Assembly: GCA_965203275.1 (NCBI GenBank)
Contig: OZ241865.1
Span: 256,001 to 320,000, forward strand
DNA length: 64,000 nt
Source of the DNA: Bdellovibrionales bacterium
GTDB lineage: Bacteria > Bdellovibrionota > Bdellovibrionia > Bdellovibrionales > JAUICD01
Direction: 5' to 3'
The notes under the pieces were generated by a model that did no database searches, was not told where the DNA came from, and worked only from the letters and a program-made list of their open reading frames with translations. Positions 1 to 64,000 of the stretch are shown piece after piece. Numbering within the stretch: the stretch's first letter is position 1; each line of letters starts with the position of its first letter. Made by a program: the position numbers and the translations under genes.

Positions 1-6
1 TTCCTT

Positions 7-390
7 TTATTCACCAAAAAGGTTTGAAAATGCAACCCTACTAAATAAAAAAGAGTTTAAAGATAAGCCCCCTAAAAGGGCTATAAATTCAAACCTGTCA
101 AAAATAGATATATCACAAAGTAACTTAAATAAACCCTGACAAAAAACTATGGCCAAAACAAAATAAAACCAAACTTGAATAAGAACAAAAACTTTTTGAG
201 CATATTCTTTTTTATGTTCTCTTTCAGACTGAGAGACTGCGATCTGCTCTTGTACCACCTTATTTAATATTACCTCTTTACTTGATTCGTTTTGCTGGTT
301 TAGTAGTGTTTGTTTAGACTGTTTCTCACTTGGCTGACTGTCTGTTTGATATTCTTTAGATAGTTTTGGAAGCTTGTCTATAGATGTCAT
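7..390 (-). CDS. Small protein with two C-terminal TM segments; candidate toxin paired with the Panacea antitoxin
   Basis: 127 aa with a hydrophilic N-half and two hydrophobic helices; ATGA overlap with the upstream DUF4065 gene. Confidence 0.65.
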   Translation of the reverse strand: MTSIDKLPKLSKEYQTDSQPSEKQSKQTLLNQQNESSKEVILNKVVQEQIAVSQSEREHKKEYAQKVFVLIQVWFYFVLAIVFCQGLFKLLCDISIFDRFEFIALLGGLSLNSFLFSRVAFSNLFGE

Positions 391-902
391 TGATCTGTCT
401 TATCCTCTAAAAATTGCAAATAATATTCCTTTATGATCTCATTATCAATAGACTTACCTTGAATACCATTGCTTTCTTTTATTGTTAGAAACCATGGACT
501 CCCCTCTATGTGAGTCCGTCCTGATAAATCCCATGCAGGTAGCTTGCCATAATCTCTTAAAACAACATCCATTATCTTTTTTTCGTCTTCACTAAAATAA
601 GCTCGACGTTCTCTTAATCCCTTATTTGTGTCGTCGAGTTCTTTGGCTTTGTTTTCTTTTTTAATAACTGGAAAAATTTTAAAAGCATGGTAAATAGATT
701 GAAAGACCGGTCCATATCTCCAAGCAAGAGCATATTCATTAACTAATGGCTTACCTATCAAAGCTAATTTAAAGCCATGAGCGATATAAACAAGCTTGAT
801 CAATTTTAAGCATGTAAGCTCTTCCCTACCATTATTTTTGAAGTTGTCTATAAAATAATTGGCTACGGCTAAAGGGTCATGGCCTTCTGTGTTTTCAGTC
901 AT
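387..902 (-). CDS. Panacea (DUF4065/GepA/SocA-like) antitoxin domain protein
   Basis: Motifs AVANYFI, LKLIKLVYIAHG, AWRYGPV, LSGRTHIEGSPW and IDNEIIKEYY. The start at 902 lies 10 nt after GGAGG (the ORF track extends to 968). Confidence 0.88.
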   Translation of the reverse strand: MTENTEGHDPLAVANYFIDNFKNNGREELTCLKLIKLVYIAHGFKLALIGKPLVNEYALAWRYGPVFQSIYHAFKIFPVIKKENKAKELDDTNKGLRERRAYFSEDEKKIMDVVLRDYGKLPAWDLSGRTHIEGSPWFLTIKESNGIQGKSIDNEIIKEYYLQFLEDKTDQ

Positions 903-1455
903 ATTGATCATTCCTCCTGATATTTTGAATATATCTTTTAATATATCTTTTAAAATCAAATGCGACAAATTGTCAATACCTTAGTGTGGTGTGTCAATTT
1001 GAGATTTTAAAGCCGTTTTATCTTTCTAACTTATTTAACCTGTTCTTTAAAAGATACTCAATTTCAATGATGGCCTTTATGGCCTATCTGTTGTTAGGTT
1101 TTAGGATATAAAACTACAAAACTAAAGATGTATGATCAAAAGTATACTTTATAGATTCTAATAGGCTTATAAAATGTTGCTTGTTTATATCTTGACTGCT
1201 TTACTCTTTTATTTTCTCATAAGTTTCATCATTTTAAAAATTTAATTAAATGGCTTCTTTTCCATCCTTCAGTATGGTATCGGCACTATTTTAAAAGACT
1301 TAAGGATTTTTGCTTATTTTTGCAAAAAAAAATCAGGCATCTGTTTTAATGTGATACACAATTTTGAGTGATCATTTTCAAGTGAATTAAATTGTCATTA
1401 CAAAATAGCAGTCTACTCGATTTTGTGACAGTGCATCACAATCTATCACTGCCTG

Positions 1456-1483
1456 TTGACAAAATCCCTTAATATAGTACAAT
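1456..1483 (+). promoter_or_regulatory. sigma70-type promoter
   Basis: TTGACA-N16-TACAAT upstream of CDS 1572. Confidence 0.55.
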
Positions 1484-1571
1484 GATCATTAGGTGGTATT
1501 AAAATCATCAGAGGTTTAAATAATGAATTTAAATAATGATAAGTCAAATGATTAAGTTGGAGGTATAAAGT

Positions 1572-2006
1572 ATGGAAGCATATAGCACTTTAGAAATAAT
1601 ATTTGGCTTTGGAATTGGATTATTAAGTATTTTAGCTAGCTTAATTATAATTATGAGATTTTTAAGTAGTCCTCTTAAAAAACAAATAGATGACATAGAA
1701 AAATATTTAAACAACCATCTATCTTCACAAATTAAAAGATTAGAAGACAATCAAATAGAAATGCGGTCTGACATAAAGGCACTTGACAAGAAGATTGATG
1801 ACAAGAAGATTGATGACAATACAAAGGCACTTGACAAGAAGATTGATGACAATACAAAGGCACTTGACAAGAAGATTGATGACAATGCAAAGGCACTTCA
1901 TCAGAAGATTGATGACAATACAAAACAAACCAATCAAAAATTTGATCATATCAATCAACGTCTTGATAAGATATTTGAGTTATTAACTCATCTTTCCAAT
2001 AAATAA
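1572..2006 (+). CDS. N-terminal TM plus coiled-coil protein with Bdr-like KID repeats (NH[IL] family)
   Basis: GGAGG RBS, TM helix, NNHLSSQI motif, (ALDKKIDDNTK)n repeats, C-terminal RLDKIFELL. Confidence 0.8.
   Translation: MEAYSTLEIIFGFGIGLLSILASLIIIMRFLSSPLKKQIDDIEKYLNNHLSSQIKRLEDNQIEMRSDIKALDKKIDDKKIDDNTKALDKKIDDNTKALDKKIDDNAKALHQKIDDNTKQTNQKFDHINQRLDKIFELLTHLSNK
1775..1923 (+). repeat. Intragenic 33-bp tandem repeat (~4 copies) plus a 15-bp duplication
   Basis: AAAGGCACTTGACAAGAAGATTGATGACAATAC is repeated. Confidence 0.9.
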
Positions 2007-2295
2007 TCTCTTTTAAATCTATAAGCCTTTTAACAAAATGCGATAAAGTATTACGCTCTCAGCTTTATTAAACTTCATAATAATTTAATCCTTTTCACAA
2101 CTTTAATTTGGTTTAGGGTGGGAGTTTTTCAGAAAAGAAGTTGCTCCTTTTAAAGAAAGGGTAGCCTTAACTCCGTTAGATGAATAGGCTTTAAAGTGCA
2201 GAAAAATGCTCCTTTTAAGTTCCTAATATAAAATGTTACTTGTAAAATATCAATTGAGGAAAAGTTATCAGTTGAAAAAAAGTCCAAGCTATTTT

Positions 2296-2823
2296 TTAAT
2301 TTATCTTCTTGGCCTCTACAATGTGATCATCCTTAATGACGATTTCGAATCCAGCTTCTTTAGCTCTTTGTTTATAATTTTGAATAACTTCCTGTCTATA
2401 TCTTTGTTCTTCTTGTTCTTCAAGTATTTGTCTTTGTCTTTCTCTCTCTTTCTGAAGAATATAAGCATCTACTTGGTTTGTAAGACTTAGATCATTATTT
2501 TGTAGTTTTTTAGGTTGACTATGATGTGTTGGCTTTTTGTGATCTAAAGAAAGTTTAGGATGAGAATTCTTCAAATATTCAACTTCTTTCACCAATGATG
2601 TTGCTTGCAATTTTTGAAATTGCATTTTACGAGATAAGAGACTTAAGTGATAATTCACTCTTGAATCTACAGAACTTTCATATTTATGAAAATCATCTGA
2701 TTGACTTTTAGTTTGAGATGGAAGTAATTGCTCAGTTGCTTTTTGTGGAGCTATATAAGTATATAAAATGCCAATTATAAGCAAACAAATAATATAATTA
2801 TATTTTTTTATTCTTTCCTTCAT
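2296..2823 (-). CDS. Hypothetical membrane-anchored coiled-coil protein
   Basis: 175 aa, N-terminal hydrophobic helix, GAGG RBS. Confidence 0.75.
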   Translation of the reverse strand: MKERIKKYNYIICLLIIGILYTYIAPQKATEQLLPSQTKSQSDDFHKYESSVDSRVNYHLSLLSRKMQFQKLQATSLVKEVEYLKNSHPKLSLDHKKPTHHSQPKKLQNNDLSLTNQVDAYILQKERERQRQILEEQEEQRYRQEVIQNYKQRAKEAGFEIVIKDDHIVEAKKIN

Positions 2824-2928
2824 CCTCTTTAACCTTCATCCTCTCTAAGACTATTTCTCTTTACTTTGATACAAGCCTTCTTAATTCTCGTCATATCTCA
2901 CATTTGTTAAATGGCTATGACTTAATAA

Positions 2929-4086
2929 CTACTCAATAACCTTTTGAATTATGTAGCTATATTGAATGTTTATTGTTGTGCCTGAAGCAGGAGCTTGATC
3001 AAAGACATATTTATTGTGTTCTTCATCAAAGCTTCCAGAGACAGCATTCTCAGCAGGTGTGAAGTCTAATGTAATACTTTCTTCTACTACATTTTCATAT
3101 CTAAGGTTTACTTCAGTGAGGTTAAGTATAGCTTCCAATCGATTACTGATGTCTACAAGAGTTTCACTGTAATCATCATCACAAATACTATATGTGCTTC
3201 CTCGTCCTGCTGCTAGATTAGCAATAAAGGTACTAAATATAGGTTCACCTTCTGTATCAATCAACTTATATCTTTCGAGTTCTTTTTTCATACAACTTTG
3301 ATCATCCGGTTGAACAATGATTCCATAAACAGAGAGATTCTTATTTTCACCAAAAGCACCTCTTACAGTCTGGATCACTTCTGAAGGTTGTGTTGGGCTG
3401 GTTGTTACTTCCCCTTGTGCATTGGTAATTTCTAAACCATTGGAAAGTTCATCTTCATTAGAGAGTATTATAACAGCTAGGGCTGCATTGTCTCTAAAGA
3501 ATCCTTCATTTTCTTCATTACGTTTATCAATAGCATTTTTAATGTTTCTCAAAGGAACTTCTACACCAGAGTCTTCACGGACTCCAGTTTGAGCATTAAC
3601 GGCTCGTGAACTTTTGCCATTTCTATTAATTGTATTTAGAAACAATTCTTGTGGATTTTGTAATTGATTGGTTAAAATTTTCACAAGGTTTCCTTTAGCA
3701 TCGCGTATTTCTCCCTGAGCGTCCTCTAAATGGTAAAATGCACCATGATACCCATCTTCATTAACAATAGGAGTAGAATCATCTGCATTAATAAAAGCCA
3801 TTTGCCAATCAACTTGAGATAAGCTTGAGATCAATTCACCAAACTTTGCACCTAATTTTTGTTGATGATGATTCATCGAACTAGAAGTATCTATAACAAC
3901 TAATATATCAACTTTTTGTATAGTAGCAGATTGCTCCACTTCGATCGTATCACGACGAATACTTTCAATGATCTGAGGAGGTGGCTTGACATTTATGTTT
4001 GCACTTTTACAGCCAATCCCTGTAATCATCATAGTAAATATTAATGTAAAGCAAGAAAATAAATTATGAATTGATTTTTTATTCAT
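2929..4086 (-). CDS. Lipoprotein with a vWA-like domain
   Basis: Lipobox GIGC, MIDAS-like VDILVVIDTSSSM, GFFRDNAALAVIILSNEDE, SICDDDYS. Confidence 0.8.
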   Translation of the reverse strand: MNKKSIHNLFSCFTLIFTMMITGIGCKSANINVKPPPQIIESIRRDTIEVEQSATIQKVDILVVIDTSSSMNHHQQKLGAKFGELISSLSQVDWQMAFINADDSTPIVNEDGYHGAFYHLEDAQGEIRDAKGNLVKILTNQLQNPQELFLNTINRNGKSSRAVNAQTGVREDSGVEVPLRNIKNAIDKRNEENEGFFRDNAALAVIILSNEDELSNGLEITNAQGEVTTSPTQPSEVIQTVRGAFGENKNLSVYGIIVQPDDQSCMKKELERYKLIDTEGEPIFSTFIANLAAGRGSTYSICDDDYSETLVDISNRLEAILNLTEVNLRYENVVEESITLDFTPAENAVSGSFDEEHNKYVFDQAPASGTTINIQYSYIIQKVIE

Positions 4087-4147
4087 TTTAACCTCTTAAC
4101 CCTTTAAAGATAAAAAAATTATTTTTAGAAACCCTTACTTATAGAAC

Positions 4148-4165
4148 AAGCAAATAATAGGCCAA
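4148..4165 (-). promoter_or_regulatory. sigma54-type -24/-12 promoter
   Basis: Minus strand reads TTGGCCTATTATTTGCTT (GG-N10-GC with TTGC), about 60 nt upstream of the start. Confidence 0.5.
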
Positions 4166-4315
4166 AAGTGCTATTCACACGTTTCAATAAGTTAATATGT
4201 TGTGAAAGTAAGTTTTTTTGAAGATGAGGAGAAGAATCATTAAAAGTAGTTTTTAAATAGGTGTGTAAAATGTGATCAGGTGTCTATAGTATTGATATTG
4301 CTCTAACTTAAAAAA

Positions 4316-5662
4316 TTAAATTTTGCTAGCTAATAGAAAGACATCTCCTGCTAAAAACCGATGTCCTATAATTTGTACTTTAAATTCTCTATCTCCATGT
4401 ATATCTTTGAGCATAGTATCTTCTGCTAAAATACACTTCCAATAATCCCTAGAGAGCAACTTTTGAATGCTTTTTTGTTTTTTAAGAGCTAAGACTTTCT
4501 TTTGAGAACCTATCTGTTTTAATGCTTTTTTAAAATAACGCATTTGACTTAATTTCCTGAGTTTTTGGGATCTTTGCTTTTTTTCTGATAGAGGCACATC
4601 ATCTCTCCATTTAGAAGCTCTTGTTCCAGGTCGCACACTATAAGGGAAGACATGAATAAAATCCCAAGGTAAGTTTTCAAGCCTTGTGTAAGTTTGGTGA
4701 AAATCTTCTTGAGATTCTCCAGTAAATCCTACAATAACATCCATGCCCACAAAAGCATGTGGAAGCTTTTGTTCAATCATCAAAAGAGCATTTTGTACAT
4801 CTTCACTTGTATATTGCCTTCGCATTTTTTGCAAAGTTGGAGTTGAAGCACTTTGAATGCTTAAATGAAAGTGTGGACATACACGAGGATTTTGATAGAG
4901 TTCCATAAGGTCATTTGTCAATTCTAAAGGCTCTAAACTTGTTAAACGGATACGAGGGATGGATGTTTTCTCCAATACACTTTGTAGCAGGTCACTCAAA
5001 GCAAAAGATTGCCCTTGCATATCTTGGTAATGGTAATCTCCAATATGTACCCCTGTAAGAACCACCTCACAAATGCCTTCATCTATCAGTTGATTGATTT
5101 TATCACAGAGGAGGTTGACATTTAAGCTTCGGCTTTTCCCTCTTGCAAAGGGGATAACACAATAAGTACAAAAACTATTACAACCGTCCTGAATTTTAAG
5201 AAAGGCTCTTGTTCTGCCACTTTTAAGACCTCCACCGAATTCCATGTCTTGTTTTTTAAAAATATTGGATTTAAAAATACGTTGAGATAATTGTCCTCTC
5301 ATTAATAAAGGAATATACTCTTTGATTTGACTTTTATGACTGTTAGCTACCACAAGATCGACTCCCTTTAAGCTAGTGAACTGATCTGTGTCTACTTGAA
5401 CTCCACAACCTGTTACAATAATTTTGGCCTTAGGGTTTCGTAGTTTCAATCTACGGATTTGTTTTTGAGCTTTTTTAATGGCTTCATGTGTGACTGCACA
5501 AGTATTAAAAATATGGATATCTGCATGAGCAGAAGGCAAAAGAGATATTGTTTTAAATTGTTGCTCTAAAAGACTTGTGTCGTATGTATTGACCTTACAA
5601 CCGAAGGTGTGCATTTGATAAGTCCATCCTAGGTGTTGATTTGGACTTTGATTCAATAACAT
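4316..5662 (-). CDS. mtaB: tRNA t6A37 methylthiotransferase
   Basis: HTFGCKVNTYD, NTCAVT, radical-SAM motif KIQDGCNSFCTYCVIP, GKSRS; start uncertain (5662-5686). Confidence 0.92.
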   Translation of the reverse strand: MLLNQSPNQHLGWTYQMHTFGCKVNTYDTSLLEQQFKTISLLPSAHADIHIFNTCAVTHEAIKKAQKQIRRLKLRNPKAKIIVTGCGVQVDTDQFTSLKGVDLVVANSHKSQIKEYIPLLMRGQLSQRIFKSNIFKKQDMEFGGGLKSGRTRAFLKIQDGCNSFCTYCVIPFARGKSRSLNVNLLCDKINQLIDEGICEVVLTGVHIGDYHYQDMQGQSFALSDLLQSVLEKTSIPRIRLTSLEPLELTNDLMELYQNPRVCPHFHLSIQSASTPTLQKMRRQYTSEDVQNALLMIEQKLPHAFVGMDVIVGFTGESQEDFHQTYTRLENLPWDFIHVFPYSVRPGTRASKWRDDVPLSEKKQRSQKLRKLSQMRYFKKALKQIGSQKKVLALKKQKSIQKLLSRDYWKCILAEDTMLKDIHGDREFKVQIIGHRFLAGDVFLLASKI

Positions 5663-5794
5663 AATAACAGCTCCCTTCATAATCATTTTATAATAAAACC
5701 AATTTCAAAGCACTAAAGTATGCCAAAAGTGTATCATTATGATACATAAATTTTTATTGTCGGTCAATTTTACCTGTCTTTTAAAATAAAATGA

Positions 5795-5821
5795 TAATAA
5801 TCATAAATAATCTGCCGATAA
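5795..5821 (+). promoter_or_regulatory. sigma28 (FliA)-like promoter
   Basis: TAAT-N15-GCCGATAA ending 6 nt before ATG 5828. Confidence 0.5.
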
Positions 5822-5827
5822 AATATT

Positions 5828-7126
5828 ATGCCTACAAAAAACACAAACACAGCTATAGAAATAGACGATTTGTTCCTTGATCTAGAGGTTCAAAAAGAAC
5901 CTTCTAATAATGATAATAAAAGTCAAACTCCAATTTCGCAAAATGATGCCCTCTTATCATCACTGGAAAACACACAAATGGTTGAAAAGTCTCATTTAAG
6001 TATTGTCAAGTCTGCTGATTCATTAGATGAAAATTCAAAATCAGAGCCTGTTTTATTAGGAAATACCAAAACTGTTTTAACAGATGAGGCTTCAAAAAGT
6101 AAGAATACCAATGAAGATCATATACAAGAAGCCCTTCAAGAGCATTCATCAGATAAAGGTCAGGTCCATCATACAGATCAAGTTAATCATGTTAAAGAAG
6201 AGGAAGTACAGACCAATGTCAAAACGGAAGCACTGGATATAGAATCATCAAATCAAAATGAGATCATAGAGTCTGCGGAAGACGGTTATATTGATGATAT
6301 AACTATTTTCCGTAAGAACAAGGATGAAGATGTTTCATTTGAGTCTTCTTTTAATTCTACTAATTCTGCGGAAGATTCTGATTTGTCCCTTGTACAAAGC
6401 TTAAATAAACAAGAAGAAAATAAAAAAACTCCTATAGAAGGTACATCTCATACTTCTTCATCTTCATTGACAGCTACAGATATTATACATCATGTAGACC
6501 ATGTGGACCATGTAGAAGAGCAAATGCCTCTTATGCATCCTGCATCTTCTGCACAGCAAGTCTTAAAGCGTGCAGATCAGCTTAAAATGGCTCAAGATAG
6601 AATAAAAGAATTAGAATCTATGTTATTTTCTACACGCCAAGAAAATGAAAGTTTGTCTTTAGAGGTTGAAAGCTTAACAAAGCGAGTAGAGGAGTTAGCT
6701 GCCCAATTAGATTCAAGCGAAAGAAGAAGCCGAACAAAAATAGAAGGTCTTTCAGATGAAAGAAATCTAATAGAAGAGTCTCTTTTTCAAAAAGACAAGG
6801 AATTAAACAATATGAAGTTAAAAGTTGAACAACTTACAAAGAGATTAGCTAAAGACCTTAAAAGTGTACGCATTAGGGAAATTGAATTAGAAAATCGACT
6901 AGAGCTAGTCAAACAAGAGAAAATGGCTCTTTTAAAAAACAAAGATGAAATTATTTTAAATTTAAAAAGAAAAGCCGATCATTTAACAATGGATATTGAT
7001 GGATATCGCAAGAAAAATCAATCAACTCAGGCACAAATATCAGAAAATGAAGAAAGAGTTCAAAGAAGTGTCCGTGCCTTAAGATTGGCACTTAGTATGT
7101 TAGAAGGGAGTGACTCTTCTAAATAG
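5828..7126 (+). CDS. Protein with an acidic disordered N-terminus and a long C-terminal coiled coil
   Basis: 432-aa ORF; heptad-rich C-half ending RSVRALRLALSMLEG. Confidence 0.75.
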   Translation: MPTKNTNTAIEIDDLFLDLEVQKEPSNNDNKSQTPISQNDALLSSLENTQMVEKSHLSIVKSADSLDENSKSEPVLLGNTKTVLTDEASKSKNTNEDHIQEALQEHSSDKGQVHHTDQVNHVKEEEVQTNVKTEALDIESSNQNEIIESAEDGYIDDITIFRKNKDEDVSFESSFNSTNSAEDSDLSLVQSLNKQEENKKTPIEGTSHTSSSSLTATDIIHHVDHVDHVEEQMPLMHPASSAQQVLKRADQLKMAQDRIKELESMLFSTRQENESLSLEVESLTKRVEELAAQLDSSERRSRTKIEGLSDERNLIEESLFQKDKELNNMKLKVEQLTKRLAKDLKSVRIREIELENRLELVKQEKMALLKNKDEIILNLKRKADHLTMDIDGYRKKNQSTQAQISENEERVQRSVRALRLALSMLEGSDSSK

Positions 7127-7144
7127 AAGAGGATGGGTGGATTT

Positions 7145-7906
7145 TTAAAATTGAGATCGCAAATCTCTAATAATAGTGAATTTTTCTAAAGGAGATAAAT
7201 GGTGGTCTATTTCTTTAAAATCATCTTGATCGACTCTTAAAAAGGGATTGAGTTTTTTTTCTTGCTCTATAGTGGTAGGTAATGTGGGTTGATTTTGAGA
7301 TCTCATAAATTTAATTTTTTGATAGTAATTGAGAAGCTCAGATTTTTGAGGTTGCAAAGTCAATGCAAATTGCATATTTTTTTCTGTATATTCGTGGGCA
7401 GCGTAAACCTTTGTTTGATCTGGCAATTTTCTTAATTTTTTTAGGCTTTCCCACATCATTTGAGGTGTCCCTTCAAAGAGCCGTCCGCAACCTAGTGAAA
7501 ACAGACAATCTCCTGTAAAAAGCAAGTTTTCAGAAGGGATATAATAATTAATCATGCCCAGTGTATGGCCTGGAACAAAGAAAACTTGTACAGAGGTTTT
7601 TCCAAATTCAAAGGTATCGTTTGCTTTTAAAGCTATATCTAAGCCGGGAATACGGCCCTGATCAGAATCATATTGAGAGCCTAAAATTTGGCAACAATAT
7701 TTTTTCTTAAGGGTTAAATTTCCTCCTATGTGATCTGCATGATGATGAGTGTTGAAAATATAGTCTAAGTGCCAATTTTTTTTTAAGAGAAAGTCTATAA
7801 TAACTTGAGTATCAGGGGTGTCAATGGCTGCTGTTTTTTTAAGCAGGGGATCATGCAAAATCAATGCATAATTATCTTGCAGGGCAGGTATTTGATAAAC
7901 TTCCAT
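7145..7906 (-). CDS. gloB: Hydroxyacylglutathione hydrolase (glyoxalase II)
   Basis: THHHADHIGG, PGHTLG, FTGDCLFSLGCGRLFEG, AHEYT, EKKLNPFLR. Confidence 0.95.
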   Translation of the reverse strand: MEVYQIPALQDNYALILHDPLLKKTAAIDTPDTQVIIDFLLKKNWHLDYIFNTHHHADHIGGNLTLKKKYCCQILGSQYDSDQGRIPGLDIALKANDTFEFGKTSVQVFFVPGHTLGMINYYIPSENLLFTGDCLFSLGCGRLFEGTPQMMWESLKKLRKLPDQTKVYAAHEYTEKNMQFALTLQPQKSELLNYYQKIKFMRSQNQPTLPTTIEQEKKLNPFLRVDQDDFKEIDHHLSPLEKFTIIRDLRSQF

Positions 7907-7952
7907 TGTGTTTCATAGTATCCATTTGGCAATATTTTTGTCAAATATATTT

Positions 7953-8167
7953 AGTTTCACTAAAAGTAAACTAGCCTCTGGCTACTTTTGGACATTGCTC
8001 TGACAGCTATCGCTGTCCAAAAAGAGCAATGTCTCAAAAGTCCGTTTACTTTTAGTAGGGAGGATATCCTCGTCTCTTAACTACATGTTAAGGAAAAAGT
8101 TCCTTCTGTTTCACTAAAAGTAAACGGACTTTTGAGGTTGGCCAGCAGTGATGAAGGAACTTTTTCT
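7953..8167 (-). repeat. Family 1 structured repeat: one full copy (core 7959-8056) plus an inverted fragment
   Basis: 13-bp outer stem ACTAAAAGTAAAC/GTTTACTTTTAGT enclosing nested hairpins. Strand given is the inferred folded strand. Confidence 0.9.
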
Positions 8168-8569
8168 TTATTTTTTAACTAGTATTTTTATAATCTTATC
8201 TAGTCTATTTTCTACCCTATTAATATCACTTTTTAACTCTTCTTTTACTTTATTAATCTTGGTAGGAATATGGTTATTTACTTGTTCCTTAATAGGGTTT
8301 ATTTCTTTTTTAATAGGTCCTATCTCTTTTTTTATCGGGTCTACTGAAGAATGTATTATAACCCTTAAAACAATAATTGATAAAATGGCATTTATTATCT
8401 CTTTTGATGAATACAAATCTTGCAATCCAAAATAATTTACCACTATTAACAAAATAAACAAAACAAGGATAAAAAAACCTGTATATCCTTTTAGCAATGA
8501 TGAAAATATATCCAGTGGTGATGATTGATTATTTTCTGGCCCGTTGCCATTACCTGAATGATCATTCAT
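8168..8569 (-). CDS. TM plus coiled-coil protein (NH[IL] family)
   Basis: Two hydrophobic segments, heptads PIKKEIG/PIKKEIN, INPIKEQVNNHIPTKI, RLDKIIKIL; start follows GAGG. Confidence 0.75.
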   Translation of the reverse strand: MNDHSGNGNGPENNQSSPLDIFSSLLKGYTGFFILVLFILLIVVNYFGLQDLYSSKEIINAILSIIVLRVIIHSSVDPIKKEIGPIKKEINPIKEQVNNHIPTKINKVKEELKSDINRVENRLDKIIKILVKK

Positions 8570-8670
8570 AAAATCCTCTTTCAAAAGCTATATTCACAAA
8601 AAAAAGAGGCTATCAAGCCACTTTAAGCTTATGAATTTATCTACAATCTACGACCATAGAAATTAATATT

Positions 8671-8699
8671 AGAATATCAATCCTAAAGGATTTTGTCAA
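8671..8699 (-). promoter_or_regulatory. sigma70-type promoter
   Basis: Minus strand TTGACA-N17-TATTCT; the -35 context TTGACAAAATCC is identical to the promoter at 1456. Confidence 0.5.
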
Positions 8700-8883
8700 T
8701 ATGACGATAAGAGTCATATCAATTCTTCTTATCTCTAAAGATTGAATAGTTTAATTTTGTACTCAATTTATTATGTTATTCAGACCACTTATGAGGATAA
8801 GTGGTCTTTTTTAGCAACTTTACTAAACGTTGTCGAAATTTTGATGTTTTGAAGCTTAAAAATAGCCTTGAAACATTGAATAT

Positions 8884-9720
8884 TTCCTTAACATTTCACT
8901 CAAAATGAGCTGGCCTCTGGCCACTTTTAGGTTGCCAGCAGTGATGAAGGAACTTTTTCCTTAACATGTAGTAAAAAATGAAGGCTTCCTCCTTACTAAA
9001 AATAAACGGATTTTTGAGGCATTCAGCCTTTTATCGACGGCGAGAGCCGAGAGGTGTAAGAATGAACTTTTTCCTTAACATTATGTTAAAAAATGAGGAG
9101 ATCCTCCCTACTCAAAATGAGCAGTTTTTTGTGGCATTGCTCTTTTTAGACAGCGTAAGCTGTCAGAGCAATGCCCAAAAACACACCAGAGGTGTGGCTC
9201 ATTTTGAGTGAAACAAACGGCTGGTTTATTTTTAGTGAAACAAACGCGGTCATTGTCCAAAAGTGGCCAGAGGCCAGTTCACTTTGAGTGAGCCAACTTC
9301 TCCAGGCTCCCACTGCCCTCATCCTCCCCCTAATTATTTTTTGTTTGAGTTTACGCAGAATCTAAAAGAGAATAAAAAAAAACAAAAAAAGGAAATCTTT
9401 TTCCTTAACTTTTCACTCAAAATGAACTGGCCTCTGGCCACTTTTGGGTAGCCAGCCCGACGGCTCACGCCGTCGTAAAAGGCTGGCTACCTCAAAAGCT
9501 TGTTCATTTTGAGTAGAGGAGGATCCTTTTATTCCTTTACACCATGTTAAGGAAAACAGTTTGCGAATAAAACTCTTTTTCCTTAACATGGAGTAAAAAA
9601 ATGAGGAGATCCTCCCTACTAAAAGTAAACGGACTTTTGAGGCATTGCTCTTTTTAGACAGCGTATAGCTGTCAGAGCAATGTCCAAAAGTGACCAGAGG
9701 TCAGTTTACTTTTAGTGCAA
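8884..9720. repeat. Family 1 cluster: three full cores (9110-9209, 9415-9514, 9618-9716), one split copy and fragments in both orientations
   Basis: Same helix architecture with different, compensated stem sequences. Confidence 0.9.
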
Positions 9721-9724
9721 AAAA

Positions 9725-9871
9725 TCTGAAAGATTCTTGATTTGGTAAATGTACGAAATTAGATGATAATAGATTCAAGGAGGGGAAATTTTGAGGGAAA
9801 CAGTACACGTATCTCTGAAAAAGGTACGTACGGGTAGCCGAAAACACACGAAATTAGATAATGGAAGGCCC
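9725..9871 (+). repeat. Family 2 dispersed repeat (~147 bp)
   Basis: Aligns end to end with the reverse complement of 61189-61334 and 61436-61581. Confidence 0.85.
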
Positions 9872-9873
9872 AA

Positions 9874-11097
9874 ATGGTAATGTTTGAGTATAAAGGACTT
9901 ACTAAGCAAGGCAGGAACACTCATGGTACAGTGGAAGCTGACAGTATTCGGATGGCTCAGACCAAGCTGAAGCGAGATGGTATTTTTGTTGTAGATATCA
10001 AAAGTAAAAGAAAGGCTGCAGGTAAAAAATCTTCTAAAGTTCAAAGCCGGAAGGCTTCTACAGAAGATATGTCCTTAATGACTAGACAGTTAGCTACTCT
10101 TTTAAAAGCTGACATCCCTCTTGTTGAAACCTTAGGAGCTGTGAGTGAGCAAGTAGAAAATTCTGCACTTAGAGAAGCTCTTTCAGAGATAAGAAATCAA
10201 GTGACAGAGGGTCAAGCTTTGCATAAATCTCTAAAAAAATATCCTCACTTTTTTAATAAAATTTATGTTTCTATGTGTGAAGCTGGCGAAATGTCAGGTA
10301 CATTGGATATCATTTTATTACGTTTAGCAGAATTTGCCGAAGCAGAGGATCAGCTAAATAAAAAAATCAAATCGGCCATGCTTTATCCTATTATTATGTT
10401 GGTTTTTTCACTTATTGTCTTAGTTGTGCTTTTCATTTATGTGATTCCTAAGATCACAACAATTTTTGAACAATCACCAGACCTGACACTCCCTTGGTAT
10501 TCTGAAATGGTTATCAATTTTAGTGAGTTTTTAGTCAATTATTGGCTCATTGTATTTATAGGAGCTTTTGGAGCATATTCATTATTTCATCTTTGGAAAA
10601 AAACACCTACAGGTTCTGTCACTTGGGATAAAATCTTTCTTAAAATCCCTCTTGTAGGGCATTTAGCCCGCATGATTGCTGTCAGCCGTTTCACACGGAC
10701 TCTTTCAACTCTTTTAACTGGAGGTGTTCCTATGTTGCAGTCTTTAGATATCGTTAAAAATGTAGTGAATAACTCTGTTCTAGCAGAAGCCATTGAAAAT
10801 TCTAGGGATAATATCAGTGAAGGAGAATCCATTGCAGCTCCTTTAAAAAAATCAGAACAGTTTCCTCCTATTGTGATTCACATGATCAATATTGGTGAAA
10901 AAACAGGCGATCTTGAAAATATGCTCACACAGGTTTCAGATGCCTTTGATTTTCAAGTCAAAACTAAAGTGGAGGGATTGACAAGTTTACTTGAGCCAAT
11001 TTTTATTATATTCATAGGGCTTGTCATTGCAGTGATTGTGATGTCTATTATGGTCCCTATTTTTGAGTTATCCAATGTTGGTACTGGAACACCGTAA
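9874..11097 (+). CDS. gspF: Type II secretion inner-membrane platform protein F
   Basis: TRQLATLLKA, AGEMSGTLD, SAMLYP, SRFTRTLSTLL, GEKTGDLE, LLEPI. Confidence 0.88.
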   Translation: MVMFEYKGLTKQGRNTHGTVEADSIRMAQTKLKRDGIFVVDIKSKRKAAGKKSSKVQSRKASTEDMSLMTRQLATLLKADIPLVETLGAVSEQVENSALREALSEIRNQVTEGQALHKSLKKYPHFFNKIYVSMCEAGEMSGTLDIILLRLAEFAEAEDQLNKKIKSAMLYPIIMLVFSLIVLVVLFIYVIPKITTIFEQSPDLTLPWYSEMVINFSEFLVNYWLIVFIGAFGAYSLFHLWKKTPTGSVTWDKIFLKIPLVGHLARMIAVSRFTRTLSTLLTGGVPMLQSLDIVKNVVNNSVLAEAIENSRDNISEGESIAAPLKKSEQFPPIVIHMINIGEKTGDLENMLTQVSDAFDFQVKTKVEGLTSLLEPIFIIFIGLVIAVIVMSIMVPIFELSNVGTGTP

Positions 11098-11130
11098 ATC
11101 ATAGACCATAAACCATAGGCCATAGACCAT
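11098..11130. repeat. Short heptamer tandem (CCATAGA-like) between convergent genes
   Basis: atcatagaccataaaccataggccatagaccat. Confidence 0.6.
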
Positions 11131-11152
11131 TTTAAAAACACCTGCCAGGCGA

Positions 11153-12580
11153 TTAAGGATCTCTGCAAGGTCTATTGCTATTGTAACTGCTATAAAAGAG
11201 ATAATCATTCATTTGAATATGGTGTTCTTGATGATTGTTAGCTAAAATAATATCTCCTGATGATTTAATATATCCATGTGAAGAAAACCTATCTAAAATA
11301 ATCACAATGTCAGGATCACTATTGAGTACATCAAATGAAGTACTACCTAAATGCCTTCCACACAGAACCCAAGCTTTTTTACCGATAAATCTTTTTTTGT
11401 TGGCTTCTCTGTTGGCTCCGTTTAAAGACAAAATAAAAGGATTGCTTGCAGTGATTGTTTCTAGTTTGTCTTTGTCTATACTTTTAAAGCCATGCTCTGG
11501 TACATAAGTACCAGCCATACCAGGGGATATGATTCGGTAAGGTCGATTGTGTATAAATTGCCGACAGATCTCGCCTTCTTCATGTCGATAATAGCTATAA
11601 AAAACTTGTCCGTCGAATTGATTTTCTCTACTGGCCCAGCGGTTGCCAGCGATAATGACATCTCCTGCAGTTTTGACATAACCATGAGAAGAAAAATTAG
11701 ACAAAATCATTACAAGACGAGGGTCTGTATTGATAACATCGAATGAGTCATTGGCAAAGTGTTGCCCACACAAAATCCAAGCGGGTCTGCCAATAAGTTT
11801 CTCTCTATCTTCTTCTCTGAGAGATTGTACAAAAGGACTCCTTTCGGTTAAGACCATTGTTTGATATGGTCTCATACTATTTAATATAGTATAAAAATCA
11901 TTAAATACATAAATACCTCTCTCTGAGGTAATAACACTACCCTCCTGTCCTGTTGAAAGTGTACCTGTCATCCCTATAATTTCGTTTTGCAAATGAGTTT
12001 CTAAAATATCTGGATCTAAACCAGTAACACCTGTGAGATCAGTGTTGTAGAAATAGACTGAATAATCTACCTGAACAGGAGCTTTATTGATTCGACTGAT
12101 TCGACGGTTATTGATTCTATGGATTCGATCATCATAAAATTGAGCAATTTTAGATTCTATTTCATTTTGCTTATGAAAAATAGCTCCTGTAAAATTAGTA
12201 TTATTGAGCTTGGTTTCACCAAATCCATAAAAAGAACTCCAATTGGTTCCTGGGAGATAGCTATTTTGAAATTGAGCTTCTTCCAGGTCACAGCCTTGAA
12301 AATCACTCTGAGTCAAGATAACATTTTGAAGGTTAATACCCTTTAATCGTCTGTCCTGGCATTGCACTCTTTGTAAATTAATCACAATATCTGGATATTG
12401 TGATCTCAATGCATTAAATCTAGCAACATCTCCTCTTAAAAAAAGCGTCCTTAACTCTCGAGAAATATTTCGAAAAAAATGCGGTGATACTTCTTTAAAT
12501 AATTTTTCTGTTGCATCCCAATTCATATCCCCATAAACAGGCAAACTGATGACACATAAGATACAAAATAGCTTTTTCAT
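11153..12580 (-). CDS. Secreted protein with pentapeptide repeats and a duplicated C-terminal domain
   Basis: Signal peptide MKKLFCILC after GGGAG; pentapeptides LKGIN/LQNVI/LTQSD/FQGCD/LEEAQ; two copies of AW.LCG.H...SFDV.N.DP...FSSHGY.K..GD. Confidence 0.75.
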   Translation of the reverse strand: MKKLFCILCVISLPVYGDMNWDATEKLFKEVSPHFFRNISRELRTLFLRGDVARFNALRSQYPDIVINLQRVQCQDRRLKGINLQNVILTQSDFQGCDLEEAQFQNSYLPGTNWSSFYGFGETKLNNTNFTGAIFHKQNEIESKIAQFYDDRIHRINNRRISRINKAPVQVDYSVYFYNTDLTGVTGLDPDILETHLQNEIIGMTGTLSTGQEGSVITSERGIYVFNDFYTILNSMRPYQTMVLTERSPFVQSLREEDREKLIGRPAWILCGQHFANDSFDVINTDPRLVMILSNFSSHGYVKTAGDVIIAGNRWASRENQFDGQVFYSYYRHEEGEICRQFIHNRPYRIISPGMAGTYVPEHGFKSIDKDKLETITASNPFILSLNGANREANKKRFIGKKAWVLCGRHLGSTSFDVLNSDPDIVIILDRFSSHGYIKSSGDIILANNHQEHHIQMNDYLFYSSYNSNRPCRDP

Positions 12581-12815
12581 AAGAACTCCCATAAAAACTC
12601 CTGTACACTCCTTTACATAAACATAAAATACATAAAAAGTCTTTATAACAAGCCTTATAAATTCTGTCAAGTACCTTTTGTGTTATTTTTTCTTTTGATT
12701 TAAAGGGGAATATTAAAATACACAAGTGATTCTTATGGTTTATGGCTTTATTCTTTTTAAAATTCTTTTTAAAAATACTCCTCTGCCCACATCATGCCAA
12801 CTTTATTTTGCTAAG

Positions 12816-14171
12816 CTAAGTGGTTAGAGTCAGGCCTAATTCAAAAATATCACCTGCCCCTAAGGTCAACAAAATATCTCCTTCTGAGAGGGCATTTTTA
12901 ATTTCATGGGTTAGTTTTGGATTTTGTTTATTCCATAATCCCATATATTTTCTTTTACAAGTCAAAAGCATCTCTTCACAGAGCCTTAACGATGTAATAT
13001 TTTCAATAGGTTTTTCTCCTGCGGAATAAATATCAAAAATCATCAGCTCATCGACTCCTTCAAAGCAAGTTTTAAATTGTTCCCAGCATATTTGGGTTCT
13101 AGTAAATCTATGTGGCTGGAAGGCGACCACTAGACGTTTTTGGGGCCATTTTTCTTTGAATGTTTGAATTAAATATTTAATTTCTGTAGGGTGATGCCCA
13201 TAATCATCATAAATAGGAATATCTTGATAGTGTCCTTTAAATTGAAATCTTCTTTCTATGCCTACAAATTCATTGATAGCTTTGATCACATCCTTATTAT
13301 GAAGGCCACACTCAATACCTACAGCAATAGCACCGCAAGCATTTAAGGCGTTATGGTGACCAGGCAAACTTAAATGAAAGTTCCCTAGATTCTTCCCTTG
13401 AAAATAAACATCATAGCCATCAGAAACTTGTTTCATTTGGTAATCATTATGATCTTCAAAACCATACCTTCGTATTTTTTTAGGAAAATCTGCAAAAACT
13501 TTGCAGATCAAGGGATCATCTCCACACACCACAGCAAAACCATAGAAAGGTATTTTAAGAGCAAATTCTAAAAAAGTTTGTTGTAAGTGTTCAAAGTCTT
13601 GGTATTGATCTAGGTGATCATTATCTATATTGCTCACTAGAGCAATTTCAGGGGATAGTTTTAAAAAACTTCTATCACTTTCATCAGCTTCTGCAATCAA
13701 CCAATCCCCTTGACCTAACTTAGAGGTACTTTTGATTAAATTCAACCGTCCTCCGACGACAATGGTAGGGTCCTTGTGGGCTTGCAAAAAAATAGAAGCC
13801 AATAAACTTGTTGTAGTGGTTTTGCCATGACTTCCTCCCACAGCGATACCTCTTTTAAACCGCATGAGTTCAGCTAACATTTCTGCTCTTGGGATCAGTG
13901 GTATATTTTGCTTTCTAGCCCATTGCATTTCTGGATTATGGTTTGAGACACAACTAGAAAACACAACCACATCAGCTTGACCTACATGTTCTTTAGCATG
14001 TCCATAGAAAATAGGAATGCCTAATGTAGAAAGATCTTGGGTGTATGTACTCGACACAAGATCACTTCCAGTGACAGTAGCTCCCATATTGTGGAGTAGC
14101 TCAGCAAGACCGCTCATACCCACTCCGCCAATCCCTATAAAATGAAAACTTAAAGAATGAAATTCCATCAC
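12816..14171 (-). CDS. murC: UDP-N-acetylmuramate--L-alanine ligase
   Basis: HFIGIGGVGMSGLA, GSHGKTTTT, EADESD, DNDHLD, DDYGHHPTE, FQPHR, LGAGD. Confidence 0.96.
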   Translation of the reverse strand: MMEFHSLSFHFIGIGGVGMSGLAELLHNMGATVTGSDLVSSTYTQDLSTLGIPIFYGHAKEHVGQADVVVFSSCVSNHNPEMQWARKQNIPLIPRAEMLAELMRFKRGIAVGGSHGKTTTTSLLASIFLQAHKDPTIVVGGRLNLIKSTSKLGQGDWLIAEADESDRSFLKLSPEIALVSNIDNDHLDQYQDFEHLQQTFLEFALKIPFYGFAVVCGDDPLICKVFADFPKKIRRYGFEDHNDYQMKQVSDGYDVYFQGKNLGNFHLSLPGHHNALNACGAIAVGIECGLHNKDVIKAINEFVGIERRFQFKGHYQDIPIYDDYGHHPTEIKYLIQTFKEKWPQKRLVVAFQPHRFTRTQICWEQFKTCFEGVDELMIFDIYSAGEKPIENITSLRLCEEMLLTCKRKYMGLWNKQNPKLTHEIKNALSEGDILLTLGAGDIFELGLTLTT

Positions 14172-14225
14172 ATAGTACTCTGCCTTAAAAATACATTTAT
14201 TTCAAGAGGATATTCTAAATGTGAT

Positions 14226-14801
14226 TTAACGTTGATAGCATTGACGTTGGATGAAATGTTTTTGCCAATTTGAATGTAGCATCACACAACCAAAAAGTTT
14301 TGCCTCCATTCCTTTAGGGAAAGCAAATAAAACTTTTTGCGAGAAAGAAGCAGGTTTTCTAGCAGATGTAGCTTTGACTTGAATGCGGGCTATATAATCA
14401 GTAGAAAATTTTGTCTCTTGTAGTTTTTTCAAGCTCAAGAGTTTCCATCCACTGGCAAAAACCGGCACAGGTTTTTTTGCTATATCTGTAGGAGGGCCGG
14501 GCAAAACCACTTTGTATTGGGTTTTTCTTTGTAGGCATCTGGTTTTGGCAATACTTGATCTTGTTTGCCCCCACATCTCAGCTTGCATCCAATATGTAAT
14601 AAGTCTTTTAGCTATGGTTTTATTGATTCTTTTTGGACAAGCTTTATAGGCAGGTGTTTGATTAACAGGTTGATTGAGTGCTTGTGGAGTTCTGTAAATT
14701 TTATTTTTTCCCACAAACATCATCTCTTTAGCAAATGCCAATAAATCTGTAGCAGAAAACAAAATAAATAAAAATAAGGTTGTTTTTAATATTCGGTACA
14801 T
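14226..14801 (-). CDS. Secreted basic hypothetical protein with four Cys
   Basis: Signal peptide MYRILKTTLFLF...LAFA after GGAG; overlaps the upstream gene end by 16 nt. Confidence 0.7.
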   Translation of the reverse strand: MYRILKTTLFLFILFSATDLLAFAKEMMFVGKNKIYRTPQALNQPVNQTPAYKACPKRINKTIAKRLITYWMQAEMWGQTRSSIAKTRCLQRKTQYKVVLPGPPTDIAKKPVPVFASGWKLLSLKKLQETKFSTDYIARIQVKATSARKPASFSQKVLFAFPKGMEAKLFGCVMLHSNWQKHFIQRQCYQR

Positions 14802-16471
14802 AAATTCTCCTTCTCTGTTTGACATCCACCTAAACAATCTTCATTAGCTAAGCTAGGACGCTTATCCTCTTGAGTTAGGCAATTGTTTTTTTTATCTGAA
14901 CTCGCTTCTGTGTCATTTGCAGCATGCCGAATAACGTTGAAGGGTGGAGGTTTTCCCATTGCACTTATAATTTCACTTGCTGTGCGGGCTTCGGATGTAG
15001 TTGGAAAAAATCGACGAAGGCAGACAGCACTTAAATACTTTCTCATGCGTAGCCAATCAGGGTTAGGTCTCCCAGCCCACAATGCACCTGGTGTACAATC
15101 ACCTCCTGTTTGTTCACATGTCTTCCATTTGTCACTTTCTGCCTCAATACTAGGGTCTAATCTTTCGGCCAAGTGAAGATAACTCTCAAAATTCGTTTGG
15201 TCCTGATCATCCCAACAATCATCGCAGTTTTCTCCTTCAGCACAAGGAGTGTGATTAAAACCGCTATTAGCAGGATTATTCATACAAGTTTTATTATTAT
15301 GTTGATATTGAGAGACAGCACGGGTTAAGCTTTGTGCATATTGAATGTATTGATGTTCATTAAACTTCATACTGCCTGGTCCGCCACCTGTTCCAGAGGA
15401 ATGATTTGTCCTTATCTGTAATTGAGCAAAGCTAATATTTTCTTCTTTACAACCATCTACATTATTAGGGTTGGGGTTACGAAAAAATGGATCACCGGTT
15501 GCTTCCACAATCATAACATGACCAGGAGCATTACTGTTACCACTATTTAAAGTTATAATATCTCCTGACTCGATCTTGTTATTTTCTTGAGTTATGTCGA
15601 CTGTCCTTAAACAGCTACAACTTGCATGATTATCAGCTAAGTTATTATAAAATGAGCTAGGATAAGATTGTTTCAGTTCATCCTCTGTTGTCCCTTGCCC
15701 TAGGTCTTCTGATAATACGTCTCCACATTTTGCATTGTCATCGCTTCTTTGTATCATGCGGTGTCCAGCTAAAGCCATAGCTGTCGTCACATATTCAGAG
15801 CAGTTCCAACCTAAAAACATCTGATTATTATGCCCTCCTGTTTTATACTTAAAAATATCAATTTTGCCATCTGTTTGATCGTGGTAAGCATAACCTTCGC
15901 TAGCTAAAGCAAATAATGTAGGGCATCTTTTTTGCTCACCTCCAAAATTACATTGCGTGTGTTGTTGACAGACAGACTCTTGTGGTAATTTGTTATAAGG
16001 ATGACTACTCATCACGTCATTATAATTATCAACAAAAGTGCAAGCTTTGCCATCATTAGTTTGATATTCACATGGTGGTCTCGAAGGTGCTGTACGATAA
16101 CCTTTTAAAAAGATGCCATTATTAGAGTCACTACTGTATATTACATTAAACCAGTCAACTTCATCAAAAGCTTTACAGCTACCATAAGATAAAGCCATTA
16201 ATTTTCGAATATGTTGCACATTATCTGGACACTGTACTGGAGTACTGGGAGCTGTTGCTGCACCCTGCACCACCTCATTTGTTCTGCTTATAAAGTCTGT
16301 AAAAGTATCACGACACCCTTCACACATTAGATGTGTAGCTGTAGGAGAGGGCGTATAACTTTGCCCTACTTGAGGATTAAGCAATAAAATACTTACAATC
16401 CATAAACCACAAGACTGTCGAAATATGAGGCGACTTAATGAGCAGATTTTTAAATTGTTTAAAGCTTGCAT
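14786..16471 (-). CDS. Secreted Cys-rich protein with an NlpC/P60/CHAP-like papain-fold catalytic dyad
   Basis: GWNCSEYVTTAMALAG ... SGDII ... GHVMIV; signal-peptide-like N-terminus. Confidence 0.65.
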   Translation of the reverse strand: MQALNNLKICSLSRLIFRQSCGLWIVSILLLNPQVGQSYTPSPTATHLMCEGCRDTFTDFISRTNEVVQGAATAPSTPVQCPDNVQHIRKLMALSYGSCKAFDEVDWFNVIYSSDSNNGIFLKGYRTAPSRPPCEYQTNDGKACTFVDNYNDVMSSHPYNKLPQESVCQQHTQCNFGGEQKRCPTLFALASEGYAYHDQTDGKIDIFKYKTGGHNNQMFLGWNCSEYVTTAMALAGHRMIQRSDDNAKCGDVLSEDLGQGTTEDELKQSYPSSFYNNLADNHASCSCLRTVDITQENNKIESGDIITLNSGNSNAPGHVMIVEATGDPFFRNPNPNNVDGCKEENISFAQLQIRTNHSSGTGGGPGSMKFNEHQYIQYAQSLTRAVSQYQHNNKTCMNNPANSGFNHTPCAEGENCDDCWDDQDQTNFESYLHLAERLDPSIEAESDKWKTCEQTGGDCTPGALWAGRPNPDWLRMRKYLSAVCLRRFFPTTSEARTASEIISAMGKPPPFNVIRHAANDTEASSDKKNNCLTQEDKRPSLANEDCLGGCQTEKENLCTEY

Positions 16472-16560
16472 TTTTATACCTTTAAAAATCTTAATAATAT
16501 TTTCAATTTAAAAAGACTCTTATTTAAAAAGCTTTTTAAAAGTGCTATCTTATAAATTCT

Positions 16561-16588
16561 TTGTCGGCAAAAACATCAAATAAATTTA
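16561..16588 (-). promoter_or_regulatory. sigma28-like promoter
   Basis: Minus strand TAAA-N16-GCCGACAA. Confidence 0.4.
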
Positions 16589-16845
16589 CAAAATAACTCT
16601 TTTTCTTTTATCTTTTCACACAAAAGTCTAGCTATCCTATAATATGCTAACTTTGTTTCAAAATGAGACATTTATTTTTTGAAAGGCAATAACCTCTATA
16701 ACATCTCAATATTTTATAGATTTGACTGCCTCAAACTTCTTAATCTTGAAAAAAGAAAATCTATTAATTCACCCTTTTTATTACATTGCTAAAATGAGAG
16801 TTTTTTAAGACAATTCATAAAGAACTATTTTAAAAAGGTTATGCC

Positions 16846-18321
16846 ATGCCACGTATCACAAGTTTTGAAAATATAAGAGCAAATTCCCATATTCACCTAA
16901 TGGGCATCTGTGGTACAGCTATGGCTAGCTTAGCAGGCTTACTCCAACAAAAAGGTTTTCAGGTCACTGGAAGCGATCAAAATATTTATCCGCCTATGTC
17001 GACACAACTTCAAAAATTAAATATTCCTATCGTCGAACAATTACAAAACCTAAAATCACTACCAGATATCGTTATTGTGGGCAATGTTATGACACGAAAA
17101 CATGCAGAAGTGGAATTTTTACTTAACTCGCGAATTCCATACACTAGCCTACCAGAAATGATAGGTCAGTTGCTTATCGATCAGAAAAAAAGCATTGTAC
17201 CTTGTGGCACTCACGGCAAGACAACTTGTACAGCTCTTTTAAGCTGGATTCTTAAAGCTTGCGATAAAGATCCAGGCTTTTTGATTGGAGGGATTCCTCA
17301 AAACTTTGAATTTTCTTTTCATTCATCTTCTGAAGATATTTTTGTGATTGAAGGCGACGAATATGATACAGCGTTTTTTGATAAAGTCCCTAAGTTCACT
17401 CATTATAAACCTCAATATGTGATCCTGACATCCATTGAAATGGACCACATAGATATTTACCCTGATTTCAATGCAGTTAAGGTAGCCTTTCAACAACTGC
17501 TCAGAATAATCCCAACAAAAGGTCTTCTTGTAGCTAACGGGGAAGATCCTGTTGTGTGTGACATGCTTAAAATGGCACAATGCCCTTATTTTCTTTATGC
17601 TCTCTGTCGTGAAAAATCTTATAAGCCACCACATTATTGGGTAGAAAATATCCAAAAGCAAAAAGAAGGCATTAGCTTTGAGGTGCTATCTTCTGATAGC
17701 AGTAAAAATATAACCCTTGAGCTTTCTCTTTTTGGTCATCACAATATAGCAAATGCCCTCGCTGTGTATGCCCTTATTGCAGAAATGCCTTTTGCCCTTT
17801 CAAAAAAGGCTATTCAAAAAGCCTTTAAAACTTTTTTAGGTGTTAAAAGAAGGCAAGAAATTATTGGAAGAGCTGGAGGTATTGTGGTGATAGATGATTT
17901 TGCCCACCACCCCACGGCTGTTAAACAAACCATACAGTCTGTTCAAGAACATTTTAAAGGGGAGAAGGTGATTTCTATTTTTGAACCTCGATCAGCAACA
18001 TCTCGTAGGGCTATTTTCCAACAAGAGTATGTCGATGCTTTTGTAGATGCTCAGTTTGTGATCCTATCTGATGTCTATAAAAAAGACATGCTAGCTTTAG
18101 ATGAAAGACTAAATATTGAAAAACTTGTTTTAGATATTCGAAATAAACAAACAAATAGGCAGAAGGTATTTGCAACAAAAAGTATAGAAGATATTATTCG
18201 TTTAACTCGTCAAAATGTATGTAAAGGAGATGTTGTTTTAATTATGAGCAATGGAGGGTTTCAAGGGTTTCATTCAAAGCTATTATCTGCTTTAAAAAAC
18301 AAGTATTATAAACAAAATTAA
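16846..18321 (+). CDS. mpl: Murein peptide ligase
   Basis: HLMGICGTAMASLA, YPPMS, GTHGKTT, EGDEYDTAFFDK, DDFAHHPTAV, FEPRS, MSNGGF. Confidence 0.93.
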   Translation: MPRITSFENIRANSHIHLMGICGTAMASLAGLLQQKGFQVTGSDQNIYPPMSTQLQKLNIPIVEQLQNLKSLPDIVIVGNVMTRKHAEVEFLLNSRIPYTSLPEMIGQLLIDQKKSIVPCGTHGKTTCTALLSWILKACDKDPGFLIGGIPQNFEFSFHSSSEDIFVIEGDEYDTAFFDKVPKFTHYKPQYVILTSIEMDHIDIYPDFNAVKVAFQQLLRIIPTKGLLVANGEDPVVCDMLKMAQCPYFLYALCREKSYKPPHYWVENIQKQKEGISFEVLSSDSSKNITLELSLFGHHNIANALAVYALIAEMPFALSKKAIQKAFKTFLGVKRRQEIIGRAGGIVVIDDFAHHPTAVKQTIQSVQEHFKGEKVISIFEPRSATSRRAIFQQEYVDAFVDAQFVILSDVYKKDMLALDERLNIEKLVLDIRNKQTNRQKVFATKSIEDIIRLTRQNVCKGDVVLIMSNGGFQGFHSKLLSALKNKYYKQN

Positions 18322-18997
18322 TTATTTTTTGTTTGAGATTTATGCAGAATCTAAAAAGAATAAAAAAAACAAAAAAATACAAACATTTTGTTTATCCGGG
18401 ATCTGGGAACTGAGAGATGGGAACCGGCAACCCGGGATCTGGTTTTAAAGCATTGATTGTAATGAATTTTTGCATCTAAAAAATTTCCTCCTGAGCCCTT
18501 GGCGGGTTTAAAAAGGACTTTTTCCTTAACATGGAGTAAAAAAATGAGGAGATCCTTTCTACTCAAAGTGAACAGGCTTTTGAGGCGATGACCATTTTGT
18601 CAACGGCGAAAGCCGTTGCGGTCATCGTCCAAAAGTGACCAGAGGTCAGTTCACTTTGAGTGAAACAAAGGCATGATGCATTTTGAGTGAAAATGACGGC
18701 TAGACCACTTTTAGTGAAACAAAACAAGCTGATAAATTAGGAGCTTTTTTATATAAACTGTGTAAAAATACTTAAAGTTAAAATTGATCTTTTCCGGAAT
18801 CCGGGATCCGGGATCTGGGATCCGGCAAGCGGGCAACCCGGCAACAAAAGGAACTTTTTCCTTAACATCGTGTTAAGAAACGAAGAGATCCTCTCTACTC
18901 AAAATGAGCAGTTTTTTGCGGCATTGCTCTTTTTAGACAGCGTAAGCTGTCAGAGCAATGCCCAAAAACACACCAGAGGTGTGGCTCATTTTGAGTG
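18319..18997 (+). repeat. Repeat cluster: A-rich module, heptamer blocks, two full Family 1 cores (18561-18661, 18897-18996) and stacked end fragments
   Basis: The core at 18897 matches the core at 9110; 18319-18378 matches 9331-9390. Confidence 0.9.
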
Positions 18998-19000
18998 GAA

Positions 19001-19792
19001 TCAAATGCTGGAACCAAAAGTGACTTGTCTTTGAGGGCAATAAGCATTCGGGTCATCTATTCTTTGAACAACAACATCCATATATACATAAAGCGAACCA
19101 TTAGGAGTGTTATGTCCTCCAGTAAAACTTGCACCTATCTGAGGATTTACAGGAGAAATACTCACTATTTCACCATAAGAGCCATAAGCTAAGAGTTCAT
19201 AATTTCCAAAATTTGCTCCTTGCAAAGTGGCCTGTCCAAATTGATTATCTGATTGAACTTGATAAGGTATATTAGGCTCTATGTAACAAGGGTCATAACC
19301 ATATCCATATCCATGTCCATAACCGCCTCTGTCATAAGCACCACCATGTCCATAGCCACCTCTGTCATAACCACGACCATAACCACTTCTGCTGTAGTAG
19401 CCAGTAGGATTGATCAAGTCACTAAAAACCACTTCACCTCTTATATCTACAGGTCCGTTTCTTCCATTTTGTCCATATCCATATCCGCTTCCATATCCAT
19501 TTCCATAGCTGTTGCCATAATTGCCATGAAGAGGCAAAAACTCTAAGCGAATTTCATGTCCATTGTTATTGTATCCGATATAAACATCACTACCAAAATA
19601 ATGACCACCAGAGTAATGACCACCACCAGCTCTATAACCAAGATGGCTAAATCGGCCTTGTTTGTTTTTCCCACAGCCAATAGGGGAAGCTACTATAATT
19701 ATTGCAAAGAGAGCTAATATCCCCCTGCGACACAAGGTACTGTTTTTAACAGATGCAATATTTTTAATGACAGATTGACTTAAGCTTTTCAT
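19001..19792 (-). CDS. Gly/Tyr-rich lipoprotein
   Basis: Lipobox PIGC, GYG and YDRGGYGHG repeats, AGGAG RBS. Confidence 0.75.
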   Translation of the reverse strand: MKSLSQSVIKNIASVKNSTLCRRGILALFAIIIVASPIGCGKNKQGRFSHLGYRAGGGHYSGGHYFGSDVYIGYNNNGHEIRLEFLPLHGNYGNSYGNGYGSGYGYGQNGRNGPVDIRGEVVFSDLINPTGYYSRSGYGRGYDRGGYGHGGAYDRGGYGHGYGYGYDPCYIEPNIPYQVQSDNQFGQATLQGANFGNYELLAYGSYGEIVSISPVNPQIGASFTGGHNTPNGSLYVYMDVVVQRIDDPNAYCPQRQVTFGSSI

Positions 19793-19879
19793 AACTTTTA
19801 CTCCTTAATAATATTTTTACTTAATATTCTCTTTTTATTTATTTATTGCCTTATTTATTTTTTAATCCATCTAATCCGT

Positions 19880-20905
19880 TTAATCCGTGCTAAAAGGTAA
19901 AGTAATTCCTGCATCTGATGGCACTAAGTTTTCAAAATGACCTATAGAGATATAGCGTCCCTGTGTTGTCGCACCCGGATGAATGATAGAGCTTGTATCA
20001 ACCCTTGCATGTCTCCCACCATCTCTGGTTAAGTCCACAACAAAGGCACGACAGTCATGCACATTAAAGCCAGCACCATGTTCAAAATCATGGAGTCCAG
20101 CAGGTAAAACCCAGCAATGACTTCCACCTGTAAAGTAAGGGGCAGCACCACAGCCAAACCATGGCCATGTATTAGTCACTGAACACCTTCTTCTATCAAA
20201 TTCTTTGAAGAATACTTCACCTGTCAGAGCATAGTTGTCACCACGAGGGTAAGCCACCACAATCAATGCTCCACCTTCAATTTCAAAAAAGAGTTTAATA
20301 TAATGCTCACCATTATCTACATCAATTCTACGATTATTGTTTTTATCATGTGTAACCCAATGATTATAAGGGATTTGACTAGCATTTGTAGACGCTTCAC
20401 CTTCTGCTTCATTGATTTCATCATCATATTCATTATAAAAGCCAAGACGGATATCTCCTCCATAAAGAGACTTTGTATTTCCACCGACTTTGGACAATGC
20501 CAAGTTAATCTGAATATTTGCAATGTGATCTGTATTAAGAGACATAACATCTGCAAAATCTTCAAAATTTGATGTCTGAGTCAATCGTGCAGTTGCTCCA
20601 TCGGACCAAAGTGTACAATCAGGGATAGATAAATCAGGATTGTTATGATCACATTCGTCACTACTAGTATCACGATCACGATGATCATCATCATCGTCCT
20701 CATTACGACGTTCATCTTCTTCACAGTTTCGTTGAGATCCATCGCATCTGGTACGATTCACAGGACGACGATCCGTATTACTATAACGATCGGTATGACT
20801 ATAATAAGGATTGTCAAAATAAGGTGCTGCCTGTTGAGAACAAGCAATTCCAACAACAGATAAACCGAATAACATACATAAAACTAGTAAAACCCTAATG
20901 ACCAT
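19880..20905 (-). CDS. Hypothetical lipoprotein
   Basis: Lipobox GIAC, Asp/Arg-rich linker, GAGG RBS. Confidence 0.75.
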   Translation of the reverse strand: MVIRVLLVLCMLFGLSVVGIACSQQAAPYFDNPYYSHTDRYSNTDRRPVNRTRCDGSQRNCEEDERRNEDDDDDHRDRDTSSDECDHNNPDLSIPDCTLWSDGATARLTQTSNFEDFADVMSLNTDHIANIQINLALSKVGGNTKSLYGGDIRLGFYNEYDDEINEAEGEASTNASQIPYNHWVTHDKNNNRRIDVDNGEHYIKLFFEIEGGALIVVAYPRGDNYALTGEVFFKEFDRRRCSVTNTWPWFGCGAAPYFTGGSHCWVLPAGLHDFEHGAGFNVHDCRAFVVDLTRDGGRHARVDTSSIIHPGATTQGRYISIGHFENLVPSDAGITLPFSTD

Positions 20906-20957
20906 TTTTATACCTCTTAATCTATTATTAATATTTTTTTATACCTTATTTTTAATC

Positions 20958-20975
20958 AAGCAAAAGAGATGCCAA
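20958..20975 (-). promoter_or_regulatory. sigma54-type -24/-12 promoter
   Basis: Minus strand TTGGCATCTCTTTTGCTT, about 52 nt upstream of start 20905. Confidence 0.55.
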
Positions 20976-21443
20976 AAAAGAAACCATATTCACAAGTTAC
21001 TGAAATAACAAATAAACTTTTTATTCTCTCACCTCTTTAAAAAGTTATTTACAGAAAACTTAAAGCTATTTTGATTTAAAAATTTTATCAAAAAAAGTTT
21101 GATAGTTGACAAGAAAAAGCTTTTATAAGTAACAAAAATTTTCTGAAGTGCCTTTAAATAAAGGAAGATAAGCTATATGGTTGATATTTTTTATAGAAGT
21201 TTATTGATGAGATAATAGCAAATAAGCTAAAAAAACCAATGGATCATCAGAGATGTTTTATGTCACTTTTTATGCTATTATTGAGAGTAAACTTTAAATT
21301 AATAAGTAAAATTAAATGTTTACATGCACTGTCTATTTGTTGAAAGGGTGTCTAAAGATTCATCAAATGCATTATTATGATTTTTAAATTGGACATACAT
21401 GACTGCAAACAATTTTGACCTCTTTTCTATTGAAAGATCAGAA

Positions 21444-22406
21444 TCAAAGAGGTGTATCAGGTGAGGCTGTGATATAGAATCCAAAATGACGTGCTTGAGT
21501 TAAAAGGGAGTTTCGAATAACAGGAGTGATATCTTGCTCAGACCAGTAACCATTTACCCGCAATCGAATACGAGAATTATAAACATGACCAAGAGTTAAT
21601 GGCACTTTATGGGTTATAGCTTGCGGTGCATTTTCATTATGATTATTCTGCTGACTATGTTTACGAAAAGCTTTTATGAGATCTCCAGTTTGCACTCTTT
21701 GTGTTGAGCGACCAGATTGAATAAGCTGAAGAGTTGATTGTTGATCATTGACATCAATAACTTTAGCTGTAGCTACAAAATCAGATTCTGTATCTTTTAA
21801 ATGATAACAAAGAGATTTTCTTTGAATATTTGCTTTAGAATAAATAGGGAAAAGGCTCCCTTTTTCAATAAAATCAGATGAACCAAAAGGAATAATGATT
21901 TTACCTTCCTCAGAAATACTATCTACAGCAATATGCCATGACTCATAATTATCTATAGCTTTTCTTAATTCACTCAGTCCATTCCTGATAGCTTTTTGGA
22001 TCAATGTTGAAAAAGTCCCTGTATTGCTACCATGATTACGTTGATAGCCAAGCTGAACAACAGGAATATTTGAACCAACCCCCCATGAGAGATTTCTGAC
22101 TGTGCCTTGACCTAATGCGAGTCTTTCGACTCCTGTAGAGCCATTTCTAATTGTCATCTGCAATCTTAAACGAGTGACATAAGAACTACCAATTTCAAAA
22201 GACATAAAAATAATATTAAAGGCAAACTTTCGCCCTTTGCTCTGTTCAAAAAACAAAACTCTTGTATCAATAACATCACTTGTACAGTAATGACGGGATT
22301 GATCTACAAGATGACCAAACTTGCAACCACTTAAAACCAAAACCGATATGCTACTCATCACGATTTTTATAAAAAATATTTGTTGCTTTGATTTTTTGTA
22401 AACCAT
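21444..22406 (-). CDS. Lipoprotein, CsgG/FlgT-like, paralogue of 41687-42706
   Basis: Lipobox LSGC; IIIPFGSSD, VQTGDLI and DITPVIR match motifs in the paralogue. Confidence 0.65.
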   Translation of the reverse strand: MVYKKSKQQIFFIKIVMSSISVLVLSGCKFGHLVDQSRHYCTSDVIDTRVLFFEQSKGRKFAFNIIFMSFEIGSSYVTRLRLQMTIRNGSTGVERLALGQGTVRNLSWGVGSNIPVVQLGYQRNHGSNTGTFSTLIQKAIRNGLSELRKAIDNYESWHIAVDSISEEGKIIIPFGSSDFIEKGSLFPIYSKANIQRKSLCYHLKDTESDFVATAKVIDVNDQQSTLQLIQSGRSTQRVQTGDLIKAFRKHSQQNNHNENAPQAITHKVPLTLGHVYNSRIRLRVNGYWSEQDITPVIRNSLLTQARHFGFYITASPDTPL

Positions 22407-22461
22407 ATTAAAATCCTGTTCTGATGCATTCCAGTGCAGTAGTTTAAATGCTTTCTAAGAA

Positions 22462-22488
22462 GTTTCGGATGATTAAGGTTGAGTTTTA
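22462..22488 (-). promoter_or_regulatory. sigma28-like promoter
   Basis: Minus strand TAAA-N15-TCCGAAAC. Confidence 0.4.
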
Positions 22489-22574
22489 ACTAGAAGAAAG
22501 TCATAAATTCTTGAAGCAATTCAAAACAAGACAGGATTTGATATAAGTAAAATCAATGAACAGAAAGGGAATTT

Positions 22575-23192
22575 TTAAGATATATTCTTTTTTTGTTCTT
22601 CTGCAAGTTTTTTGATTTGAGAGCGAATGTGACTGGCTTTAAGAAAGCTTAAGCGATCAATAAAAAGCTTCCCATCAAGATGATCAATTTCATGTTGAAA
22701 ACAAATAGATAAAATACCATCGGTTTTAACTTCAAAAGGTTGACCATTTCGATCAAAGCCTTGGACTTCTATATATGCTGATCGCTCAACTGTTTCAAAA
22801 ATACCAGGTACACTTAGGCAACCTTCTTGATATTTTGTTTTATTTTTACGTTTTAAAATAACGGGGTTAAACATAATTAAAGGATAGGTGACTTGTTTTT
22901 CAAGTGCTGTGAGGTGTTCTTGATTAACACTATGTGGGCTTGAAGGCATGTCAGCACGATCAGGCATACGAATATCAATCACAAGAAGTCTGATCAACGT
23001 ACCTACCTGAACAGCAGAAAGGCCTATACCAGGAGCCTTATACATAGTTTCTAACATATCCGATGCAAGCTTTTTATGCTCTGCTGTCATTTGAATAAAG
23101 TTCTTTCCGTCTGCTGATTTATTGACAGCAAGAGGTTGAGAAACCTTCTTAAGAAAGGGATTAGGATAAGTGATAATATCTAAAATAGCCAT
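22575..23192 (-). CDS. def: Peptide deformylase
   Basis: GIGLSAVQ, EGCLS, QHEIDHLDG. Confidence 0.96.
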   Translation of the reverse strand: MAILDIITYPNPFLKKVSQPLAVNKSADGKNFIQMTAEHKKLASDMLETMYKAPGIGLSAVQVGTLIRLLVIDIRMPDRADMPSSPHSVNQEHLTALEKQVTYPLIMFNPVILKRKNKTKYQEGCLSVPGIFETVERSAYIEVQGFDRNGQPFEVKTDGILSICFQHEIDHLDGKLFIDRLSFLKASHIRSQIKKLAEEQKKNIS

Positions 23193-23214
23193 GCCTTCCT
23201 TTTGGTTCACTCGT

Positions 23215-23400
23215 TTTTTAACACCATGTTAAGGAAACAAGATATTCACTCCCGGGATCCGGGATCTGGCAATCTGGCATCCCGGGTTCCGGGACCTGAT
23301 GCCGGGTTGCCAGATCCCGGATCCCAGATCCCGGATCCCGGATCCTGGAAAAAGGACCCTTTCATCTTTTTACTACATGTTAAGGAAAAAGTTCCTTTTA
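23215..23400. repeat. GGGATCC/GGATCCC heptamer palindrome flanked by two Family 1 terminal hairpin modules
   Basis: TTAACACCATGTTAAGGAAACAAG ... CCGGGAT repeats ... GATCCCG repeats ... CATGTTAAGGAAAAAGTTCC. Confidence 0.85.
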
Positions 23401-23410
23401 TTCCTTTTAC

Positions 23411-23869
23411 TTATGATGACTTTTTAAACTCTACCACAGTAACAATGTCAAGTGTAGATTGTTTTGGCCAATCTATGATGGCTTGATTGTATTCCTGACC
23501 ATCTGGCAAAAATATTCTTAATGACTGGCTCTGTATATTCTTCCATATTTCATAAACCTTACAAAGCCAAGGTTTCATCCCCTTCTCTTGAGAAAAAGGT
23601 AAAATCACAGTTCTAGTGTTAGGTAAAAGCTTTGCCGATGCGATCATACGTGCAGGATATTCTTTTTGAGGTTTAAAGTAAGGTAGCTCCCATTCAGAAG
23701 TAAGTCTTTCTATTTGTTTTTTAGATAAGGTTGTGTGAGGATATGGCTTTGAAATTTGCAAGTTTAAATACCAGTCTATCTTTGGAATCCAAGAAGACCA
23801 CTTCCTATCAGGGAGTACCCATAAATCAGATCCAGAAGTTAAAGCTGTATGATAAGATAGCTTTTTCAT
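23411..23869 (-). CDS. Hypothetical Trp-rich protein
   Basis: 152 aa; ATGA overlap with the PP2C gene. Confidence 0.7.
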   Translation of the reverse strand: MKKLSYHTALTSGSDLWVLPDRKWSSWIPKIDWYLNLQISKPYPHTTLSKKQIERLTSEWELPYFKPQKEYPARMIASAKLLPNTRTVILPFSQEKGMKPWLCKVYEIWKNIQSQSLRIFLPDGQEYNQAIIDWPKQSTLDIVTVVEFKKSS

Positions 23870-24621
23870 ATATCTTCCGTCTCTTTTGCGTTTAAAAGGA
23901 CAATAGTGATATTATCTAAACCACCAGCATCTTTAGCCATTTTAATGAGTTTAGGAACCAATTGCTCTTGAGGTTGCTGAAGATAGGTTTGATAAATATC
24001 CTCATCACTGACCATATTTGTTAAACCATCAGAACAAATTAAAATATTATCATTTTTTTTAATTTTTTTTACAACCACATCGCAGTTGACTTGATCTTGA
24101 AATCCAATACTACGAGTCAGTACATTTTTATGAATATGCAAATTCTTGTCTTTAGGTGTAATTAAACCTGCTTGAATTTGTTGGTTGATCAAAGAGTGGT
24201 CTTCTGTCATTTGCCACATACCAGTTTTCCCACAAGTTGTTTTTGAGATTAAATAAGCTCTTGAGTCACCAACATGTCCTATATAAAGCTTTTCATCACG
24301 ATAAAGGGCTACCACAAGAGTTGTTCCCATTCGGCTTAATTCTTTTTTTTCTTTACTTTTCTCATAAACTTTTCGAGAAGCTGCATTGAAAATATCTGTC
24401 ATTAATATCTTATAATCAACACCTTTTGCCTCATTGTAATATTTAATTGTGACTTCTCTAACTGTATTAACAGCAATTTCAGCGGCAACATCTCCCCCAT
24501 GATGACCACCCATGCCATCGGCTAATATATAAAGGAGATGCTTTTGATCAATCAAGAATCTATCTTGATTGCTCTTACGATGGCATCCTATATCAGTTTG
24601 ACCCCAAGCATTTAATTCCAT
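23866..24621 (-). CDS. PP2C-family Ser/Thr phosphatase
   Basis: RKSNQD, LADGMGGH, MGTT, HVGDSRAY, TEDHS, CSDGL, GGLDNIT. Confidence 0.93.
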   Translation of the reverse strand: MELNAWGQTDIGCHRKSNQDRFLIDQKHLLYILADGMGGHHGGDVAAEIAVNTVREVTIKYYNEAKGVDYKILMTDIFNAASRKVYEKSKEKKELSRMGTTLVVALYRDEKLYIGHVGDSRAYLISKTTCGKTGMWQMTEDHSLINQQIQAGLITPKDKNLHIHKNVLTRSIGFQDQVNCDVVVKKIKKNDNILICSDGLTNMVSDEDIYQTYLQQPQEQLVPKLIKMAKDAGGLDNITIVLLNAKETEDI

Positions 24622-24639
24622 AAAACCTTCGTACGTTTT

Positions 24640-25490
24640 TTTCCCTAAAATTGAACTAGCCTCTGGCTACTTTTGGGCAGTTAGCCCGACGGCTCACGCC
24701 GTCGATCAAAGGCTAACTGCCTCAAAAGCTTGTTCAATTTTAGGAAGGAGGATCTCTCCGTCTCTTAACACCATGTTAAGGGTTTGTTTCACTAAAAGTA
24801 AACTAGCCTCTGGCTACTTTTGGATAGCCAGCCCGACGGCTTTCGCCGTCGATCAAAGGCTGGCTACCTCAAAAGTCCGTTTACTTTTAGTAGGGAGGAT
24901 CTCTTCGTCTCTTAACACCATGTTAAGGGTTTGTTTCACTAAAAGTAAACTAGCCTCTGGCTACTTTTGGATAGCCAGCCCGACGGCTCACGCCGTCGAT
25001 CAAAGGCTGGCTACCTCAAAAGTCCGTTTACTTTTAGTAAGGAGGATCTCTTCGTTCCTTAACACCATGTTAAGGGTTTGTTTCACTAAAAGTAAACTAG
25101 CCTCTGGCTACTTTTGGATAGCCAGCCCGACGGCTTTCGCCGTCGATCAAAGGCTGGCTACCTCAAAAGTCCGTTTACTTTTAGTAGGGAGGATCTCTTC
25201 GTCTCTTAACACCATGTTAAGGGTTTGTTTCACTAAAAGTAAACTAGCCTCTGGCTACTTTTGGATAGCCAGCCCGACGGCTTTCGCCGTCGATCAAAGG
25301 CTGGCTACCTCAAAAGTCCGTTTACTTTTAGTAGGGAGGATCTCTTCGTCTCTTAACACCATGTTAAGGAAAAAGTTCCTTTCTTACATCTGTTGCCTGC
25401 AAAGGCTTACGCCTTTGCGGTCATTGCCCAAAAGTAGCCAGAGGCTAGACCACTTTTAGTGAAACAGAGGCTGGTTTATTTTTAGTGCAA
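24640..25490 (-). repeat. Family 1 tandem array of 5 x 147 bp followed by two inverted end fragments
   Basis: Cores start at 24644, 24791, 24938, 25085 and 25232. Confidence 0.95.
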
Positions 25491-25614
25491 ATCAACAAAA
25501 GTCTAAAGTATAATAAAAGTCAAAAGAAAAATAAATCGTAGTATCTCTCACAAAAATATATACAATAAATATACAGATAAAGAAATATTTAGACAATAAA
25601 ATAATAGGTTTCTA

Positions 25615-27411
25615 ATGAAAGCTCAGAATATTCGTAACTTTTCTATCATTGCTCATATTGACCATGGCAAGTCTACCTTAGCTGATGCCCTTCTCACATT
25701 TACCAAAACTCTTTCTGAAAGAGAAAAAAAGAACCAATTTTTAGATAATATGGATTTAGAAAGAGAGCGAGGTATTACTATCAAAGCTCAAACTGTTTGC
25801 ATCCATTACAAATTTCCTAAGAATGGTCAAGAGTATCAATTTAATCTCATAGATACACCAGGTCATGTAGATTTTTCTTATGAAGTGTCCCGCTCTCTTG
25901 CTGCTTGCGAAGGAGCTTTGTTGGTTGTAGATGCCGCTCAGGGCGTAGAAGCTCAAACTTTAGCTACTGTTTATCAAGCTATTGATCATAACTTAGAACT
26001 CATCCCTGTCTTAAACAAAATTGACCTACCTGCTGCCAATCCTGATGAAGTGATCTCACAAATTGAAAATGCTGTGGGTATAGATGCAACCTCTACTATC
26101 TTTGCCAGTGCTAAAAACAATATAGGTATTGAAGAAATTTTAGAAGCCATTGTAGAACAAATCCCTCCTCCATCTGCCAATACAAATAAACCTTTAAGAG
26201 CTTTGGTATTTGATTCCTGGTTTGATACATATCAAGGGGTGATTGTTCTATGTCGTATTTTTGATGGAAACTTGAAGGTAGGTGATCAAGTACGCTTTAT
26301 GGCCTCCTCTGTTGATTATGAAGTGCTAAAATTAGGTGTCAATGCACCTTTTCCTATAGAAAAACAAGAACTATCAGCAGGTCAAGTTGGCTTTGTGGTC
26401 TGCGGTATCAAAAATATCAGAGATGTTCAAGTAGGTGAAACAATCACTCTAACTCATAAGCCTGCTCAAAAAGCCCTCCCTGGTTTTAAAAATATAAAAC
26501 CAATGATCTTTTCTGGTATTTTCCCTATTGATTCTACCTACTACCATAAATTAAGAGACAGTTTAGAAAAGCTCTGTTTAAATGATGCTAGTTTGAGTTT
26601 TGAACCAGAGAATTCAGCAGCCTTAGGCTTAGGCTTTCGCTGTGGATTCTTAGGACTTCTGCACTTAGAAATTGTGCAGGAGCGTCTGGAAAGAGAGTTT
26701 AATTTATCTTTGATCACCACAGCACCTAGTGTGGTCTATCATGTGTATAAAACAAATGGTCAAATGACGCATTTAGAAAAGCCATCAGATCTTCCTAGTC
26801 AAATAGACAGAATAGAAGAACCTTTTTTAAAAATCACTATCCACACACCGTCAGAATATTTAGGAAGTATTTTAAATCTTTGTGAAGAAAGAAGAGGTAT
26901 GCAAGATAAATTAGACTTTATTACAAAAAAGAAAGTCATTATAGAGTATCAACTACCAATGAATGAAATGGTTTTAGATTTTTACGATAAATTAAAGTCT
27001 ATTTCAAAAGGCTATGCTTCTATGGATTATGAAGTGATAGGATTTAAACCTTCAAAACTTGTTAGATTAGATATTTTATTAAATGGAGAGCCTGTAGATG
27101 CTTTATCTTTGATTATCCATAAGGACCATGCTTATCACAGAGGGCGGTCTCTCACCAAGAAGATGAAAGATCTTATTCCACGTCAGCAATTTCAAGTAGC
27201 TATTCAAGCAGCTATTGGCTCGAAGATCATTGCAAGAGAAACAATCAGTGCTATGAGAAAAGACGTGACAGCAAAGTGTTATGGAGGAGATATAACTAGA
27301 AAAAGAAAACTTTTAGAAAAACAAAAAGCAGGCAAAAAACGCATGAAACAAATTGGTAGTGTGGATGTCCCACAGTCTGCCTTTTTAGCCATTCTCAAAG
27401 TTGACTCTTGA
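25615..27411 (+). CDS. lepA: Elongation factor 4
   Basis: [57 protein letters not shown]. Confidence 0.98.
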
Positions 27412-27677
27412 TCATTTTAATCCTCAAGCTTAGGGTCCATTTTTGATATATAAAGATATATGACAAAAAAGCACTTAATATGTTGTATTGTTTGCTGTGA
27501 GATTCATTTTTGAGGGTTCTAAAGTCAAAAGTACTAGTGCATCTTACCTCTTTGTCAAAAACAATTGTTATTGATGATCAATAATTATATTTTAATGAAA
27601 TAAAAGCTAGACAGTCTCAATCAAAAAGTTTAAAGTAAAAATATACTTGTTGAAGTCATTTTAAAAAAGGAAAAGTC

Positions 27678-29018
27678 ATGCTAAGTAAATTAATTCAAAA
27701 ATCTTATGAAAATCGTTCGAAGGCAAAGGATGTGGTCATTGTAGGAGGTCTACGTACGCCTTTTGTAAAAGCAGGGTTGCAATTCAAAACAATGCATGCA
27801 GCCCATTTAGGTACTATTGTTCTTAAAGAGCTTTTATATAAGACAGAAATAAAAGCAAATGAAATCCAAGAAGTGATCATAGGTAATATTGGTAACCCTA
27901 TTGACACAGTCAATATTGCTCGTGTGATTGCTCTACGTGCAGGATTGCCTCAATCGATTTCAGCACACACAGTTCATCGCAATTGTGCATCTTCTTTAGA
28001 GAGCATTGCCACTGCTTTTGATAAGATCAAGGCGGGTATGGCTGATGTCGTTGTCGCGGGTGGAACGGAAAGTATGTCTCAGATTCCCTTAGTTTTTCAA
28101 CAAAGTTTAACGGATATTTTTACAGAATTTACTTACGCTAAAACTTTTAGAAAGCAATTTTCTGCTTTGTGGAAATTAAAACTCAAATACCTTAAACCTC
28201 GGGTTGCTTTAATGGAAGGTCTAACAGATCCTTTCTGTGGTTTAAATATGGGACAAACCGCAGAGGTTTTAGCAAAAGAGTTTCATATTGGACGATGGTA
28301 TCAAGATGATTTTGCATTAGAAAGCCACAACAGAGCTGTGAAAGCTCAAAAATCAGGCAGATTGGCTTCTGAAATCACGCCTGTTTTTATGCCCCCAGAC
28401 TATAAAACAGTTGTTAAAGAAGATGTAGGCCCAAGGGAAAATCAAACCTTAAGAGCTTTAGGTAAATTAAAACCTATTTTTGATAAAAGGCATGGCACAG
28501 TCACTGCTGGAAATGCTTGTCCCATTACAGATGGAGCAGTTATGCTCCTATTAATGACAAGAGAAAAAGCTGACGCACTGGGCTTAAAACCTTTAGTCAG
28601 TATCAAGACGTATGCCTTCTATGGATTAGAACCAAAGCGTATGGGCTTGGGTCCTGTCTATGCCACAGCTGTAGCTCTTAAAAAAGCTGGTCTTGAATTA
28701 AAAGATATAGAACTTATAGAACTCAACGAAGCTTTTGCAGCTCAAGTATTAGCCTGCAAAAAAGCATTCGAAGATGATCAATTCGCATATTCTGAATTAG
28801 ACATTCTAAAAGCTATTGGAAAACTTGACCTCGATAAAGTAAATGTCAATGGAGGGGCTATTGCATTAGGACATCCTGTAGGAGCAACTGGCTCTCGGCT
28901 TGTCCTTACCCTAATGACAGAAATGCAATTGCGTTCAGATGTGCGGTTTGGACTAGCAACTCTTTGTATAGGTGGAGGACAAGGAGGGGCTATGATTTTA
29001 GAGAGGATTTCATCATGA
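27678..29018 (+). CDS. fadI: Acetyl-CoA C-acyltransferase (thiolase)
   Basis: [33 protein letters not shown]; adjacent to the fadJ-like gene. Confidence 0.85.
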
Positions 29019-31174
29019 CAAACACAAAAGTAGCAGATGGGCTAAAACTGTTATCTCAAGATCAAATAGCTATAATTGAATGGAACTTGACAGATGAAAA
29101 GGTCAATAAACTCTCTCTGTCTGTGATTGAAAAATTCCAAGAAATTTTAAGTGAAATCAAAAATAATTTATCTCAATATAAAGCAGTTGTAATGATATCT
29201 AAAAAGCCCAATGTCTTTATTGCAGGTGCGGATATTGCTGAAATACAAAAACTTAAAAATGCAGAAGAAGCCCAGAAAATTTGTAGCATAGGACATATGC
29301 TTTTCAATCAAATAGAAGATATACCTATTCCATTCATTGCTGCTATTCACGGAGCTTGCTTAGGAGGTGGATGTGAGATGGCTTTAGCTTGTGATTACAG
29401 GATAGCTGCAGATGATGAATCGACTCAGATTGGACTACCAGAAACTCGATTGGGGCTTATTCCAGGCTTTGGAGGTTGCTGGAGATTGCCTCGAGCTATT
29501 GGTCTGATAGAAGGGCTAGGTATGATTTTAGGAGGTAGAGGTATCGATGGACAAAAAGCTCTTAGGCTAGGATTAATTGATCAATTAGTTGATCCAGACC
29601 TTTTAGAACGTAAAGCTTTGCAGTTTGCAAAGCAAAAAATCTCTGAAGGTAGTAAAAAACGTATTCAAATCTGTAGACCCAAAACATGGTCTCTTAAATT
29701 TTTATATAGTTATTTTGGACGATGGATCGTGTTTCATCAAATTAGAAAGACTATAATAAAAAAATCAGAAGGAGAGCATTACCCTGCCTTACTTAAAGCT
29801 ATTGAAGTGGTCAGGTCCACTTATGGACTTCCTGCCTCTCAAAGACAAAAGGTCATGAAAATAGAATCTCATGGTTTTGCTCAAGTAGCTACTACTGATG
29901 TGAGTCGTAATTTAATCCGTCTTTTTTATATAATGGAAGCTAAGAAAAAACAAACCGGTCTTTCAAAAGGTATAAGCAGAGAAGATATTCCAATTATTCG
30001 ACATATTGGAGTTTTAGGAGCAGGAACTATGGGGGGAGGGATTGCCCACCTAGCTACTGACCATGGCTTTAAAGTAAGGATGAAAGACATCACAACAGAG
30101 GCATTGTCATTAGGACTTCAAGAAGCTCATCGCCTTTGGAATAAAAGCTTAAAAAGAAAGTTTATGACTAAATCAGAATACGAACAGAGACAAAATCTTT
30201 TGACTGTCACAACAAATTATGATGGTTTCAAAATGATGAATGTTGTTATTGAAGCTGTAGTAGAAGATATGCAGGTTAAGAAAACTGTCATTTCAGAGTT
30301 ATCTCAAAGATGTAAATCAGAATGTATTATTGCTACAAACACATCTTCTTTAAGTGTCTCAGAGATGGCAGATGCACACCATCAGCCAGAAAATGTTGTA
30401 GGCATGCATTTTTTCAACCCTGTTCACAAAATGCCTTTAATAGAGGTGATACGTGGAGAAGAGTCTTCTGATTTAGCTATTGCAACAGTTTTTCGGCTTG
30501 CTAGATACATGGGCAAGATGCCTATTGTGGTCAACGATTCTCCTGGTTTTTTAGTCAACCGATTGCTTTTGCCTTATTTGAATGAAGCTGTTTATTTATT
30601 GGAAGAAGGCTATCCTATTAGTTGGATTGATCAAGCCTTTCTTGATTTTGGAATGCCCATGGGACCTTTGAGATTAATTGATGAAGTGGGCATTGATGTT
30701 GCGGTGAAGGTCGCTCATATTCTTCATCAAGGCTTTGGAGAGAGGGCTAAGCCTGCAAAATTAATGCAAAAGCTATCAAAATCTTCTCGTTTAGGTATAA
30801 AGAACAAAAAAGGTTTTTATCTTTATGATAAAAAGGCAAAGGAGACAGGTGAAGATAAAAGTTTTTATGATGAATTTAAGATCATTATCGATCAAAATAA
30901 AGTGTCAGAAGAAGCTATAGAAAATGAGATCATTGCAAGGCCTTTGTATGCTATGATCAATGAAGCTGCTAGAGCTTTAGAAGAAAATGTCGTTGAAAAA
31001 CCAGAAGATGTGGATTTTGCCATGATTATGGGGATAGGCTTTCCGCCTTTCCGTGGAGGGCTTTTACAATATGCCCAACAAGTAGGTATAGATCACATTG
31101 TTCAAAGATTAGACGAGCTAGAGGAGAAACATGGCGAGCGATTTTCTCCTTCTGATCTTGCAGATATTTTTTAA
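29015..31174 (+). CDS. fadJ: Fatty-acid oxidation complex alpha subunit (enoyl-CoA hydratase/3-hydroxyacyl-CoA dehydrogenase)
   Basis: [56 protein letters not shown] overlap at 29015. Confidence 0.88.
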
Positions 31175-31371
31175 TTTTAATCTCTCAACACAAGCATTCC
31201 TTTTACTCGCAAATCAATGTCAGACTTAGGGCTGTTTAGAAATAATATTTCATTGTCTCTAAAAAAAGATAAAGTGAAAAAACTTTAAACACATTTTACG
31301 CGAACCTAAACAAAAGTCATAAAAACAAACCGAGCATGACTTCTTTATGTCAAATTATTTAAAATAAAAGG

Positions 31372-31399
31372 TAAAGGATTTAATAAATAGAGCCGAACT
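31372..31399 (+). promoter_or_regulatory. sigma28-like promoter
   Basis: TAAA-N16-GCCGAACT upstream of ATG 31489. Confidence 0.35.
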
Positions 31400-31488
31400 A
31401 TTAGTTAAGTTAGAACTTAAAAAATTTTTTAAGTTGTTAAATGAGTAAAATATTCAATTTTTCAAATTTTAAAAAAGAGAGGTGTACC

Positions 31489-32557
31489 ATGACTAATTTT
31501 ATTAAATTTTTATCAATCACCCCCCCCCCCCGACACGTCGCGTCATAGCTATTTTTTAGCACGTAAATCTTTAAGACAGTTTATTTTATCATTTTATAAT
31601 CTCAAGCTGATCAAAGTATTATTTTATTTACCTTACAAAATCATAAGGTTACAAAAACAAATCATATATTTGTTTTGTGTTCCAAACAAAAAAATAATCT
31701 GCCAAGGATGTCTAATCATCTTTATATTAATTGGCTTTGTACCTAATGAAGCATTTGCACAAAGCGGTCTTATCGATCTTATCGCTACTGACAGAAACCC
31801 TGCTAGAAGGAGAGTTACAGCTACCGTTACTACTCAGACAGGCCATGAATCCGCAAGGAATGCTATTAATGGAGAGATAGCACGCCAAAGAGGACAGATA
31901 ACTGCCACGGAAAGAAGTATAGAGGCTTTAGAAAGGGAACTGATCCCTATTGCACGAGCAGTCCAAGATGAATGTCCAGGGGTTGTATATAGCTACAGAA
32001 GAGATGGCAAAGATCCTGTTTGTAGACATACACCTGATGGCGGAGAGGAATCGGAGGTAAGAATATCAGAAGAATCGCGAACCCGATACAATGAAGCAAG
32101 AAGGAGGCAAAGGGCAATAGATAGAGAACTTAGATCACGGAGAAGCGATTTGGAGACACTAAAAAGAGATATAGAAGGATTACAAAATCTAACTGTAGGT
32201 GACGTTTATCAAGATGGAGGGGTGACTAATGCAAGGGTAATTCAAGAAGCAACGATTGAAACTCTGGACTTACGACAAAAACTTTCTGAATTAGGTGACG
32301 ATCTAGAGGACATAGATACAGTTTTAGACGAAGTTGAAAGAATTTATGACCGCACAGTATTAGGGGCCTACATGCAAGATAAAATAGGTCAGTTATTAAA
32401 CTCTCAAGTTATTTGTACAGCTCGCAAAAGATGTGCCACAAGAGACCCTCAAAAAATAGACTCTGATGTTATTCAAAAAGAGCTTTTTCCAACAAGCACT
32501 CAAACTAGAAGTGATTATTATGAAAAGGTCGAGAGAAACAGAAGAGGAGCAAGATGA
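31489..32557 (+). CDS. Secreted coiled-coil protein, frameshifted at a C12 tract (candidate phase-variable gene)
   Basis: The GAGG-ATG at 31489 stops after 19 aa. The +1 frame is open from 31532 into ORF 31670-32557 (signal motif AFA-Q). Confidence 0.65.
31520..31531 (+). repeat. C12 homopolymer
   Basis: The only long G/C homopolymer seen in this AT-rich window. Confidence 0.95.
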
Positions 32558-32713
32558 ATATAATCCTTATGCTATTATAAATCTTGCATTTAATATTTGG
32601 AAAGATAAATTTGAGTTGTTCTAATAGTTGAGAAGTGCAAGAAGATTTTGTATCTAAGAGTGCTTATGACAAGACTTTAGAAAATCTATTCAATGCAAAT
32701 ATGATACTACAAA

Positions 32714-33526
32714 CTAAATAAGATTAAGCTTTGAGAGTGCAACCAAAGCACTCAATGCAATGATCAATAAAGAACCTAACTTGACAACTAACCTGAGTTC
32801 TAACTCTTTAAATCCATGTTCTATTCTATGAATAGACTCTTTTATCTTTATATTGTCTTTTTCTAATGATTTAATGTCTTTCCTCATTTCTATAATATCT
32901 TTTTTGATTTCTTGATTGCTATTTTCTAATACTTTGATGTCTTTTCTGATTTCTACAATGTCTTGTTTCGTTTCTGTGATATCTTTTTTCATTTCTACAA
33001 TGTCTTTTCTGATTTCTACAATGTCTTGTTTCGTTTCTGTGATATCTTTTTTCATTTCTACGATTTCTTTTCTGATTTCTACAATGTCTTGTTTCGTTTC
33101 TGTGATGTCTTTTTTCATTTCTACAATGTCTTTTTTGATTTCTACAATGTCTTGTTTCGTTTCTGTGATGTCTTTTTTCATTTCTACAATGTCTTTTTTA
33201 ATTTCTTGATTGCTACTTTCTAATACTTTAATGTCTTTTCTAATTTCTACGATGTCTCTTTTGATCTCTTGATTACTGTTTTCCAGTTCTTTGATGTCTC
33301 TTTTGATCTCTTGATTGCTGTTGTCTAATGCTTTGATCTCTCTTTTGATTTCTTGATTACTGTTGTCTAATAATCTGGCTTGATTTGTCATACTTAAAAT
33401 TTCTCTTTTAGTAGCCAAATCAGATTCGATGATGTCATTTAGAACACGCACTTGGGCCTTTGCCTGTTGATCAGGCACACCGGCAATTTTTAAATCTTCT
33501 ACATATTTTAGTGCATTAAATCCCAT
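32714..33526 (-). CDS. DUF1640/CCDC90-like coiled-coil protein with expanded heptad repeats and a C-terminal TM anchor
   Basis: FNALKYVEDLKIAGVPDQQAKA, LATK, (DIVEIRK-DIVEMKK-DITETKQ)n, ELRLVVKLG. Confidence 0.82.
   Translation of the reverse strand: MGFNALKYVEDLKIAGVPDQQAKAQVRVLNDIIESDLATKREILSMTNQARLLDNSNQEIKREIKALDNSNQEIKRDIKELENSNQEIKRDIVEIRKDIKVLESSNQEIKKDIVEMKKDITETKQDIVEIKKDIVEMKKDITETKQDIVEIRKEIVEMKKDITETKQDIVEIRKDIVEMKKDITETKQDIVEIRKDIKVLENSNQEIKKDIIEMRKDIKSLEKDNIKIKESIHRIEHGFKELELRLVVKLGSLLIIALSALVALSKLNLI
32940..33200 (-). repeat. Intragenic 63-bp (3 x 21 bp) tandem repeats
   Basis: ttctacaatgtcttgtttcgtttctgtgat recurs every 63 bp. Confidence 0.9.
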
Positions 33527-33764
33527 ACTTCATGTTACCACAGGATAGATATTTAGGCAAGGACTTTTTATTATTGTGTGATCATAACGCATTAGGCTTT
33601 GATTTGTAAAATAAACTTGAGAAAGAAAGGCAATCTGTCGCCTTTTTACCATGAAATATCAATAACTCCCACAGAAAAATAGACTTTTTAAAACTTCATC
33701 TTCATATCACCTCATAATAAAATGTGAATGGGGTCATAATAAATAATAGCTAGAAATATCTTTT

Positions 33765-35897
33765 TTAAGAAGATGGTGTTAAACGGCCTTGCTTAATTAA
33801 AAGCTCTCGTTCTTGTTTTTGTGGCAACCTTTCAAAATGACTTAGCTCCATAGAGAAATTAGCCCTACCCTGACTCATAGATCGTAACTGTGTAGCATAA
33901 CCAAAAAGCTCTGCAATAGGTACCTCTGCTTCAATTACCTGCAAATGCCCTTTGGTTGAAACTTGAGAGATCACCCCTCTTTTTGCATTTAGATGACCAA
34001 TCACTGCTTTTAAAAATTCGTAAGGTGTAGTTACTTCTAACTGAGCTACCGGCTCTAAAAGATAACATGAACCATTATTCAAAGCATCTTTCACAGCCAT
34101 AACCCCTGCCACCTTAAAGGCAGATAAGGGTGACTCTTGTTCACGTTCACGGAAAGTAGCATCTGTTAAGCATACCTTTGTATCAATCACTGGATAACCT
34201 GATATAATGCCATTGTCTAGTGCTTCCTTAATCCCCTCTAAAGTAGGAGCTATAAATTCTTTTGGAATAACATTTAAAGCAAGTGTATTTTCTATTATAA
34301 GTCCTTTGTTTTTTTCAAGAGGCATAGCTTCTACTTTCACATAAGCAAATTGAGCTTTCTGATCGCCTTCCTTACCTTCCAATCTACGTTCAAATTTCCC
34401 TTCACCATAAGAGACTTGAGATATTTTTTCTCGATAAGAGACCTGTGGACGGCCTGCATTGACTTGGACATGAAAGTCTGTTTTAAGTCTCTCTCTGATC
34501 ACTTCTAAATGAAGTTCTCCCATACCAGAGATCAAAGTTTGTCCTGTTTCTGTATCTTCTTTTACAACAAAAGAGGGATCCTCTTGTTTTAGTTTTTCTA
34601 AAGAAACTACAAGTTTTTTTTGATCTTCTGTTGTCTTAGGTTCAATAGCCATAGAAATCACCGGCTCTGGCAAACCAATAGATTCTAAAACAATATGTTT
34701 CCCTATACCACACAAGGTATGACCAGTCCTTGTCCACTTTAATCCAATAGCTGCTCCAATATCTCCAGCCTTTAACTCTTGGGTTTCTTCCCGGTTATCT
34801 GCATGCATCCTCACTAAACGGCCTATTTTTTCTTTTTTAGAAAGTAATGTATTTTCAACAGTCATACCTGTTTTTAAAACACCAGAATAAATACGTAAAT
34901 AAGTGAGCATGCCTGCAAAAGTATCCGTTTGTAATTTAAAAGCCAAAGCCACTAAAGAATGATCAAATCGAGTAGGACATGGGATCACTTCTTTTGCTTT
35001 ATTCCATCCATTAATAGTAGGTTTATCTAAAGGGCTAGGTAGATAGTCTAAAACCGCATCTAGTAAAGGTTGAATGCCCTTGTTTTTAAAAGCAGAGCCA
35101 CACAAAACAGGGAAGACTTTTTGTCTAAGAACTCCACTGCGAATAACTTTTTTAATGTGATGTGTTTCTAAAGGTATTTCTTTAAGATACATATCCATCA
35201 CTTCATCATCAAATTCCACAACTTGTTCTAATAGATGCTCTCTATACTTTTTAGCTAGTTCTTGATATTCTTGAGGTATCTCTTGATATTCAAAAACGGC
35301 ATCTCTATCATTGCTTTTCCAAACAATAGCTTTCATTAAAACAAAATCAATCACGCCAGAGAAGTTTTCTTCTTGACCCATTGGCCATTGCAAAATCACA
35401 GGAGTGATTTTAATTTTTTCAACAAGAGAATCCAATGCTGCTTGATAATCTACACCCACACGATCCATTTTGTTGATAAAACATATACGAGGGATATTGT
35501 ATTTGTCTGCTTGATACCAAACAGTTTCTGATTGAGGTTCTACTCCACTGACACCATCAAAAACAACAATAGCTCCATCTAAAACACGCAAAGATCGCTC
35601 TACTTCAATAGTAAAATCAACATGTCCTGGTGTATCAATAATAGAAATTCTGTGATCTTTCCAAAAACAAGTGGTCGCCGCTGCTGTAATGGTAATACCT
35701 CTTTCTTGTTCTTGTTTCATCCAATCCATAGTGGTATTACCCTGATGGACTTCACCTATTTTATGACTTTTGCCCGTGTAATACAAGATACGTTCTGTAG
35801 TGGTGGTCTTACCTGCATCAATATGGGCCATAATGCCAATATTACGAGTCCATTTCAGTTCATCAATAGTCTGAGGATATTTATACGACACAATCAC
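33765..35897 (-). CDS. fusA: Elongation factor G (stand-alone copy outside the str operon)
   Basis: [55 protein letters not shown]. Confidence 0.92.
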
Positions 35898-35900
35898 ACC

Positions 35901-38822
35901 TCATGGATTCATAACGAACATTTGGTACAAAGTTTGGTACAAAGGAGTGATCTGACGAATATAAATCAGAATTAAAGAAGACCGAAGATCATCTAATGAC
36001 TGTTTAATATCTGCTTCATTTTCAACAATAACTTCTAATTTATAAAGCAACCTTAAAAAATCTGTGATCTCTCTTAGATTAGCTCTTTCATCCTCACCTT
36101 GCCTTGCCACATAATAAAGATTTTCTCTATCAAAAAACTTTTCTTGAAGACAATTAAAAGCATTTAAAATACTTGTTTTCAGGAGATAACCTTGAGGTCC
36201 ATTTTCTTCTGTGATCTCCATAGCCTCCTTGTAAAATTGTACCAAAGCCATGAGTGTTTGTACTTGGGTATCAAAAGACATAGTATGACCAGATCTCTTT
36301 GTTTGCACATCATAATTGTCCACAAAGCATCCTTCTTCTTTTTGTAGCTTTGTTGTAATAAAGAATTTCAAACCTAAATTGAGCTTTCTTAATTGAATAA
36401 TACCGTCACTGACTTTTTTGTAATTGTTTCTATCAATTTGAGAAATATTATCTATATTCTCTGTGTCTAGGTCTTTTACAGCGTGTATAAACTCTTCATT
36501 GGCCATCATTAACCTAGCCATATTGATTGTGTCAATATGATTTAAAATAGAATGGACCCCTTCCCTCACATCATGAATCGAAGCCATTAGAGCTTTAGGA
36601 TTTTCAGAGCCGTCTTCTGCTATAGCTTCCCAGTCCCATTGCCGTACATCCGTTGCTTGACCTGAAAGATCGTAAATATTTAATCCTTGCCTTTGTAAAT
36701 TAATCAAATTTACACCTGCAATACCCAAGTGTAAATTAAAAACAGATAGCTTAGGAAAGACCACTTCTTTTACCTGTTCTGTCACTGTGATCTGTCCCAT
36801 ACCTTCATTGTAATCATTTTGTCTATCAGGTCTAAGATATACTAACATTTTTGAAGCTCCTCGAATCATCTCTGCTTGAGCTATAGCTGTTGCAAGCATA
36901 GGTTCTTGCATTTTCTCTAAATCTACTGTAAAAGGCTTATCATGTTTTAAAGCCAATTGATCAGGGATAGCAAAGTATCCAGGTTGTATACCTTCCTCAT
37001 CCTCTTGGCCATAATAATTATAAATTTTGACATTGGTATCGCGATCCTGAGTGGAAGCTCTATTAATAGGCCTGAAAAAACTTGTAGGTAGCACTTCTCT
37101 GTATCTGTCTTCTCCTTCAGGTTTATCTAATATATAATGACCTACCATGCTTAAAGATTTGTTAAAAAGAGAAAATAAAAGTGGATAATGATTATAGTTA
37201 TCATAAAACTTTTTTTCATAATGACTAAGTCCTTTTAGTCTTTCTGCTAAAACTGACATAGCTGTTCCTAATGTAAGACCATTTGTAGTAAATGATAATT
37301 TACTGTTTGTAGGAACAAATGCAATTTGATCGCCTTTTTTTGTCATTTGTATATTTGAAAACTCTATACCCGGCAACATAGACTCTTCTTGGTATTCTTC
37401 ATTAAGTATGCGGTCAGCCACTATAGATCTTGCTTCTAAATGGATGACATCATAAATATTTTCTGGTGCAATCTGTTGTTGAAGACCAGAGATAATAGTA
37501 TCTTTTACAATCTTTGCAATTCCTAATAGATTCTCGTTGAGCCTATTGGCAAATTCTCTTAAAATTATAAGCTTTCTGACAGGTTGAGATAATAGGAGAT
37601 TTAAAATTGGTTGATCTTTTGGTAGATTTCTAAAAAGCTCAACAGCTTGATTCATCTCGTTGAGAATAGGAGGTGATATAGGTAAATCACTAAAAAGATT
37701 CTGTAAAGAAGTATTAAGATTTTCTAAAAAGCTCAAAGAGTCGGCTTCTTGTGTAGCTATATTTATATTTTGTTGTAGAATTTCAATCTCTGAAATAATG
37801 GCATTGATATTTTCAATCACAACATTATCTGAGGTTAAATAATTATCTGTAAGCATAGAGGATTGAGTTGATATTAAAAATGACTTGAAATCTTCAATGC
37901 GATTTTGAATTTGAACAAGAGCATCTTTTTGAGATTGTTGAGAATCTTTTGTCAAATAATCCATCGAAAAAGATAGAATATTTGATCTAACAATTTCATT
38001 ATTTGCTGTTAAAAGAGATGTAAAAGGAAGTGATACTTGAGGTGGTTCTTCTAATAAAAGGAGGAGATCACTATAATGCCTATCAACTTCTTCACAGCTT
38101 GTTTGATCTGCTTGTTGACATAGCATCAAGTCTTGACAGTTAATGTTAAAATTAAGGTTATTATAAAATGAATAAAGTTGTTGTTTGTTGAAGTGGCATT
38201 CTATGTAGGTGATCATAGGTTTAATTAATTCTGTTTGAAATTGATAAGCGACTCCTCCTTCTATTGGCAATTTGTGGTTATGGCCATCGTCTTGATATGT
38301 TGTGTATTCGTTAGGACTTTTTGTTTCGAGATATTGTGGTGGACCTTCTAGTAATATTGTTTCTCTACCATTGTGTTGAAGACATTCACTGTACTCCCTC
38401 ATATCTTTACTACATTCACTGATGTCTTTTATTCCAAAGGCAATTTTAACCCAGTTTGTACGATCCATATTGTAAGAGGTATAATTATCGGGATGGGCAT
38501 AAAAGGATGAAATAGTTTTATGTCCTAAATCTGATAAAATCTGTCTATCTGATAATCGTCCAAGTTCCATAAGCCCTTCAGCAAACAGAAAAATATCTGA
38601 TGTTTGATGAAGTAAAACTTCTGCATTTGTGTTAGGCCATTGGAAAAGTTTAATATCTTGTGAAAGAGGAAATGTTTTGATTTTGATATTTTCCTGTTTG
38701 ATGGATTCAACAGGCGGGATAGATTTCTCCACGGGCTGTCTTTGACAAGAAAGATTCCATGCACATAAAGTAAGTATTAAAATGTTATAATTTATTTTTA
38801 TTAATTTATTCATAATCATCAC
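35901..38822 (-). CDS. Large hypothetical lipoprotein
   Basis: 973 aa; lipobox NLSC. Confidence 0.75.
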   Translation of the reverse strand: MMIMNKLIKINYNILILTLCAWNLSCQRQPVEKSIPPVESIKQENIKIKTFPLSQDIKLFQWPNTNAEVLLHQTSDIFLFAEGLMELGRLSDRQILSDLGHKTISSFYAHPDNYTSYNMDRTNWVKIAFGIKDISECSKDMREYSECLQHNGRETILLEGPPQYLETKSPNEYTTYQDDGHNHKLPIEGGVAYQFQTELIKPMITYIECHFNKQQLYSFYNNLNFNINCQDLMLCQQADQTSCEEVDRHYSDLLLLLEEPPQVSLPFTSLLTANNEIVRSNILSFSMDYLTKDSQQSQKDALVQIQNRIEDFKSFLISTQSSMLTDNYLTSDNVVIENINAIISEIEILQQNINIATQEADSLSFLENLNTSLQNLFSDLPISPPILNEMNQAVELFRNLPKDQPILNLLLSQPVRKLIILREFANRLNENLLGIAKIVKDTIISGLQQQIAPENIYDVIHLEARSIVADRILNEEYQEESMLPGIEFSNIQMTKKGDQIAFVPTNSKLSFTTNGLTLGTAMSVLAERLKGLSHYEKKFYDNYNHYPLLFSLFNKSLSMVGHYILDKPEGEDRYREVLPTSFFRPINRASTQDRDTNVKIYNYYGQEDEEGIQPGYFAIPDQLALKHDKPFTVDLEKMQEPMLATAIAQAEMIRGASKMLVYLRPDRQNDYNEGMGQITVTEQVKEVVFPKLSVFNLHLGIAGVNLINLQRQGLNIYDLSGQATDVRQWDWEAIAEDGSENPKALMASIHDVREGVHSILNHIDTINMARLMMANEEFIHAVKDLDTENIDNISQIDRNNYKKVSDGIIQLRKLNLGLKFFITTKLQKEEGCFVDNYDVQTKRSGHTMSFDTQVQTLMALVQFYKEAMEITEENGPQGYLLKTSILNAFNCLQEKFFDRENLYYVARQGEDERANLREITDFLRLLYKLEVIVENEADIKQSLDDLRSSLILIYIRQITPLYQTLYQMFVMNP

Positions 38823-38881
38823 CTATAGTATCATACTTCATCACCGTATTTCAGTTATAATAGCCTGATTTGGCTTAAGGT

Positions 38882-40363
38882 TTAGAGGAATAAAAGCAGA
38901 CTTAACTCATGCCTGACTTCCCTACGTACATTACGTCCATAAAAAATATCTGAGTGGTTATAACTTAAGACAAAAGGCAGTGGAAAGTTCCCTTTTTGAA
39001 ACCAAGAAATAGATGACAGATGAACACCTAGTCTTCCGTTAAGCCAGTGGGCTTTTGAGTTGGTTTCTCTTTCTAACAAAGAGTAGTTATAATCCAAACG
39101 ATCGCCATTATAACGATCAGAATTTTTAAAAGAAAGAGACAAGGCCATATCAAAGCTTAAAAATGAATTGATACGAAAGTTACTAAAAGCTTCAAGTGAA
39201 AGGATATCGCCTATATTTCTAAAAAGAAATTCTTTTCTGTCTTCATCTGGTAAAATATCATCTTCGTGTGTAGGAACTCTTTGAATGGCCATATCTGGTA
39301 ACTTCCAGTTATAACTCAAAGCACCACCTAAAGTGAGACGACGAGAAGCTTGAAACTGATGGAGTGATTTAAAAAGGACACCTGTTTGAGCGAAATTGGG
39401 CAAATCCACTAAGTTATCAGGATCATCCTTAGGTCCTGTAGGTAAATTAACAGTTGTCATAAAATAAAAATTCCAAGGACTGCGGTTGAAATAATTATAA
39501 ATACTAAAAATTTGTAGGTCGCCTAACCCTTTGAAATAAATTTGATCAAAGCCTTTAAAGTTTTTGCTTTCAAGATGCTCATTGAATCTATCGATCAGGT
39601 CTGCTTGCGTTTGAGGAAGTTGATCAAGTCCATCAATAAGTTCTTGATAACTGTCAACATCAGAAGATATGATTCTTTGTTTAATATCTGAAACTGTACT
39701 CTCCCCTTCAACATTCATTGTGACACTTCCATACATCTTGACAATAGGGAGGGCTGCTCCAATAGTCCAGCGATCTGTCAATCCATAAGCAAGAGCAAAT
39801 CCCATATATGAAATTTCAGGTCCTCCTCCAAATTTAAGAGAACCTAAATTAATGTTGTCTGCTTCTCCAGGGTAAAGTTCATTAAGAGTTTCATAAAGTT
39901 CATCAAAATCTTCACTTAATTGCATTTCTCTTAAAAATTCTGCATTAAAAGTCATATCATAGCGACTCATAGATGTAAGTTTAGAAGAGTAATCAAAAAG
40001 ATGGGCTACTTCAGAAATGGTTCCAAAGATAAATCTTGGATGCCATACACCTTTTGGTAAAATTTGTTGATTTTGTGAGAGGGGTTCTTCTGCTATAAAA
40101 CTTTCAATAGGTAGATTTGTAAGAGGGTTGTTCTTTCTATCGACATTAGGATTAAGTGCCTTCTCTGGCGTGCTAATAGAAGATTCTGTTTTGGCCATAG
40201 CAAAAGATGGGACTTTTGTAGATGGAGGAGACACATTCGCATTGACATCTTGAGACGATGTCTCTTGAGATGATGTCTCTTGAGATAATATCTCTGTAGT
40301 AGCCTTCAAAGGAATGGCTATGAAAAAAAAAACAAAATAGATTATTATAATTACTGTCTTCAT
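38882..40363 (-). CDS. Putative outer-membrane beta-barrel protein
   Basis: Signal peptide, AYGLTDRW, GLGDL, LPTG, alternating beta-strand pattern, hydrophobic C-terminus. Confidence 0.6.
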   Translation of the reverse strand: MKTVIIIIYFVFFFIAIPLKATTEILSQETSSQETSSQDVNANVSPPSTKVPSFAMAKTESSISTPEKALNPNVDRKNNPLTNLPIESFIAEEPLSQNQQILPKGVWHPRFIFGTISEVAHLFDYSSKLTSMSRYDMTFNAEFLREMQLSEDFDELYETLNELYPGEADNINLGSLKFGGGPEISYMGFALAYGLTDRWTIGAALPIVKMYGSVTMNVEGESTVSDIKQRIISSDVDSYQELIDGLDQLPQTQADLIDRFNEHLESKNFKGFDQIYFKGLGDLQIFSIYNYFNRSPWNFYFMTTVNLPTGPKDDPDNLVDLPNFAQTGVLFKSLHQFQASRRLTLGGALSYNWKLPDMAIQRVPTHEDDILPDEDRKEFLFRNIGDILSLEAFSNFRINSFLSFDMALSLSFKNSDRYNGDRLDYNYSLLERETNSKAHWLNGRLGVHLSSISWFQKGNFPLPFVLSYNHSDIFYGRNVRREVRHELSLLLFL

Positions 40364-40531
40364 AAATAAGCCTTCAATTAACTTTACTTTTTAAAAATGT
40401 ATCTTTTTGATAAAAATATAACATCTATGGAGTATACAAAATTTTTGCAAAAAAGTCAAATATGTTGATTTTAAAGCTCCTATTAGACGGCATAGTAGCT
40501 ATTAGATGGCACAGCCAATCGATAAAACAGC

Positions 40532-41434
40532 TTAAGGCGTTACTTCTTCATTGATTATATCAAGTAAAAGACTAGGTCTGTCTGTCACAATGCCGTCAAC
40601 ACCAAATTCTATAAGTTTTTTCATGTTTTTTTTATCATTGACAGTCCATATAAAGACAGGTTTACCTCTGCGGTGCATTTCTTTCAAAAGTCTTTTTGAG
40701 AGAACTGGAATGCCTGTACTCACTTCAGGAATATAATAGGAATCTGCTCTGATCGGATCGATAGGTTCTAAAAACATATTCAATAAAATCAAAGATTGGT
40801 ACATTTCTGTACTTGTGGCTGCAAAAATCCAATCAGGATGTTGAGATCTGATATATTCAACCACCCGGTGAGAATAACTTGCTATAGTGATGTATTCTGA
40901 AGCATTAAATTTTATAATTATATCTATAAAAGCTTTAACAGCTTGAGTTGTAAAAGCTTTTAGTTCAATGGTCATTCTTCTTTGAGGATATCTCTCAAGT
41001 ATTTCTTCAAGGGTAGGGATTTGAAGTCCTTGCCTTCTATAAGCATATTGGCCTTGTGCATCCTGATAATGATAACCTGCATCAAGTTTTTGAAGTTCTG
41101 CTAAACTCAGATCACTGACTTTGCCTTTTCCGTCAGTAGTCCTGTCTACTGTTTCATCGTGGATCACAACAAGATGTCCATCCTTAGAAAGATGGACATC
41201 CATTTCAAGAATAATATCGTTAAAGAGCTGAGCTGCATGATCAAATGCAGGGATAGTATTTTCTGGTGCTTCAAGACCTCCTCCTCTGTGTGCGATGATT
41301 TCAAAAGGACCTCTTTGAAACTGATGACTAGGCCAAGTATGTTCTGTTTTCAGTCCCATGTATCTAGCCATCATAATTATTATGATAAAGGCTGTAATAA
41401 CAACACTCATCAGGATAAAGAATGATTTTAACAT
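40532..41434 (-). CDS. Glycerophosphodiester phosphodiesterase
   Basis: IIAHRGG, PENT, EMDV, VIHDETVDRTT, IELK, WTVN, GVDGIVTDRP. Confidence 0.93.
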   Translation of the reverse strand: MLKSFFILMSVVITAFIIIIMMARYMGLKTEHTWPSHQFQRGPFEIIAHRGGGLEAPENTIPAFDHAAQLFNDIILEMDVHLSKDGHLVVIHDETVDRTTDGKGKVSDLSLAELQKLDAGYHYQDAQGQYAYRRQGLQIPTLEEILERYPQRRMTIELKAFTTQAVKAFIDIIIKFNASEYITIASYSHRVVEYIRSQHPDWIFAATSTEMYQSLILLNMFLEPIDPIRADSYYIPEVSTGIPVLSKRLLKEMHRRGKPVFIWTVNDKKNMKKLIEFGVDGIVTDRPSLLLDIINEEVTP

Positions 41435-41686
41435 AATTTATTTCCCTTAATTTCATTAAAAATTTAAGTCATAAACATCTTAAAATACATTAAGTCTTTG
41501 GCTTTTTTCTGATGTTGACTGCAAAAGCTTACGCCTTTGATATTACCCATATAAATTTTATATTTGCAAGAATAAGATATTAAAGTTAAACAAAAAAGGA
41601 GTCTTAAAAAAATGATTAGAACAGTAAACATCTGATCTTAGACCAATGATTTTAAAATTTAAGAAAGAAGCCGACACCTTGAAAAT

Positions 41687-42706
41687 TTATTGAATGATTT
41701 GAAAATTATAATCACCTGCATACCTTGTTAAAGCACCTCTAATAAAAAATGTAATATTTCTAGGATAACTTCTCGTATTATCAATAGATCTAAAATTAAC
41801 CACAACAGGTCTTATATAACCTAAACCCAATGTGATCTTTCTTCTTCTATTTCTATCTTCTCTGCTTCTTCTTCTGTTTCTATCTCTATCGTTATCATTC
41901 GTGACGGCAGCTTCTACTAAATCACCTGTTTGAATAGGTCGACCGCCTGGTTGCGTTCCGCTTAATTCAAGTAAAGCATTTTTACCGTTTATTTGAATAA
42001 TTTGTCCTGAAGCTATTGACCTAGCTTCGGGGTGTCTAGTTGTATTACAAGAATAATTACCATAACCGCTTGCATAACCTCCACCAGGGAAAATATAAAA
42101 AGTATCTCCATCTGCTAAACCGTCATCTGAACCTAAAGGAATAATAGCTCTATTACCTCGTACCTGATGTATAGTTGTTTTAAGTGGTGCATACCAGTCC
42201 CTCATAGAATCTCGTAGTTGTTTAAAAGCATTTTTAACTGTTTCTTCTACAAGATCACCAATAGAACCTGGTTCATATTGTCTAAATCTAAAATTAGCAG
42301 GTATATTCACTTTGTCAACAGTTCCGCCTATGTTTCCCATCCAATTTGTCACTTGTCCGTTACCTACAGCTGTTTGTATAGGTGGAGAAAAATAACCTCC
42401 CTCTCTTCTGAGATTAAATGTGAGTTCTAACCGAGCCGATCTTCCTCTTAAACTACCTCCAATACGACCTATTCCAATCCTTTCTAATGCATCACCTGCT
42501 ACACTTATATCTAAACCTTGTCCACCTGTCTGAGTTTGGGAAAAAGCACCAGGAAGAGCTATAACATCCACATAGAAGTCAGCACAGCCACCACCCCCTC
42601 CATAACCATATCCAAATTGATTGTTTTTACCTCCACAACCATTTAAGCTTACAAGAGATAATACTAAAACTATTAAACTTAATAATTTATTTTGTGTTGT
42701 TTTCAT
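41687..42706 (-). CDS. Lipoprotein, CsgG/FlgT-like, paralogue of 21444-22406
   Basis: AAGGAG RBS, lipobox LNGC, AIIPLGSDDGLADGDTF, IQTGDLV. Confidence 0.68.
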   Translation of the reverse strand: MKTTQNKLLSLIVLVLSLVSLNGCGGKNNQFGYGYGGGGGCADFYVDVIALPGAFSQTQTGGQGLDISVAGDALERIGIGRIGGSLRGRSARLELTFNLRREGGYFSPPIQTAVGNGQVTNWMGNIGGTVDKVNIPANFRFRQYEPGSIGDLVEETVKNAFKQLRDSMRDWYAPLKTTIHQVRGNRAIIPLGSDDGLADGDTFYIFPGGGYASGYGNYSCNTTRHPEARSIASGQIIQINGKNALLELSGTQPGGRPIQTGDLVEAAVTNDNDRDRNRRRSREDRNRRRKITLGLGYIRPVVVNFRSIDNTRSYPRNITFFIRGALTRYAGDYNFQIIQ

Positions 42707-42928
42707 TTTAAGCTCCTTGTTGTTGCTCTCCTCAATGAAGTGCTTATTCAAGAATTATTCAATTGTTTTAAAAATCTATGTCTTAAAGTATTTTCGGAAT
42801 AGTTACCTAGAGCTTAAAGATGAAATGATTAAATTTTATGAAAATATACAAATAATAAACTAAAGTAAGGAATGACTTTAGCATAAAAGTCTAAGAAACA
42901 CTGAACTTTTGATGAGTTTATTGATAAA

Positions 42929-44902
42929 TTAACTTGAGCTTTTCTCTGCATTATTGTCTTTTTTTATCTCGTCTTTTTGAGAAGCCTCTGGCTTTTGTGA
43001 TAGAGGAGGCTTGATTTTGTCTGTTTTACTACCTTTGGCTTTTTTAAAGGCTTCACCAAATAGATCGCCAAGACTGGTTTTGCTTGTTGTAGATGGACTA
43101 CCTTCTGGATCATCTTGAGCAAGCTTTGCACTCAAGGCTATCTTTCTAGCTTTTTTATCGACACTTACCACCACTGCCGACAAATGATCGCCTATCTTAA
43201 GATAGGTATTGATTTTTTCAGATCGAGGTTTGGGCATTTCACTAATGTGAATTAAACCCTCTAAGTTAGCTGTCAGCCTTACAAACACACCAAAATCAGC
43301 AATTTTGACAACAGTGACTTTATGTCTGCTGTTTATAGGGAAGGTTTTATCTATATCAATCCAAGGGTCAGGTTCTAACTGCTTAATACCTAAGCTAAAT
43401 CTTTCATGTTCTACGTCTAACCCTAAAACTACAGCTTTGACTGTCTGGCCTTTTTTAAAATTTTCTGATGGATGATGTACTCTTTTTGTCCAAGAAAAAT
43501 CAGAAACATGTACAAGCCCGTCAATATTTTCCTCCACGCCTATAAAAATACCAAAGTCAGTGATTGATTTTACTTCACCTTGAATGATTGTTCCTGGTTC
43601 GTATATTTTCTTTAACTCCTCCCAAGGATTAGTTTTTAATTGTTTAATGCCTAAGCTAATGCGTCTTTGACTTGAATCCACATCTAAAACAACCACATCG
43701 ACTTCACTCCCCACAGAGACACATTCTGAAGGATGTTTGTATCGCTTGGTCCAACTCATTTCACTGATATGAATTAAACCTTCTACGCCATCTTGTAATG
43801 TGACAAAAGCTCCATAATCAGCTAAACTCACAATACGTCCTTTTGTCTTACTTCCGATAGGAAAGCTTTCTATGACACCACTCCAAGGATCTGGTTGCAA
43901 CTGTTTAAGTCCTAAACTCACTCGTCCTGTTTTCTCATCATGTTTGAGAACTTTGACTTCTATCTTGCTACCAACTTCTAATAACTCTGAAGGATGTTTA
44001 ATACGTTTCCAACTCATATCTGTAATATGCAAGAGACCATCTAGACCTCCAAAACCTATAAAAACTCCATAGTCTGTGATATTTTTGACAATCCCTGTGA
44101 CAACGTCTCCCATTTTGATAGTTTCTAATGTTTTATATTGTACTTTTAATTGGTCTTGGTCTTCTTCTAATAAAGCTCTTCTGGAGAGTACAATATTACC
44201 ACGCTTTTTATTAAACTTAATGATTTTACATTGTATAGTTTTACCTACAAATTCATCTAAATTTTTGATGGGGCGTACGTCAATTTGACTCCCTGGGAGA
44301 AAAGCCTTGACACCAATATCAACACTTAATCCCCCTTTGACTGTTGCTACTACAAGCCCTTCAATGACCTCTTGACTTTCAGCAGCTTTGGAAATTTGAT
44401 TCCATGCCTCTAATAGATCGGCTTTGATTTTAGATAAAACAACCATACCACTGTCATTTTCAAGACGATCAATATACACATCATATTGATCACCAATCAC
44501 AACTTGCTTTTTCTCTTTTTGAGGTTTTGGGTCTTTGCTCTTGTCTATTTTTTTTGATTTTGTTTCTTTTTTCATTGGAAATTTTGAAAATTCTTGACCT
44601 TCTGTAGTATTCTCAAAAGGATCTTGTGGCTGAAACTCACTGATAGGGATAAGTCCTTCAGATTTATAATTAATATCCAGTAAGACAAAGTCTTTTTGAA
44701 TGTCAATCACGACGCCTTTGACCACATCTCCTTGTGAAAAGTCACGAGCATATTCGGTCTCTAAGAGATGAGCGAAGGTGTCTTTTTCCCCGGACTCTTC
44801 GGGAATATCTTGACCTGCCTGTGAAGGCATAGTTTTGATTTTATTTTCTGATTCAAGAGTAGGCTTTATAGAAATTACATCTTCTATTGGGGTTTCAGAC
44901 AT
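42929..44902 (-). CDS. rpsA: 30S ribosomal protein S1
   Basis: Six S1 repeats; YKSEG, AFLPGSQ, DGLLHITDMSW, EGLIHISEMSW. Confidence 0.96.
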   Translation of the reverse strand: MSETPIEDVISIKPTLESENKIKTMPSQAGQDIPEESGEKDTFAHLLETEYARDFSQGDVVKGVVIDIQKDFVLLDINYKSEGLIPISEFQPQDPFENTTEGQEFSKFPMKKETKSKKIDKSKDPKPQKEKKQVVIGDQYDVYIDRLENDSGMVVLSKIKADLLEAWNQISKAAESQEVIEGLVVATVKGGLSVDIGVKAFLPGSQIDVRPIKNLDEFVGKTIQCKIIKFNKKRGNIVLSRRALLEEDQDQLKVQYKTLETIKMGDVVTGIVKNITDYGVFIGFGGLDGLLHITDMSWKRIKHPSELLEVGSKIEVKVLKHDEKTGRVSLGLKQLQPDPWSGVIESFPIGSKTKGRIVSLADYGAFVTLQDGVEGLIHISEMSWTKRYKHPSECVSVGSEVDVVVLDVDSSQRRISLGIKQLKTNPWEELKKIYEPGTIIQGEVKSITDFGIFIGVEENIDGLVHVSDFSWTKRVHHPSENFKKGQTVKAVVLGLDVEHERFSLGIKQLEPDPWIDIDKTFPINSRHKVTVVKIADFGVFVRLTANLEGLIHISEMPKPRSEKINTYLKIGDHLSAVVVSVDKKARKIALSAKLAQDDPEGSPSTTSKTSLGDLFGEAFKKAKGSKTDKIKPPLSQKPEASQKDEIKKDNNAEKSSS

Positions 44903-44979
44903 ATATAAAAAACTCCTTTTATTATTGAAGTGATATTATTTATAGTTAAATTCAAAACATTACATAAGTCAATCTTATT

Positions 44980-45618
44980 TTAAAAAGGAGAAGCAAACAT
45001 CTCCATCTGCTTAGGTTTACGTGTTACCTGAACAAATTTCAAAGGAGGACGACCATTCATCAAATGCTCAAGAGTTTTCAAACTGCATGAAGGGTTATGA
45101 ACCACAAGTTGTTTGCAAATGTGAACCATAAGATGACCGCAATAACAAGCATCTTCTTGAGCTCTGTGAAAATCAGTAGCAGAAATATGAAGGTGATTGA
45201 CAAGGGTCCCTAGTTTATAATTAAGCAGGCCCGGAAAGATACTTCTTGCCATACTACAGGAATCAAATACCAGGCCTTGTGGAGCCTTTGTTTCAAACTT
45301 TTTAATATCAGCAGTTAAAAATTCAAAATCAAAGGGAGCATTGTGAGCAACAAGTGGGTCTTTTCCACAAAACTCTGCAAATTTATCTAATACTTGATCC
45401 ACTGTAGGTTTATTTTTGACCATTTCATCTGTGATCCCTGTGATCTCTGTGACTTTCACAGGAATGCTTTTTTTGGGGTTAATAAGGGTTGTATAAACAG
45501 ATGTAGGGCGAGCATTTTCAAATCTAACAGCAGCAATTTCTGTGATTTGATCCACTCCGACTAAAAATCCTGTGGTCTCTACATCAAAAGCAACAAATGA
45601 CATAAACTCTTTTAACAT
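44980..45618 (-). CDS. DEDDh 3'-5' exonuclease (DnaQ-like)
   Basis: FDVETTG, VAHNAPFD, HRAQEDA. Confidence 0.9.
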   Translation of the reverse strand: MLKEFMSFVAFDVETTGFLVGVDQITEIAAVRFENARPTSVYTTLINPKKSIPVKVTEITGITDEMVKNKPTVDQVLDKFAEFCGKDPLVAHNAPFDFEFLTADIKKFETKAPQGLVFDSCSMARSIFPGLLNYKLGTLVNHLHISATDFHRAQEDACYCGHLMVHICKQLVVHNPSCSLKTLEHLMNGRPPLKFVQVTRKPKQMEMFASPF

Positions 45619-45640
45619 AATAATGCTCCTTTCATTTCAT

Positions 45641-46955
45641 TCTCACTAAAAATAAACCAGCCTCTGGCTGTTTTTGGGCAATCAGCCCGACGGCTTATCG
45701 CCGTCGATCAAAGGCTGATTGCCTCAAAAATCCGTTTATTTTTAGTAGGGAGGATCCCCTCATTTCTTTACACCATGTTAAGGAAACAAGATATTCGCTT
45801 CATCCCTTCTGTCTGCCAGATCCCGGAAGAATATCCTTTTGTTTTTTAACACAGTGTTAGAAATCAAATTTTATTTTCACTAAAAGTAAACTGACCTCTG
45901 GTCACTTTTGGACATTGCTCTGACAGCTTACGCTGTCTAAAAAGAGCAATGTCTCAAAAGTCCGTTTACTTTTAGTAGGGAGGATCTCCTCATTTCTTTA
46001 CACCATGTTAAGGAAACAAGATATTCGCTTCATCCCTGCCTGTCTGCCAGATCCCGGAAGAAGATCCTTTTGTTTTTTAACACAGTGTTAGAAATCAAAT
46101 TTTATTTTCACTAAAAGTAAACTGACCTCTGGTCACTTTTGGACATTGCTCTGACAGCTTACGCTGTCTAAAAAGAGCAATGTCTCAAAAGTCCGTTTAC
46201 TTTTAGTAGGGAGGATCTCCTCATTTCTTTACACCATGTTAAGGAAACAAGATATTCGCTTCATCCCTGCCTGTCTGCCAGATCCCGGAAGAAGATCCTT
46301 TTGTTTTTTAACACAGTGTTAGAAATCAAACTTTAAGCCTTCCATTATGATCATTAATGCACTTTTTATAGGCTTAATTTAAAATTTTCAATAAGTCACT
46401 TTATTTTTCAATGTAAACCAGCCTCTGGCTGTTTTTGGGCAATCAGCCCGACGGCTCTCGCCGTCGATCAAAGGCTGATTGCCTCAAAAATCCGTTTATT
46501 TTTAGTAGGGAGGATATCCTTATTTCTTTACATCATGTTAAGGAAACAAGCTATTCACTATATTCACTCCCGGGATCTGATGCCTGACTGCCAGATCCCA
46601 GAAGAAGATCCTTTTGTTTTTTAACACAATGTTAGAAATCAAATTTTATTTTCACTAAAAGTAAACTGACCTGGTCACTTTTGGACATTGCTCTGACAGC
46701 TTACGCTGTCTAAAAAGAGCAATGTCTCAAAAGTCCGTTTACTTTTAGTAGGGAGGATCTCCTCATTTCTTTACACCATGTTAAGGAAACAAGATATTCG
46801 CTTCATCCCTGCCTGTCTGCCAGATCCCGGAAGAAGATCCTTTTGTTTTTTAACACAGTGTTAGAAATCAAACTTTAAGCCTTCCATTATGATCATTAAT
46901 GCACTTTTTATAGGCTTAATTTAAAATTTTCAATAAGTCACTTTATTTTTATGTA
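45641..46955 (-). repeat. Family 1 higher-order array of five cores with ~90-bp linkers (A-B-B-tail-A'-B-tail)
   Basis: Cores at 45645, 45879, 46110, 46414 (clipped) and 46654; tail 46331-46410 is repeated at 46873-46950. Confidence 0.92.
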
Positions 46956-47182
46956 AAGGGATGATGCATGTCAAACTAAATTTAATGCCATTGACTTACT
47001 TAGCAAAGAGATATTAAATTGTGGTCATTTTGAACAAAAAACAAATTTAATATAAGAAAAAAGAAACCATTAAAATTTAAAGAGGTTATAAAAAAGACAT
47101 CTCTAAAATTCATTATATTGTCAGTATTAGAGTGGGGTTTTTCGTTGTTTCGTGCCATTTTTTGTGATCATAACATCTATTT

Positions 47183-47210
47183 TTGACAAAAACCAGATTT
47201 AGAGTATAAT
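47183..47210 (+). promoter_or_regulatory. Consensus sigma70 promoter
   Basis: TTGACA-N16-TATAAT. Confidence 0.65.
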
Positions 47211-47256
47211 ATAATATAAAGGACTAAAAATGACTACTGACTACTAAGGAGGTGTT

Positions 47257-47631
47257 ATGGATTGGATTGTTAAAATATTTGAAACTACAGATTTAATGAC
47301 AATCATTGCCATGTCTATTATTGGCTTTTTTCTTTATAACAGAGCGACCAGATCTTTTAAGGAACAGATAAATCAATCAAATGATAACTTAAAGGAACTA
47401 ATAAAACAATCGGATAATAACTTAAAGGAAATGATAAAACAATCAGAAACTAACTTAAAAGATCTATTAATTACTCTAATTGATCCTATCAAAGAACAAG
47501 TATACAATCATATACCCACACAGATCAGAGAAGTAGACAGGAAGTTTGATCAAAAGTTTGATCGTCTATTGGAGATTTTAATTGACAAAGATAAAGCTGT
47601 GGAAAAAAAGGACTTAAAAAAAAATGACTAA
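47257..47631 (+). CDS. TM plus coiled-coil protein (NH[IL] family), copy 1
   Basis: AGGAGG RBS, IDPIKEQVYNHIPTQI, FDRLLEIL. Confidence 0.85.
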   Translation: MDWIVKIFETTDLMTIIAMSIIGFFLYNRATRSFKEQINQSNDNLKELIKQSDNNLKEMIKQSETNLKDLLITLIDPIKEQVYNHIPTQIREVDRKFDQKFDRLLEILIDKDKAVEKKDLKKND

Positions 47632-47640
47632 GGAGGTGTT

Positions 47641-48057
47641 ATGGATTGGATTGTTAAAATATTTGAAACTACAGATTTAATGACAATCATTGCTATGTCT
47701 ATTATTGGCTTTTTTCTTTATAACAGAGCGACCAGATCTTTTAAGGAACAGATAAATCAATCAAATGATAACTTAAAGGAACTAATAAAACAATCAAATG
47801 ATAACTTAAGGGAAATGATAAAACAATCAGATAATAACTTAAAGGAAATGATAAAACAATCAGAAACTAACTTAAAAGATCTATTAATTACTCTAATTGA
47901 TCCTATCAAAGAACAAGTATACAATCATATACCCACACAGATCAGAGAAGTAGACAGGAAGTTTGATCAAAAGTTTGATCGTCTATTGGAGATTTTAATT
48001 GACAAAGATAAAGCTGTGGAAAAATCAGATGCCAAAGAGCATGAAAAGCCCGTATGA
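47641..48057 (+). CDS. TM plus coiled-coil protein (NH[IL] family), copy 2 (tandem duplicate)
   Basis: Near-identical to copy 1, with one extra 33-bp unit and a different tail. Confidence 0.85.
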   Translation: MDWIVKIFETTDLMTIIAMSIIGFFLYNRATRSFKEQINQSNDNLKELIKQSNDNLREMIKQSDNNLKEMIKQSETNLKDLLITLIDPIKEQVYNHIPTQIREVDRKFDQKFDRLLEILIDKDKAVEKSDAKEHEKPV

Positions 48058-48144
48058 TCAATAACAAATTGACTTTTAGCTTGCTCGATTCAAAAAATGC
48101 TTTTCTGTAGAGAGCATCAAAGTCAAAATCAAGGATAGCGCCAA

Positions 48145-50325
48145 TTAAGTTATAATAAACAAAGTGATCAGAGCAACAATCATACCCAGGATAGAAAAAC
48201 CTAACTTGTAATAATAAGTATAAGCTTTCGATTCATAGTCAGTTGCTTGAATCTTTTTAACTTCGATATAAGGAGTAGGCGACCTGCGATACCACCCTCT
48301 CACCACCACATCTTTTCCTTGTAATTTTTTAAAGTGGAAAAATCCAAACCAAATATTCAGACCAAAAGGTTCATGGTTTAAGAAAATAATTCCTGTTTTA
48401 TCCCTTAAAAAGAAATCTTCTGATAATATCCACCCTGCATCTCCTCTACCTAAAATCTTCCCTTGCAATAAGATAGGATAAGATCGTACAGGAGAGACCT
48501 TAATGATCTTTAAAAGAGCTGCTATAGAGCAAGGAATAAAGTTACCACCAGGGTAAGTCCTTAAGGTGCGAATCAAAGCTCCTACACAAACAAATAAAAG
48601 AGCAATACTTCCAACACCCAGTATGGTATTCCAATGAATGTCAGTGAATATCTGCGTATAAAGTTCTGTATAATTTTGACCTGTCAAAAAGATATAAGAA
48701 ACCACACCTAATATGCCTAAAAGATATGGCAAAATTAAAACAAAAAAATCTATTAAAAAATCATCCCAATAGCTTTCTGGTTTTTGCTTTTTAAATATTA
48801 GATAAGGGGTTTGATTTAAAGCTAAGGCATAAGAGCTAATGGCATTAATCCTTTTAGCTGTCAGAGGATGTGTTGAGTGGAGTTCATAATAAAAAGCCCA
48901 AGGATTCCAAAGGTCCCACCTCATAATATCTTTAATAGTTTCTGGTGAGTATTGTTCGCTCTTTGTTCCTTGAGCAAGAGCTAACTGCTTAGCTCCAGAA
49001 ATGCCCATAATATTTAATGTTTCAACGCTTCGTCGATCTGGTGAAGGATCCCTAGCTCCAAAAACTAAATTGCTGTCAGAGTTTTTTTCATGGCTTTTGT
49101 TAGATGAAGATGTACTAGATATTTCTTTCCGTGGAATACCTTGAGAGCTTTCAGAGCTTTCTTCTCTCTTAGCTTCTGTAGACTGAGAGTGTAAAAGTCC
49201 GTAAGAGATTTTTACTAGGGCAGTTAATAATTTGTTAGGCTTTTGTGTTGCAAAACAGCTAAATTTATCAGCATAATATTCTCTGACCCTTGAAGCAAAT
49301 AGCACTAAATATTCTGCGATCAAATAGGCTATGTAGGCAACAATGGCACAGGCAATGCCTCCACCTCTATCTCTTGTATCCTCACTATCCGTTGCGTCTC
49401 TGAAAGCTACATAAATATTATAAAGTACCATAGGTACAATTTGAATGACTGTCATCAAGACAAAATCCCAATGCTTAATATGTCCCAACTCATGGGCTAG
49501 GACAGCTTCTACTTCATCTTTGTCTAATAAATCAAACATACCTTTAGAGAATACAACCCTTGAACTATAAGGTGTCCGTCCGTATGTGTATGCCTGAGGG
49601 GCTGCATCTCGAATGATCCCCATACGTGGGATAGGGATGCGGTTTTCTTGACAGAGTTTTACTAGGGAGTCTTTAAAATGAGTTGGTAATTGATCGAGCC
49701 TGACCCAATCCAGAGAGCCTAAAAACTTCAGTTGCCAATCTAAAATAATAGGGGAAAAATAAAATTGCAATAGCACAATAACAATAAATCCAAGTGATCC
49801 GGCCCACAAAGGTAAACTAGCAGTTTCCATTGCAAAAACCATAACTCCAAATAATATTCCATAAAGAGAAAATACCACCATAGTGGTCGTAAGAGCAAAG
49901 GAGGGAAGTTTAACATAAGGGTGATACGCTTTGGGTATTGTGTCTTCGCTAGAGCTAAGTATCGATGTATCTTTTTGTATTTTATTAAAGAGTTTATCTT
50001 TTTGCATGTTTTGGAATTCATGGGCATCCAGGTAAATTCCACGACAGGAAGGACATTCTTCCACTTGATAAGAAAAATTTGGCAGTACACCCTGTCTGAG
50101 AGGAACTTGGCATTTAGGACATTTGTCTTCTATAGTATGAGGTTTGTCTAAACCAAAGTGCCAATATTTTTTAAGACGATGGCTCTCTTTGACAAAAAAG
50201 TTAATCTCTCCATGGTCTAGCCAAACCCCCTGACAACCAGAGCAGACGTCAATTAAAACCCCCTTTTTTGTCAAAAGAGGCTTCATGGTGTTTGTACATT
50301 TGATACATTGAATATGTTGTTTCAT
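48145..50325 (-). CDS. M48 (HtpX-like) membrane metalloprotease with two N-terminal zf-TFIIB-like zinc ribbons
   Basis: CIKC..IDVCSGCQGVWLDHGE, CPKC..CPSCRGIYLD, AHELGH, SRVREYYAD, STHP; ATGA overlap with pilR. Confidence 0.88.
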   Translation of the reverse strand: MKQHIQCIKCTNTMKPLLTKKGVLIDVCSGCQGVWLDHGEINFFVKESHRLKKYWHFGLDKPHTIEDKCPKCQVPLRQGVLPNFSYQVEECPSCRGIYLDAHEFQNMQKDKLFNKIQKDTSILSSSEDTIPKAYHPYVKLPSFALTTTMVVFSLYGILFGVMVFAMETASLPLWAGSLGFIVIVLLQFYFSPIILDWQLKFLGSLDWVRLDQLPTHFKDSLVKLCQENRIPIPRMGIIRDAAPQAYTYGRTPYSSRVVFSKGMFDLLDKDEVEAVLAHELGHIKHWDFVLMTVIQIVPMVLYNIYVAFRDATDSEDTRDRGGGIACAIVAYIAYLIAEYLVLFASRVREYYADKFSCFATQKPNKLLTALVKISYGLLHSQSTEAKREESSESSQGIPRKEISSTSSSNKSHEKNSDSNLVFGARDPSPDRRSVETLNIMGISGAKQLALAQGTKSEQYSPETIKDIMRWDLWNPWAFYYELHSTHPLTAKRINAISSYALALNQTPYLIFKKQKPESYWDDFLIDFFVLILPYLLGILGVVSYIFLTGQNYTELYTQIFTDIHWNTILGVGSIALLFVCVGALIRTLRTYPGGNFIPCSIAALLKIIKVSPVRSYPILLQGKILGRGDAGWILSEDFFLRDKTGIIFLNHEPFGLNIWFGFFHFKKLQGKDVVVRGWYRRSPTPYIEVKKIQATDYESKAYTYYYKLGFSILGMIVALITLFIIT

Positions 50326-51731
50326 AATGAATCTTCTTCCAGTTCATCATCTCCTGGCCCTTGTAAATTGTACTTTCTTATTCGGTATCTCATGGAGCGA
50401 AATGTAATACCTAATAACTTTGCAGCTTCTTTTTTACTATTTGCTTTATGAATAGCTTTAACAATTAACTCTTTTTCAATTTGCCCAATGATATTCTCTA
50501 ATTCAACACCCTCATCAGTGATTTCAATATCTCGACTGGACGCCATTTTTCGACCAGAAGATGTCATAACAAAAGGAGGTAAGCTTTCTGGTAAAATACT
50601 TGCCCCTCCTTCTAAAGCTACTGTTCGCTCAATGATATTTTCTAATTCTCGCACATTTCCTGGATAGTGATACTTTTTAAGAGATGCCATAGCCTCATCA
50701 GAAATACCCTGGATATTTTTCATTAATTTTTCGTTATATTTTTTTAAAAAGCACTCTGCTAAAAGAGCAATGTCGTCTTTTCTCTCTCTTAAAGGAGGAA
50801 CATGAATCAAAATCACATTTAATCTATAATAAAGATCTTCTCTAAACTCTCCTCTTTTGACCATATCTTCTAAAACTCTATTGGTAGCAGCAATAAGCCT
50901 CACATTAACTTTAATGTCATTGGTATCTCCTACTCGTCGGATCACTCGCTCTTGAATAGCTCTAAGTAATTTCACTTGAATAGACAGAGGTAGCTCACCA
51001 ATCTCATCTAAAAAGAGTGTCCCTCCATCAGCAGTTTCAAAGAGTCCCTGTTTATCAGAAATAGCTCCTGTAAAAGATCCTTTTTTATGTCCAAACATTT
51101 CTGATTCCATAAGAGATTCAGGGATAGCACCACAATTGACTGTCACAAAAGGTTTATCTTTAAAAGGACCATTGTAATGAACAGCTTTTGCAACCATTTC
51201 TTTACCTGTACCACTCTCACCTGTGATCAGAACATTGGTCGGTGACTTTGAAACTCTTTCAATAACTCCATAAATATTGTGCATCACATCTGAATTGCCC
51301 ACAAGATTTTGAAAGTGAAATTCTTTTTGTAATTCTCTTTTTAAACTACGATTTTCTCGCTCAAGATGTTTGCTTTTTAAGGCATTTTGAATATTGATAC
51401 GCACTTCATCTATTTTGAAAGGCTTTGTGATGTAATCGTATGCTCCTTTTTTCATCACTTCTACAGCAGATTCTGTTGTGCCGAAAGCCGTGATGATCAT
51501 AAAAAGAATATCAGGATAATTGAGATTCACATGATGAAGTAACTCAAGGCCTGTGACATGAGGCATCTGCATATCAGAGACAACCATATCAAAGGATTTC
51601 TTTTTGAGAATATCTATAGCTTGTTGACCATCTTCTCCACAAGTCACTTCATATCCTTCTTTTTTTAACATAATTTCTAAAAATTCTCGGATGGATGGTT
51701 CATCATCAACCACTAATATTTTTGCATTCAT
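50322..51731 (-). CDS. pilR: sigma54-dependent response regulator
   Basis: Receiver domain, GESGTGKE, GSFTGA, FREDLYYRL, SMRYR HTH; downstream of pilC and pilS. Confidence 0.85.
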   Translation of the reverse strand: MNAKILVVDDEPSIREFLEIMLKKEGYEVTCGEDGQQAIDILKKKSFDMVVSDMQMPHVTGLELLHHVNLNYPDILFMIITAFGTTESAVEVMKKGAYDYITKPFKIDEVRINIQNALKSKHLERENRSLKRELQKEFHFQNLVGNSDVMHNIYGVIERVSKSPTNVLITGESGTGKEMVAKAVHYNGPFKDKPFVTVNCGAIPESLMESEMFGHKKGSFTGAISDKQGLFETADGGTLFLDEIGELPLSIQVKLLRAIQERVIRRVGDTNDIKVNVRLIAATNRVLEDMVKRGEFREDLYYRLNVILIHVPPLRERKDDIALLAECFLKKYNEKLMKNIQGISDEAMASLKKYHYPGNVRELENIIERTVALEGGASILPESLPPFVMTSSGRKMASSRDIEITDEGVELENIIGQIEKELIVKAIHKANSKKEAAKLLGITFRSMRYRIRKYNLQGPGDDELEEDSL

Positions 51732-51759
51732 AAATACACTCCTTTATTTATTTTTTAAG

Positions 51760-53511
51760 TTAAATATTTTGCGTTTTTCTTTGTTCTAAATGAACTACAT
51801 TACTCTTGTTTTCTACATCATAAAGACGAGTAAACTCAATTAAAAATTCAGTTCCTTTGTTTTTTTCAGAATTGACATGAATCTTTGCTTTATGATTTTC
51901 TAAGATTTTATGGGTTGTGGCAAGTCCTAAACCTGTCCCAGAAGATTTTGTAGTGACAAATGGTTCAAAAATGCGATCTTTCACCTCGGGATTAAGTCCA
52001 GGACCTGTATCTTTGATAGATACAAAAAGACAACCCCCTTTATTATAAGACTTAACAAATATCTGGGCAGGATGAGTTTTTTCCATAGCTTGATAAGCAT
52101 TGAGCATTAAATTTAAAAATACCTGCTCTAACTTTTCTACTTGGCCTATCAGAGATCCTTTAGACCTTAAATCAACATTTTGCTTAACATGCGAAGGTAA
52201 TTTATGGTTTAATTTAATTTTCTCAAGAGTATCCTTTAACACCTGATGAATATTAACTTGATCATTGGGGATCTTCTCTGGCCTAGCATAATTGAGAAAC
52301 TCTGTAATTAAGAGGTTTAACCGGTCGATCTCTTTTAAAACAATATTATAAAGCCTTTTATTTTCAGTGCCATCTCCATCTTGTGATAAAGTCATTTCAA
52401 GCAGTTGAATACTTCCACTAATACTAGCTAATGGATTACGTATTTCATGGGCAATGCCAGCAGCTAATTGTCCAATGGCAGCCATTTTTTCATTCCTTCT
52501 GGCAACTTCCTCAAGTCTTTTAATATTTGTGAGATCTTGAATAAGTAAAATATGACCTAAAATAGGATCACTTTGAGCAGTTCCTTGACTGATATCTCTT
52601 AAATGGTTCTTCCATTTCCTGTTTTCTGTTGTGAGAGGTGTGAGCGTTAAACCAAGGCGTTTTTCAGTCGATTGAAGTGTATAGGTCTCTTCCCATACAA
52701 TGTGTTTTTTCTTTTGATATATGGGGGAATTAAGATATGTATTGAGGTCTTTTAATAAAGAAGATATAGAAATACGAAGTAAGTTTTTTTCTAAAATATT
52801 TTTAGCTGATATATTAAACTGCATAATATATCCTTTGGTATCAAAAACAATAAGTCCTGAAGGCATAGTCTCTAAGATCAGCTTATTCATATCTTGAAGA
52901 GTATGAATATTCTGTGTTTGATGTTCAATTTTCTGCCCCATAAAACCCATTTGACTACTTAAATAGCTACTCAAAAAAGCCACTAAGAAAAAAGCCATAT
53001 TATTGACCCCTAAGGCAAAAGCTAAATTACTATTGACAATATAAGGATTTAAAATAAGCAGGACAGTGAAAAGAAAAGAAGTCAAGAGAGCTAAAAAAAA
53101 AGCTCCTCTCCATGGAAAAATCAAACCAAACAGAAGGATATTGATCAAATACAAAAACAAAAAAATAGGCTGAGTATTTTGAGTGATATGAACCAACGAA
53201 GAAATAAAAAATGTATCAAATACAAACAAAATAATCACTGTAACTAGTAAATATTTGGAATGATAAAAAAAGAGCAAGTAAATAGAATTAAGTAGAAATG
53301 CTAAAAAAAGCATCGTGTAAAAGATGTTATTGATATCAGGAATAATAAAAAAATGATTGGTTATTTGAAAAGCTAAAAAACTTAAAGTCACTAAAACATA
53401 AAAAATAAGCCTACAAATCTCTATAAAAAAAAGCTTATTATGTAAATTAGAAATAGGAGCTATGAAAGGGTAGGATTTGTGAGGAAGTTTTAAACTATCA
53501 AAAGGTTGCAT
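51760..53511 (-). CDS. pilS: Sensor histidine kinase
   Basis: Multi-TM N-terminus, PAS-like region, AHEIRNPL, N box, DTGPG, GTGLGL. Confidence 0.82.
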   Translation of the reverse strand: MQPFDSLKLPHKSYPFIAPISNLHNKLFFIEICRLIFYVLVTLSFLAFQITNHFFIIPDINNIFYTMLFLAFLLNSIYLLFFYHSKYLLVTVIILFVFDTFFISSLVHITQNTQPIFLFLYLINILLFGLIFPWRGAFFLALLTSFLFTVLLILNPYIVNSNLAFALGVNNMAFFLVAFLSSYLSSQMGFMGQKIEHQTQNIHTLQDMNKLILETMPSGLIVFDTKGYIMQFNISAKNILEKNLLRISISSLLKDLNTYLNSPIYQKKKHIVWEETYTLQSTEKRLGLTLTPLTTENRKWKNHLRDISQGTAQSDPILGHILLIQDLTNIKRLEEVARRNEKMAAIGQLAAGIAHEIRNPLASISGSIQLLEMTLSQDGDGTENKRLYNIVLKEIDRLNLLITEFLNYARPEKIPNDQVNIHQVLKDTLEKIKLNHKLPSHVKQNVDLRSKGSLIGQVEKLEQVFLNLMLNAYQAMEKTHPAQIFVKSYNKGGCLFVSIKDTGPGLNPEVKDRIFEPFVTTKSSGTGLGLATTHKILENHKAKIHVNSEKNKGTEFLIEFTRLYDVENKSNVVHLEQRKTQNI

Positions 53512-53512
53512 G

Positions 53513-54742
53513 TTATGTCACTCCTTCTGAAAGTTGGAAGATAGGCAAATATAAACTAATCACTATAAAACCTATTATAAGACCTAAGAAGATAATCATA
53601 AGAGGTTCAATCGTGCTGATCAATCCACTGGTGGATCGTTCTACTTCATCCTCATAGAAATTAGCTAGTTTTTCCATAAGTTTATCTAAAGAACCTGTTT
53701 GTTCACCAATACCCATCATCTGAACAACCATACCAGGAATATATTTATTTTTAGAAAAAGGCACTATAATAGATTCTCCTTCTATAATAGAAGTTTTAGC
53801 ATTTTTAAAAGCCTCTTGAATAAAGTGATTCCCTGCTGTATTTCCAGATATATCTAAGCTGTCTAAAACAAAAACACCACTGGATAACATGCTAGAGAAC
53901 GTTCTGCAACTCCTAGCTAGAGCATTTTTTTGTATTAAAGTGCCGAAAAGAGGCAACTGAATAAGTATAGAATCAACAAGTATACGGCCATTTTTTGTTT
54001 GGTAAAAATTAATGGCACCTACAACTAATGCTATAATAGCTAAAATGATAAGATACCAATAATCTTTGACAAAATGGCTTGTATTAATAATGAACCTTGT
54101 TATTGCAGGAAGTTCCATACCACTGCTTAAGAAAAGCTCTTCAAATTTAGGGATAACGTAAATCATCATAACAGCTATAACCACTCCAGAGATAATTAAA
54201 ACACCAGCAGGATACCAAAGAGCTGCAATTACTTTGCCTTTAATTCTTTCAGACTTTTCAATATATTCAGCTATGCGTCTGAGTGTAATATCTAAAGCAC
54301 CAGCTGTTTCACCTGCCTTGACCATACTCACATAAGCTGTATCAAAAATTTGTGAATTAGCTGAAAGGGCATCACTGAGATCACTTCCACCCTGAATACG
54401 ATCATGCACATTTAATAAAGCTTCTTTTAGATTACGATTTTGAGTTGTGGAAGCTAATATAGAAATAGCTTGAAGTATAGGAATCCCTGCATCTATCAAA
54501 GTCGAGAATTGTCTTGTTGAGCTTTGGAGTTCCTTAGATGAAATGCTCTTTTTTGTAGCAAAGCCTACAAGAGAGATAATGTCTTTGTTGCTTTTGGCTT
54601 TTTCTTTGAGCTTGAGAGGTATCAAATGTTGGCTTTTTAGTTTGACTCTAGCTTCTAGATCATTTTCTGCATCAATGGATCCTTTGACAACCTTACCTTG
54701 CATGTTCCTAGCTTGAAAAGAAAATGTAGGCATTTTAACCAA
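53513..54742 (-). CDS. pilC: Type IV pilus platform protein
   Basis: TRQFSTLIDAGIP, AGETAGALD, GEQTGSLD, IEP; located between pilT and pilS. Confidence 0.88.
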   Translation of the reverse strand: MVKMPTFSFQARNMQGKVVKGSIDAENDLEARVKLKSQHLIPLKLKEKAKSNKDIISLVGFATKKSISSKELQSSTRQFSTLIDAGIPILQAISILASTTQNRNLKEALLNVHDRIQGGSDLSDALSANSQIFDTAYVSMVKAGETAGALDITLRRIAEYIEKSERIKGKVIAALWYPAGVLIISGVVIAVMMIYVIPKFEELFLSSGMELPAITRFIINTSHFVKDYWYLIILAIIALVVGAINFYQTKNGRILVDSILIQLPLFGTLIQKNALARSCRTFSSMLSSGVFVLDSLDISGNTAGNHFIQEAFKNAKTSIIEGESIIVPFSKNKYIPGMVVQMMGIGEQTGSLDKLMEKLANFYEDEVERSTSGLISTIEPLMIIFLGLIIGFIVISLYLPIFQLSEGVT

Positions 54743-54840
54743 CCTTATAAATCTTAATGATCATTATTATTACTTTTTTATTCTTCTATTATAAATAAAA
54801 TTACCAACAAAAGACAATATTGAAAAATATTGAATATATT

Positions 54841-55887
54841 TTATATCCCTACTTTTTTTAAAAGATGATCAAGCTCCTGTGGATTAGGACTCATGGAAAA
54901 TGCTGTACGAAGTTCTATTTTCCTTTTAATAAGAAGATTCATTAAAGATTGATTAAAAGAAATCATACCTGTTGTGTGTTGGTCTTTTTTGATCAGATCT
55001 TCAATAGGAGCTAAGTCTTGATTTTGGATACATTTGCGTATTTCTTGTGTAGAAAGTAAAATCTCAGTTCCTAAAACTGGTTCACCAGATTTACCTGGTA
55101 AAAGTCGTTGATAAATAATAGCCTTTAGATGAGTGCTTAAACGTCTAGCCATCAAAGCAGATTCACCTTCTAAAAACTGTTCAATAGTATTGACAGCAGA
55201 TGTAGCAAATGTTGTGGTCATAACAAGACAACCGCCTACACAAACATCCAGAACTTTTTTACGATCAAGGGAGTGATACATATCTGATAAAAAACAAACA
55301 TCCATATTTTGTTGAAAAATATTATAAACATTGAATTGTTGAGCTGAACTTATTTGCTTTTGATGAATAAGTGATTTTTCAGATGCCATTGGATGCTCTA
55401 AGAGCCTTTCTAATGTGAGGATGTACAGGGATTTATTTTGATTCCAATACTTTATAAAAGCATTTGCTGTTGTTGATCGACCACTGTTCATTGGTCCTGA
55501 AATAAGAATAAGTCCATCTGTGTATTTTGCAATCTCAATAATATTTTGGGGAAGACCTAGCTCTTCTATAGATGGCAGTAAGAGGGGAATGCAATGAAAA
55601 TGAATTTTTAATTTATTATTTTCTTCTTCGTGCAGAAATACTCTATATCGATCTTGTCTTTGATAAATAAAAAGAATATTTTTTTCTTCAAAGAAAGCCT
55701 CTTTTTGTTGATCAGTCAAGCAGGATAAAAGCGTTTGTTTTATTTCTGAACATTGATCATCTGTGAGGGGCGGGTGGTTTTCTATAGGATATATTTTCCC
55801 ATTACGGCGTAATAAAGGAATGGACCCAGAGGCCATGTATAAATCTGACCCATGAAAAGCATCTAAAATTTTATCTAAATCACTCAT
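54841..55887 (-). CDS. pilT: PilT-like ATPase with degenerate catalytic motifs
   Basis: GSDLY, GLILISGPMNSGRSTT, QRLLP, EILL, GMISFNQSL; occupies the pilT position in the operon. Confidence 0.7.
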   Translation of the reverse strand: MSDLDKILDAFHGSDLYMASGSIPLLRRNGKIYPIENHPPLTDDQCSEIKQTLLSCLTDQQKEAFFEEKNILFIYQRQDRYRVFLHEEENNKLKIHFHCIPLLLPSIEELGLPQNIIEIAKYTDGLILISGPMNSGRSTTANAFIKYWNQNKSLYILTLERLLEHPMASEKSLIHQKQISSAQQFNVYNIFQQNMDVCFLSDMYHSLDRKKVLDVCVGGCLVMTTTFATSAVNTIEQFLEGESALMARRLSTHLKAIIYQRLLPGKSGEPVLGTEILLSTQEIRKCIQNQDLAPIEDLIKKDQHTTGMISFNQSLMNLLIKRKIELRTAFSMSPNPQELDHLLKKVGI

Positions 55888-56138
55888 ATTATTATCTTCT
55901 TATTTTTTGGTTTTGATATATTTTTAAAGTGTTTAAACTGCAATGTAAATTCTAAAACTAAAAGGTATTTCTTAAGACAATCAATATTTAATTATGCTTC
56001 TTCATCCTGATCATAGCTATCATAGACTGAAAGCATTTATATATTATTTTATGAAGAGGATTTTTTCAACTTCTTTCCTGGAAATTTCTTAAAACTTAAA
56101 TTGTTTATATTATTGTGGGGATCACATCTCAACACACT

Positions 56139-57062
56139 CTAAGAAAAGGGTGGAAGAAATGGCATTTGAGATAAGGGATGATGTTTTTCAACAACAGATT
56201 CAAGTGATTCTTTTATTTTAGGTTTAGAAAGGCAAGCTGGATATTTCTTTGTGCTTTCTATACGTTTATGTCCTAATAGCTCTTGAATAGACTCTAATTT
56301 AGCACCTGATTTGTATAGGGCAGCTGCACAACCATGCCGGAACTGCTGAGGGTGTACGACTTCATCTAATCCTGCATTCTTTGACCAGGTGGCAAGCCAA
56401 CGCCAAATATCTATACGACTAGCCCGCTTCCCCTTATCATTCAAAATAAGTGCATGCACATCTTCTGGTTTTAAGTGAGGTCGTACCTTTGATATATAAA
56501 ATTTTAATTGTTTGAGAAGAATATCTGAAAGAGGGATAGTGTATTGTAAGTTAGCTTTTGAAATTTTTAATGTTTTGTTTTCTTTGTTTATATCTTGCAA
56601 ATTACACGCAATAAGCTGTGAAACTCGAAGGCCTAAATCAAATAATATTAAAAGTGTTGTTTGATTACGCAAGGTTTTAAAGTGATTATTTGTTTGACAG
56701 GCTTGGTATATTTTTTTGAAAGTCTCAAGACTTAAAATTGGTGGTGGAAGTGAAGACAAGCGAGGAGAAGGTATATTATTAATCAAAGACAATATATTGT
56801 CTGTCAATTGTCTGGGGTCTTCTTGTTGCAAAAACTTAAAATAAGTTTTGAGACTACTGATCACACGAGCTTGTGATCTTTGACTTAAACCTCTTTCATC
56901 CATAAAAATCATAAAATCTTGAAGGTCGTCATCTTCTTGGGCATTTAGAGCAAACTCCCTATAAACCGATAAGTCTCTCTTATAAGCTAAAAAAGTATTT
57001 TGAGAATATTTTTTATTTTTTTTTAAATGATCTAAAAATTCATCAAACAACACCAAAAGCAT
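56139..57062 (-). CDS. XerD-like tyrosine recombinase
   Basis: SQNTFLAYKRDL, GLRVSQL, HPQQFRH, IQELLGH, STKKY, HHP. Confidence 0.82.
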   Translation of the reverse strand: MLLVLFDEFLDHLKKNKKYSQNTFLAYKRDLSVYREFALNAQEDDDLQDFMIFMDERGLSQRSQARVISSLKTYFKFLQQEDPRQLTDNILSLINNIPSPRLSSLPPPILSLETFKKIYQACQTNNHFKTLRNQTTLLILFDLGLRVSQLIACNLQDINKENKTLKISKANLQYTIPLSDILLKQLKFYISKVRPHLKPEDVHALILNDKGKRASRIDIWRWLATWSKNAGLDEVVHPQQFRHGCAAALYKSGAKLESIQELLGHKRIESTKKYPACLSKPKIKESLESVVEKHHPLSQMPFLPPFS

Positions 57063-57177
57063 AAAACTCCTAGAAGTCCTCTCAAAAATAAATTATACAA
57101 CACTTATTTGCTAATTGAATGCTCTTTTTATGATCTCTTAGGCTGTCAGACAGTCTGGTAACCTCCATATCTGATGG

Positions 57178-57747
57178 CTATTCTTCAAAAGACAGAATAA
57201 CACTTTTGCCATTTCTGAAATTGCGAACCCAAGAGATAATTTGACGATTTTGATTTATATTAAAAACATCACTTTCAACCTTTTGACTCAAGTGGTATTT
57301 GATGAGCATGCCATCAGGTGTTTGGTCTAGAGAAGAGCCACAAGCTTGTCTTCTAGCTAGGGCAGATAGCTCCATAACAGCAGCTCTTAAAGCTGTTTGC
57401 TCTCTTTGAGGATTAATATCTGGATAGCGTACAAAACCTTTGTTATTAGCATGTGGATGTTCTGGTAAGTAACGATTAATGTATTTAGCTTCTTTGGCAA
57501 TATAGCAATTTTTACGGTGACATCTTAATATAAGGGCTTGATAAGGTTCTCCAGAAGGTGTTTTTGTCACACGAAAATGGCGTAAGTTAGAACCATGTAC
57601 ACTCACCCTTAAAAAAGATTTTTTAAGATCTCTGCAAGCTATATCTGTTACATTTGATAGAGGAGTCCTCCTATCTATTGCAGCCATAGCTGGATGGGTC
57701 AACCCTATAATTAAAAAGATATAAATAAGTTTCCGATATGTTACCAT
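57178..57747 (-). CDS. Secreted protein with a FlgC-like segment
   Basis: Signal peptide (AMA-A); TPSGEPYQ and YLPEHPHANNKGFVRYPDIN resemble the flagellar rod protein FlgC. Confidence 0.55.
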   Translation of the reverse strand: MVTYRKLIYIFLIIGLTHPAMAAIDRRTPLSNVTDIACRDLKKSFLRVSVHGSNLRHFRVTKTPSGEPYQALILRCHRKNCYIAKEAKYINRYLPEHPHANNKGFVRYPDINPQREQTALRAAVMELSALARRQACGSSLDQTPDGMLIKYHLSQKVESDVFNINQNRQIISWVRNFRNGKSVILSFEE

Positions 57748-57810
57748 TGTGATTATGCCTTTGAATATAAAATATCAAATATGCAACAAAGTGACAAGTA
57801 GGCAATGGTT

Positions 57811-59103
57811 TTAATTTATTTTTTTAGGGGTTTGTAAAATTTGGTGAGCTGTTAAATAATTATAAGCTGTCAAAACATCAAAATCCGTATCTAAAAGCTT
57901 CTTTTTGTGTTCATTATTTGTTGTTTTTGTAAATTCATTACTTTCTTCTTCTTTTTTTAAAGCACCTTTTATGTCGCTTTCTCTCTTGATTTTACGTTGC
58001 ACAAGAGCTTTTTTATAGGCCGTTAAATTGACATGATCAATTTTAATATTAGGCATAATACCTTTTGCTTGAATAGCTTGTCCATTGGGAGTATAATAAC
58101 GTGCCACTGTCATTTTAAGAGCAGAACCATCATCAAATTTGACCAAAGATTGAATAGAACCCTTGCCAAAGCTTCTACGCCCCATAACAAGAGCTCTGTT
58201 ATGATCTTGCAGTGCTCCTGCAAGAATTTCACTAGCACTTGCTGAATATTCATTGATCAAAATAATCACTGGAAAATCTTTAGTAAGAGTATCTTCATTG
58301 TGAGCATAAATAATATTATTTTTACTTTTATCTTTACCTTTAGTAGAGACAATAACACCCTTCTCAATAAATAAATCAGTGATCTTAATAGCCTGATCTA
58401 AAAGCCCTCCGGGGTTATTTCTTAAATCTAAAATCAACCCTTTTAAACCTTCTTGATTCTTGTGTCTCATTAATAACTCTTTAAAGTCGTCGTATGTTTT
58501 TTTAATAAAGCTTGTCATTCGGAAGTAGGCATAGCCTGACTCTAAGTTAATATATTTTACAGAACGTACTTTGACTTGGCCTCTTTCTATTTCAAAAAAT
58601 TTAGGTTCTTTTTCATCTGGGCGTACAATTTTCAATCTCACTTTTGTACCTAGAGGACCTCTTAGCCTTTGTCCAATTTCAGAAAGGGTCAGGCCCTTTA
58701 TAGATTGATCGTCAATAGCTACAATTTGATCTCCTGCTTGAATACCAGCTTTCCATGCTTGAGAATCTTCTATAGGAGAGATAATAGTTAAAACACTATT
58801 TTTTAAAGTGATTTCTATACCAATGCCTCCAAATTCTCCTAATGTCGTAGATTGAAAAGATTTATACATATCTGCTGAAAGGAAGTGGGTATGAGGATCT
58901 AACTCTGCTAACATGCCTTTAATAGCTCCGTGAATCAAGTTTTCAGTATTGACCTCTTCTACGTAGTATTGTTGTAGAATGTGTAGAGCTTTAGTAAATA
59001 CAGAGAGTAATATGTAATTGTTTTTTGTAGCTTTTACTCCAAATGATATGGATAAAATAAAAACAGTACAAATCAAAGCAATGGTTATTTGTTTTTTGCT
59101 CAT
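57811..59103 (-). CDS. ctpA: S41 C-terminal processing peptidase
   Basis: LDPHT, FGGIGI PDZ, LDLRNNPGGLL, SASASEI, FGKGSIQ, YYTPNG. Confidence 0.92.
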   Translation of the reverse strand: MSKKQITIALICTVFILSISFGVKATKNNYILLSVFTKALHILQQYYVEEVNTENLIHGAIKGMLAELDPHTHFLSADMYKSFQSTTLGEFGGIGIEITLKNSVLTIISPIEDSQAWKAGIQAGDQIVAIDDQSIKGLTLSEIGQRLRGPLGTKVRLKIVRPDEKEPKFFEIERGQVKVRSVKYINLESGYAYFRMTSFIKKTYDDFKELLMRHKNQEGLKGLILDLRNNPGGLLDQAIKITDLFIEKGVIVSTKGKDKSKNNIIYAHNEDTLTKDFPVIILINEYSASASEILAGALQDHNRALVMGRRSFGKGSIQSLVKFDDGSALKMTVARYYTPNGQAIQAKGIMPNIKIDHVNLTAYKKALVQRKIKRESDIKGALKKEEESNEFTKTTNNEHKKKLLDTDFDVLTAYNYLTAHQILQTPKKIN

Positions 59104-59180
59104 CTATTGAATCCTTTTATTCTTTTATTGTATCGAATATTAGAAGGGGACGACTAGAATAGGATAAGTCTAGTTTTTCT

Positions 59181-59770
59181 TTTCACTAAAAGTGGGCTGT
59201 TTCCCTAAAATTGAACTAGCCTCTGGCTACTTTTGGGCAGTTAGCCCGACGGCTACCGCCGTCGATCAAAGGCTAACTGCCTCAAAAGCCTGTTCAATTT
59301 TAGGAAGGAGGATCTCTTCGTTTCTTAACACCATGTTAAGGAAACAAAATGCCTTTTCTGCTTGATGCCCTCAAAAGCCTGTTCAATTTTAGGAAGGAGG
59401 ATCTCTTCGTTTCTTAACACTATGTTAAGGAAACAAAATGCCTTTTCTGCTTGATGCCCTCAAAAGCCTGTTCAATTTTAGGAAGGAGGATCTCTTCGTT
59501 TCTTAACACTATGTTAAGGAAACAAAATGCCTTTTCTGCTTGATGCCCTCAAAAGCCTGTTCAATTTTAGGAAGGAGGATCTCTTCGTTTTTTGACCACA
59601 TGTTAAGGAAACAAAATATTCATTTCACCCCGGGATCCGGCAAACAGGCATCCGGACCCCGGGATATGATCCCGGATCCTGGATAAACATCATGTTAAAG
59701 AAACAAAGTGTTCGCTTTATCCCTGCCTGTCTGCTTGATGCTGGGTTGCCGGATTGCCGGGTCCCAAATC
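59181..59770 (-). repeat. Family 1: end stub, full core (59204-59303), 89-bp half-unit tandem and heptamer block
   Basis: CTCAAAAGCC recurs at 59281, 59370, 59459 and 59548. Confidence 0.92.
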
Positions 59771-60249
59771 ATGGAGAAAAACCATTATATTAAAAACTAA
59801 TGTTCAATTCTGACCCATTAGCAAAATTTTATATCTCTACCACCCTGATGGGTCTCTAACGTGAAAAATAATTTTCCCCTAAAATGTTGCATATTAATGA
59901 AACATAATACGTAATCCACTCATTTGATCTAAAAAATATAAGTAATTTCAAATACTTAATACTGTAACTTTTATACAAAAGTCACAGTCACAATATGTTT
60001 TTAGCTTAAAATATGTAGTGTCTTGATAAAAACTTATACTTTTATAGCTTTACCCTTTCTTTTTTAAGATGAAAGGGGTTGTTTGGAGGATAAGGTCTTT
60101 TTTATGACCTCTATGCCTCTTTATAACTCTCTTTAAAAATTATAAAAGTCAATTTTTCAAAGCCATTAATACTCATATTATTTGCATTATAAAATATATA
60201 ATTGCATAATAAAAAACAATATATTGCATAATACAATATCATTTCACTA

Positions 60250-60281
60250 GAAGTGACCAGAGGTCAGACCACTTTTAGGAA
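60250..60281 (+). repeat. Family 1 end fragment overlapping the tadA stop codon
   Basis: AAGTGACCAGAGGTCAGACCACTTTTAG matches the end of the 63788 copy (reverse complement). Confidence 0.8.
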
Positions 60282-60733
60282 AAAGAAGATCGAATTTCTT
60301 GAAAGAAATTTTTTAATATAAGGCTACATTCTTTTTCTAAGATACCACTGACTACTTCTGGTCTATGATTAAGTCTTTGATCATTTAAAACTTGATAAAG
60401 GGAAAAAACAGCCCCTGTTTTAGGATCCAATGCTCCTATCACTACTTTTGAGATACGTGATTGCAAAATAGCTCCTCCACACATCAAGCAAGGCTCTAAT
60501 GAGACAAAAAGTGTGCATCCTGATAACCGCCAAGTTGCCAGTTTTTGTGCAGCCTTTTGAATGGCTAAAATTTCAGCATGTCCTGTAGGTTGATGGCTAC
60601 TTTCTTTTTGATTAAAGGCCCTAGCTAAAATTTCATCATCTTTTGTAATAATAGCCCCTACAGGGACTTCCTTAAGATCAAAAGCTTTTTGAGCTTCTAA
60701 CAAGGCTAATTTCATACCTTCTTCATTTTTCAC
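60275..60733 (-). CDS. tadA: tRNA adenosine(34) deaminase
   Basis: EVPVGA, HAEI, LEPCLMCGGA, DPKTGA, LNH, FF. Confidence 0.93.
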   Translation of the reverse strand: MKNEEGMKLALLEAQKAFDLKEVPVGAIITKDDEILARAFNQKESSHQPTGHAEILAIQKAAQKLATWRLSGCTLFVSLEPCLMCGGAILQSRISKVVIGALDPKTGAVFSLYQVLNDQRLNHRPEVVSGILEKECSLILKNFFQEIRSSFS

Positions 60734-60903
60734 ATCTCACCCTTTTTTATAAAGAAGTTTCAAGTCCAAAGTTTTATATAATAAAATATTTATATTTTAA
60801 GGCACTTGAAAGCATAAGTGAATATTCTTTTAACCATATAAGAATCTAGGGGTGTCTTATGGGAAATAATATTTTATAAACTTAAAATCATAAGGAGAAA
60901 ATA

Positions 60904-61188
60904 ATGAACTTACAAAAACCACAACAAGTCAATCATCTACAAGAAAGCCATTTACCAAAAACATCTATAGATGAATCTTATTTTACAATGCATGTCCATG
61001 CTGAGCATGTTCATGCTAAGCATGTTCGTGCTGAGTCTATTTATACTCAACAGTTTGTTTGTGAGCAATGTGGACAAAAAAACTCTTTTATTTATAAGGT
61101 TAATAGCTCCTACAGTCAAATTCAAGAACAAACTCACTGCAAAAGCTGTCATTTTAAAAGCCATTTTAAAAAGTTTATTTTGCAATAA
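60904..61188 (+). CDS. Small putative zinc-binding protein with a His-rich repeat
   Basis: AAGGAG RBS, HVHAE-HVHAK-HVRAE, CEQC...CKSC. Confidence 0.6.
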   Translation: MNLQKPQQVNHLQESHLPKTSIDESYFTMHVHAEHVHAKHVRAESIYTQQFVCEQCGQKNSFIYKVNSSYSQIQEQTHCKSCHFKSHFKKFILQ

Positions 61189-61770
61189 GGACCTTCTATT
61201 GTCTAATTTCGTGTGTTTTTGTCTATCCGTACGTACCTCCTTCAGAGATACGTGAACTATTTCCCTCAAAATTTCCCTTCCTTGAATCTATTATTTCTAA
61301 TTTCGTACATCCACCAGATCAAGCTTCTTTCAGAGAATAGGAAGGTCAATTTTGAGGTGATCGGCTAGAATCTCATTGCATAACATCCTATATCCATACT
61401 CTTTGTTGTACATATTATTCTCAACCCTTCATTAAGGGCCTTCTATTGTCTAATTTCGTGTGTTTTTGTCTATCCGTACGTACCTCCTTCAGAGATACGT
61501 GAACTATTTCCCTCAAAATTTCCCTTCCTTGAATCTATTATTTCTAATTTCGTACATCCACCAGATCAAGCTTCTTTCAGAGAATAGGAAGGTCAATTTT
61601 GAGGTGATCGGCTAGAATCTCATTGCATAACATCCTATATCTATACTCTTTGTTGTACATATTATTCTCAATCCTTCATTAAGGGCCTTCTATTGTCTAA
61701 TTTTGTTAATTTTTTTTCTAACTTCGATGATTTTTGTCTACCCGTACGAACCTTTTTTAGAAATACGTGC
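61189..61770 (-). repeat. 247-bp tandem duplication containing Family 2 repeats, plus a diverged partial third copy
   Basis: CCTTCTATTGTCTAATTT at 61192, 61439 and 61686. Confidence 0.92.
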
Positions 61771-61774
61771 GTTG

Positions 61775-61860
61775 GTTCACTAAAAGTAAACTGACCTCTG
61801 GTCACTTTTGGGTTGCCAGTTCCCAGATCCCGGATCCCAGATCCCGGATCCTGGATAAAC
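61775..61860 (-). repeat. Family 1 end fragment fused to a heptamer block
   Basis: TTCACTAAAAGTAAACTGACCTCTGGTCACTTTTGG followed by GTTGCCAG and (GATCCCR)n. Confidence 0.85.
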
Positions 61861-61880
61861 ACATACTTTTTGATACAAGA

Positions 61881-63587
61881 TTATTTTTTTAAGATAATCA
61901 AAGTTTGGTTTTTTTCTAAAATAGCTTTTTCTACTTCTTTTGTCGATAATGTGTAGTTTTTATACCCTGCCATTTTTAAGGTAATGGGTTTGTTCTTTAA
62001 AAATGTGATTTGTCTAGGAGTTCTTTTGTAAGACCAAACACCATCTATAAAAATTTTAGCTCCTTCTGGAGTGCTTGAGATAAATAAAGTAATGGAAGGC
62101 ACAGGTGTTTTTGCTGTCTGAGATGCCATCTCTTTATTCTTAGGACTTAACATATCTTTAAGTGTTTTAAACATGGAAGTTGTATTTTCTGTCCACTTTG
62201 TTATTTCTTTTTCTGTCTCTTCCGGATGTGTGATCTTAAAATAAAGCAATGAAGAAATACCTGTTGAAAAAATTAAAAATAAACCTATTTGCAAGACAAG
62301 AGAGAAATCTATTCTTTGGATTTTTTTATGATAAGGTTCGTAGTTTGTCTTAATATAATGCTTCTTTCTTGCATAATTTTCTGACTTTTGATGATGATTA
62401 TTATTAGATGAAGCAGAAGGTATTGTTTTAAAATGAATAGACTTAGATGCTTCTGATGCTGTGTTTTGATCAAATAAAACTCTAGAAACTGCTAGATTAC
62501 GTTCTTGATCTGATTCTGCTAGAAAACTATTATTAACAGTAATGGTTTCTGTTTTTTCTTCAACTTCAATGTTCTTTTCTAACAAAGCTTTTTGTATGAT
62601 CTCATCAATTTCCTTAAAGTCGCTTGTATAAGCCTTTTTAATTTTATCACCTAATTGCACCGGACTAAAGTCAGGATCCCACGAACATTTTTTAAGCAGT
62701 TGAGAAAGTTCTTCATGGAGTTCTTTTGCTGAAAATCTTAAGTTTTTATCTCTTACAAGAGCTTTTTTAACAATTTTTTCTACTTCTTTGACATGTTGCT
62801 GTGGAATATTTAATTTTGATTTGGATTCATTATTCATTTGTTCTAATGAAGGAATATGAGCCTCTTTTACTTTTAAAAGAATCTTATTGGCATTTTTAGC
62901 ATAAAATAAACGATCCTTAGCAAGAATTTCCCAAAGTACAACACCTAAAGAAAAAACATCTGTCTTTTGATCTATCTCAAATCCTTCAGCTTGTTCTGGA
63001 CTCATATAATTAAATTTACCTTGCAGTGTGTTCGCTCGCATATTGGCTGGTTGAAATGGATTATTAGAACGTGTTTTGGATATGCCAAAATCAATTAATT
63101 TCACCTCTCCTTCCACATTGATCATCACATTTTGAGGACTAATATCACTGTGTACAATGTTGAGTTTTTCATTTGTTTTAGGATGAATAAATGTGTGTGC
63201 ATAATACAAACCAGATGCCATTTCTTTAGTAATATAAATTTTCTCTGCAAATGTGAGGTCAGTTTTTTTGGAATAAAAGTCTTTTAAAATTTGTCTTAAA
63301 TTTTTCCCTTTAATAAATTCAAGGGCTAAAAATAAATGCTTTTGTTTTTTTTTATTTCTATGAGCAGGATACACAATAGCAATGTTTTTATGCTTCATAT
63401 ACTTTACAATATCTTGCTCAGCTTCAAACATTTTAGCAAAATCTATGTTAGAAGAATAAGCATCCGATATAGTTTTAATAGCCAGAATCTCATTATCGGA
63501 GGATTTAGCCAGATAAATCTCTGCCATGCCCCCCTTACCAATCTGGTGTAACAAAGTATATCTATCAAATTTTTTGTTGACTTCCAT
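61881..63587 (-). CDS. Membrane Ser/Thr protein kinase with a C-terminal PEGA domain
   Basis: IGKGGMAEIY, AIK, HSDISPQN, DFG, YMSPEQ, DVFSLG, TM helix, STPEGAKIFIDG. Confidence 0.92.
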   Translation of the reverse strand: MEVNKKFDRYTLLHQIGKGGMAEIYLAKSSDNEILAIKTISDAYSSNIDFAKMFEAEQDIVKYMKHKNIAIVYPAHRNKKKQKHLFLALEFIKGKNLRQILKDFYSKKTDLTFAEKIYITKEMASGLYYAHTFIHPKTNEKLNIVHSDISPQNVMINVEGEVKLIDFGISKTRSNNPFQPANMRANTLQGKFNYMSPEQAEGFEIDQKTDVFSLGVVLWEILAKDRLFYAKNANKILLKVKEAHIPSLEQMNNESKSKLNIPQQHVKEVEKIVKKALVRDKNLRFSAKELHEELSQLLKKCSWDPDFSPVQLGDKIKKAYTSDFKEIDEIIQKALLEKNIEVEEKTETITVNNSFLAESDQERNLAVSRVLFDQNTASEASKSIHFKTIPSASSNNNHHQKSENYARKKHYIKTNYEPYHKKIQRIDFSLVLQIGLFLIFSTGISSLLYFKITHPEETEKEITKWTENTTSMFKTLKDMLSPKNKEMASQTAKTPVPSITLFISSTPEGAKIFIDGVWSYKRTPRQITFLKNKPITLKMAGYKNYTLSTKEVEKAILEKNQTLIILKK

Positions 63588-63639
63588 ATATTTATAAACA
63601 CTCCATGCCTATTGAGTATATTTCTTCTTTTCCTTAATT

Positions 63640-63666
63640 CCATCGGATAAAAGAGCTAAAATCTTA
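63640..63666 (-). promoter_or_regulatory. sigma28-like promoter
   Basis: Minus strand TAAG-N15-TCCGATGG upstream of the kinase. Confidence 0.35.
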
Positions 63667-63699
63667 AGTCAGATAAGGTCTAGCTTTTATTTCACTCCT

Positions 63700-63932
63700 T
63701 TGTTTCACTAAAAGTAAACCAACCTCTGGTTGCTTTTGGACAGTTAGCCCGACGGCTCTCGCCGTCGATCAAAGGCTGAGTTGTTTCACTAAAAGTGGTC
63801 TGACCTCTGGTCACTTTCTGGCGATGACCACGATGGCTTTCGCCATCGGTAAAATGGTCATCGCCTAGAAAGCCTGACCACTTTTACTAGAAAGGATCTC
63901 TTCGTTTCTTAACACCATGTTAAGGAAACAAG
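63700..63932 (-). repeat. Family 1: truncated copy (63708-63778) joined to a full copy (core 63788-63888)
   Basis: Same architecture; stem variants GGTC/GACC and CTTTCT/AGAAAG. Confidence 0.9.
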
Positions 63933-64000
63933 AGGTTCATTTCTCTGAATTTTTTAAAAAAAAATAAGGAAATTGGGTTTGGAAATTGGAAATCTAGTGA

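What the first reader, a model, noticed from the sequence alone, without database searches (positions are those of the whole stretch)
7953..63932. Undescribed-looking structured repeat element with compensatory covariation in every helix (Family 1)
About 18 full cores keep one fold. The elements are a 13-bp P1, a side hairpin P2 with invariant CCTCTGG, a 6-bp P3a, a 1-nt bulge, a 10-11-bp P3b, a 5-7-nt bulge, a 6-7-bp apical P4 and a 3-nt linker. Two small external hairpins follow (GAGGATCTC-like and TTAACA-NNN-TGTTAA). P1 pairs seen: ACTAAAAGTAAAC/GTTTACTTTTAGT, CCTAAAATTGAAC/GTTCAATTTTAGG, ACTAAAAATAAAC/GTTTATTTTTAGT, ACTCAAAATGAAC/GTTCATTTTGAGT, ACTCAAAATGAGC/GCTCATTTTGAGT, ACTCAAAGTGAAC/GTTCACTTTGAGT and TAAAAGTGGTC/GACCACTTTTA. 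P2 arms are TAGCC, TGACC, CAGCC, TGGCC, CAACC and CACACC, each with its complement. P3a is CTTTTG/CAAAAG, TTTTTG/CAAAAA or CTTTCT/AGAAAG. P3b and P4 take several unrelated paired sequences. Shape is conserved and sequence is not, unlike ordinary REP or MITE copies. Inference: a non-autonomous mobile structured RNA or ssDNA recognised by shape. No cognate enzyme is in the window.
Basis: partly seen in the sequence, partly recalled or inferred. Interest (0 to 1): 0.92.

Follow-up and report, generated by a model that had tools for sequence, protein, structure and literature searches.

The report
Three-armed selfish single-stranded DNA repeat
A 160-base non-coding DNA unit that folds into a three-armed hairpin has been copied hundreds of times between the genes of one small group of Bdellovibrio-like bacteria; it keeps its shape while its letters change, appears to work as single-stranded DNA, and spreads without any recognisable copying enzyme.

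Summary
Real. The window holds 18 cores; the closed 2.57-Mb chromosome holds about 680 (6.8% of its DNA), all intergenic and on either strand. Every core helix covaries, also in a tree-aware test (65-94% of possible co-changes at paired columns, 13-23% between helices). The apical loop on that strand is GCGNNAGC in 511 of 612 cores, a DNA mini-hairpin motif, which favours ssDNA over RNA. Filled/empty comparisons show mobility with no target duplication and 0-79 bases of target lost; older copies are a favoured target. The family seems confined to one genus: its apparent presence in a second genus is on misbinned contigs. No Y1 HUH/RAYT, RT, IS110 or TnpB gene was found in the chromosome, and the four-helix-bundle and Rpn links are weak. 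No Rfam match. Verdict: an unusually elaborate new variant of non-autonomous structured repeats (REPIN/bcr1-like); mover unknown. The scan noted this family before in other windows of this genome.

The parts
7951..8107 (-). full element (strand = folding strand F); followed by an opposite-orientation fragment to 8157
   Evidence: CM 155 bits; coverage segments
8893..9049 (.). element fragments of both orientations
9059..9217 (+). full element, followed by stacked 3'-end fragments to 9298
   Evidence: CM 151 bits
9407..9566 (-). full element, 5' end facing the 5' end of 9567-9724 (inverted pair)
   Evidence: CM 159 bits
9567..9724 (+). full element
   Evidence: CM 150 bits
18426..18791 (+). remnant of a four-helix-bundle (PF05635) cassette: leader (18426-18515) and gene end (18720-18791), the middle replaced by element DNA
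   Evidence: blastn against an intact cassette; PF05635
18510..18669 (+). full element, with stacked 3'-end fragments to 18721
   Evidence: CM 171 bits
18846..19004 (+). full element
   Evidence: CM 144 bits
23208..23394 (.). two 5'-end (TTTCCTTAACA) fragments around a heptamer array
24636..25383 (-). tandem array of five full elements, period 147
   Evidence: (D3)
25391..25491 (+). 3' fragments in the opposite orientation
45637..45797 (-). full element
   Evidence: CM 166 bits
45871..46027 (-). full element (231-nt tandem unit)
   Evidence: CM 158 bits; (D5)
46102..46258 (-). full element (231-nt tandem unit)
   Evidence: CM 158 bits
46398..46557 (-). element with a damaged P1 arm
   Evidence: CM 143 bits
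46646..46800 (-). element with the P2 loop deleted
   Evidence: CM 148 bits
59196..59355 (-). full element, followed by three 89-nt tandem 5'-part fragments to 59623
   Evidence: CM 174 bits; (D8)
60244..60283 (+). orphan 3'-end fragment (P2 plus P1 arm)
61771..61819 (-). 3'-end fragment joined to a heptamer array
63699..63939 (-). full element (63780-63939) whose 3' end is joined into an older copy (fragment 63699-63779)
   Evidence: CM 165 bits

Best explanation
A non-autonomous selfish repeat that moves through a single-stranded DNA intermediate. Copies are gained and lost; insertion makes no target duplication, removes 0-79 target bases and carries 0-25 variable bases beyond the end motifs; older copies are a favoured target, above all their P2 loop. 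Helix alleles are shuffled as paired modules. INFERRED: strand F is released as ssDNA and folds; a trans-acting nicking/strand-transfer protein reads the fold plus the fixed loop and end bases; the 3' end is joined to a target strand (HUH-like chemistry is the nearest model) and the other end is resolved imprecisely by repair or recombination with neighbouring copies, which gives deletions, stacked fragments and tandem arrays; only copies that keep the fold are copied again. The enzyme is of an unrecognised family, lies off the chromosome, or has been lost.
For: Not a cis RNA: lone copies between co-directional genes lie 43 with and 40 against the genes. Selection on fold: paired columns co-change in 65-94% of possible tree steps vs 24-43% off-register and 13-23% between helices; the two P1 arms mismatch by allele in 10 of 563 copies while 31 of 63 P1 x P4 combinations occur at least twice. 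Mobility: 10 independent paralogous filled/empty pairs; orthologous sites differ between G001 and its sister contigs. Self-targeting: of 1502 3' ends, 635 run into same-orientation and 153 into opposite-orientation element DNA, with peaks at the P2 loop (106) and at the opposite end motif (93). REP-type HUH enzymes cut ssDNA at sites on either side of the hairpin and transfer strands (PMC8266576, passages).
Against: No Y1 HUH/RAYT in G000 (G002 RAYT-like and G001 TnpA-like proteins give no tblastn hit), although the chromosome looks closed (ends join inside one ORF) and near-identical tandem copies imply recent activity. In relatives the loop stays G-N-N-A (32 of 35 parsed from 65) but closes with T-A in 17 of 32, weakening the mini-hairpin argument. 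Junction bases are less fixed than known HUH cut sites. G.T tolerance fits RNA equally. No intermediate was observed; no RNA data were available.
Confidence: 0.5

Rival explanations
1. The element is an RNA (strand F) copied back into the genome by a reverse transcriptase supplied in trans, SINE-like, with template jumps making chimeras.
For: G.U-compatible strand bias; GNRA loops in 353 of 612; imprecise ends with extra bases and truncated fragments; G001 has three RT matches.
Against: No RT in G000; GNYA loops in 201 of 612; no target duplication; junctions inside coding paralogs are about 15 sense to 12 antisense after collapsing copies by hand (43:16 by copy), so no mRNA polarity; two of G001's three RT loci have no element within about 1.5 kb.
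Confidence: 0.18
2. No dedicated enzyme: host replication and repair (template switching at stalled forks, microhomology joining, gene conversion) spread the hairpins, and arm-to-arm copying makes the compensatory changes.
For: No mobiliser found; small deletions and short homologies at junctions; tandem arrays; other structured repeat families co-occur.
Against: Bulges, linker lengths, the P2 loop and both end motifs are fixed, which arm copying would erase; strand asymmetry; the 3' junction sits within a few bases of one end.
Confidence: 0.14
3. A resident gene family moves it: the expanded Rpn-type PD-(D/E)XK nucleases (PF12784) or machinery tied to the four-helix-bundle/heptamer cassettes (PF05635).
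For: PF12784 matches: G000 14, G001 5, G004 1, G002 and G003 0; 33 and 35 of 44 ORFs of that cluster have element marks within 300 nt up- and downstream; all 11 four-helix-bundle ORFs clustered have a mark downstream; the 5' end motif also heads 146 heptamer arrays.
Against: Many of these ORFs are fragments broken by the element and co-duplicated; in G001 only the 2 interrupted Rpn loci of 5 carry a copy; PF05635 is in 58 of 151 order genomes against 3 with the element, and G004's sampled own-contig cassettes have none.
Confidence: 0.1
4. A host-selected functional element (small RNA, terminator or nucleoid protein site).
For: Strong structural conservation across two species.
Against: Positions not conserved between sister genomes; breaks genes; no orientation bias; nests in itself.
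Confidence: 0.04
5. It exploits the host Xer tyrosine recombinase through a dif-like end, as ssDNA phages do.
Against: The inner, best-conserved arm bases are missing in the element; no such site was found in G001 outside element tails and one coding match; imprecise junctions do not fit conservative recombination; the site was picked after the fact from 28 matches.
Confidence: 0.04

Closest known systems
REP / BIME / REPIN elements moved by RAYT (TnpA-REP, Y1 HUH); PMC3116915, PMC8266576, PMC3733652 (passages read)
   Same: Hundreds of extragenic copies; inverted pairs and tandem arrays; hairpin kept by compensatory change; strand-specific ssDNA logic.
   Different: 160-nt branched unit instead of a 20-40-nt palindrome; no unpaired GTAG/CGTC tag on the folding strand; single units common; no RAYT in the genome.
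bcr1 of the Bacillus cereus group (as reviewed in PMC3184786, passages read)
   Same: Lineage-restricted mobile repeat with a branched fold kept by compensatory changes.
   Different: bcr1 has 5-bp direct repeats and is transcribed; this has no target duplication, loses target DNA and self-inserts.
MITEs (RUP, NEMIS, Nezha; PMC3184786, passages read)
   Same: Short, non-coding, stable fold, weakly inverted end motifs.
   Different: No target duplication; ends imprecise; no transposase with matching ends found.
attC sites and the DUF1874 motif (PMC5737381, passages read)
   Same: Structure kept with little sequence conservation, bulged bases, possible ssDNA function; that paper calls branched ssDNA rare.
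   Different: No ORF-cassette layout, both orientations, no integron integrase.
Small dispersed repeats (SDR) of Nostoc (recalled; paper not obtained)
   Same: Shared fold across sequence families; nested self-insertion; association with heptamer arrays.
   Different: 21-27 nt versus 160 nt; no three-way junction.

Membership tests
REP / REPIN with RAYT | Many extragenic copies | tested here: met
   676 cores; none of 622 inside an ORF of 250 aa or more
REP / REPIN with RAYT | 20-40-nt simple palindrome | tested here: not met
   160-nt three-way junction
REP / REPIN with RAYT | Unpaired GTAG/GGAG or CGTC tag at the foot of the stem | tested here: not met
   GTAG in 435 of 590, but on the non-folding strand, 3' of the stem and half inside P1
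REP / REPIN with RAYT | Inverted doublet as the unit | tested here: inconclusive
   Two-core clusters: 35 with 5' ends inward, 3 outward, 72 direct; 142 of 324 clusters are single
REP / REPIN with RAYT | RAYT gene flanked by copies | tested here: not met
   No PF01797 in G000; G001's single match has no copy nearby
MITE | Terminal inverted repeats | tested here: inconclusive
   End motifs match at a median 7-8 of 11 bases; the 5' junction lies up to 25 nt outside the motif
MITE | Target-site duplication | tested here: not met
   9 of 10 pairs lose 2-79 nt; the tenth abuts without duplication by eye, although the aligner over-extended it
MITE | Transposase with the same ends | tested here: not met
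   Ends of the two multi-copy IS types examined are unrelated
IS200/IS605 end derivative | TnpA or TnpB in the genome; precise ends at a fixed tetranucleotide | tested here: not met
   No TnpA; the only PF07282 match is in a 1365-codon frame beside cas1/cas2-like ORFs; ends vary
IS91 / Y2 rolling-circle | Y2 transposase | tested here: inconclusive
   0 of 5 genomes, but no control genome rang
IS110/IS1111 bridge or seek RNA | DEDD recombinase | tested here: not met
   Absent from G000 and G001
Retron / group II / DGR RNA | Linked RT gene | tested here: not met
   No PF00078 in G000
Integron attC | One site per ORF cassette, one orientation, IntI | tested here: not met
   Both orientations and ORF-less arrays; two tyrosine recombinases in G000, a XerD-like one and a 187-aa one
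bcr1 | 5-bp direct repeats | tested here: not met
bcr1 | Transcribed | not testable with these tools
   No RNA holder listed
Any Rfam 15 family | Score above gathering threshold | tested here: not met
   0 in the window; only generic hairpins at half the threshold or little more in 7900-9800

The most novel reading that the evidence does not exclude
A new class of ssDNA mobile element: a branched DNA fold with a mini-hairpin cap and a fixed 3' end is recognised by a mobiliser of no described transposase family (possibly a host or Rpn-type nuclease), inserts without target duplication, targets its own loop, and shares its end stem with a second, differently folded repeat family in the same genome, so one unknown enzyme serves several shapes.
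Probability: 0.25. Interest if true: 0.85.

Novelty: new variant of a known kind. Interest (0 to 1): 0.6.

Why it matters
How REP-like repeats spread is known only for RAYT systems. Here a repeat fills 6.8% of a small closed chromosome with no RAYT, RT, IS110 or TnpB gene found, and its 350-odd natural variants already map which bases and pairs matter and which strand folds. That makes a pull-down for an unknown ssDNA-processing enzyme directly testable. Branched functional ssDNA is described as rare (PMC5737381).

Tried and rejected
Second genus: G004 matches lie on contigs C1, C4 and C11; C11's uL2 is 96% and C1's RecG 94% identical to G001 while G004 holds second copies like G003's, and C4 is 88-90% identical to G001 DNA, so these are misbinned. 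Co-polarity with coding strands, seen in the four-helix-bundle cassette, did not generalise. No GxxExxY nuclease, no stand-alone GIY-YIG, one DUF559 match in a 124-codon frame, not beside a copy; an HUH-motif scan of 90-520-aa ORFs gave 17 candidates, none transposase-like by eye. Sequencing runs: no RNA holder listed; contigs of 4 runs break at the repeats and show no empty site. Promoter scan at 59000-60400 at chance level. No replichore bias evident. R-scape was not available; one search is a parsimony substitute, and its P1 and P4 values are inflated by the parser's pairing filter (P2, P3a, P3b are not). Literature searches found no description of this family (listings only); supplements, such as the motif tables of PMC5737381, were not read.
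Full report
OBSERVATION. The window is G000:256001-320000 of a 2.57-Mb single-contig genome, 35% GC, whose ends join inside one reading frame, so it looks closed. Genome-wide there are 634 cores by a P2-anchored parser (360 distinct) and 676 by an unanchored one; element DNA covers 6.8% of the genome and 6.0% of the window. None of 622 parsed cores lies inside an ORF of 250 aa or more, and orientation is unrelated to flanking genes. Rfam gives nothing at gathering thresholds and only generic hairpins below them.

COVARIATION. 28 of 40 core pairs show two-sided changes, covariation term -8.9 kcal/mol; shuffled and slid controls fall far below. Each helix has a few discrete alleles. Paired arms are almost perfectly associated (Cramer V 0.98 for P1 and P3a, 0.84 for P3b), whereas different helices are looser (0.4-0.8), even though the P1 arms are the most distant parts. 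On trees built without the tested helix (120 of 291 G000 arm sets plus 43 from relatives), paired columns share 65% (P1), 83% (P2), 75% (P3a), 77% (P3b) and 94% (P4) of possible changes, against 24-43% off-register and 13-23% between helices (P1 and P4 are biased upward by the parser).

WHICH STRAND, DNA OR RNA. Neutral decay in duplex DNA would give equal numbers, so the reverse strand F is the one that folds or is exposed. Propagated new transitions on F are C>T 14 and A>G 3, with no G>A or T>C. On F the apical octamer is GCGNNAGC in 511 of 612 cores, the DNA mini-hairpin motif reported to be much more stable as DNA and found at ssDNA phage origins (PMC13037366, abstract and passages); a third of the loops break the RNA GNRA rule. 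Against: in relatives about half of the G-N-N-A loops close with T-A. ssDNA is therefore favoured, not shown.

MOBILITY. Thirteen cores have a paralogous empty site, 10 independent: nine lose 2-79 target bases and one abuts cleanly; none duplicates the target; 3-25 bases up to the start of the 5' motif and 0-10 after P1 are extra. Orthologous intergenic sites differ between G001 and sister contigs about 90% identical to it. Of 1502 3' ends, 788 run into other element DNA, peaking at the P2 loop and at the opposite end motif, which explains stacked fragments and copies bounded by inverted end motifs. A second family (22 matches; window 61183-61676) has the same 3' leader and outer stem but a different interior.

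DISTRIBUTION. G001 (same genus) has 236 pattern matches, with new paired alleles. G004's matches are on misbinned contigs. The model was positive in 3 of 151 order genomes and 1 of 151 phylum genomes, with limited sensitivity. A record titled Bdellovibrionales carries the pattern. One laid run labelled sponge metagenome holds short, diverged pieces of the window.

THE MOVER. Not found in G000: Y1 HUH/RAYT, RT, IS110, TnpB, GxxExxY, stand-alone GIY-YIG; Y2 is inconclusive. An earlier scan note pointed to four-helix-bundle genes: 14 matches here, 5 cut short by the element, but the family is in 58 of 151 order genomes, so it is a target and neighbour rather than a proven partner. Rpn-type PF12784 genes track copy number (14, 5, 1, 0, 0) and are often flanked, but largely because they are broken and co-duplicated. 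A dif-like resemblance of one end motif was not confirmed in G001. The labels IS256-like, IS1634-like, serine recombinase and Rpn/YhgA for clusters are recalled from sequence features, except PF12784.

COMPARISON. It works most like REPIN/BIME elements (PMC3116915, PMC8266576, PMC3733652; passages) and looks most like bcr1 (PMC3184786; passages), but fails defining tests of each, and of MITEs, attC, IS200/IS605 ends and retrons. Seven literature searches found no description (listings only; supplements unseen). Other windows of this genome led earlier readers of the scan to the same family. New here: the strand, the DNA-type loop rule, the tree-aware test, the junction anatomy, the misbinning and the shared end stem.

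VERDICT. A real, recently active, genus-restricted selfish repeat with an elaborate selected fold; most likely ssDNA-mobilised (0.5); enzyme unknown. New variant of a known kind; interest 0.6.

Noticed in passing
window 61183-61676, 9758-9870; 22 matches genome-wide: A second repeat family of about 250 nt whose core starts GTTTC-CCTCAAAAT and closes with the complementary stem, the same end as the main family, around a different fold.
   Followed up: partly
G000:C1:254074 and 58 other matches; remnants at window 9300-9400 and 18320-18380: A third family: a long nested hairpin with at least two paired allele sets, usually abutting the main element's 5' end motif and itself a target of insertion.
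   Followed up: partly
G000 PF05635 genes, e.g. C1:472382; remnant at window 18426-18791: 101-aa four-helix-bundle genes between same-direction heptamer arrays; an inverted repeat covers the ribosome-binding site, with a similar layout in G001 and one G004 copy.
   Followed up: partly
G000:C1:2068418-2068445: Single intergenic dif-like 28-mer; G000 and G001 have only one full-length Xer-like gene, and G003/G004 no PF00589 match.
   Followed up: partly
G004 contigs C1, C4, C11: Misbinned from an organism close to G001 (duplicate uL2 and RecG).
   Followed up: yes
G000 genome-wide: A 66-member cluster of Rpn/YhgA-like ORFs (label recalled), many broken by the element; large paralog families of secreted and coiled-coil proteins.
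   Followed up: partly
G001, e.g. L118 and L111-L113 region: A 14-nt unit inserted in tandem into the P2 loop of many copies, growing a small side array.
   Followed up: no
G000:C1:238802-244554 and 369692-374191: Two CRISPR-Cas loci: a 1325-aa Cas12-like ORF with cas1/cas2-like ORFs, and an array with cas-like ORFs; an element copy follows the Cas12-like gene.
   Followed up: no
G000:C1:432252: A 411-aa IS with 8-bp target duplication has inserted into an element's apical loop, so it is younger than that copy.
   Followed up: no

Follow-up and report, generated by a model that had tools for sequence, protein, structure and literature searches.

The window analysed here is a 64,000-nucleotide stretch from a Bdellovibrionales bacterium (GCA_965203275.1 OZ241865.1:256001-320000). 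It harbors full and partial copies of a 147-base hairpin repeat that makes up 6% of the source genome (G000, 90% complete by markers). Strand X of the repeat reads CCTTAACA...GAAACAAA, and the opposite strand is termed Y. The fold comprises a 17-base P1 head and arms P2, P3 and P4, with a one-sided bulge of 6-8 bases and a three-way junction; P2 pairs position about 44 with position 145. The copies in the window, with their loops, are:

7954..8098, minus strand: near-full copy, loop GATA
8074..8140, plus strand: 5' fragment sharing its P1 palindrome head-to-head with the copy at 7954..8098
8893..8939, minus strand: 3' fragment, tail fused to a P1 head lying on the opposite strand
8954..9049, plus strand: 5' partial copy, loop GAGA (by eye)
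9068..9215, plus strand: near-full copy, loop GTAA
9245..9293, plus strand: 3' fragment
9410..9556, minus strand: near-full copy, loop GTGA
9576..9721, plus strand: near-full copy, loop GTATA, G·T in P3b (earlier label 9618)
18400..18850, plus strand: broken four-helix-bundle (TIGR02436) cassette, judged by eye against intact cassettes, boundaries approximate
18519..18667, plus strand: near-full copy, loop GAAA, G·T in P3b (earlier label 18561)
18855..19000, plus strand: near-full copy, loop GTAA
23208..23389, minus strand: two P1 heads separated by heptamer tracts
24639..25374, minus strand: five copies in a head-to-tail array of period 147, with loops GTGA, GAAA, GTGA, GAAA, GAAA
25385..25465, plus strand: two opposite-strand 3' halves fused by fold-back, with the reverse loop TTAC at 25407-25410
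45641..45788, minus strand: near-full copy, loop GATAA
45874..46018, minus strand: near-full copy, loop GTAA
46105..46249, minus strand: near-full copy, loop GTAA
46408..46548, minus strand: near-full copy with damaged 3' end, loop GAGA
46649..46791, minus strand: near-full copy, loop GTAA
59198..59346, minus strand: near-full copy, loop GGTA
59365..59613, minus strand: three 5' partial copies (model 1-72), period 89
60248..60283, plus strand: 3' fragment
61774..61819, minus strand: 3' fragment adjoining a heptamer tract
63701..63779, minus strand: 3' part (model 72-150), loop GAGA
63782..63930, minus strand: near-full copy, loop GAAA

The cassette at 18400..18850, of a family (TIGR02436) which we take to be kin of Avd, runs from a G-rich heptamer tract through a leader, the repeat in place of most of the ORF and the 3' end of the ORF to a second tract. 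The last four copies of the array (earlier label 24791) carry G·T in P3b. An ORF spanning the array (24773-25459) was rejected as coding; its Y-strand frame is open in just 150/673 copies. Rfam returned no match to the window at the gathering threshold, and none that was credible to two copies at E up to 5.

The source genome contains 749 near-full copies, of which 673 were parsed and 76 were not; the copies are kin, and counts therefore overstate independence. Both sides change in 26/48 pairs of the fold, a level reached by none of 500 shuffles and compared with 5-7 in slid controls. Mosaicism is strong, the 263 module combinations in one genome indicating much recombination among copies. The repeat is not an assembly artefact, since summed contig depth over repeat bins was much higher in four runs from three studies (e.g. 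about 1000 versus about 6 in run X4), of which the best-matching run may be the source sample. In other strains, contigs break at repeats. Copies nest on the same strand (35 versus 0 on opposite strands), which would also result from unequal crossover, and the outer copies of multi-copy regions lie tails-out in 94 cases and tails-in in three. Across the order the repeat occurs in 3/301 genomes. One exact pattern had no matches in viral and metagenome contigs, and no palindromic structured intergenic repeat in Bdellovibrio was found in the literature searched.

Polarity of loops and mismatches

An earlier note had described 20 apical loops in the window, all of the form G..A on one strand, sixteen of them GNRA. 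The census on X agrees exactly: GAAA and GTAA five times each, GTGA and GAGA three times each, and GATA, GGTA, GATAA and GTATA once each. Genome-wide, 660/673 parsed near-full copies have a G...A loop on X and 0/673 the reverse, T...C. The label GNRA-type is too narrow, as only 384/673 loops are GNRA; a further 218 are GNYA and 58 have five bases. Among 614 tetraloops, position 1 is fixed in 604 and position 4 in 612, while positions 2 and 3 vary. Position 3 is a purine in 393 and a pyrimidine in 221, so the motif is GNNA. The closing pair is C-G in 663/673 loops, and the cap in G000 (602 GNNA) fits the GC-GNNA-GC recipe of the DNA mini-hairpin, including the variants GACA, GATA, GTAA, GAGA and GTTA. 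The d(cGNNAg) mini-hairpin is reportedly the subject of a study of its own. Combinations of stem and loop are common to at least two copies in 32/43 cases for G...A loops and 2/10 otherwise.

The fragment at 25401-25416, previously taken for a flipped loop, is a fusion product and no exception. The 3' arm of another copy, reverse-complemented, makes up its 5' half, indicating a fold-back fusion via the palindromic apical stem. Genome-wide, reverse loops occur in 5/778 apical hairpins oriented by their own 3' half, and all five are such fusions; no flip was found within an intact copy. In the sister genome G001, 62 loops read by eye comprise 39 GNRA, 8 GNYA and 15 others, and the closing pair is often T-A (22/63 by a script whose parse is imperfect). 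In G001 and G004, about 22% divergence notwithstanding, A remains the last loop base and no reversal occurs.

The second P3b pair is indeed G·T on X in the copies cited earlier, for which 9618, 18561 and 24791 are the first bases of P2, serving as copy labels rather than mismatch positions. Alignment columns 67/112 hold G-U in 6/25 rows. At the foot of P2, T·G is found in 669/673 copies and C·A never. Mismatch cells on X are biased (G·T 220 versus A·C 72; A·G 59 versus C·T 25; G·G 16 versus C·C 1). Strict one-sidedness fails: with recombinant arms included, 24 distinct position and type classes are G·T and 20 are A·C. The larger copy set thus upholds the strand rule for loops and reduces that for wobbles to a bias. 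Neither recombinant mismatches (19 versus 13, not significant) nor singletons alone (26 versus 17, p 0.22) separate G·T from A·C. G001 haplotypes show 26 and 15, respectively.

The bias is stronger among variants that spread. Among single-arm variants, singletons number 16 G·T and 8 A·C, whereas shared variants number 21 and 0 (Fisher p 0.004). If a variant counts as spread only when it sits at separate loci with different flanks, 16/37 G·T but 0/8 A·C variants have spread (p 0.037), as have 22/61 of all G-keeping but 0/14 C-keeping variants (p 0.007). That 16 G·T variants reached several loci and no A·C variant did points to selection on the folding of X at the copying step.

The direction of change was compared with folding energies over 2322 possible variants, of which 76 were seen. 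The log-likelihood gain was 18.2 for X as DNA, 13.3 for X as RNA and 0.1 for summed destabilisation of both strands; stability of X and instability of Y fit equally well. C>A plus T>G changes outnumber G>T plus A>C (16 versus 5, p 0.027), an asymmetry predicted by DNA parameters and not by RNA parameters. RNA and single-stranded DNA had both been said to fit; DNA fits somewhat better in G000, while G001 weakens a strict GC-GNNA-GC rule. The earlier preference for a single-stranded form over a symmetric cruciform is borne out as to polarity, the strand-symmetric model gaining almost nothing. The polar loop alone does not exclude a cruciform, because DGR target cruciforms carry a 5'-GRNA loop on one strand (PMC3240598).

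Proposed copying route, neighbouring genes and alternatives

The 3' end of the repeat is sharp and A-rich and its 5' leader is variable. Pairs of empty and filled sites show microhomology at the 3' junction, with 0, about 6, 11, 30 or 49 bases lost or 10 bases duplicated. No constant target duplication was present at the junctions compared, and these have no CT in common, the dinucleotide at which REP elements are cut close to the hairpin. The repeat is a non-coding, branched element of about 147 bases, and on balance we favor its being a selfish mobile element whose X fold is preferred and which is copied via a putative folded single-stranded DNA. X would be set free as a single strand, on which the GNNA cap would nucleate folding and keep SSB off. 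The 3' end of a nicked target may pair by a few bases with the A-rich tail of X, and a polymerase would copy X from tail to head, stopping variably in the leader, which would yield the target deletions or short duplications seen. Variants that spoil the X fold would not be copied again. According to PMC13037366, GC-GNNA-GC DNA melts at 69.5-76.5 °C and r(GCGAAAGC) at 39 °C, and CGGCGAAAGCCG is a poor SSB binder.

A search for a copying enzyme found none. Y1_Tnp (PF01797) had no match in G000 or G004 and a single, IS200-like match in G001, with no repeat copy in its 3.4-kb locus. RVT_1 yielded 0 candidates in either G000 or G004. Three RT matches occur in G001, one of them about 450 bases from a repeat copy, and remnants of these RTs were sought in G000 and not found. 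Two tyrosine recombinases occur in G000 (one XerC/D-like, in the window) and none was found in G004. No Y-family polymerase was found in G000, G001 or G004. Loss of SbcCD was rejected as a correlate; sbcD is present in G001 and was not found in the other four genomes.

Rpn/YhgA genes seemed to form a repeat-flanked family of 85, a figure swollen by reading frames that consist of the repeat itself; Pfam identifies 16 Rpn in G000. Full-length Rpn genes have a copy within 400 bases upstream in 11/19 cases and downstream in 15/19, compared with 30% and 42% for genes with gaps of at least 200 bases. Rpn was dropped as the enzyme because G003 has 16 Rpn and no repeat; no Rpn-repeat link was found among the papers listed.

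One lead is that X agrees, both in strand and in its distribution among genomes, with Avd-like four-helix-bundle cassettes flanked by heptamers. The gene has 14 copies in G000 and is multi-copy in the same genomes as the repeat; cassettes occur in 92/301 genomes of the order. No conserved neighbor enzyme was found at 55 loci, and in G004 0 of about 19 cassettes have a repeat within 700 bases. No link between four-helix-bundle genes and heptamer repeats was found in the literature searched. It is conceivable, though doubtful, that the repeat is the passenger of a strand-polar copy-in system lacking RT and Y1 HUH, in which a host polymerase would copy single strands (G-rich heptamer tract, leader, folded cargo, A-rich tail) into nicked targets, a solo Avd-like protein would act in trans and the same route would move the cassettes. 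If the link is true, a widespread orphan protein family would gain a role, in a new route of DNA mobility.

Copy orientation is unrelated to transcription. Co-directional regions show no sense bias (215 versus 192), and 233 unidirectional clusters show no strand runs (p 0.49) in a genome, G000, in which no replichore or GC skew, DnaA-box cluster or dif match was found.

Among alternatives, it is unlikely that X acts as RNA, a SINE-like passenger of target-primed reverse transcription whose GNRA-like caps and G-U wobbles are selected in a transcript. The sharp A-rich 3' end, variable 5' end and 3'-junction microhomology would suit it, as would the better folding of X than Y as RNA in 372/399 unique cores (mean -2.8 kcal/mol), GNRA as the largest loop class (384/673), the GNRA form of 39/47 GNNA loops in G001, often T-A closed, and the RTs of G001. 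Against these stand the lack of RT in G000 and G004, the 218 GNYA loops, the poorer RNA energies, the missing Rfam match and sense bias, and an array in which no promoter-like site was found. G·T fills just 220/26,920 helix cells, and 0/47 common helix alleles needed it. So few G·T cells are low for an RNA family.

A double-stranded cruciform read by a protein that touches the X arm alone, as with DGR target hairpins or N4 promoters, appears improbable. In DGR cruciforms, one strand bears a 4-nt 5'-GRNA loop and replication direction is irrelevant (PMC3240598); in the repeat, 501/673 loops are GRNA, an Avd-like gene is present and strand runs are absent along the chromosome. However, the variant spectrum is not explained at all by the energy summed over both strands, and the bulge and three-way junction would be costly to extrude on both strands. 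The frequent T-A closure in G001 leaves room for both this and the RNA reading.

It is very improbable that polarity is inherited and mutational, with an ancestral G...A loop, template switching and strand-biased cytosine damage producing the G·T excess. C on X is the origin of 51 of the 76 single-arm variants (G of 12), and the near-equal classes and strong mosaicism would fit. Yet diversification touched loop positions 2 and 3 but spared 1 and 4, the loop never reversed in G001 or G004, the bias is stronger among spread variants, and the excess of A>G plus T>G over T>C plus A>C (10 versus 2, p 0.039) cannot come from cytosine damage. That the host retains the repeat for its own use, whether to stabilise 3' UTRs, to terminate transcripts or to prime synthesis at dispersed single-strand sites as the phage G4 origin does, is hardly credible at all: the commonest cap is the G4 mini-hairpin CGGCGAAAGCCG (PMC13037366), terminator-like matches occur on both array strands and GC skew is flat, but the outermost copy at gene ends is more often antisense (191 versus 128), copies disrupt Rpn and four-helix-bundle genes, genomes of one family carry hundreds of copies, a handful or none, and dnaA, whose replacement by dispersed origins was thereby rejected, is present in 13/13 genomes.

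Comparison with known systems

About 750 full copies and 263 module combinations allow a population-genetic test, beyond the reach of small families, of how structured intergenic repeats spread without a cognate transposase. Variants that keep one strand foldable spread and their mirror images do not, which would identify the substrate strand and leave as candidates only enzymes that work on folded single strands; Y1 HUH, RT and integron integrase were not found in G000.

The unrelated head and tail and the lack of a constant target-site duplication set the repeat apart from MITEs. SINE-like or group II intron-derived elements would share the A-rich 3' end, microhomology and variable 5' end, but no RT that could act in trans was found in G000 or G004. 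Non-autonomous IS200/IS605 derivatives and integron attC sites are likewise strand-specific substrates of folded single-stranded DNA with conserved bulges. The former, which favor the lagging-strand template, insert exactly 3' of a fixed tetra- or pentanucleotide and lose no target bases. The repeat differs from them in its imprecise insertion, with target loss of 0-49 bases, and in that no Y1 TnpA tracks it. It differs from integron attC sites in that no integron integrase tracks it and there are no cassette arrays; RYYYAAC...GTTRRRY is not at its outer ends, the AAC/GTT pair lying in the 17-base P1 head only.

The cap in G000 resembles the GC-GNNA-GC mini-hairpin described at single-stranded DNA origins (phages G4, St-1 and alpha3; ssiA) and at the N4 promoter (PMC13037366). 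Here it lies on a dispersed repeat, not an origin, and is often T-A closed in G001. The DGR target hairpin with Avd of Bordetella phage BPP-1 (PMC3240598) similarly bears a G..A tetraloop on one DNA strand only, whatever the direction of replication; the repeat has no RT, TR or VR, its loop size and second base are freer, and the hairpin itself is the mobile unit. The bcr1 repeat found in the Bacillus cereus group, about 155 bp long (PMC3184786), is alike in size, in a branched fold kept by compensatory changes, and in being mobile with no known enzyme. It lies between 5-bp direct repeats and is transcribed. The present repeat lacks a constant duplication, reaches about 750 full copies, nests within itself and keeps a strict loop polarity.

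REP, REPIN and BIME elements with RAYT (TnpA-REP, Y1 HUH) also lie between genes as palindromes in hundreds of copies, clustered or in tandem arrays. The enzyme binds and processes only one of their strands (REP, not iREP), in the form of folded single-stranded DNA, with stem irregularities that matter (PMC8266576). The present repeat forms a 147-base three-way junction instead of a 20-40-base hairpin, its target-side junctions are imprecise, and G000 and G004 lack a Y1 transposase. The GTAG (or CGTC) that REP elements carry where the stem of the processed strand starts on its 5' side is absent; on X, CTAC overlaps the P2 foot, and GTAG lies at the 3' foot of Y. We infer from sequence that one strand only may be the substrate, as in REP, a likeness in how the repeat would work rather than membership.

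Structure and loop polarity on strand X

The results presented here lean modestly towards Family 1, a branched hairpin repeat of ~147 bases, being a non-autonomous repeat that is copied via its folded single strand X, probably as DNA. X is the strand with the G...A apical loop; Y is the opposite strand. On X, the head at the 5' end is a hairpin, P1 (CCTTAACA, 3 bases, TGTTAAG), followed by a purine-rich linker and a three-way junction with arms P2, P3 and P4. P2 has 13 pairs and a terminal T·G, seen at its foot in 669 of 673 copies. P3 runs through 6 pairs, a bulged A, 10 pairs, a T-rich one-sided bulge of 6-8 bases and 6 pairs to the apical loop. P4 has 5-6 pairs and the loop AGA (658 of 673 copies), and the repeat terminates in an A-rich tail. 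In an alignment of 25 copies taken from three genomes, pairing holds in 94.1% of cells and 26 of 48 pairs vary on both sides, a number reached by 0 of 500 shuffles, with 5-7 pairs in slid controls; P1 lacks covariation in this alignment. Helices behave as exchangeable modules, since 47 common alleles occur in 263 combinations. Relatives in the sister genome (G001 loci L015 and L060) and the third carrier genome (G004 loci L002 and L009) stack additional 14-base hairpin modules within the P4 loop, and four-way variants with an additional arm at the P2/P3 junction occur at the same loci.

The one-strand loop polarity claimed in the earlier note is real and stronger than was reported there. Exactly its 20 window loops were found. 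Among the 673 parsed of 749 near-full copies in the genome (76 were not parsed), the loop is GAAA in 226, GGTA in 87, GATA in 83, GTAA in 59, GAGA in 55, GACA in 48, GTGA in 42, GAATA in 30, GATAA in 19, GTATA in 8 and another sequence in 16; 660 are G...A, 0 are reversed and 663 have a C-G closing pair. The reverse loop at 25407-25410, taken earlier as flipped, is a fold-back fusion, as are all 5 reversed examples among 778 apical hairpins, each oriented by its own 3' half. The GNRA class itself did not hold: with positions 1 and 4 fixed, variation falls on positions 2 and 3, which makes GNNA the motif.

DNA mini-hairpins with GAAA, GACA, GATA, GTAA and GAGA loops melt at 71-76.5 C and r(GCGAAAGC) at 39 C, and the DNA mini-hairpin binds SSB poorly until a G to A change restores binding, as described in part of PMC13037366. 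The GNNA cap appears to fit this DNA series. In the sister genome, 456 kb picked around known hits gave 63 parsed of 70 unique copies; 62 loops classed by eye comprise 39 GNRA, 8 GNYA and 15 other, with 0 reversed and T-A closing common. Loop polarity is family-wide and the strict mini-hairpin recipe is not, and these often T-A-closed loops count against a strict DNA mini-hairpin reading.

Mismatches and the spread of variants

The G·T pairs named in the earlier note are present in the window. Across 26,920 helix cells on X, G·T exceeds A·C (220 versus 72), A·G exceeds C·T (59 versus 25) and G·G exceeds C·C (16 versus 1). Distinct single-mismatch haplotypes number 57 G·T versus 24 A·C (p 0.0003), with a weak bias among singletons (26 versus 17) and recombinant arms (19 versus 13). 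Collapse by position and type, the most conservative count, leaves 24 versus 20, so A·C pairs arise widely; they do not spread. Single-arm variants in at least two copies are 21 G·T versus 0 A·C, against 16 versus 8 for singletons (Fisher p 0.004), and 16 of 37 G·T versus 0 of 8 A·C variants reached separate loci with different flanks (p 0.037). The wobble bias on X is real and weaker than first reported.

In an energy model of 2322 possible variants, 76 of them seen, with strand-symmetric mutation classes, the log-likelihood gain is 18.2 for destabilisation of X as DNA, 13.3 for X as RNA and 0.1 for both strands summed; a mirror term in which Y is less stable fits equally well and is inseparable from the X-stable term. 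C>A plus T>G changes outnumber their mirror changes 16 to 5, as predicted by DNA parameters only. That X acts as RNA is unlikely. Single-arm changes start from C in 51 cases versus G in 12, and cytosine damage on exposed X could account for part of the mismatch pattern; the excess of A>G plus T>G (10 versus 2) is beyond its reach. The earlier exclusion of a cruciform holds for the symmetric form only, because DGR cruciforms are read in double-stranded DNA with a one-strand G..A loop (part of PMC3240598); an asymmetric cruciform has that precedent, gains almost nothing from the two-strand sum and is unlikely.

Abundance, setting and insertion

The genome under study is a single contig (C1) of 2.57 Mb with 35% G+C, the window lying at 256,001-320,000. 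One window protein has relatives in Bdellovibrionota records, and sponge metagenome is the label on several sequencing runs that contain this DNA. Family 1 yields 1387 non-overlapping HMM hits (158,208 bases, 6.2% of the genome); 0 copies are centred in an ORF of at least 150 residues, repeat-rich frames excluded, and no Rfam family matched. The sister genome has at least 144 pattern matches and the third carrier 4-5 copies; searches of a further 298 genomes from the order, two of them in the same family (G002 and G003), did not find Family 1. The genome is without GC skew, fourfold-site replication skew, gene-strand bias or a DnaA-box cluster, although dnaA is present, which suggests heavy rearrangement. 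Other features of the window are:

387-968 (-): protein with a SocA-like Panacea antitoxin domain
1572-2006, 32714-33526, 47257-48057: small coiled-coil proteins with internal 21- and 33-base repeats and dozens of paralogs across the genome
9730-9870, 18320-18390, ~19370-20020, 61183-61676: intergenic repeat families clustering with Family 1 (a 247-base duplicate, a T-rich/A-rich 60-mer and a stretch of high depth in other runs)
24773-25459 (+): 228-codon frame open on the non-folding strand Y, produced by a 147-base array

Of 71 tandem units, 24 are 147 bases, and 17 of the 34 whose length is a multiple of three are open on Y; the Y-strand frame is open in only 150 of 673 copies.

Full copies nested within the body of an older copy lie on the same strand in 35 cases versus 0 on the opposite strand. 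Among 995 tails (3' ends), 71 run into a P1 head on its opposite strand and 163 continue from the P4 loop; in multi-copy regions tails face outward in 94 cases versus inward in 3. Orientation shows no relation to transcription (215 sense versus 192 antisense). Outer copies adjoining gene ends are antisense in 191 cases versus sense in 128, an excess that argues against a host 3'-UTR role. Empty/filled pairs from paralogous genes and repeats, among the matches listed, have a sharp tail with a few bases like the target, a variable leader of 10-50 bases, and either 0 to 49 target bases lost or a 10-base duplication. This combination fits target-primed copying, in which X would be copied from tail to head.

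At C1 893,121; 908,194; 1,707,815 and 2,025,558, the repeat splits genes of the Rpn/YhgA nuclease family immediately upstream of an internal ATG with a ribosome-binding site, which may be the would-be start of the small intragenic Rpn antitoxin described in part of PMC10400941. Four-helix-bundle genes are entered at the same spot in two species (C1 ~573,335 and 2,498,107; G001 L049, L058 and L060), after ~codon 65, where the target resembles the repeat's tail.

Candidate enzymes and known systems

Among the selected families scanned, Y1_Tnp, RVT_1 and Y-family polymerase were not found in the genome or the third carrier, nor was tyrosine recombinase in the third carrier. Rpn nucleases were examined as the Family 1 enzyme and dropped. 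A serine-recombinase (resolvase-like) family occupies C1 1,034,771 and ~13 other places; three copies are long, numerous others are 5' remnants, and the family also occurs in the sister genome beside an IS200-like gene.

The one remaining lead to the enzyme side is the association with solo four-helix-bundle genes (TIGR02436) and heptamer tracts. The cassette order is:

18400-18850, also L021, L024 and L073-L152: tract of 7/8-base repeats, long hairpin covering the ribosome-binding site, ORF, second tract

Of five family genomes, precisely the three with the repeat have these genes in multiple copies (14, 19 and 19 versus 0 and 0), a co-occurrence in five kin genomes that does not amount to a test. 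In the paralog cluster of the genome, a Family 1 copy lies at most 400 bases downstream of 11 of 11 genes, three of them truncated by the copy itself, and the nearest copy is sense in 10. G-rich heptamer tracts flank the genes and stand on X upstream of 207 of 960 heads versus 31 in reverse; 181 of 325 tracts are so placed, and one insertion in an Rpn gene brought a tract along. Counting against the link, 92 of the 301 genomes compared within the order have four-helix-bundle genes and 3 have Family 1, and the third carrier's cassettes have no Family 1 copy nearby. No conserved neighbour enzyme lies beside the genes, and we know of no catalytic role for the protein. Several unrelated genomes of the order carry 9-15 copies, and in other Bdellovibrionota an inverted copy of the gene's own 5' end often precedes it.

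Although Family 1 departs from the defining features of both REP/REPIN and bcr1, its proposed copying via folded single-stranded X recalls the former, in which one folded strand is the substrate (part of PMC8266576), and its size and covariation recall the latter (part of PMC3184786).
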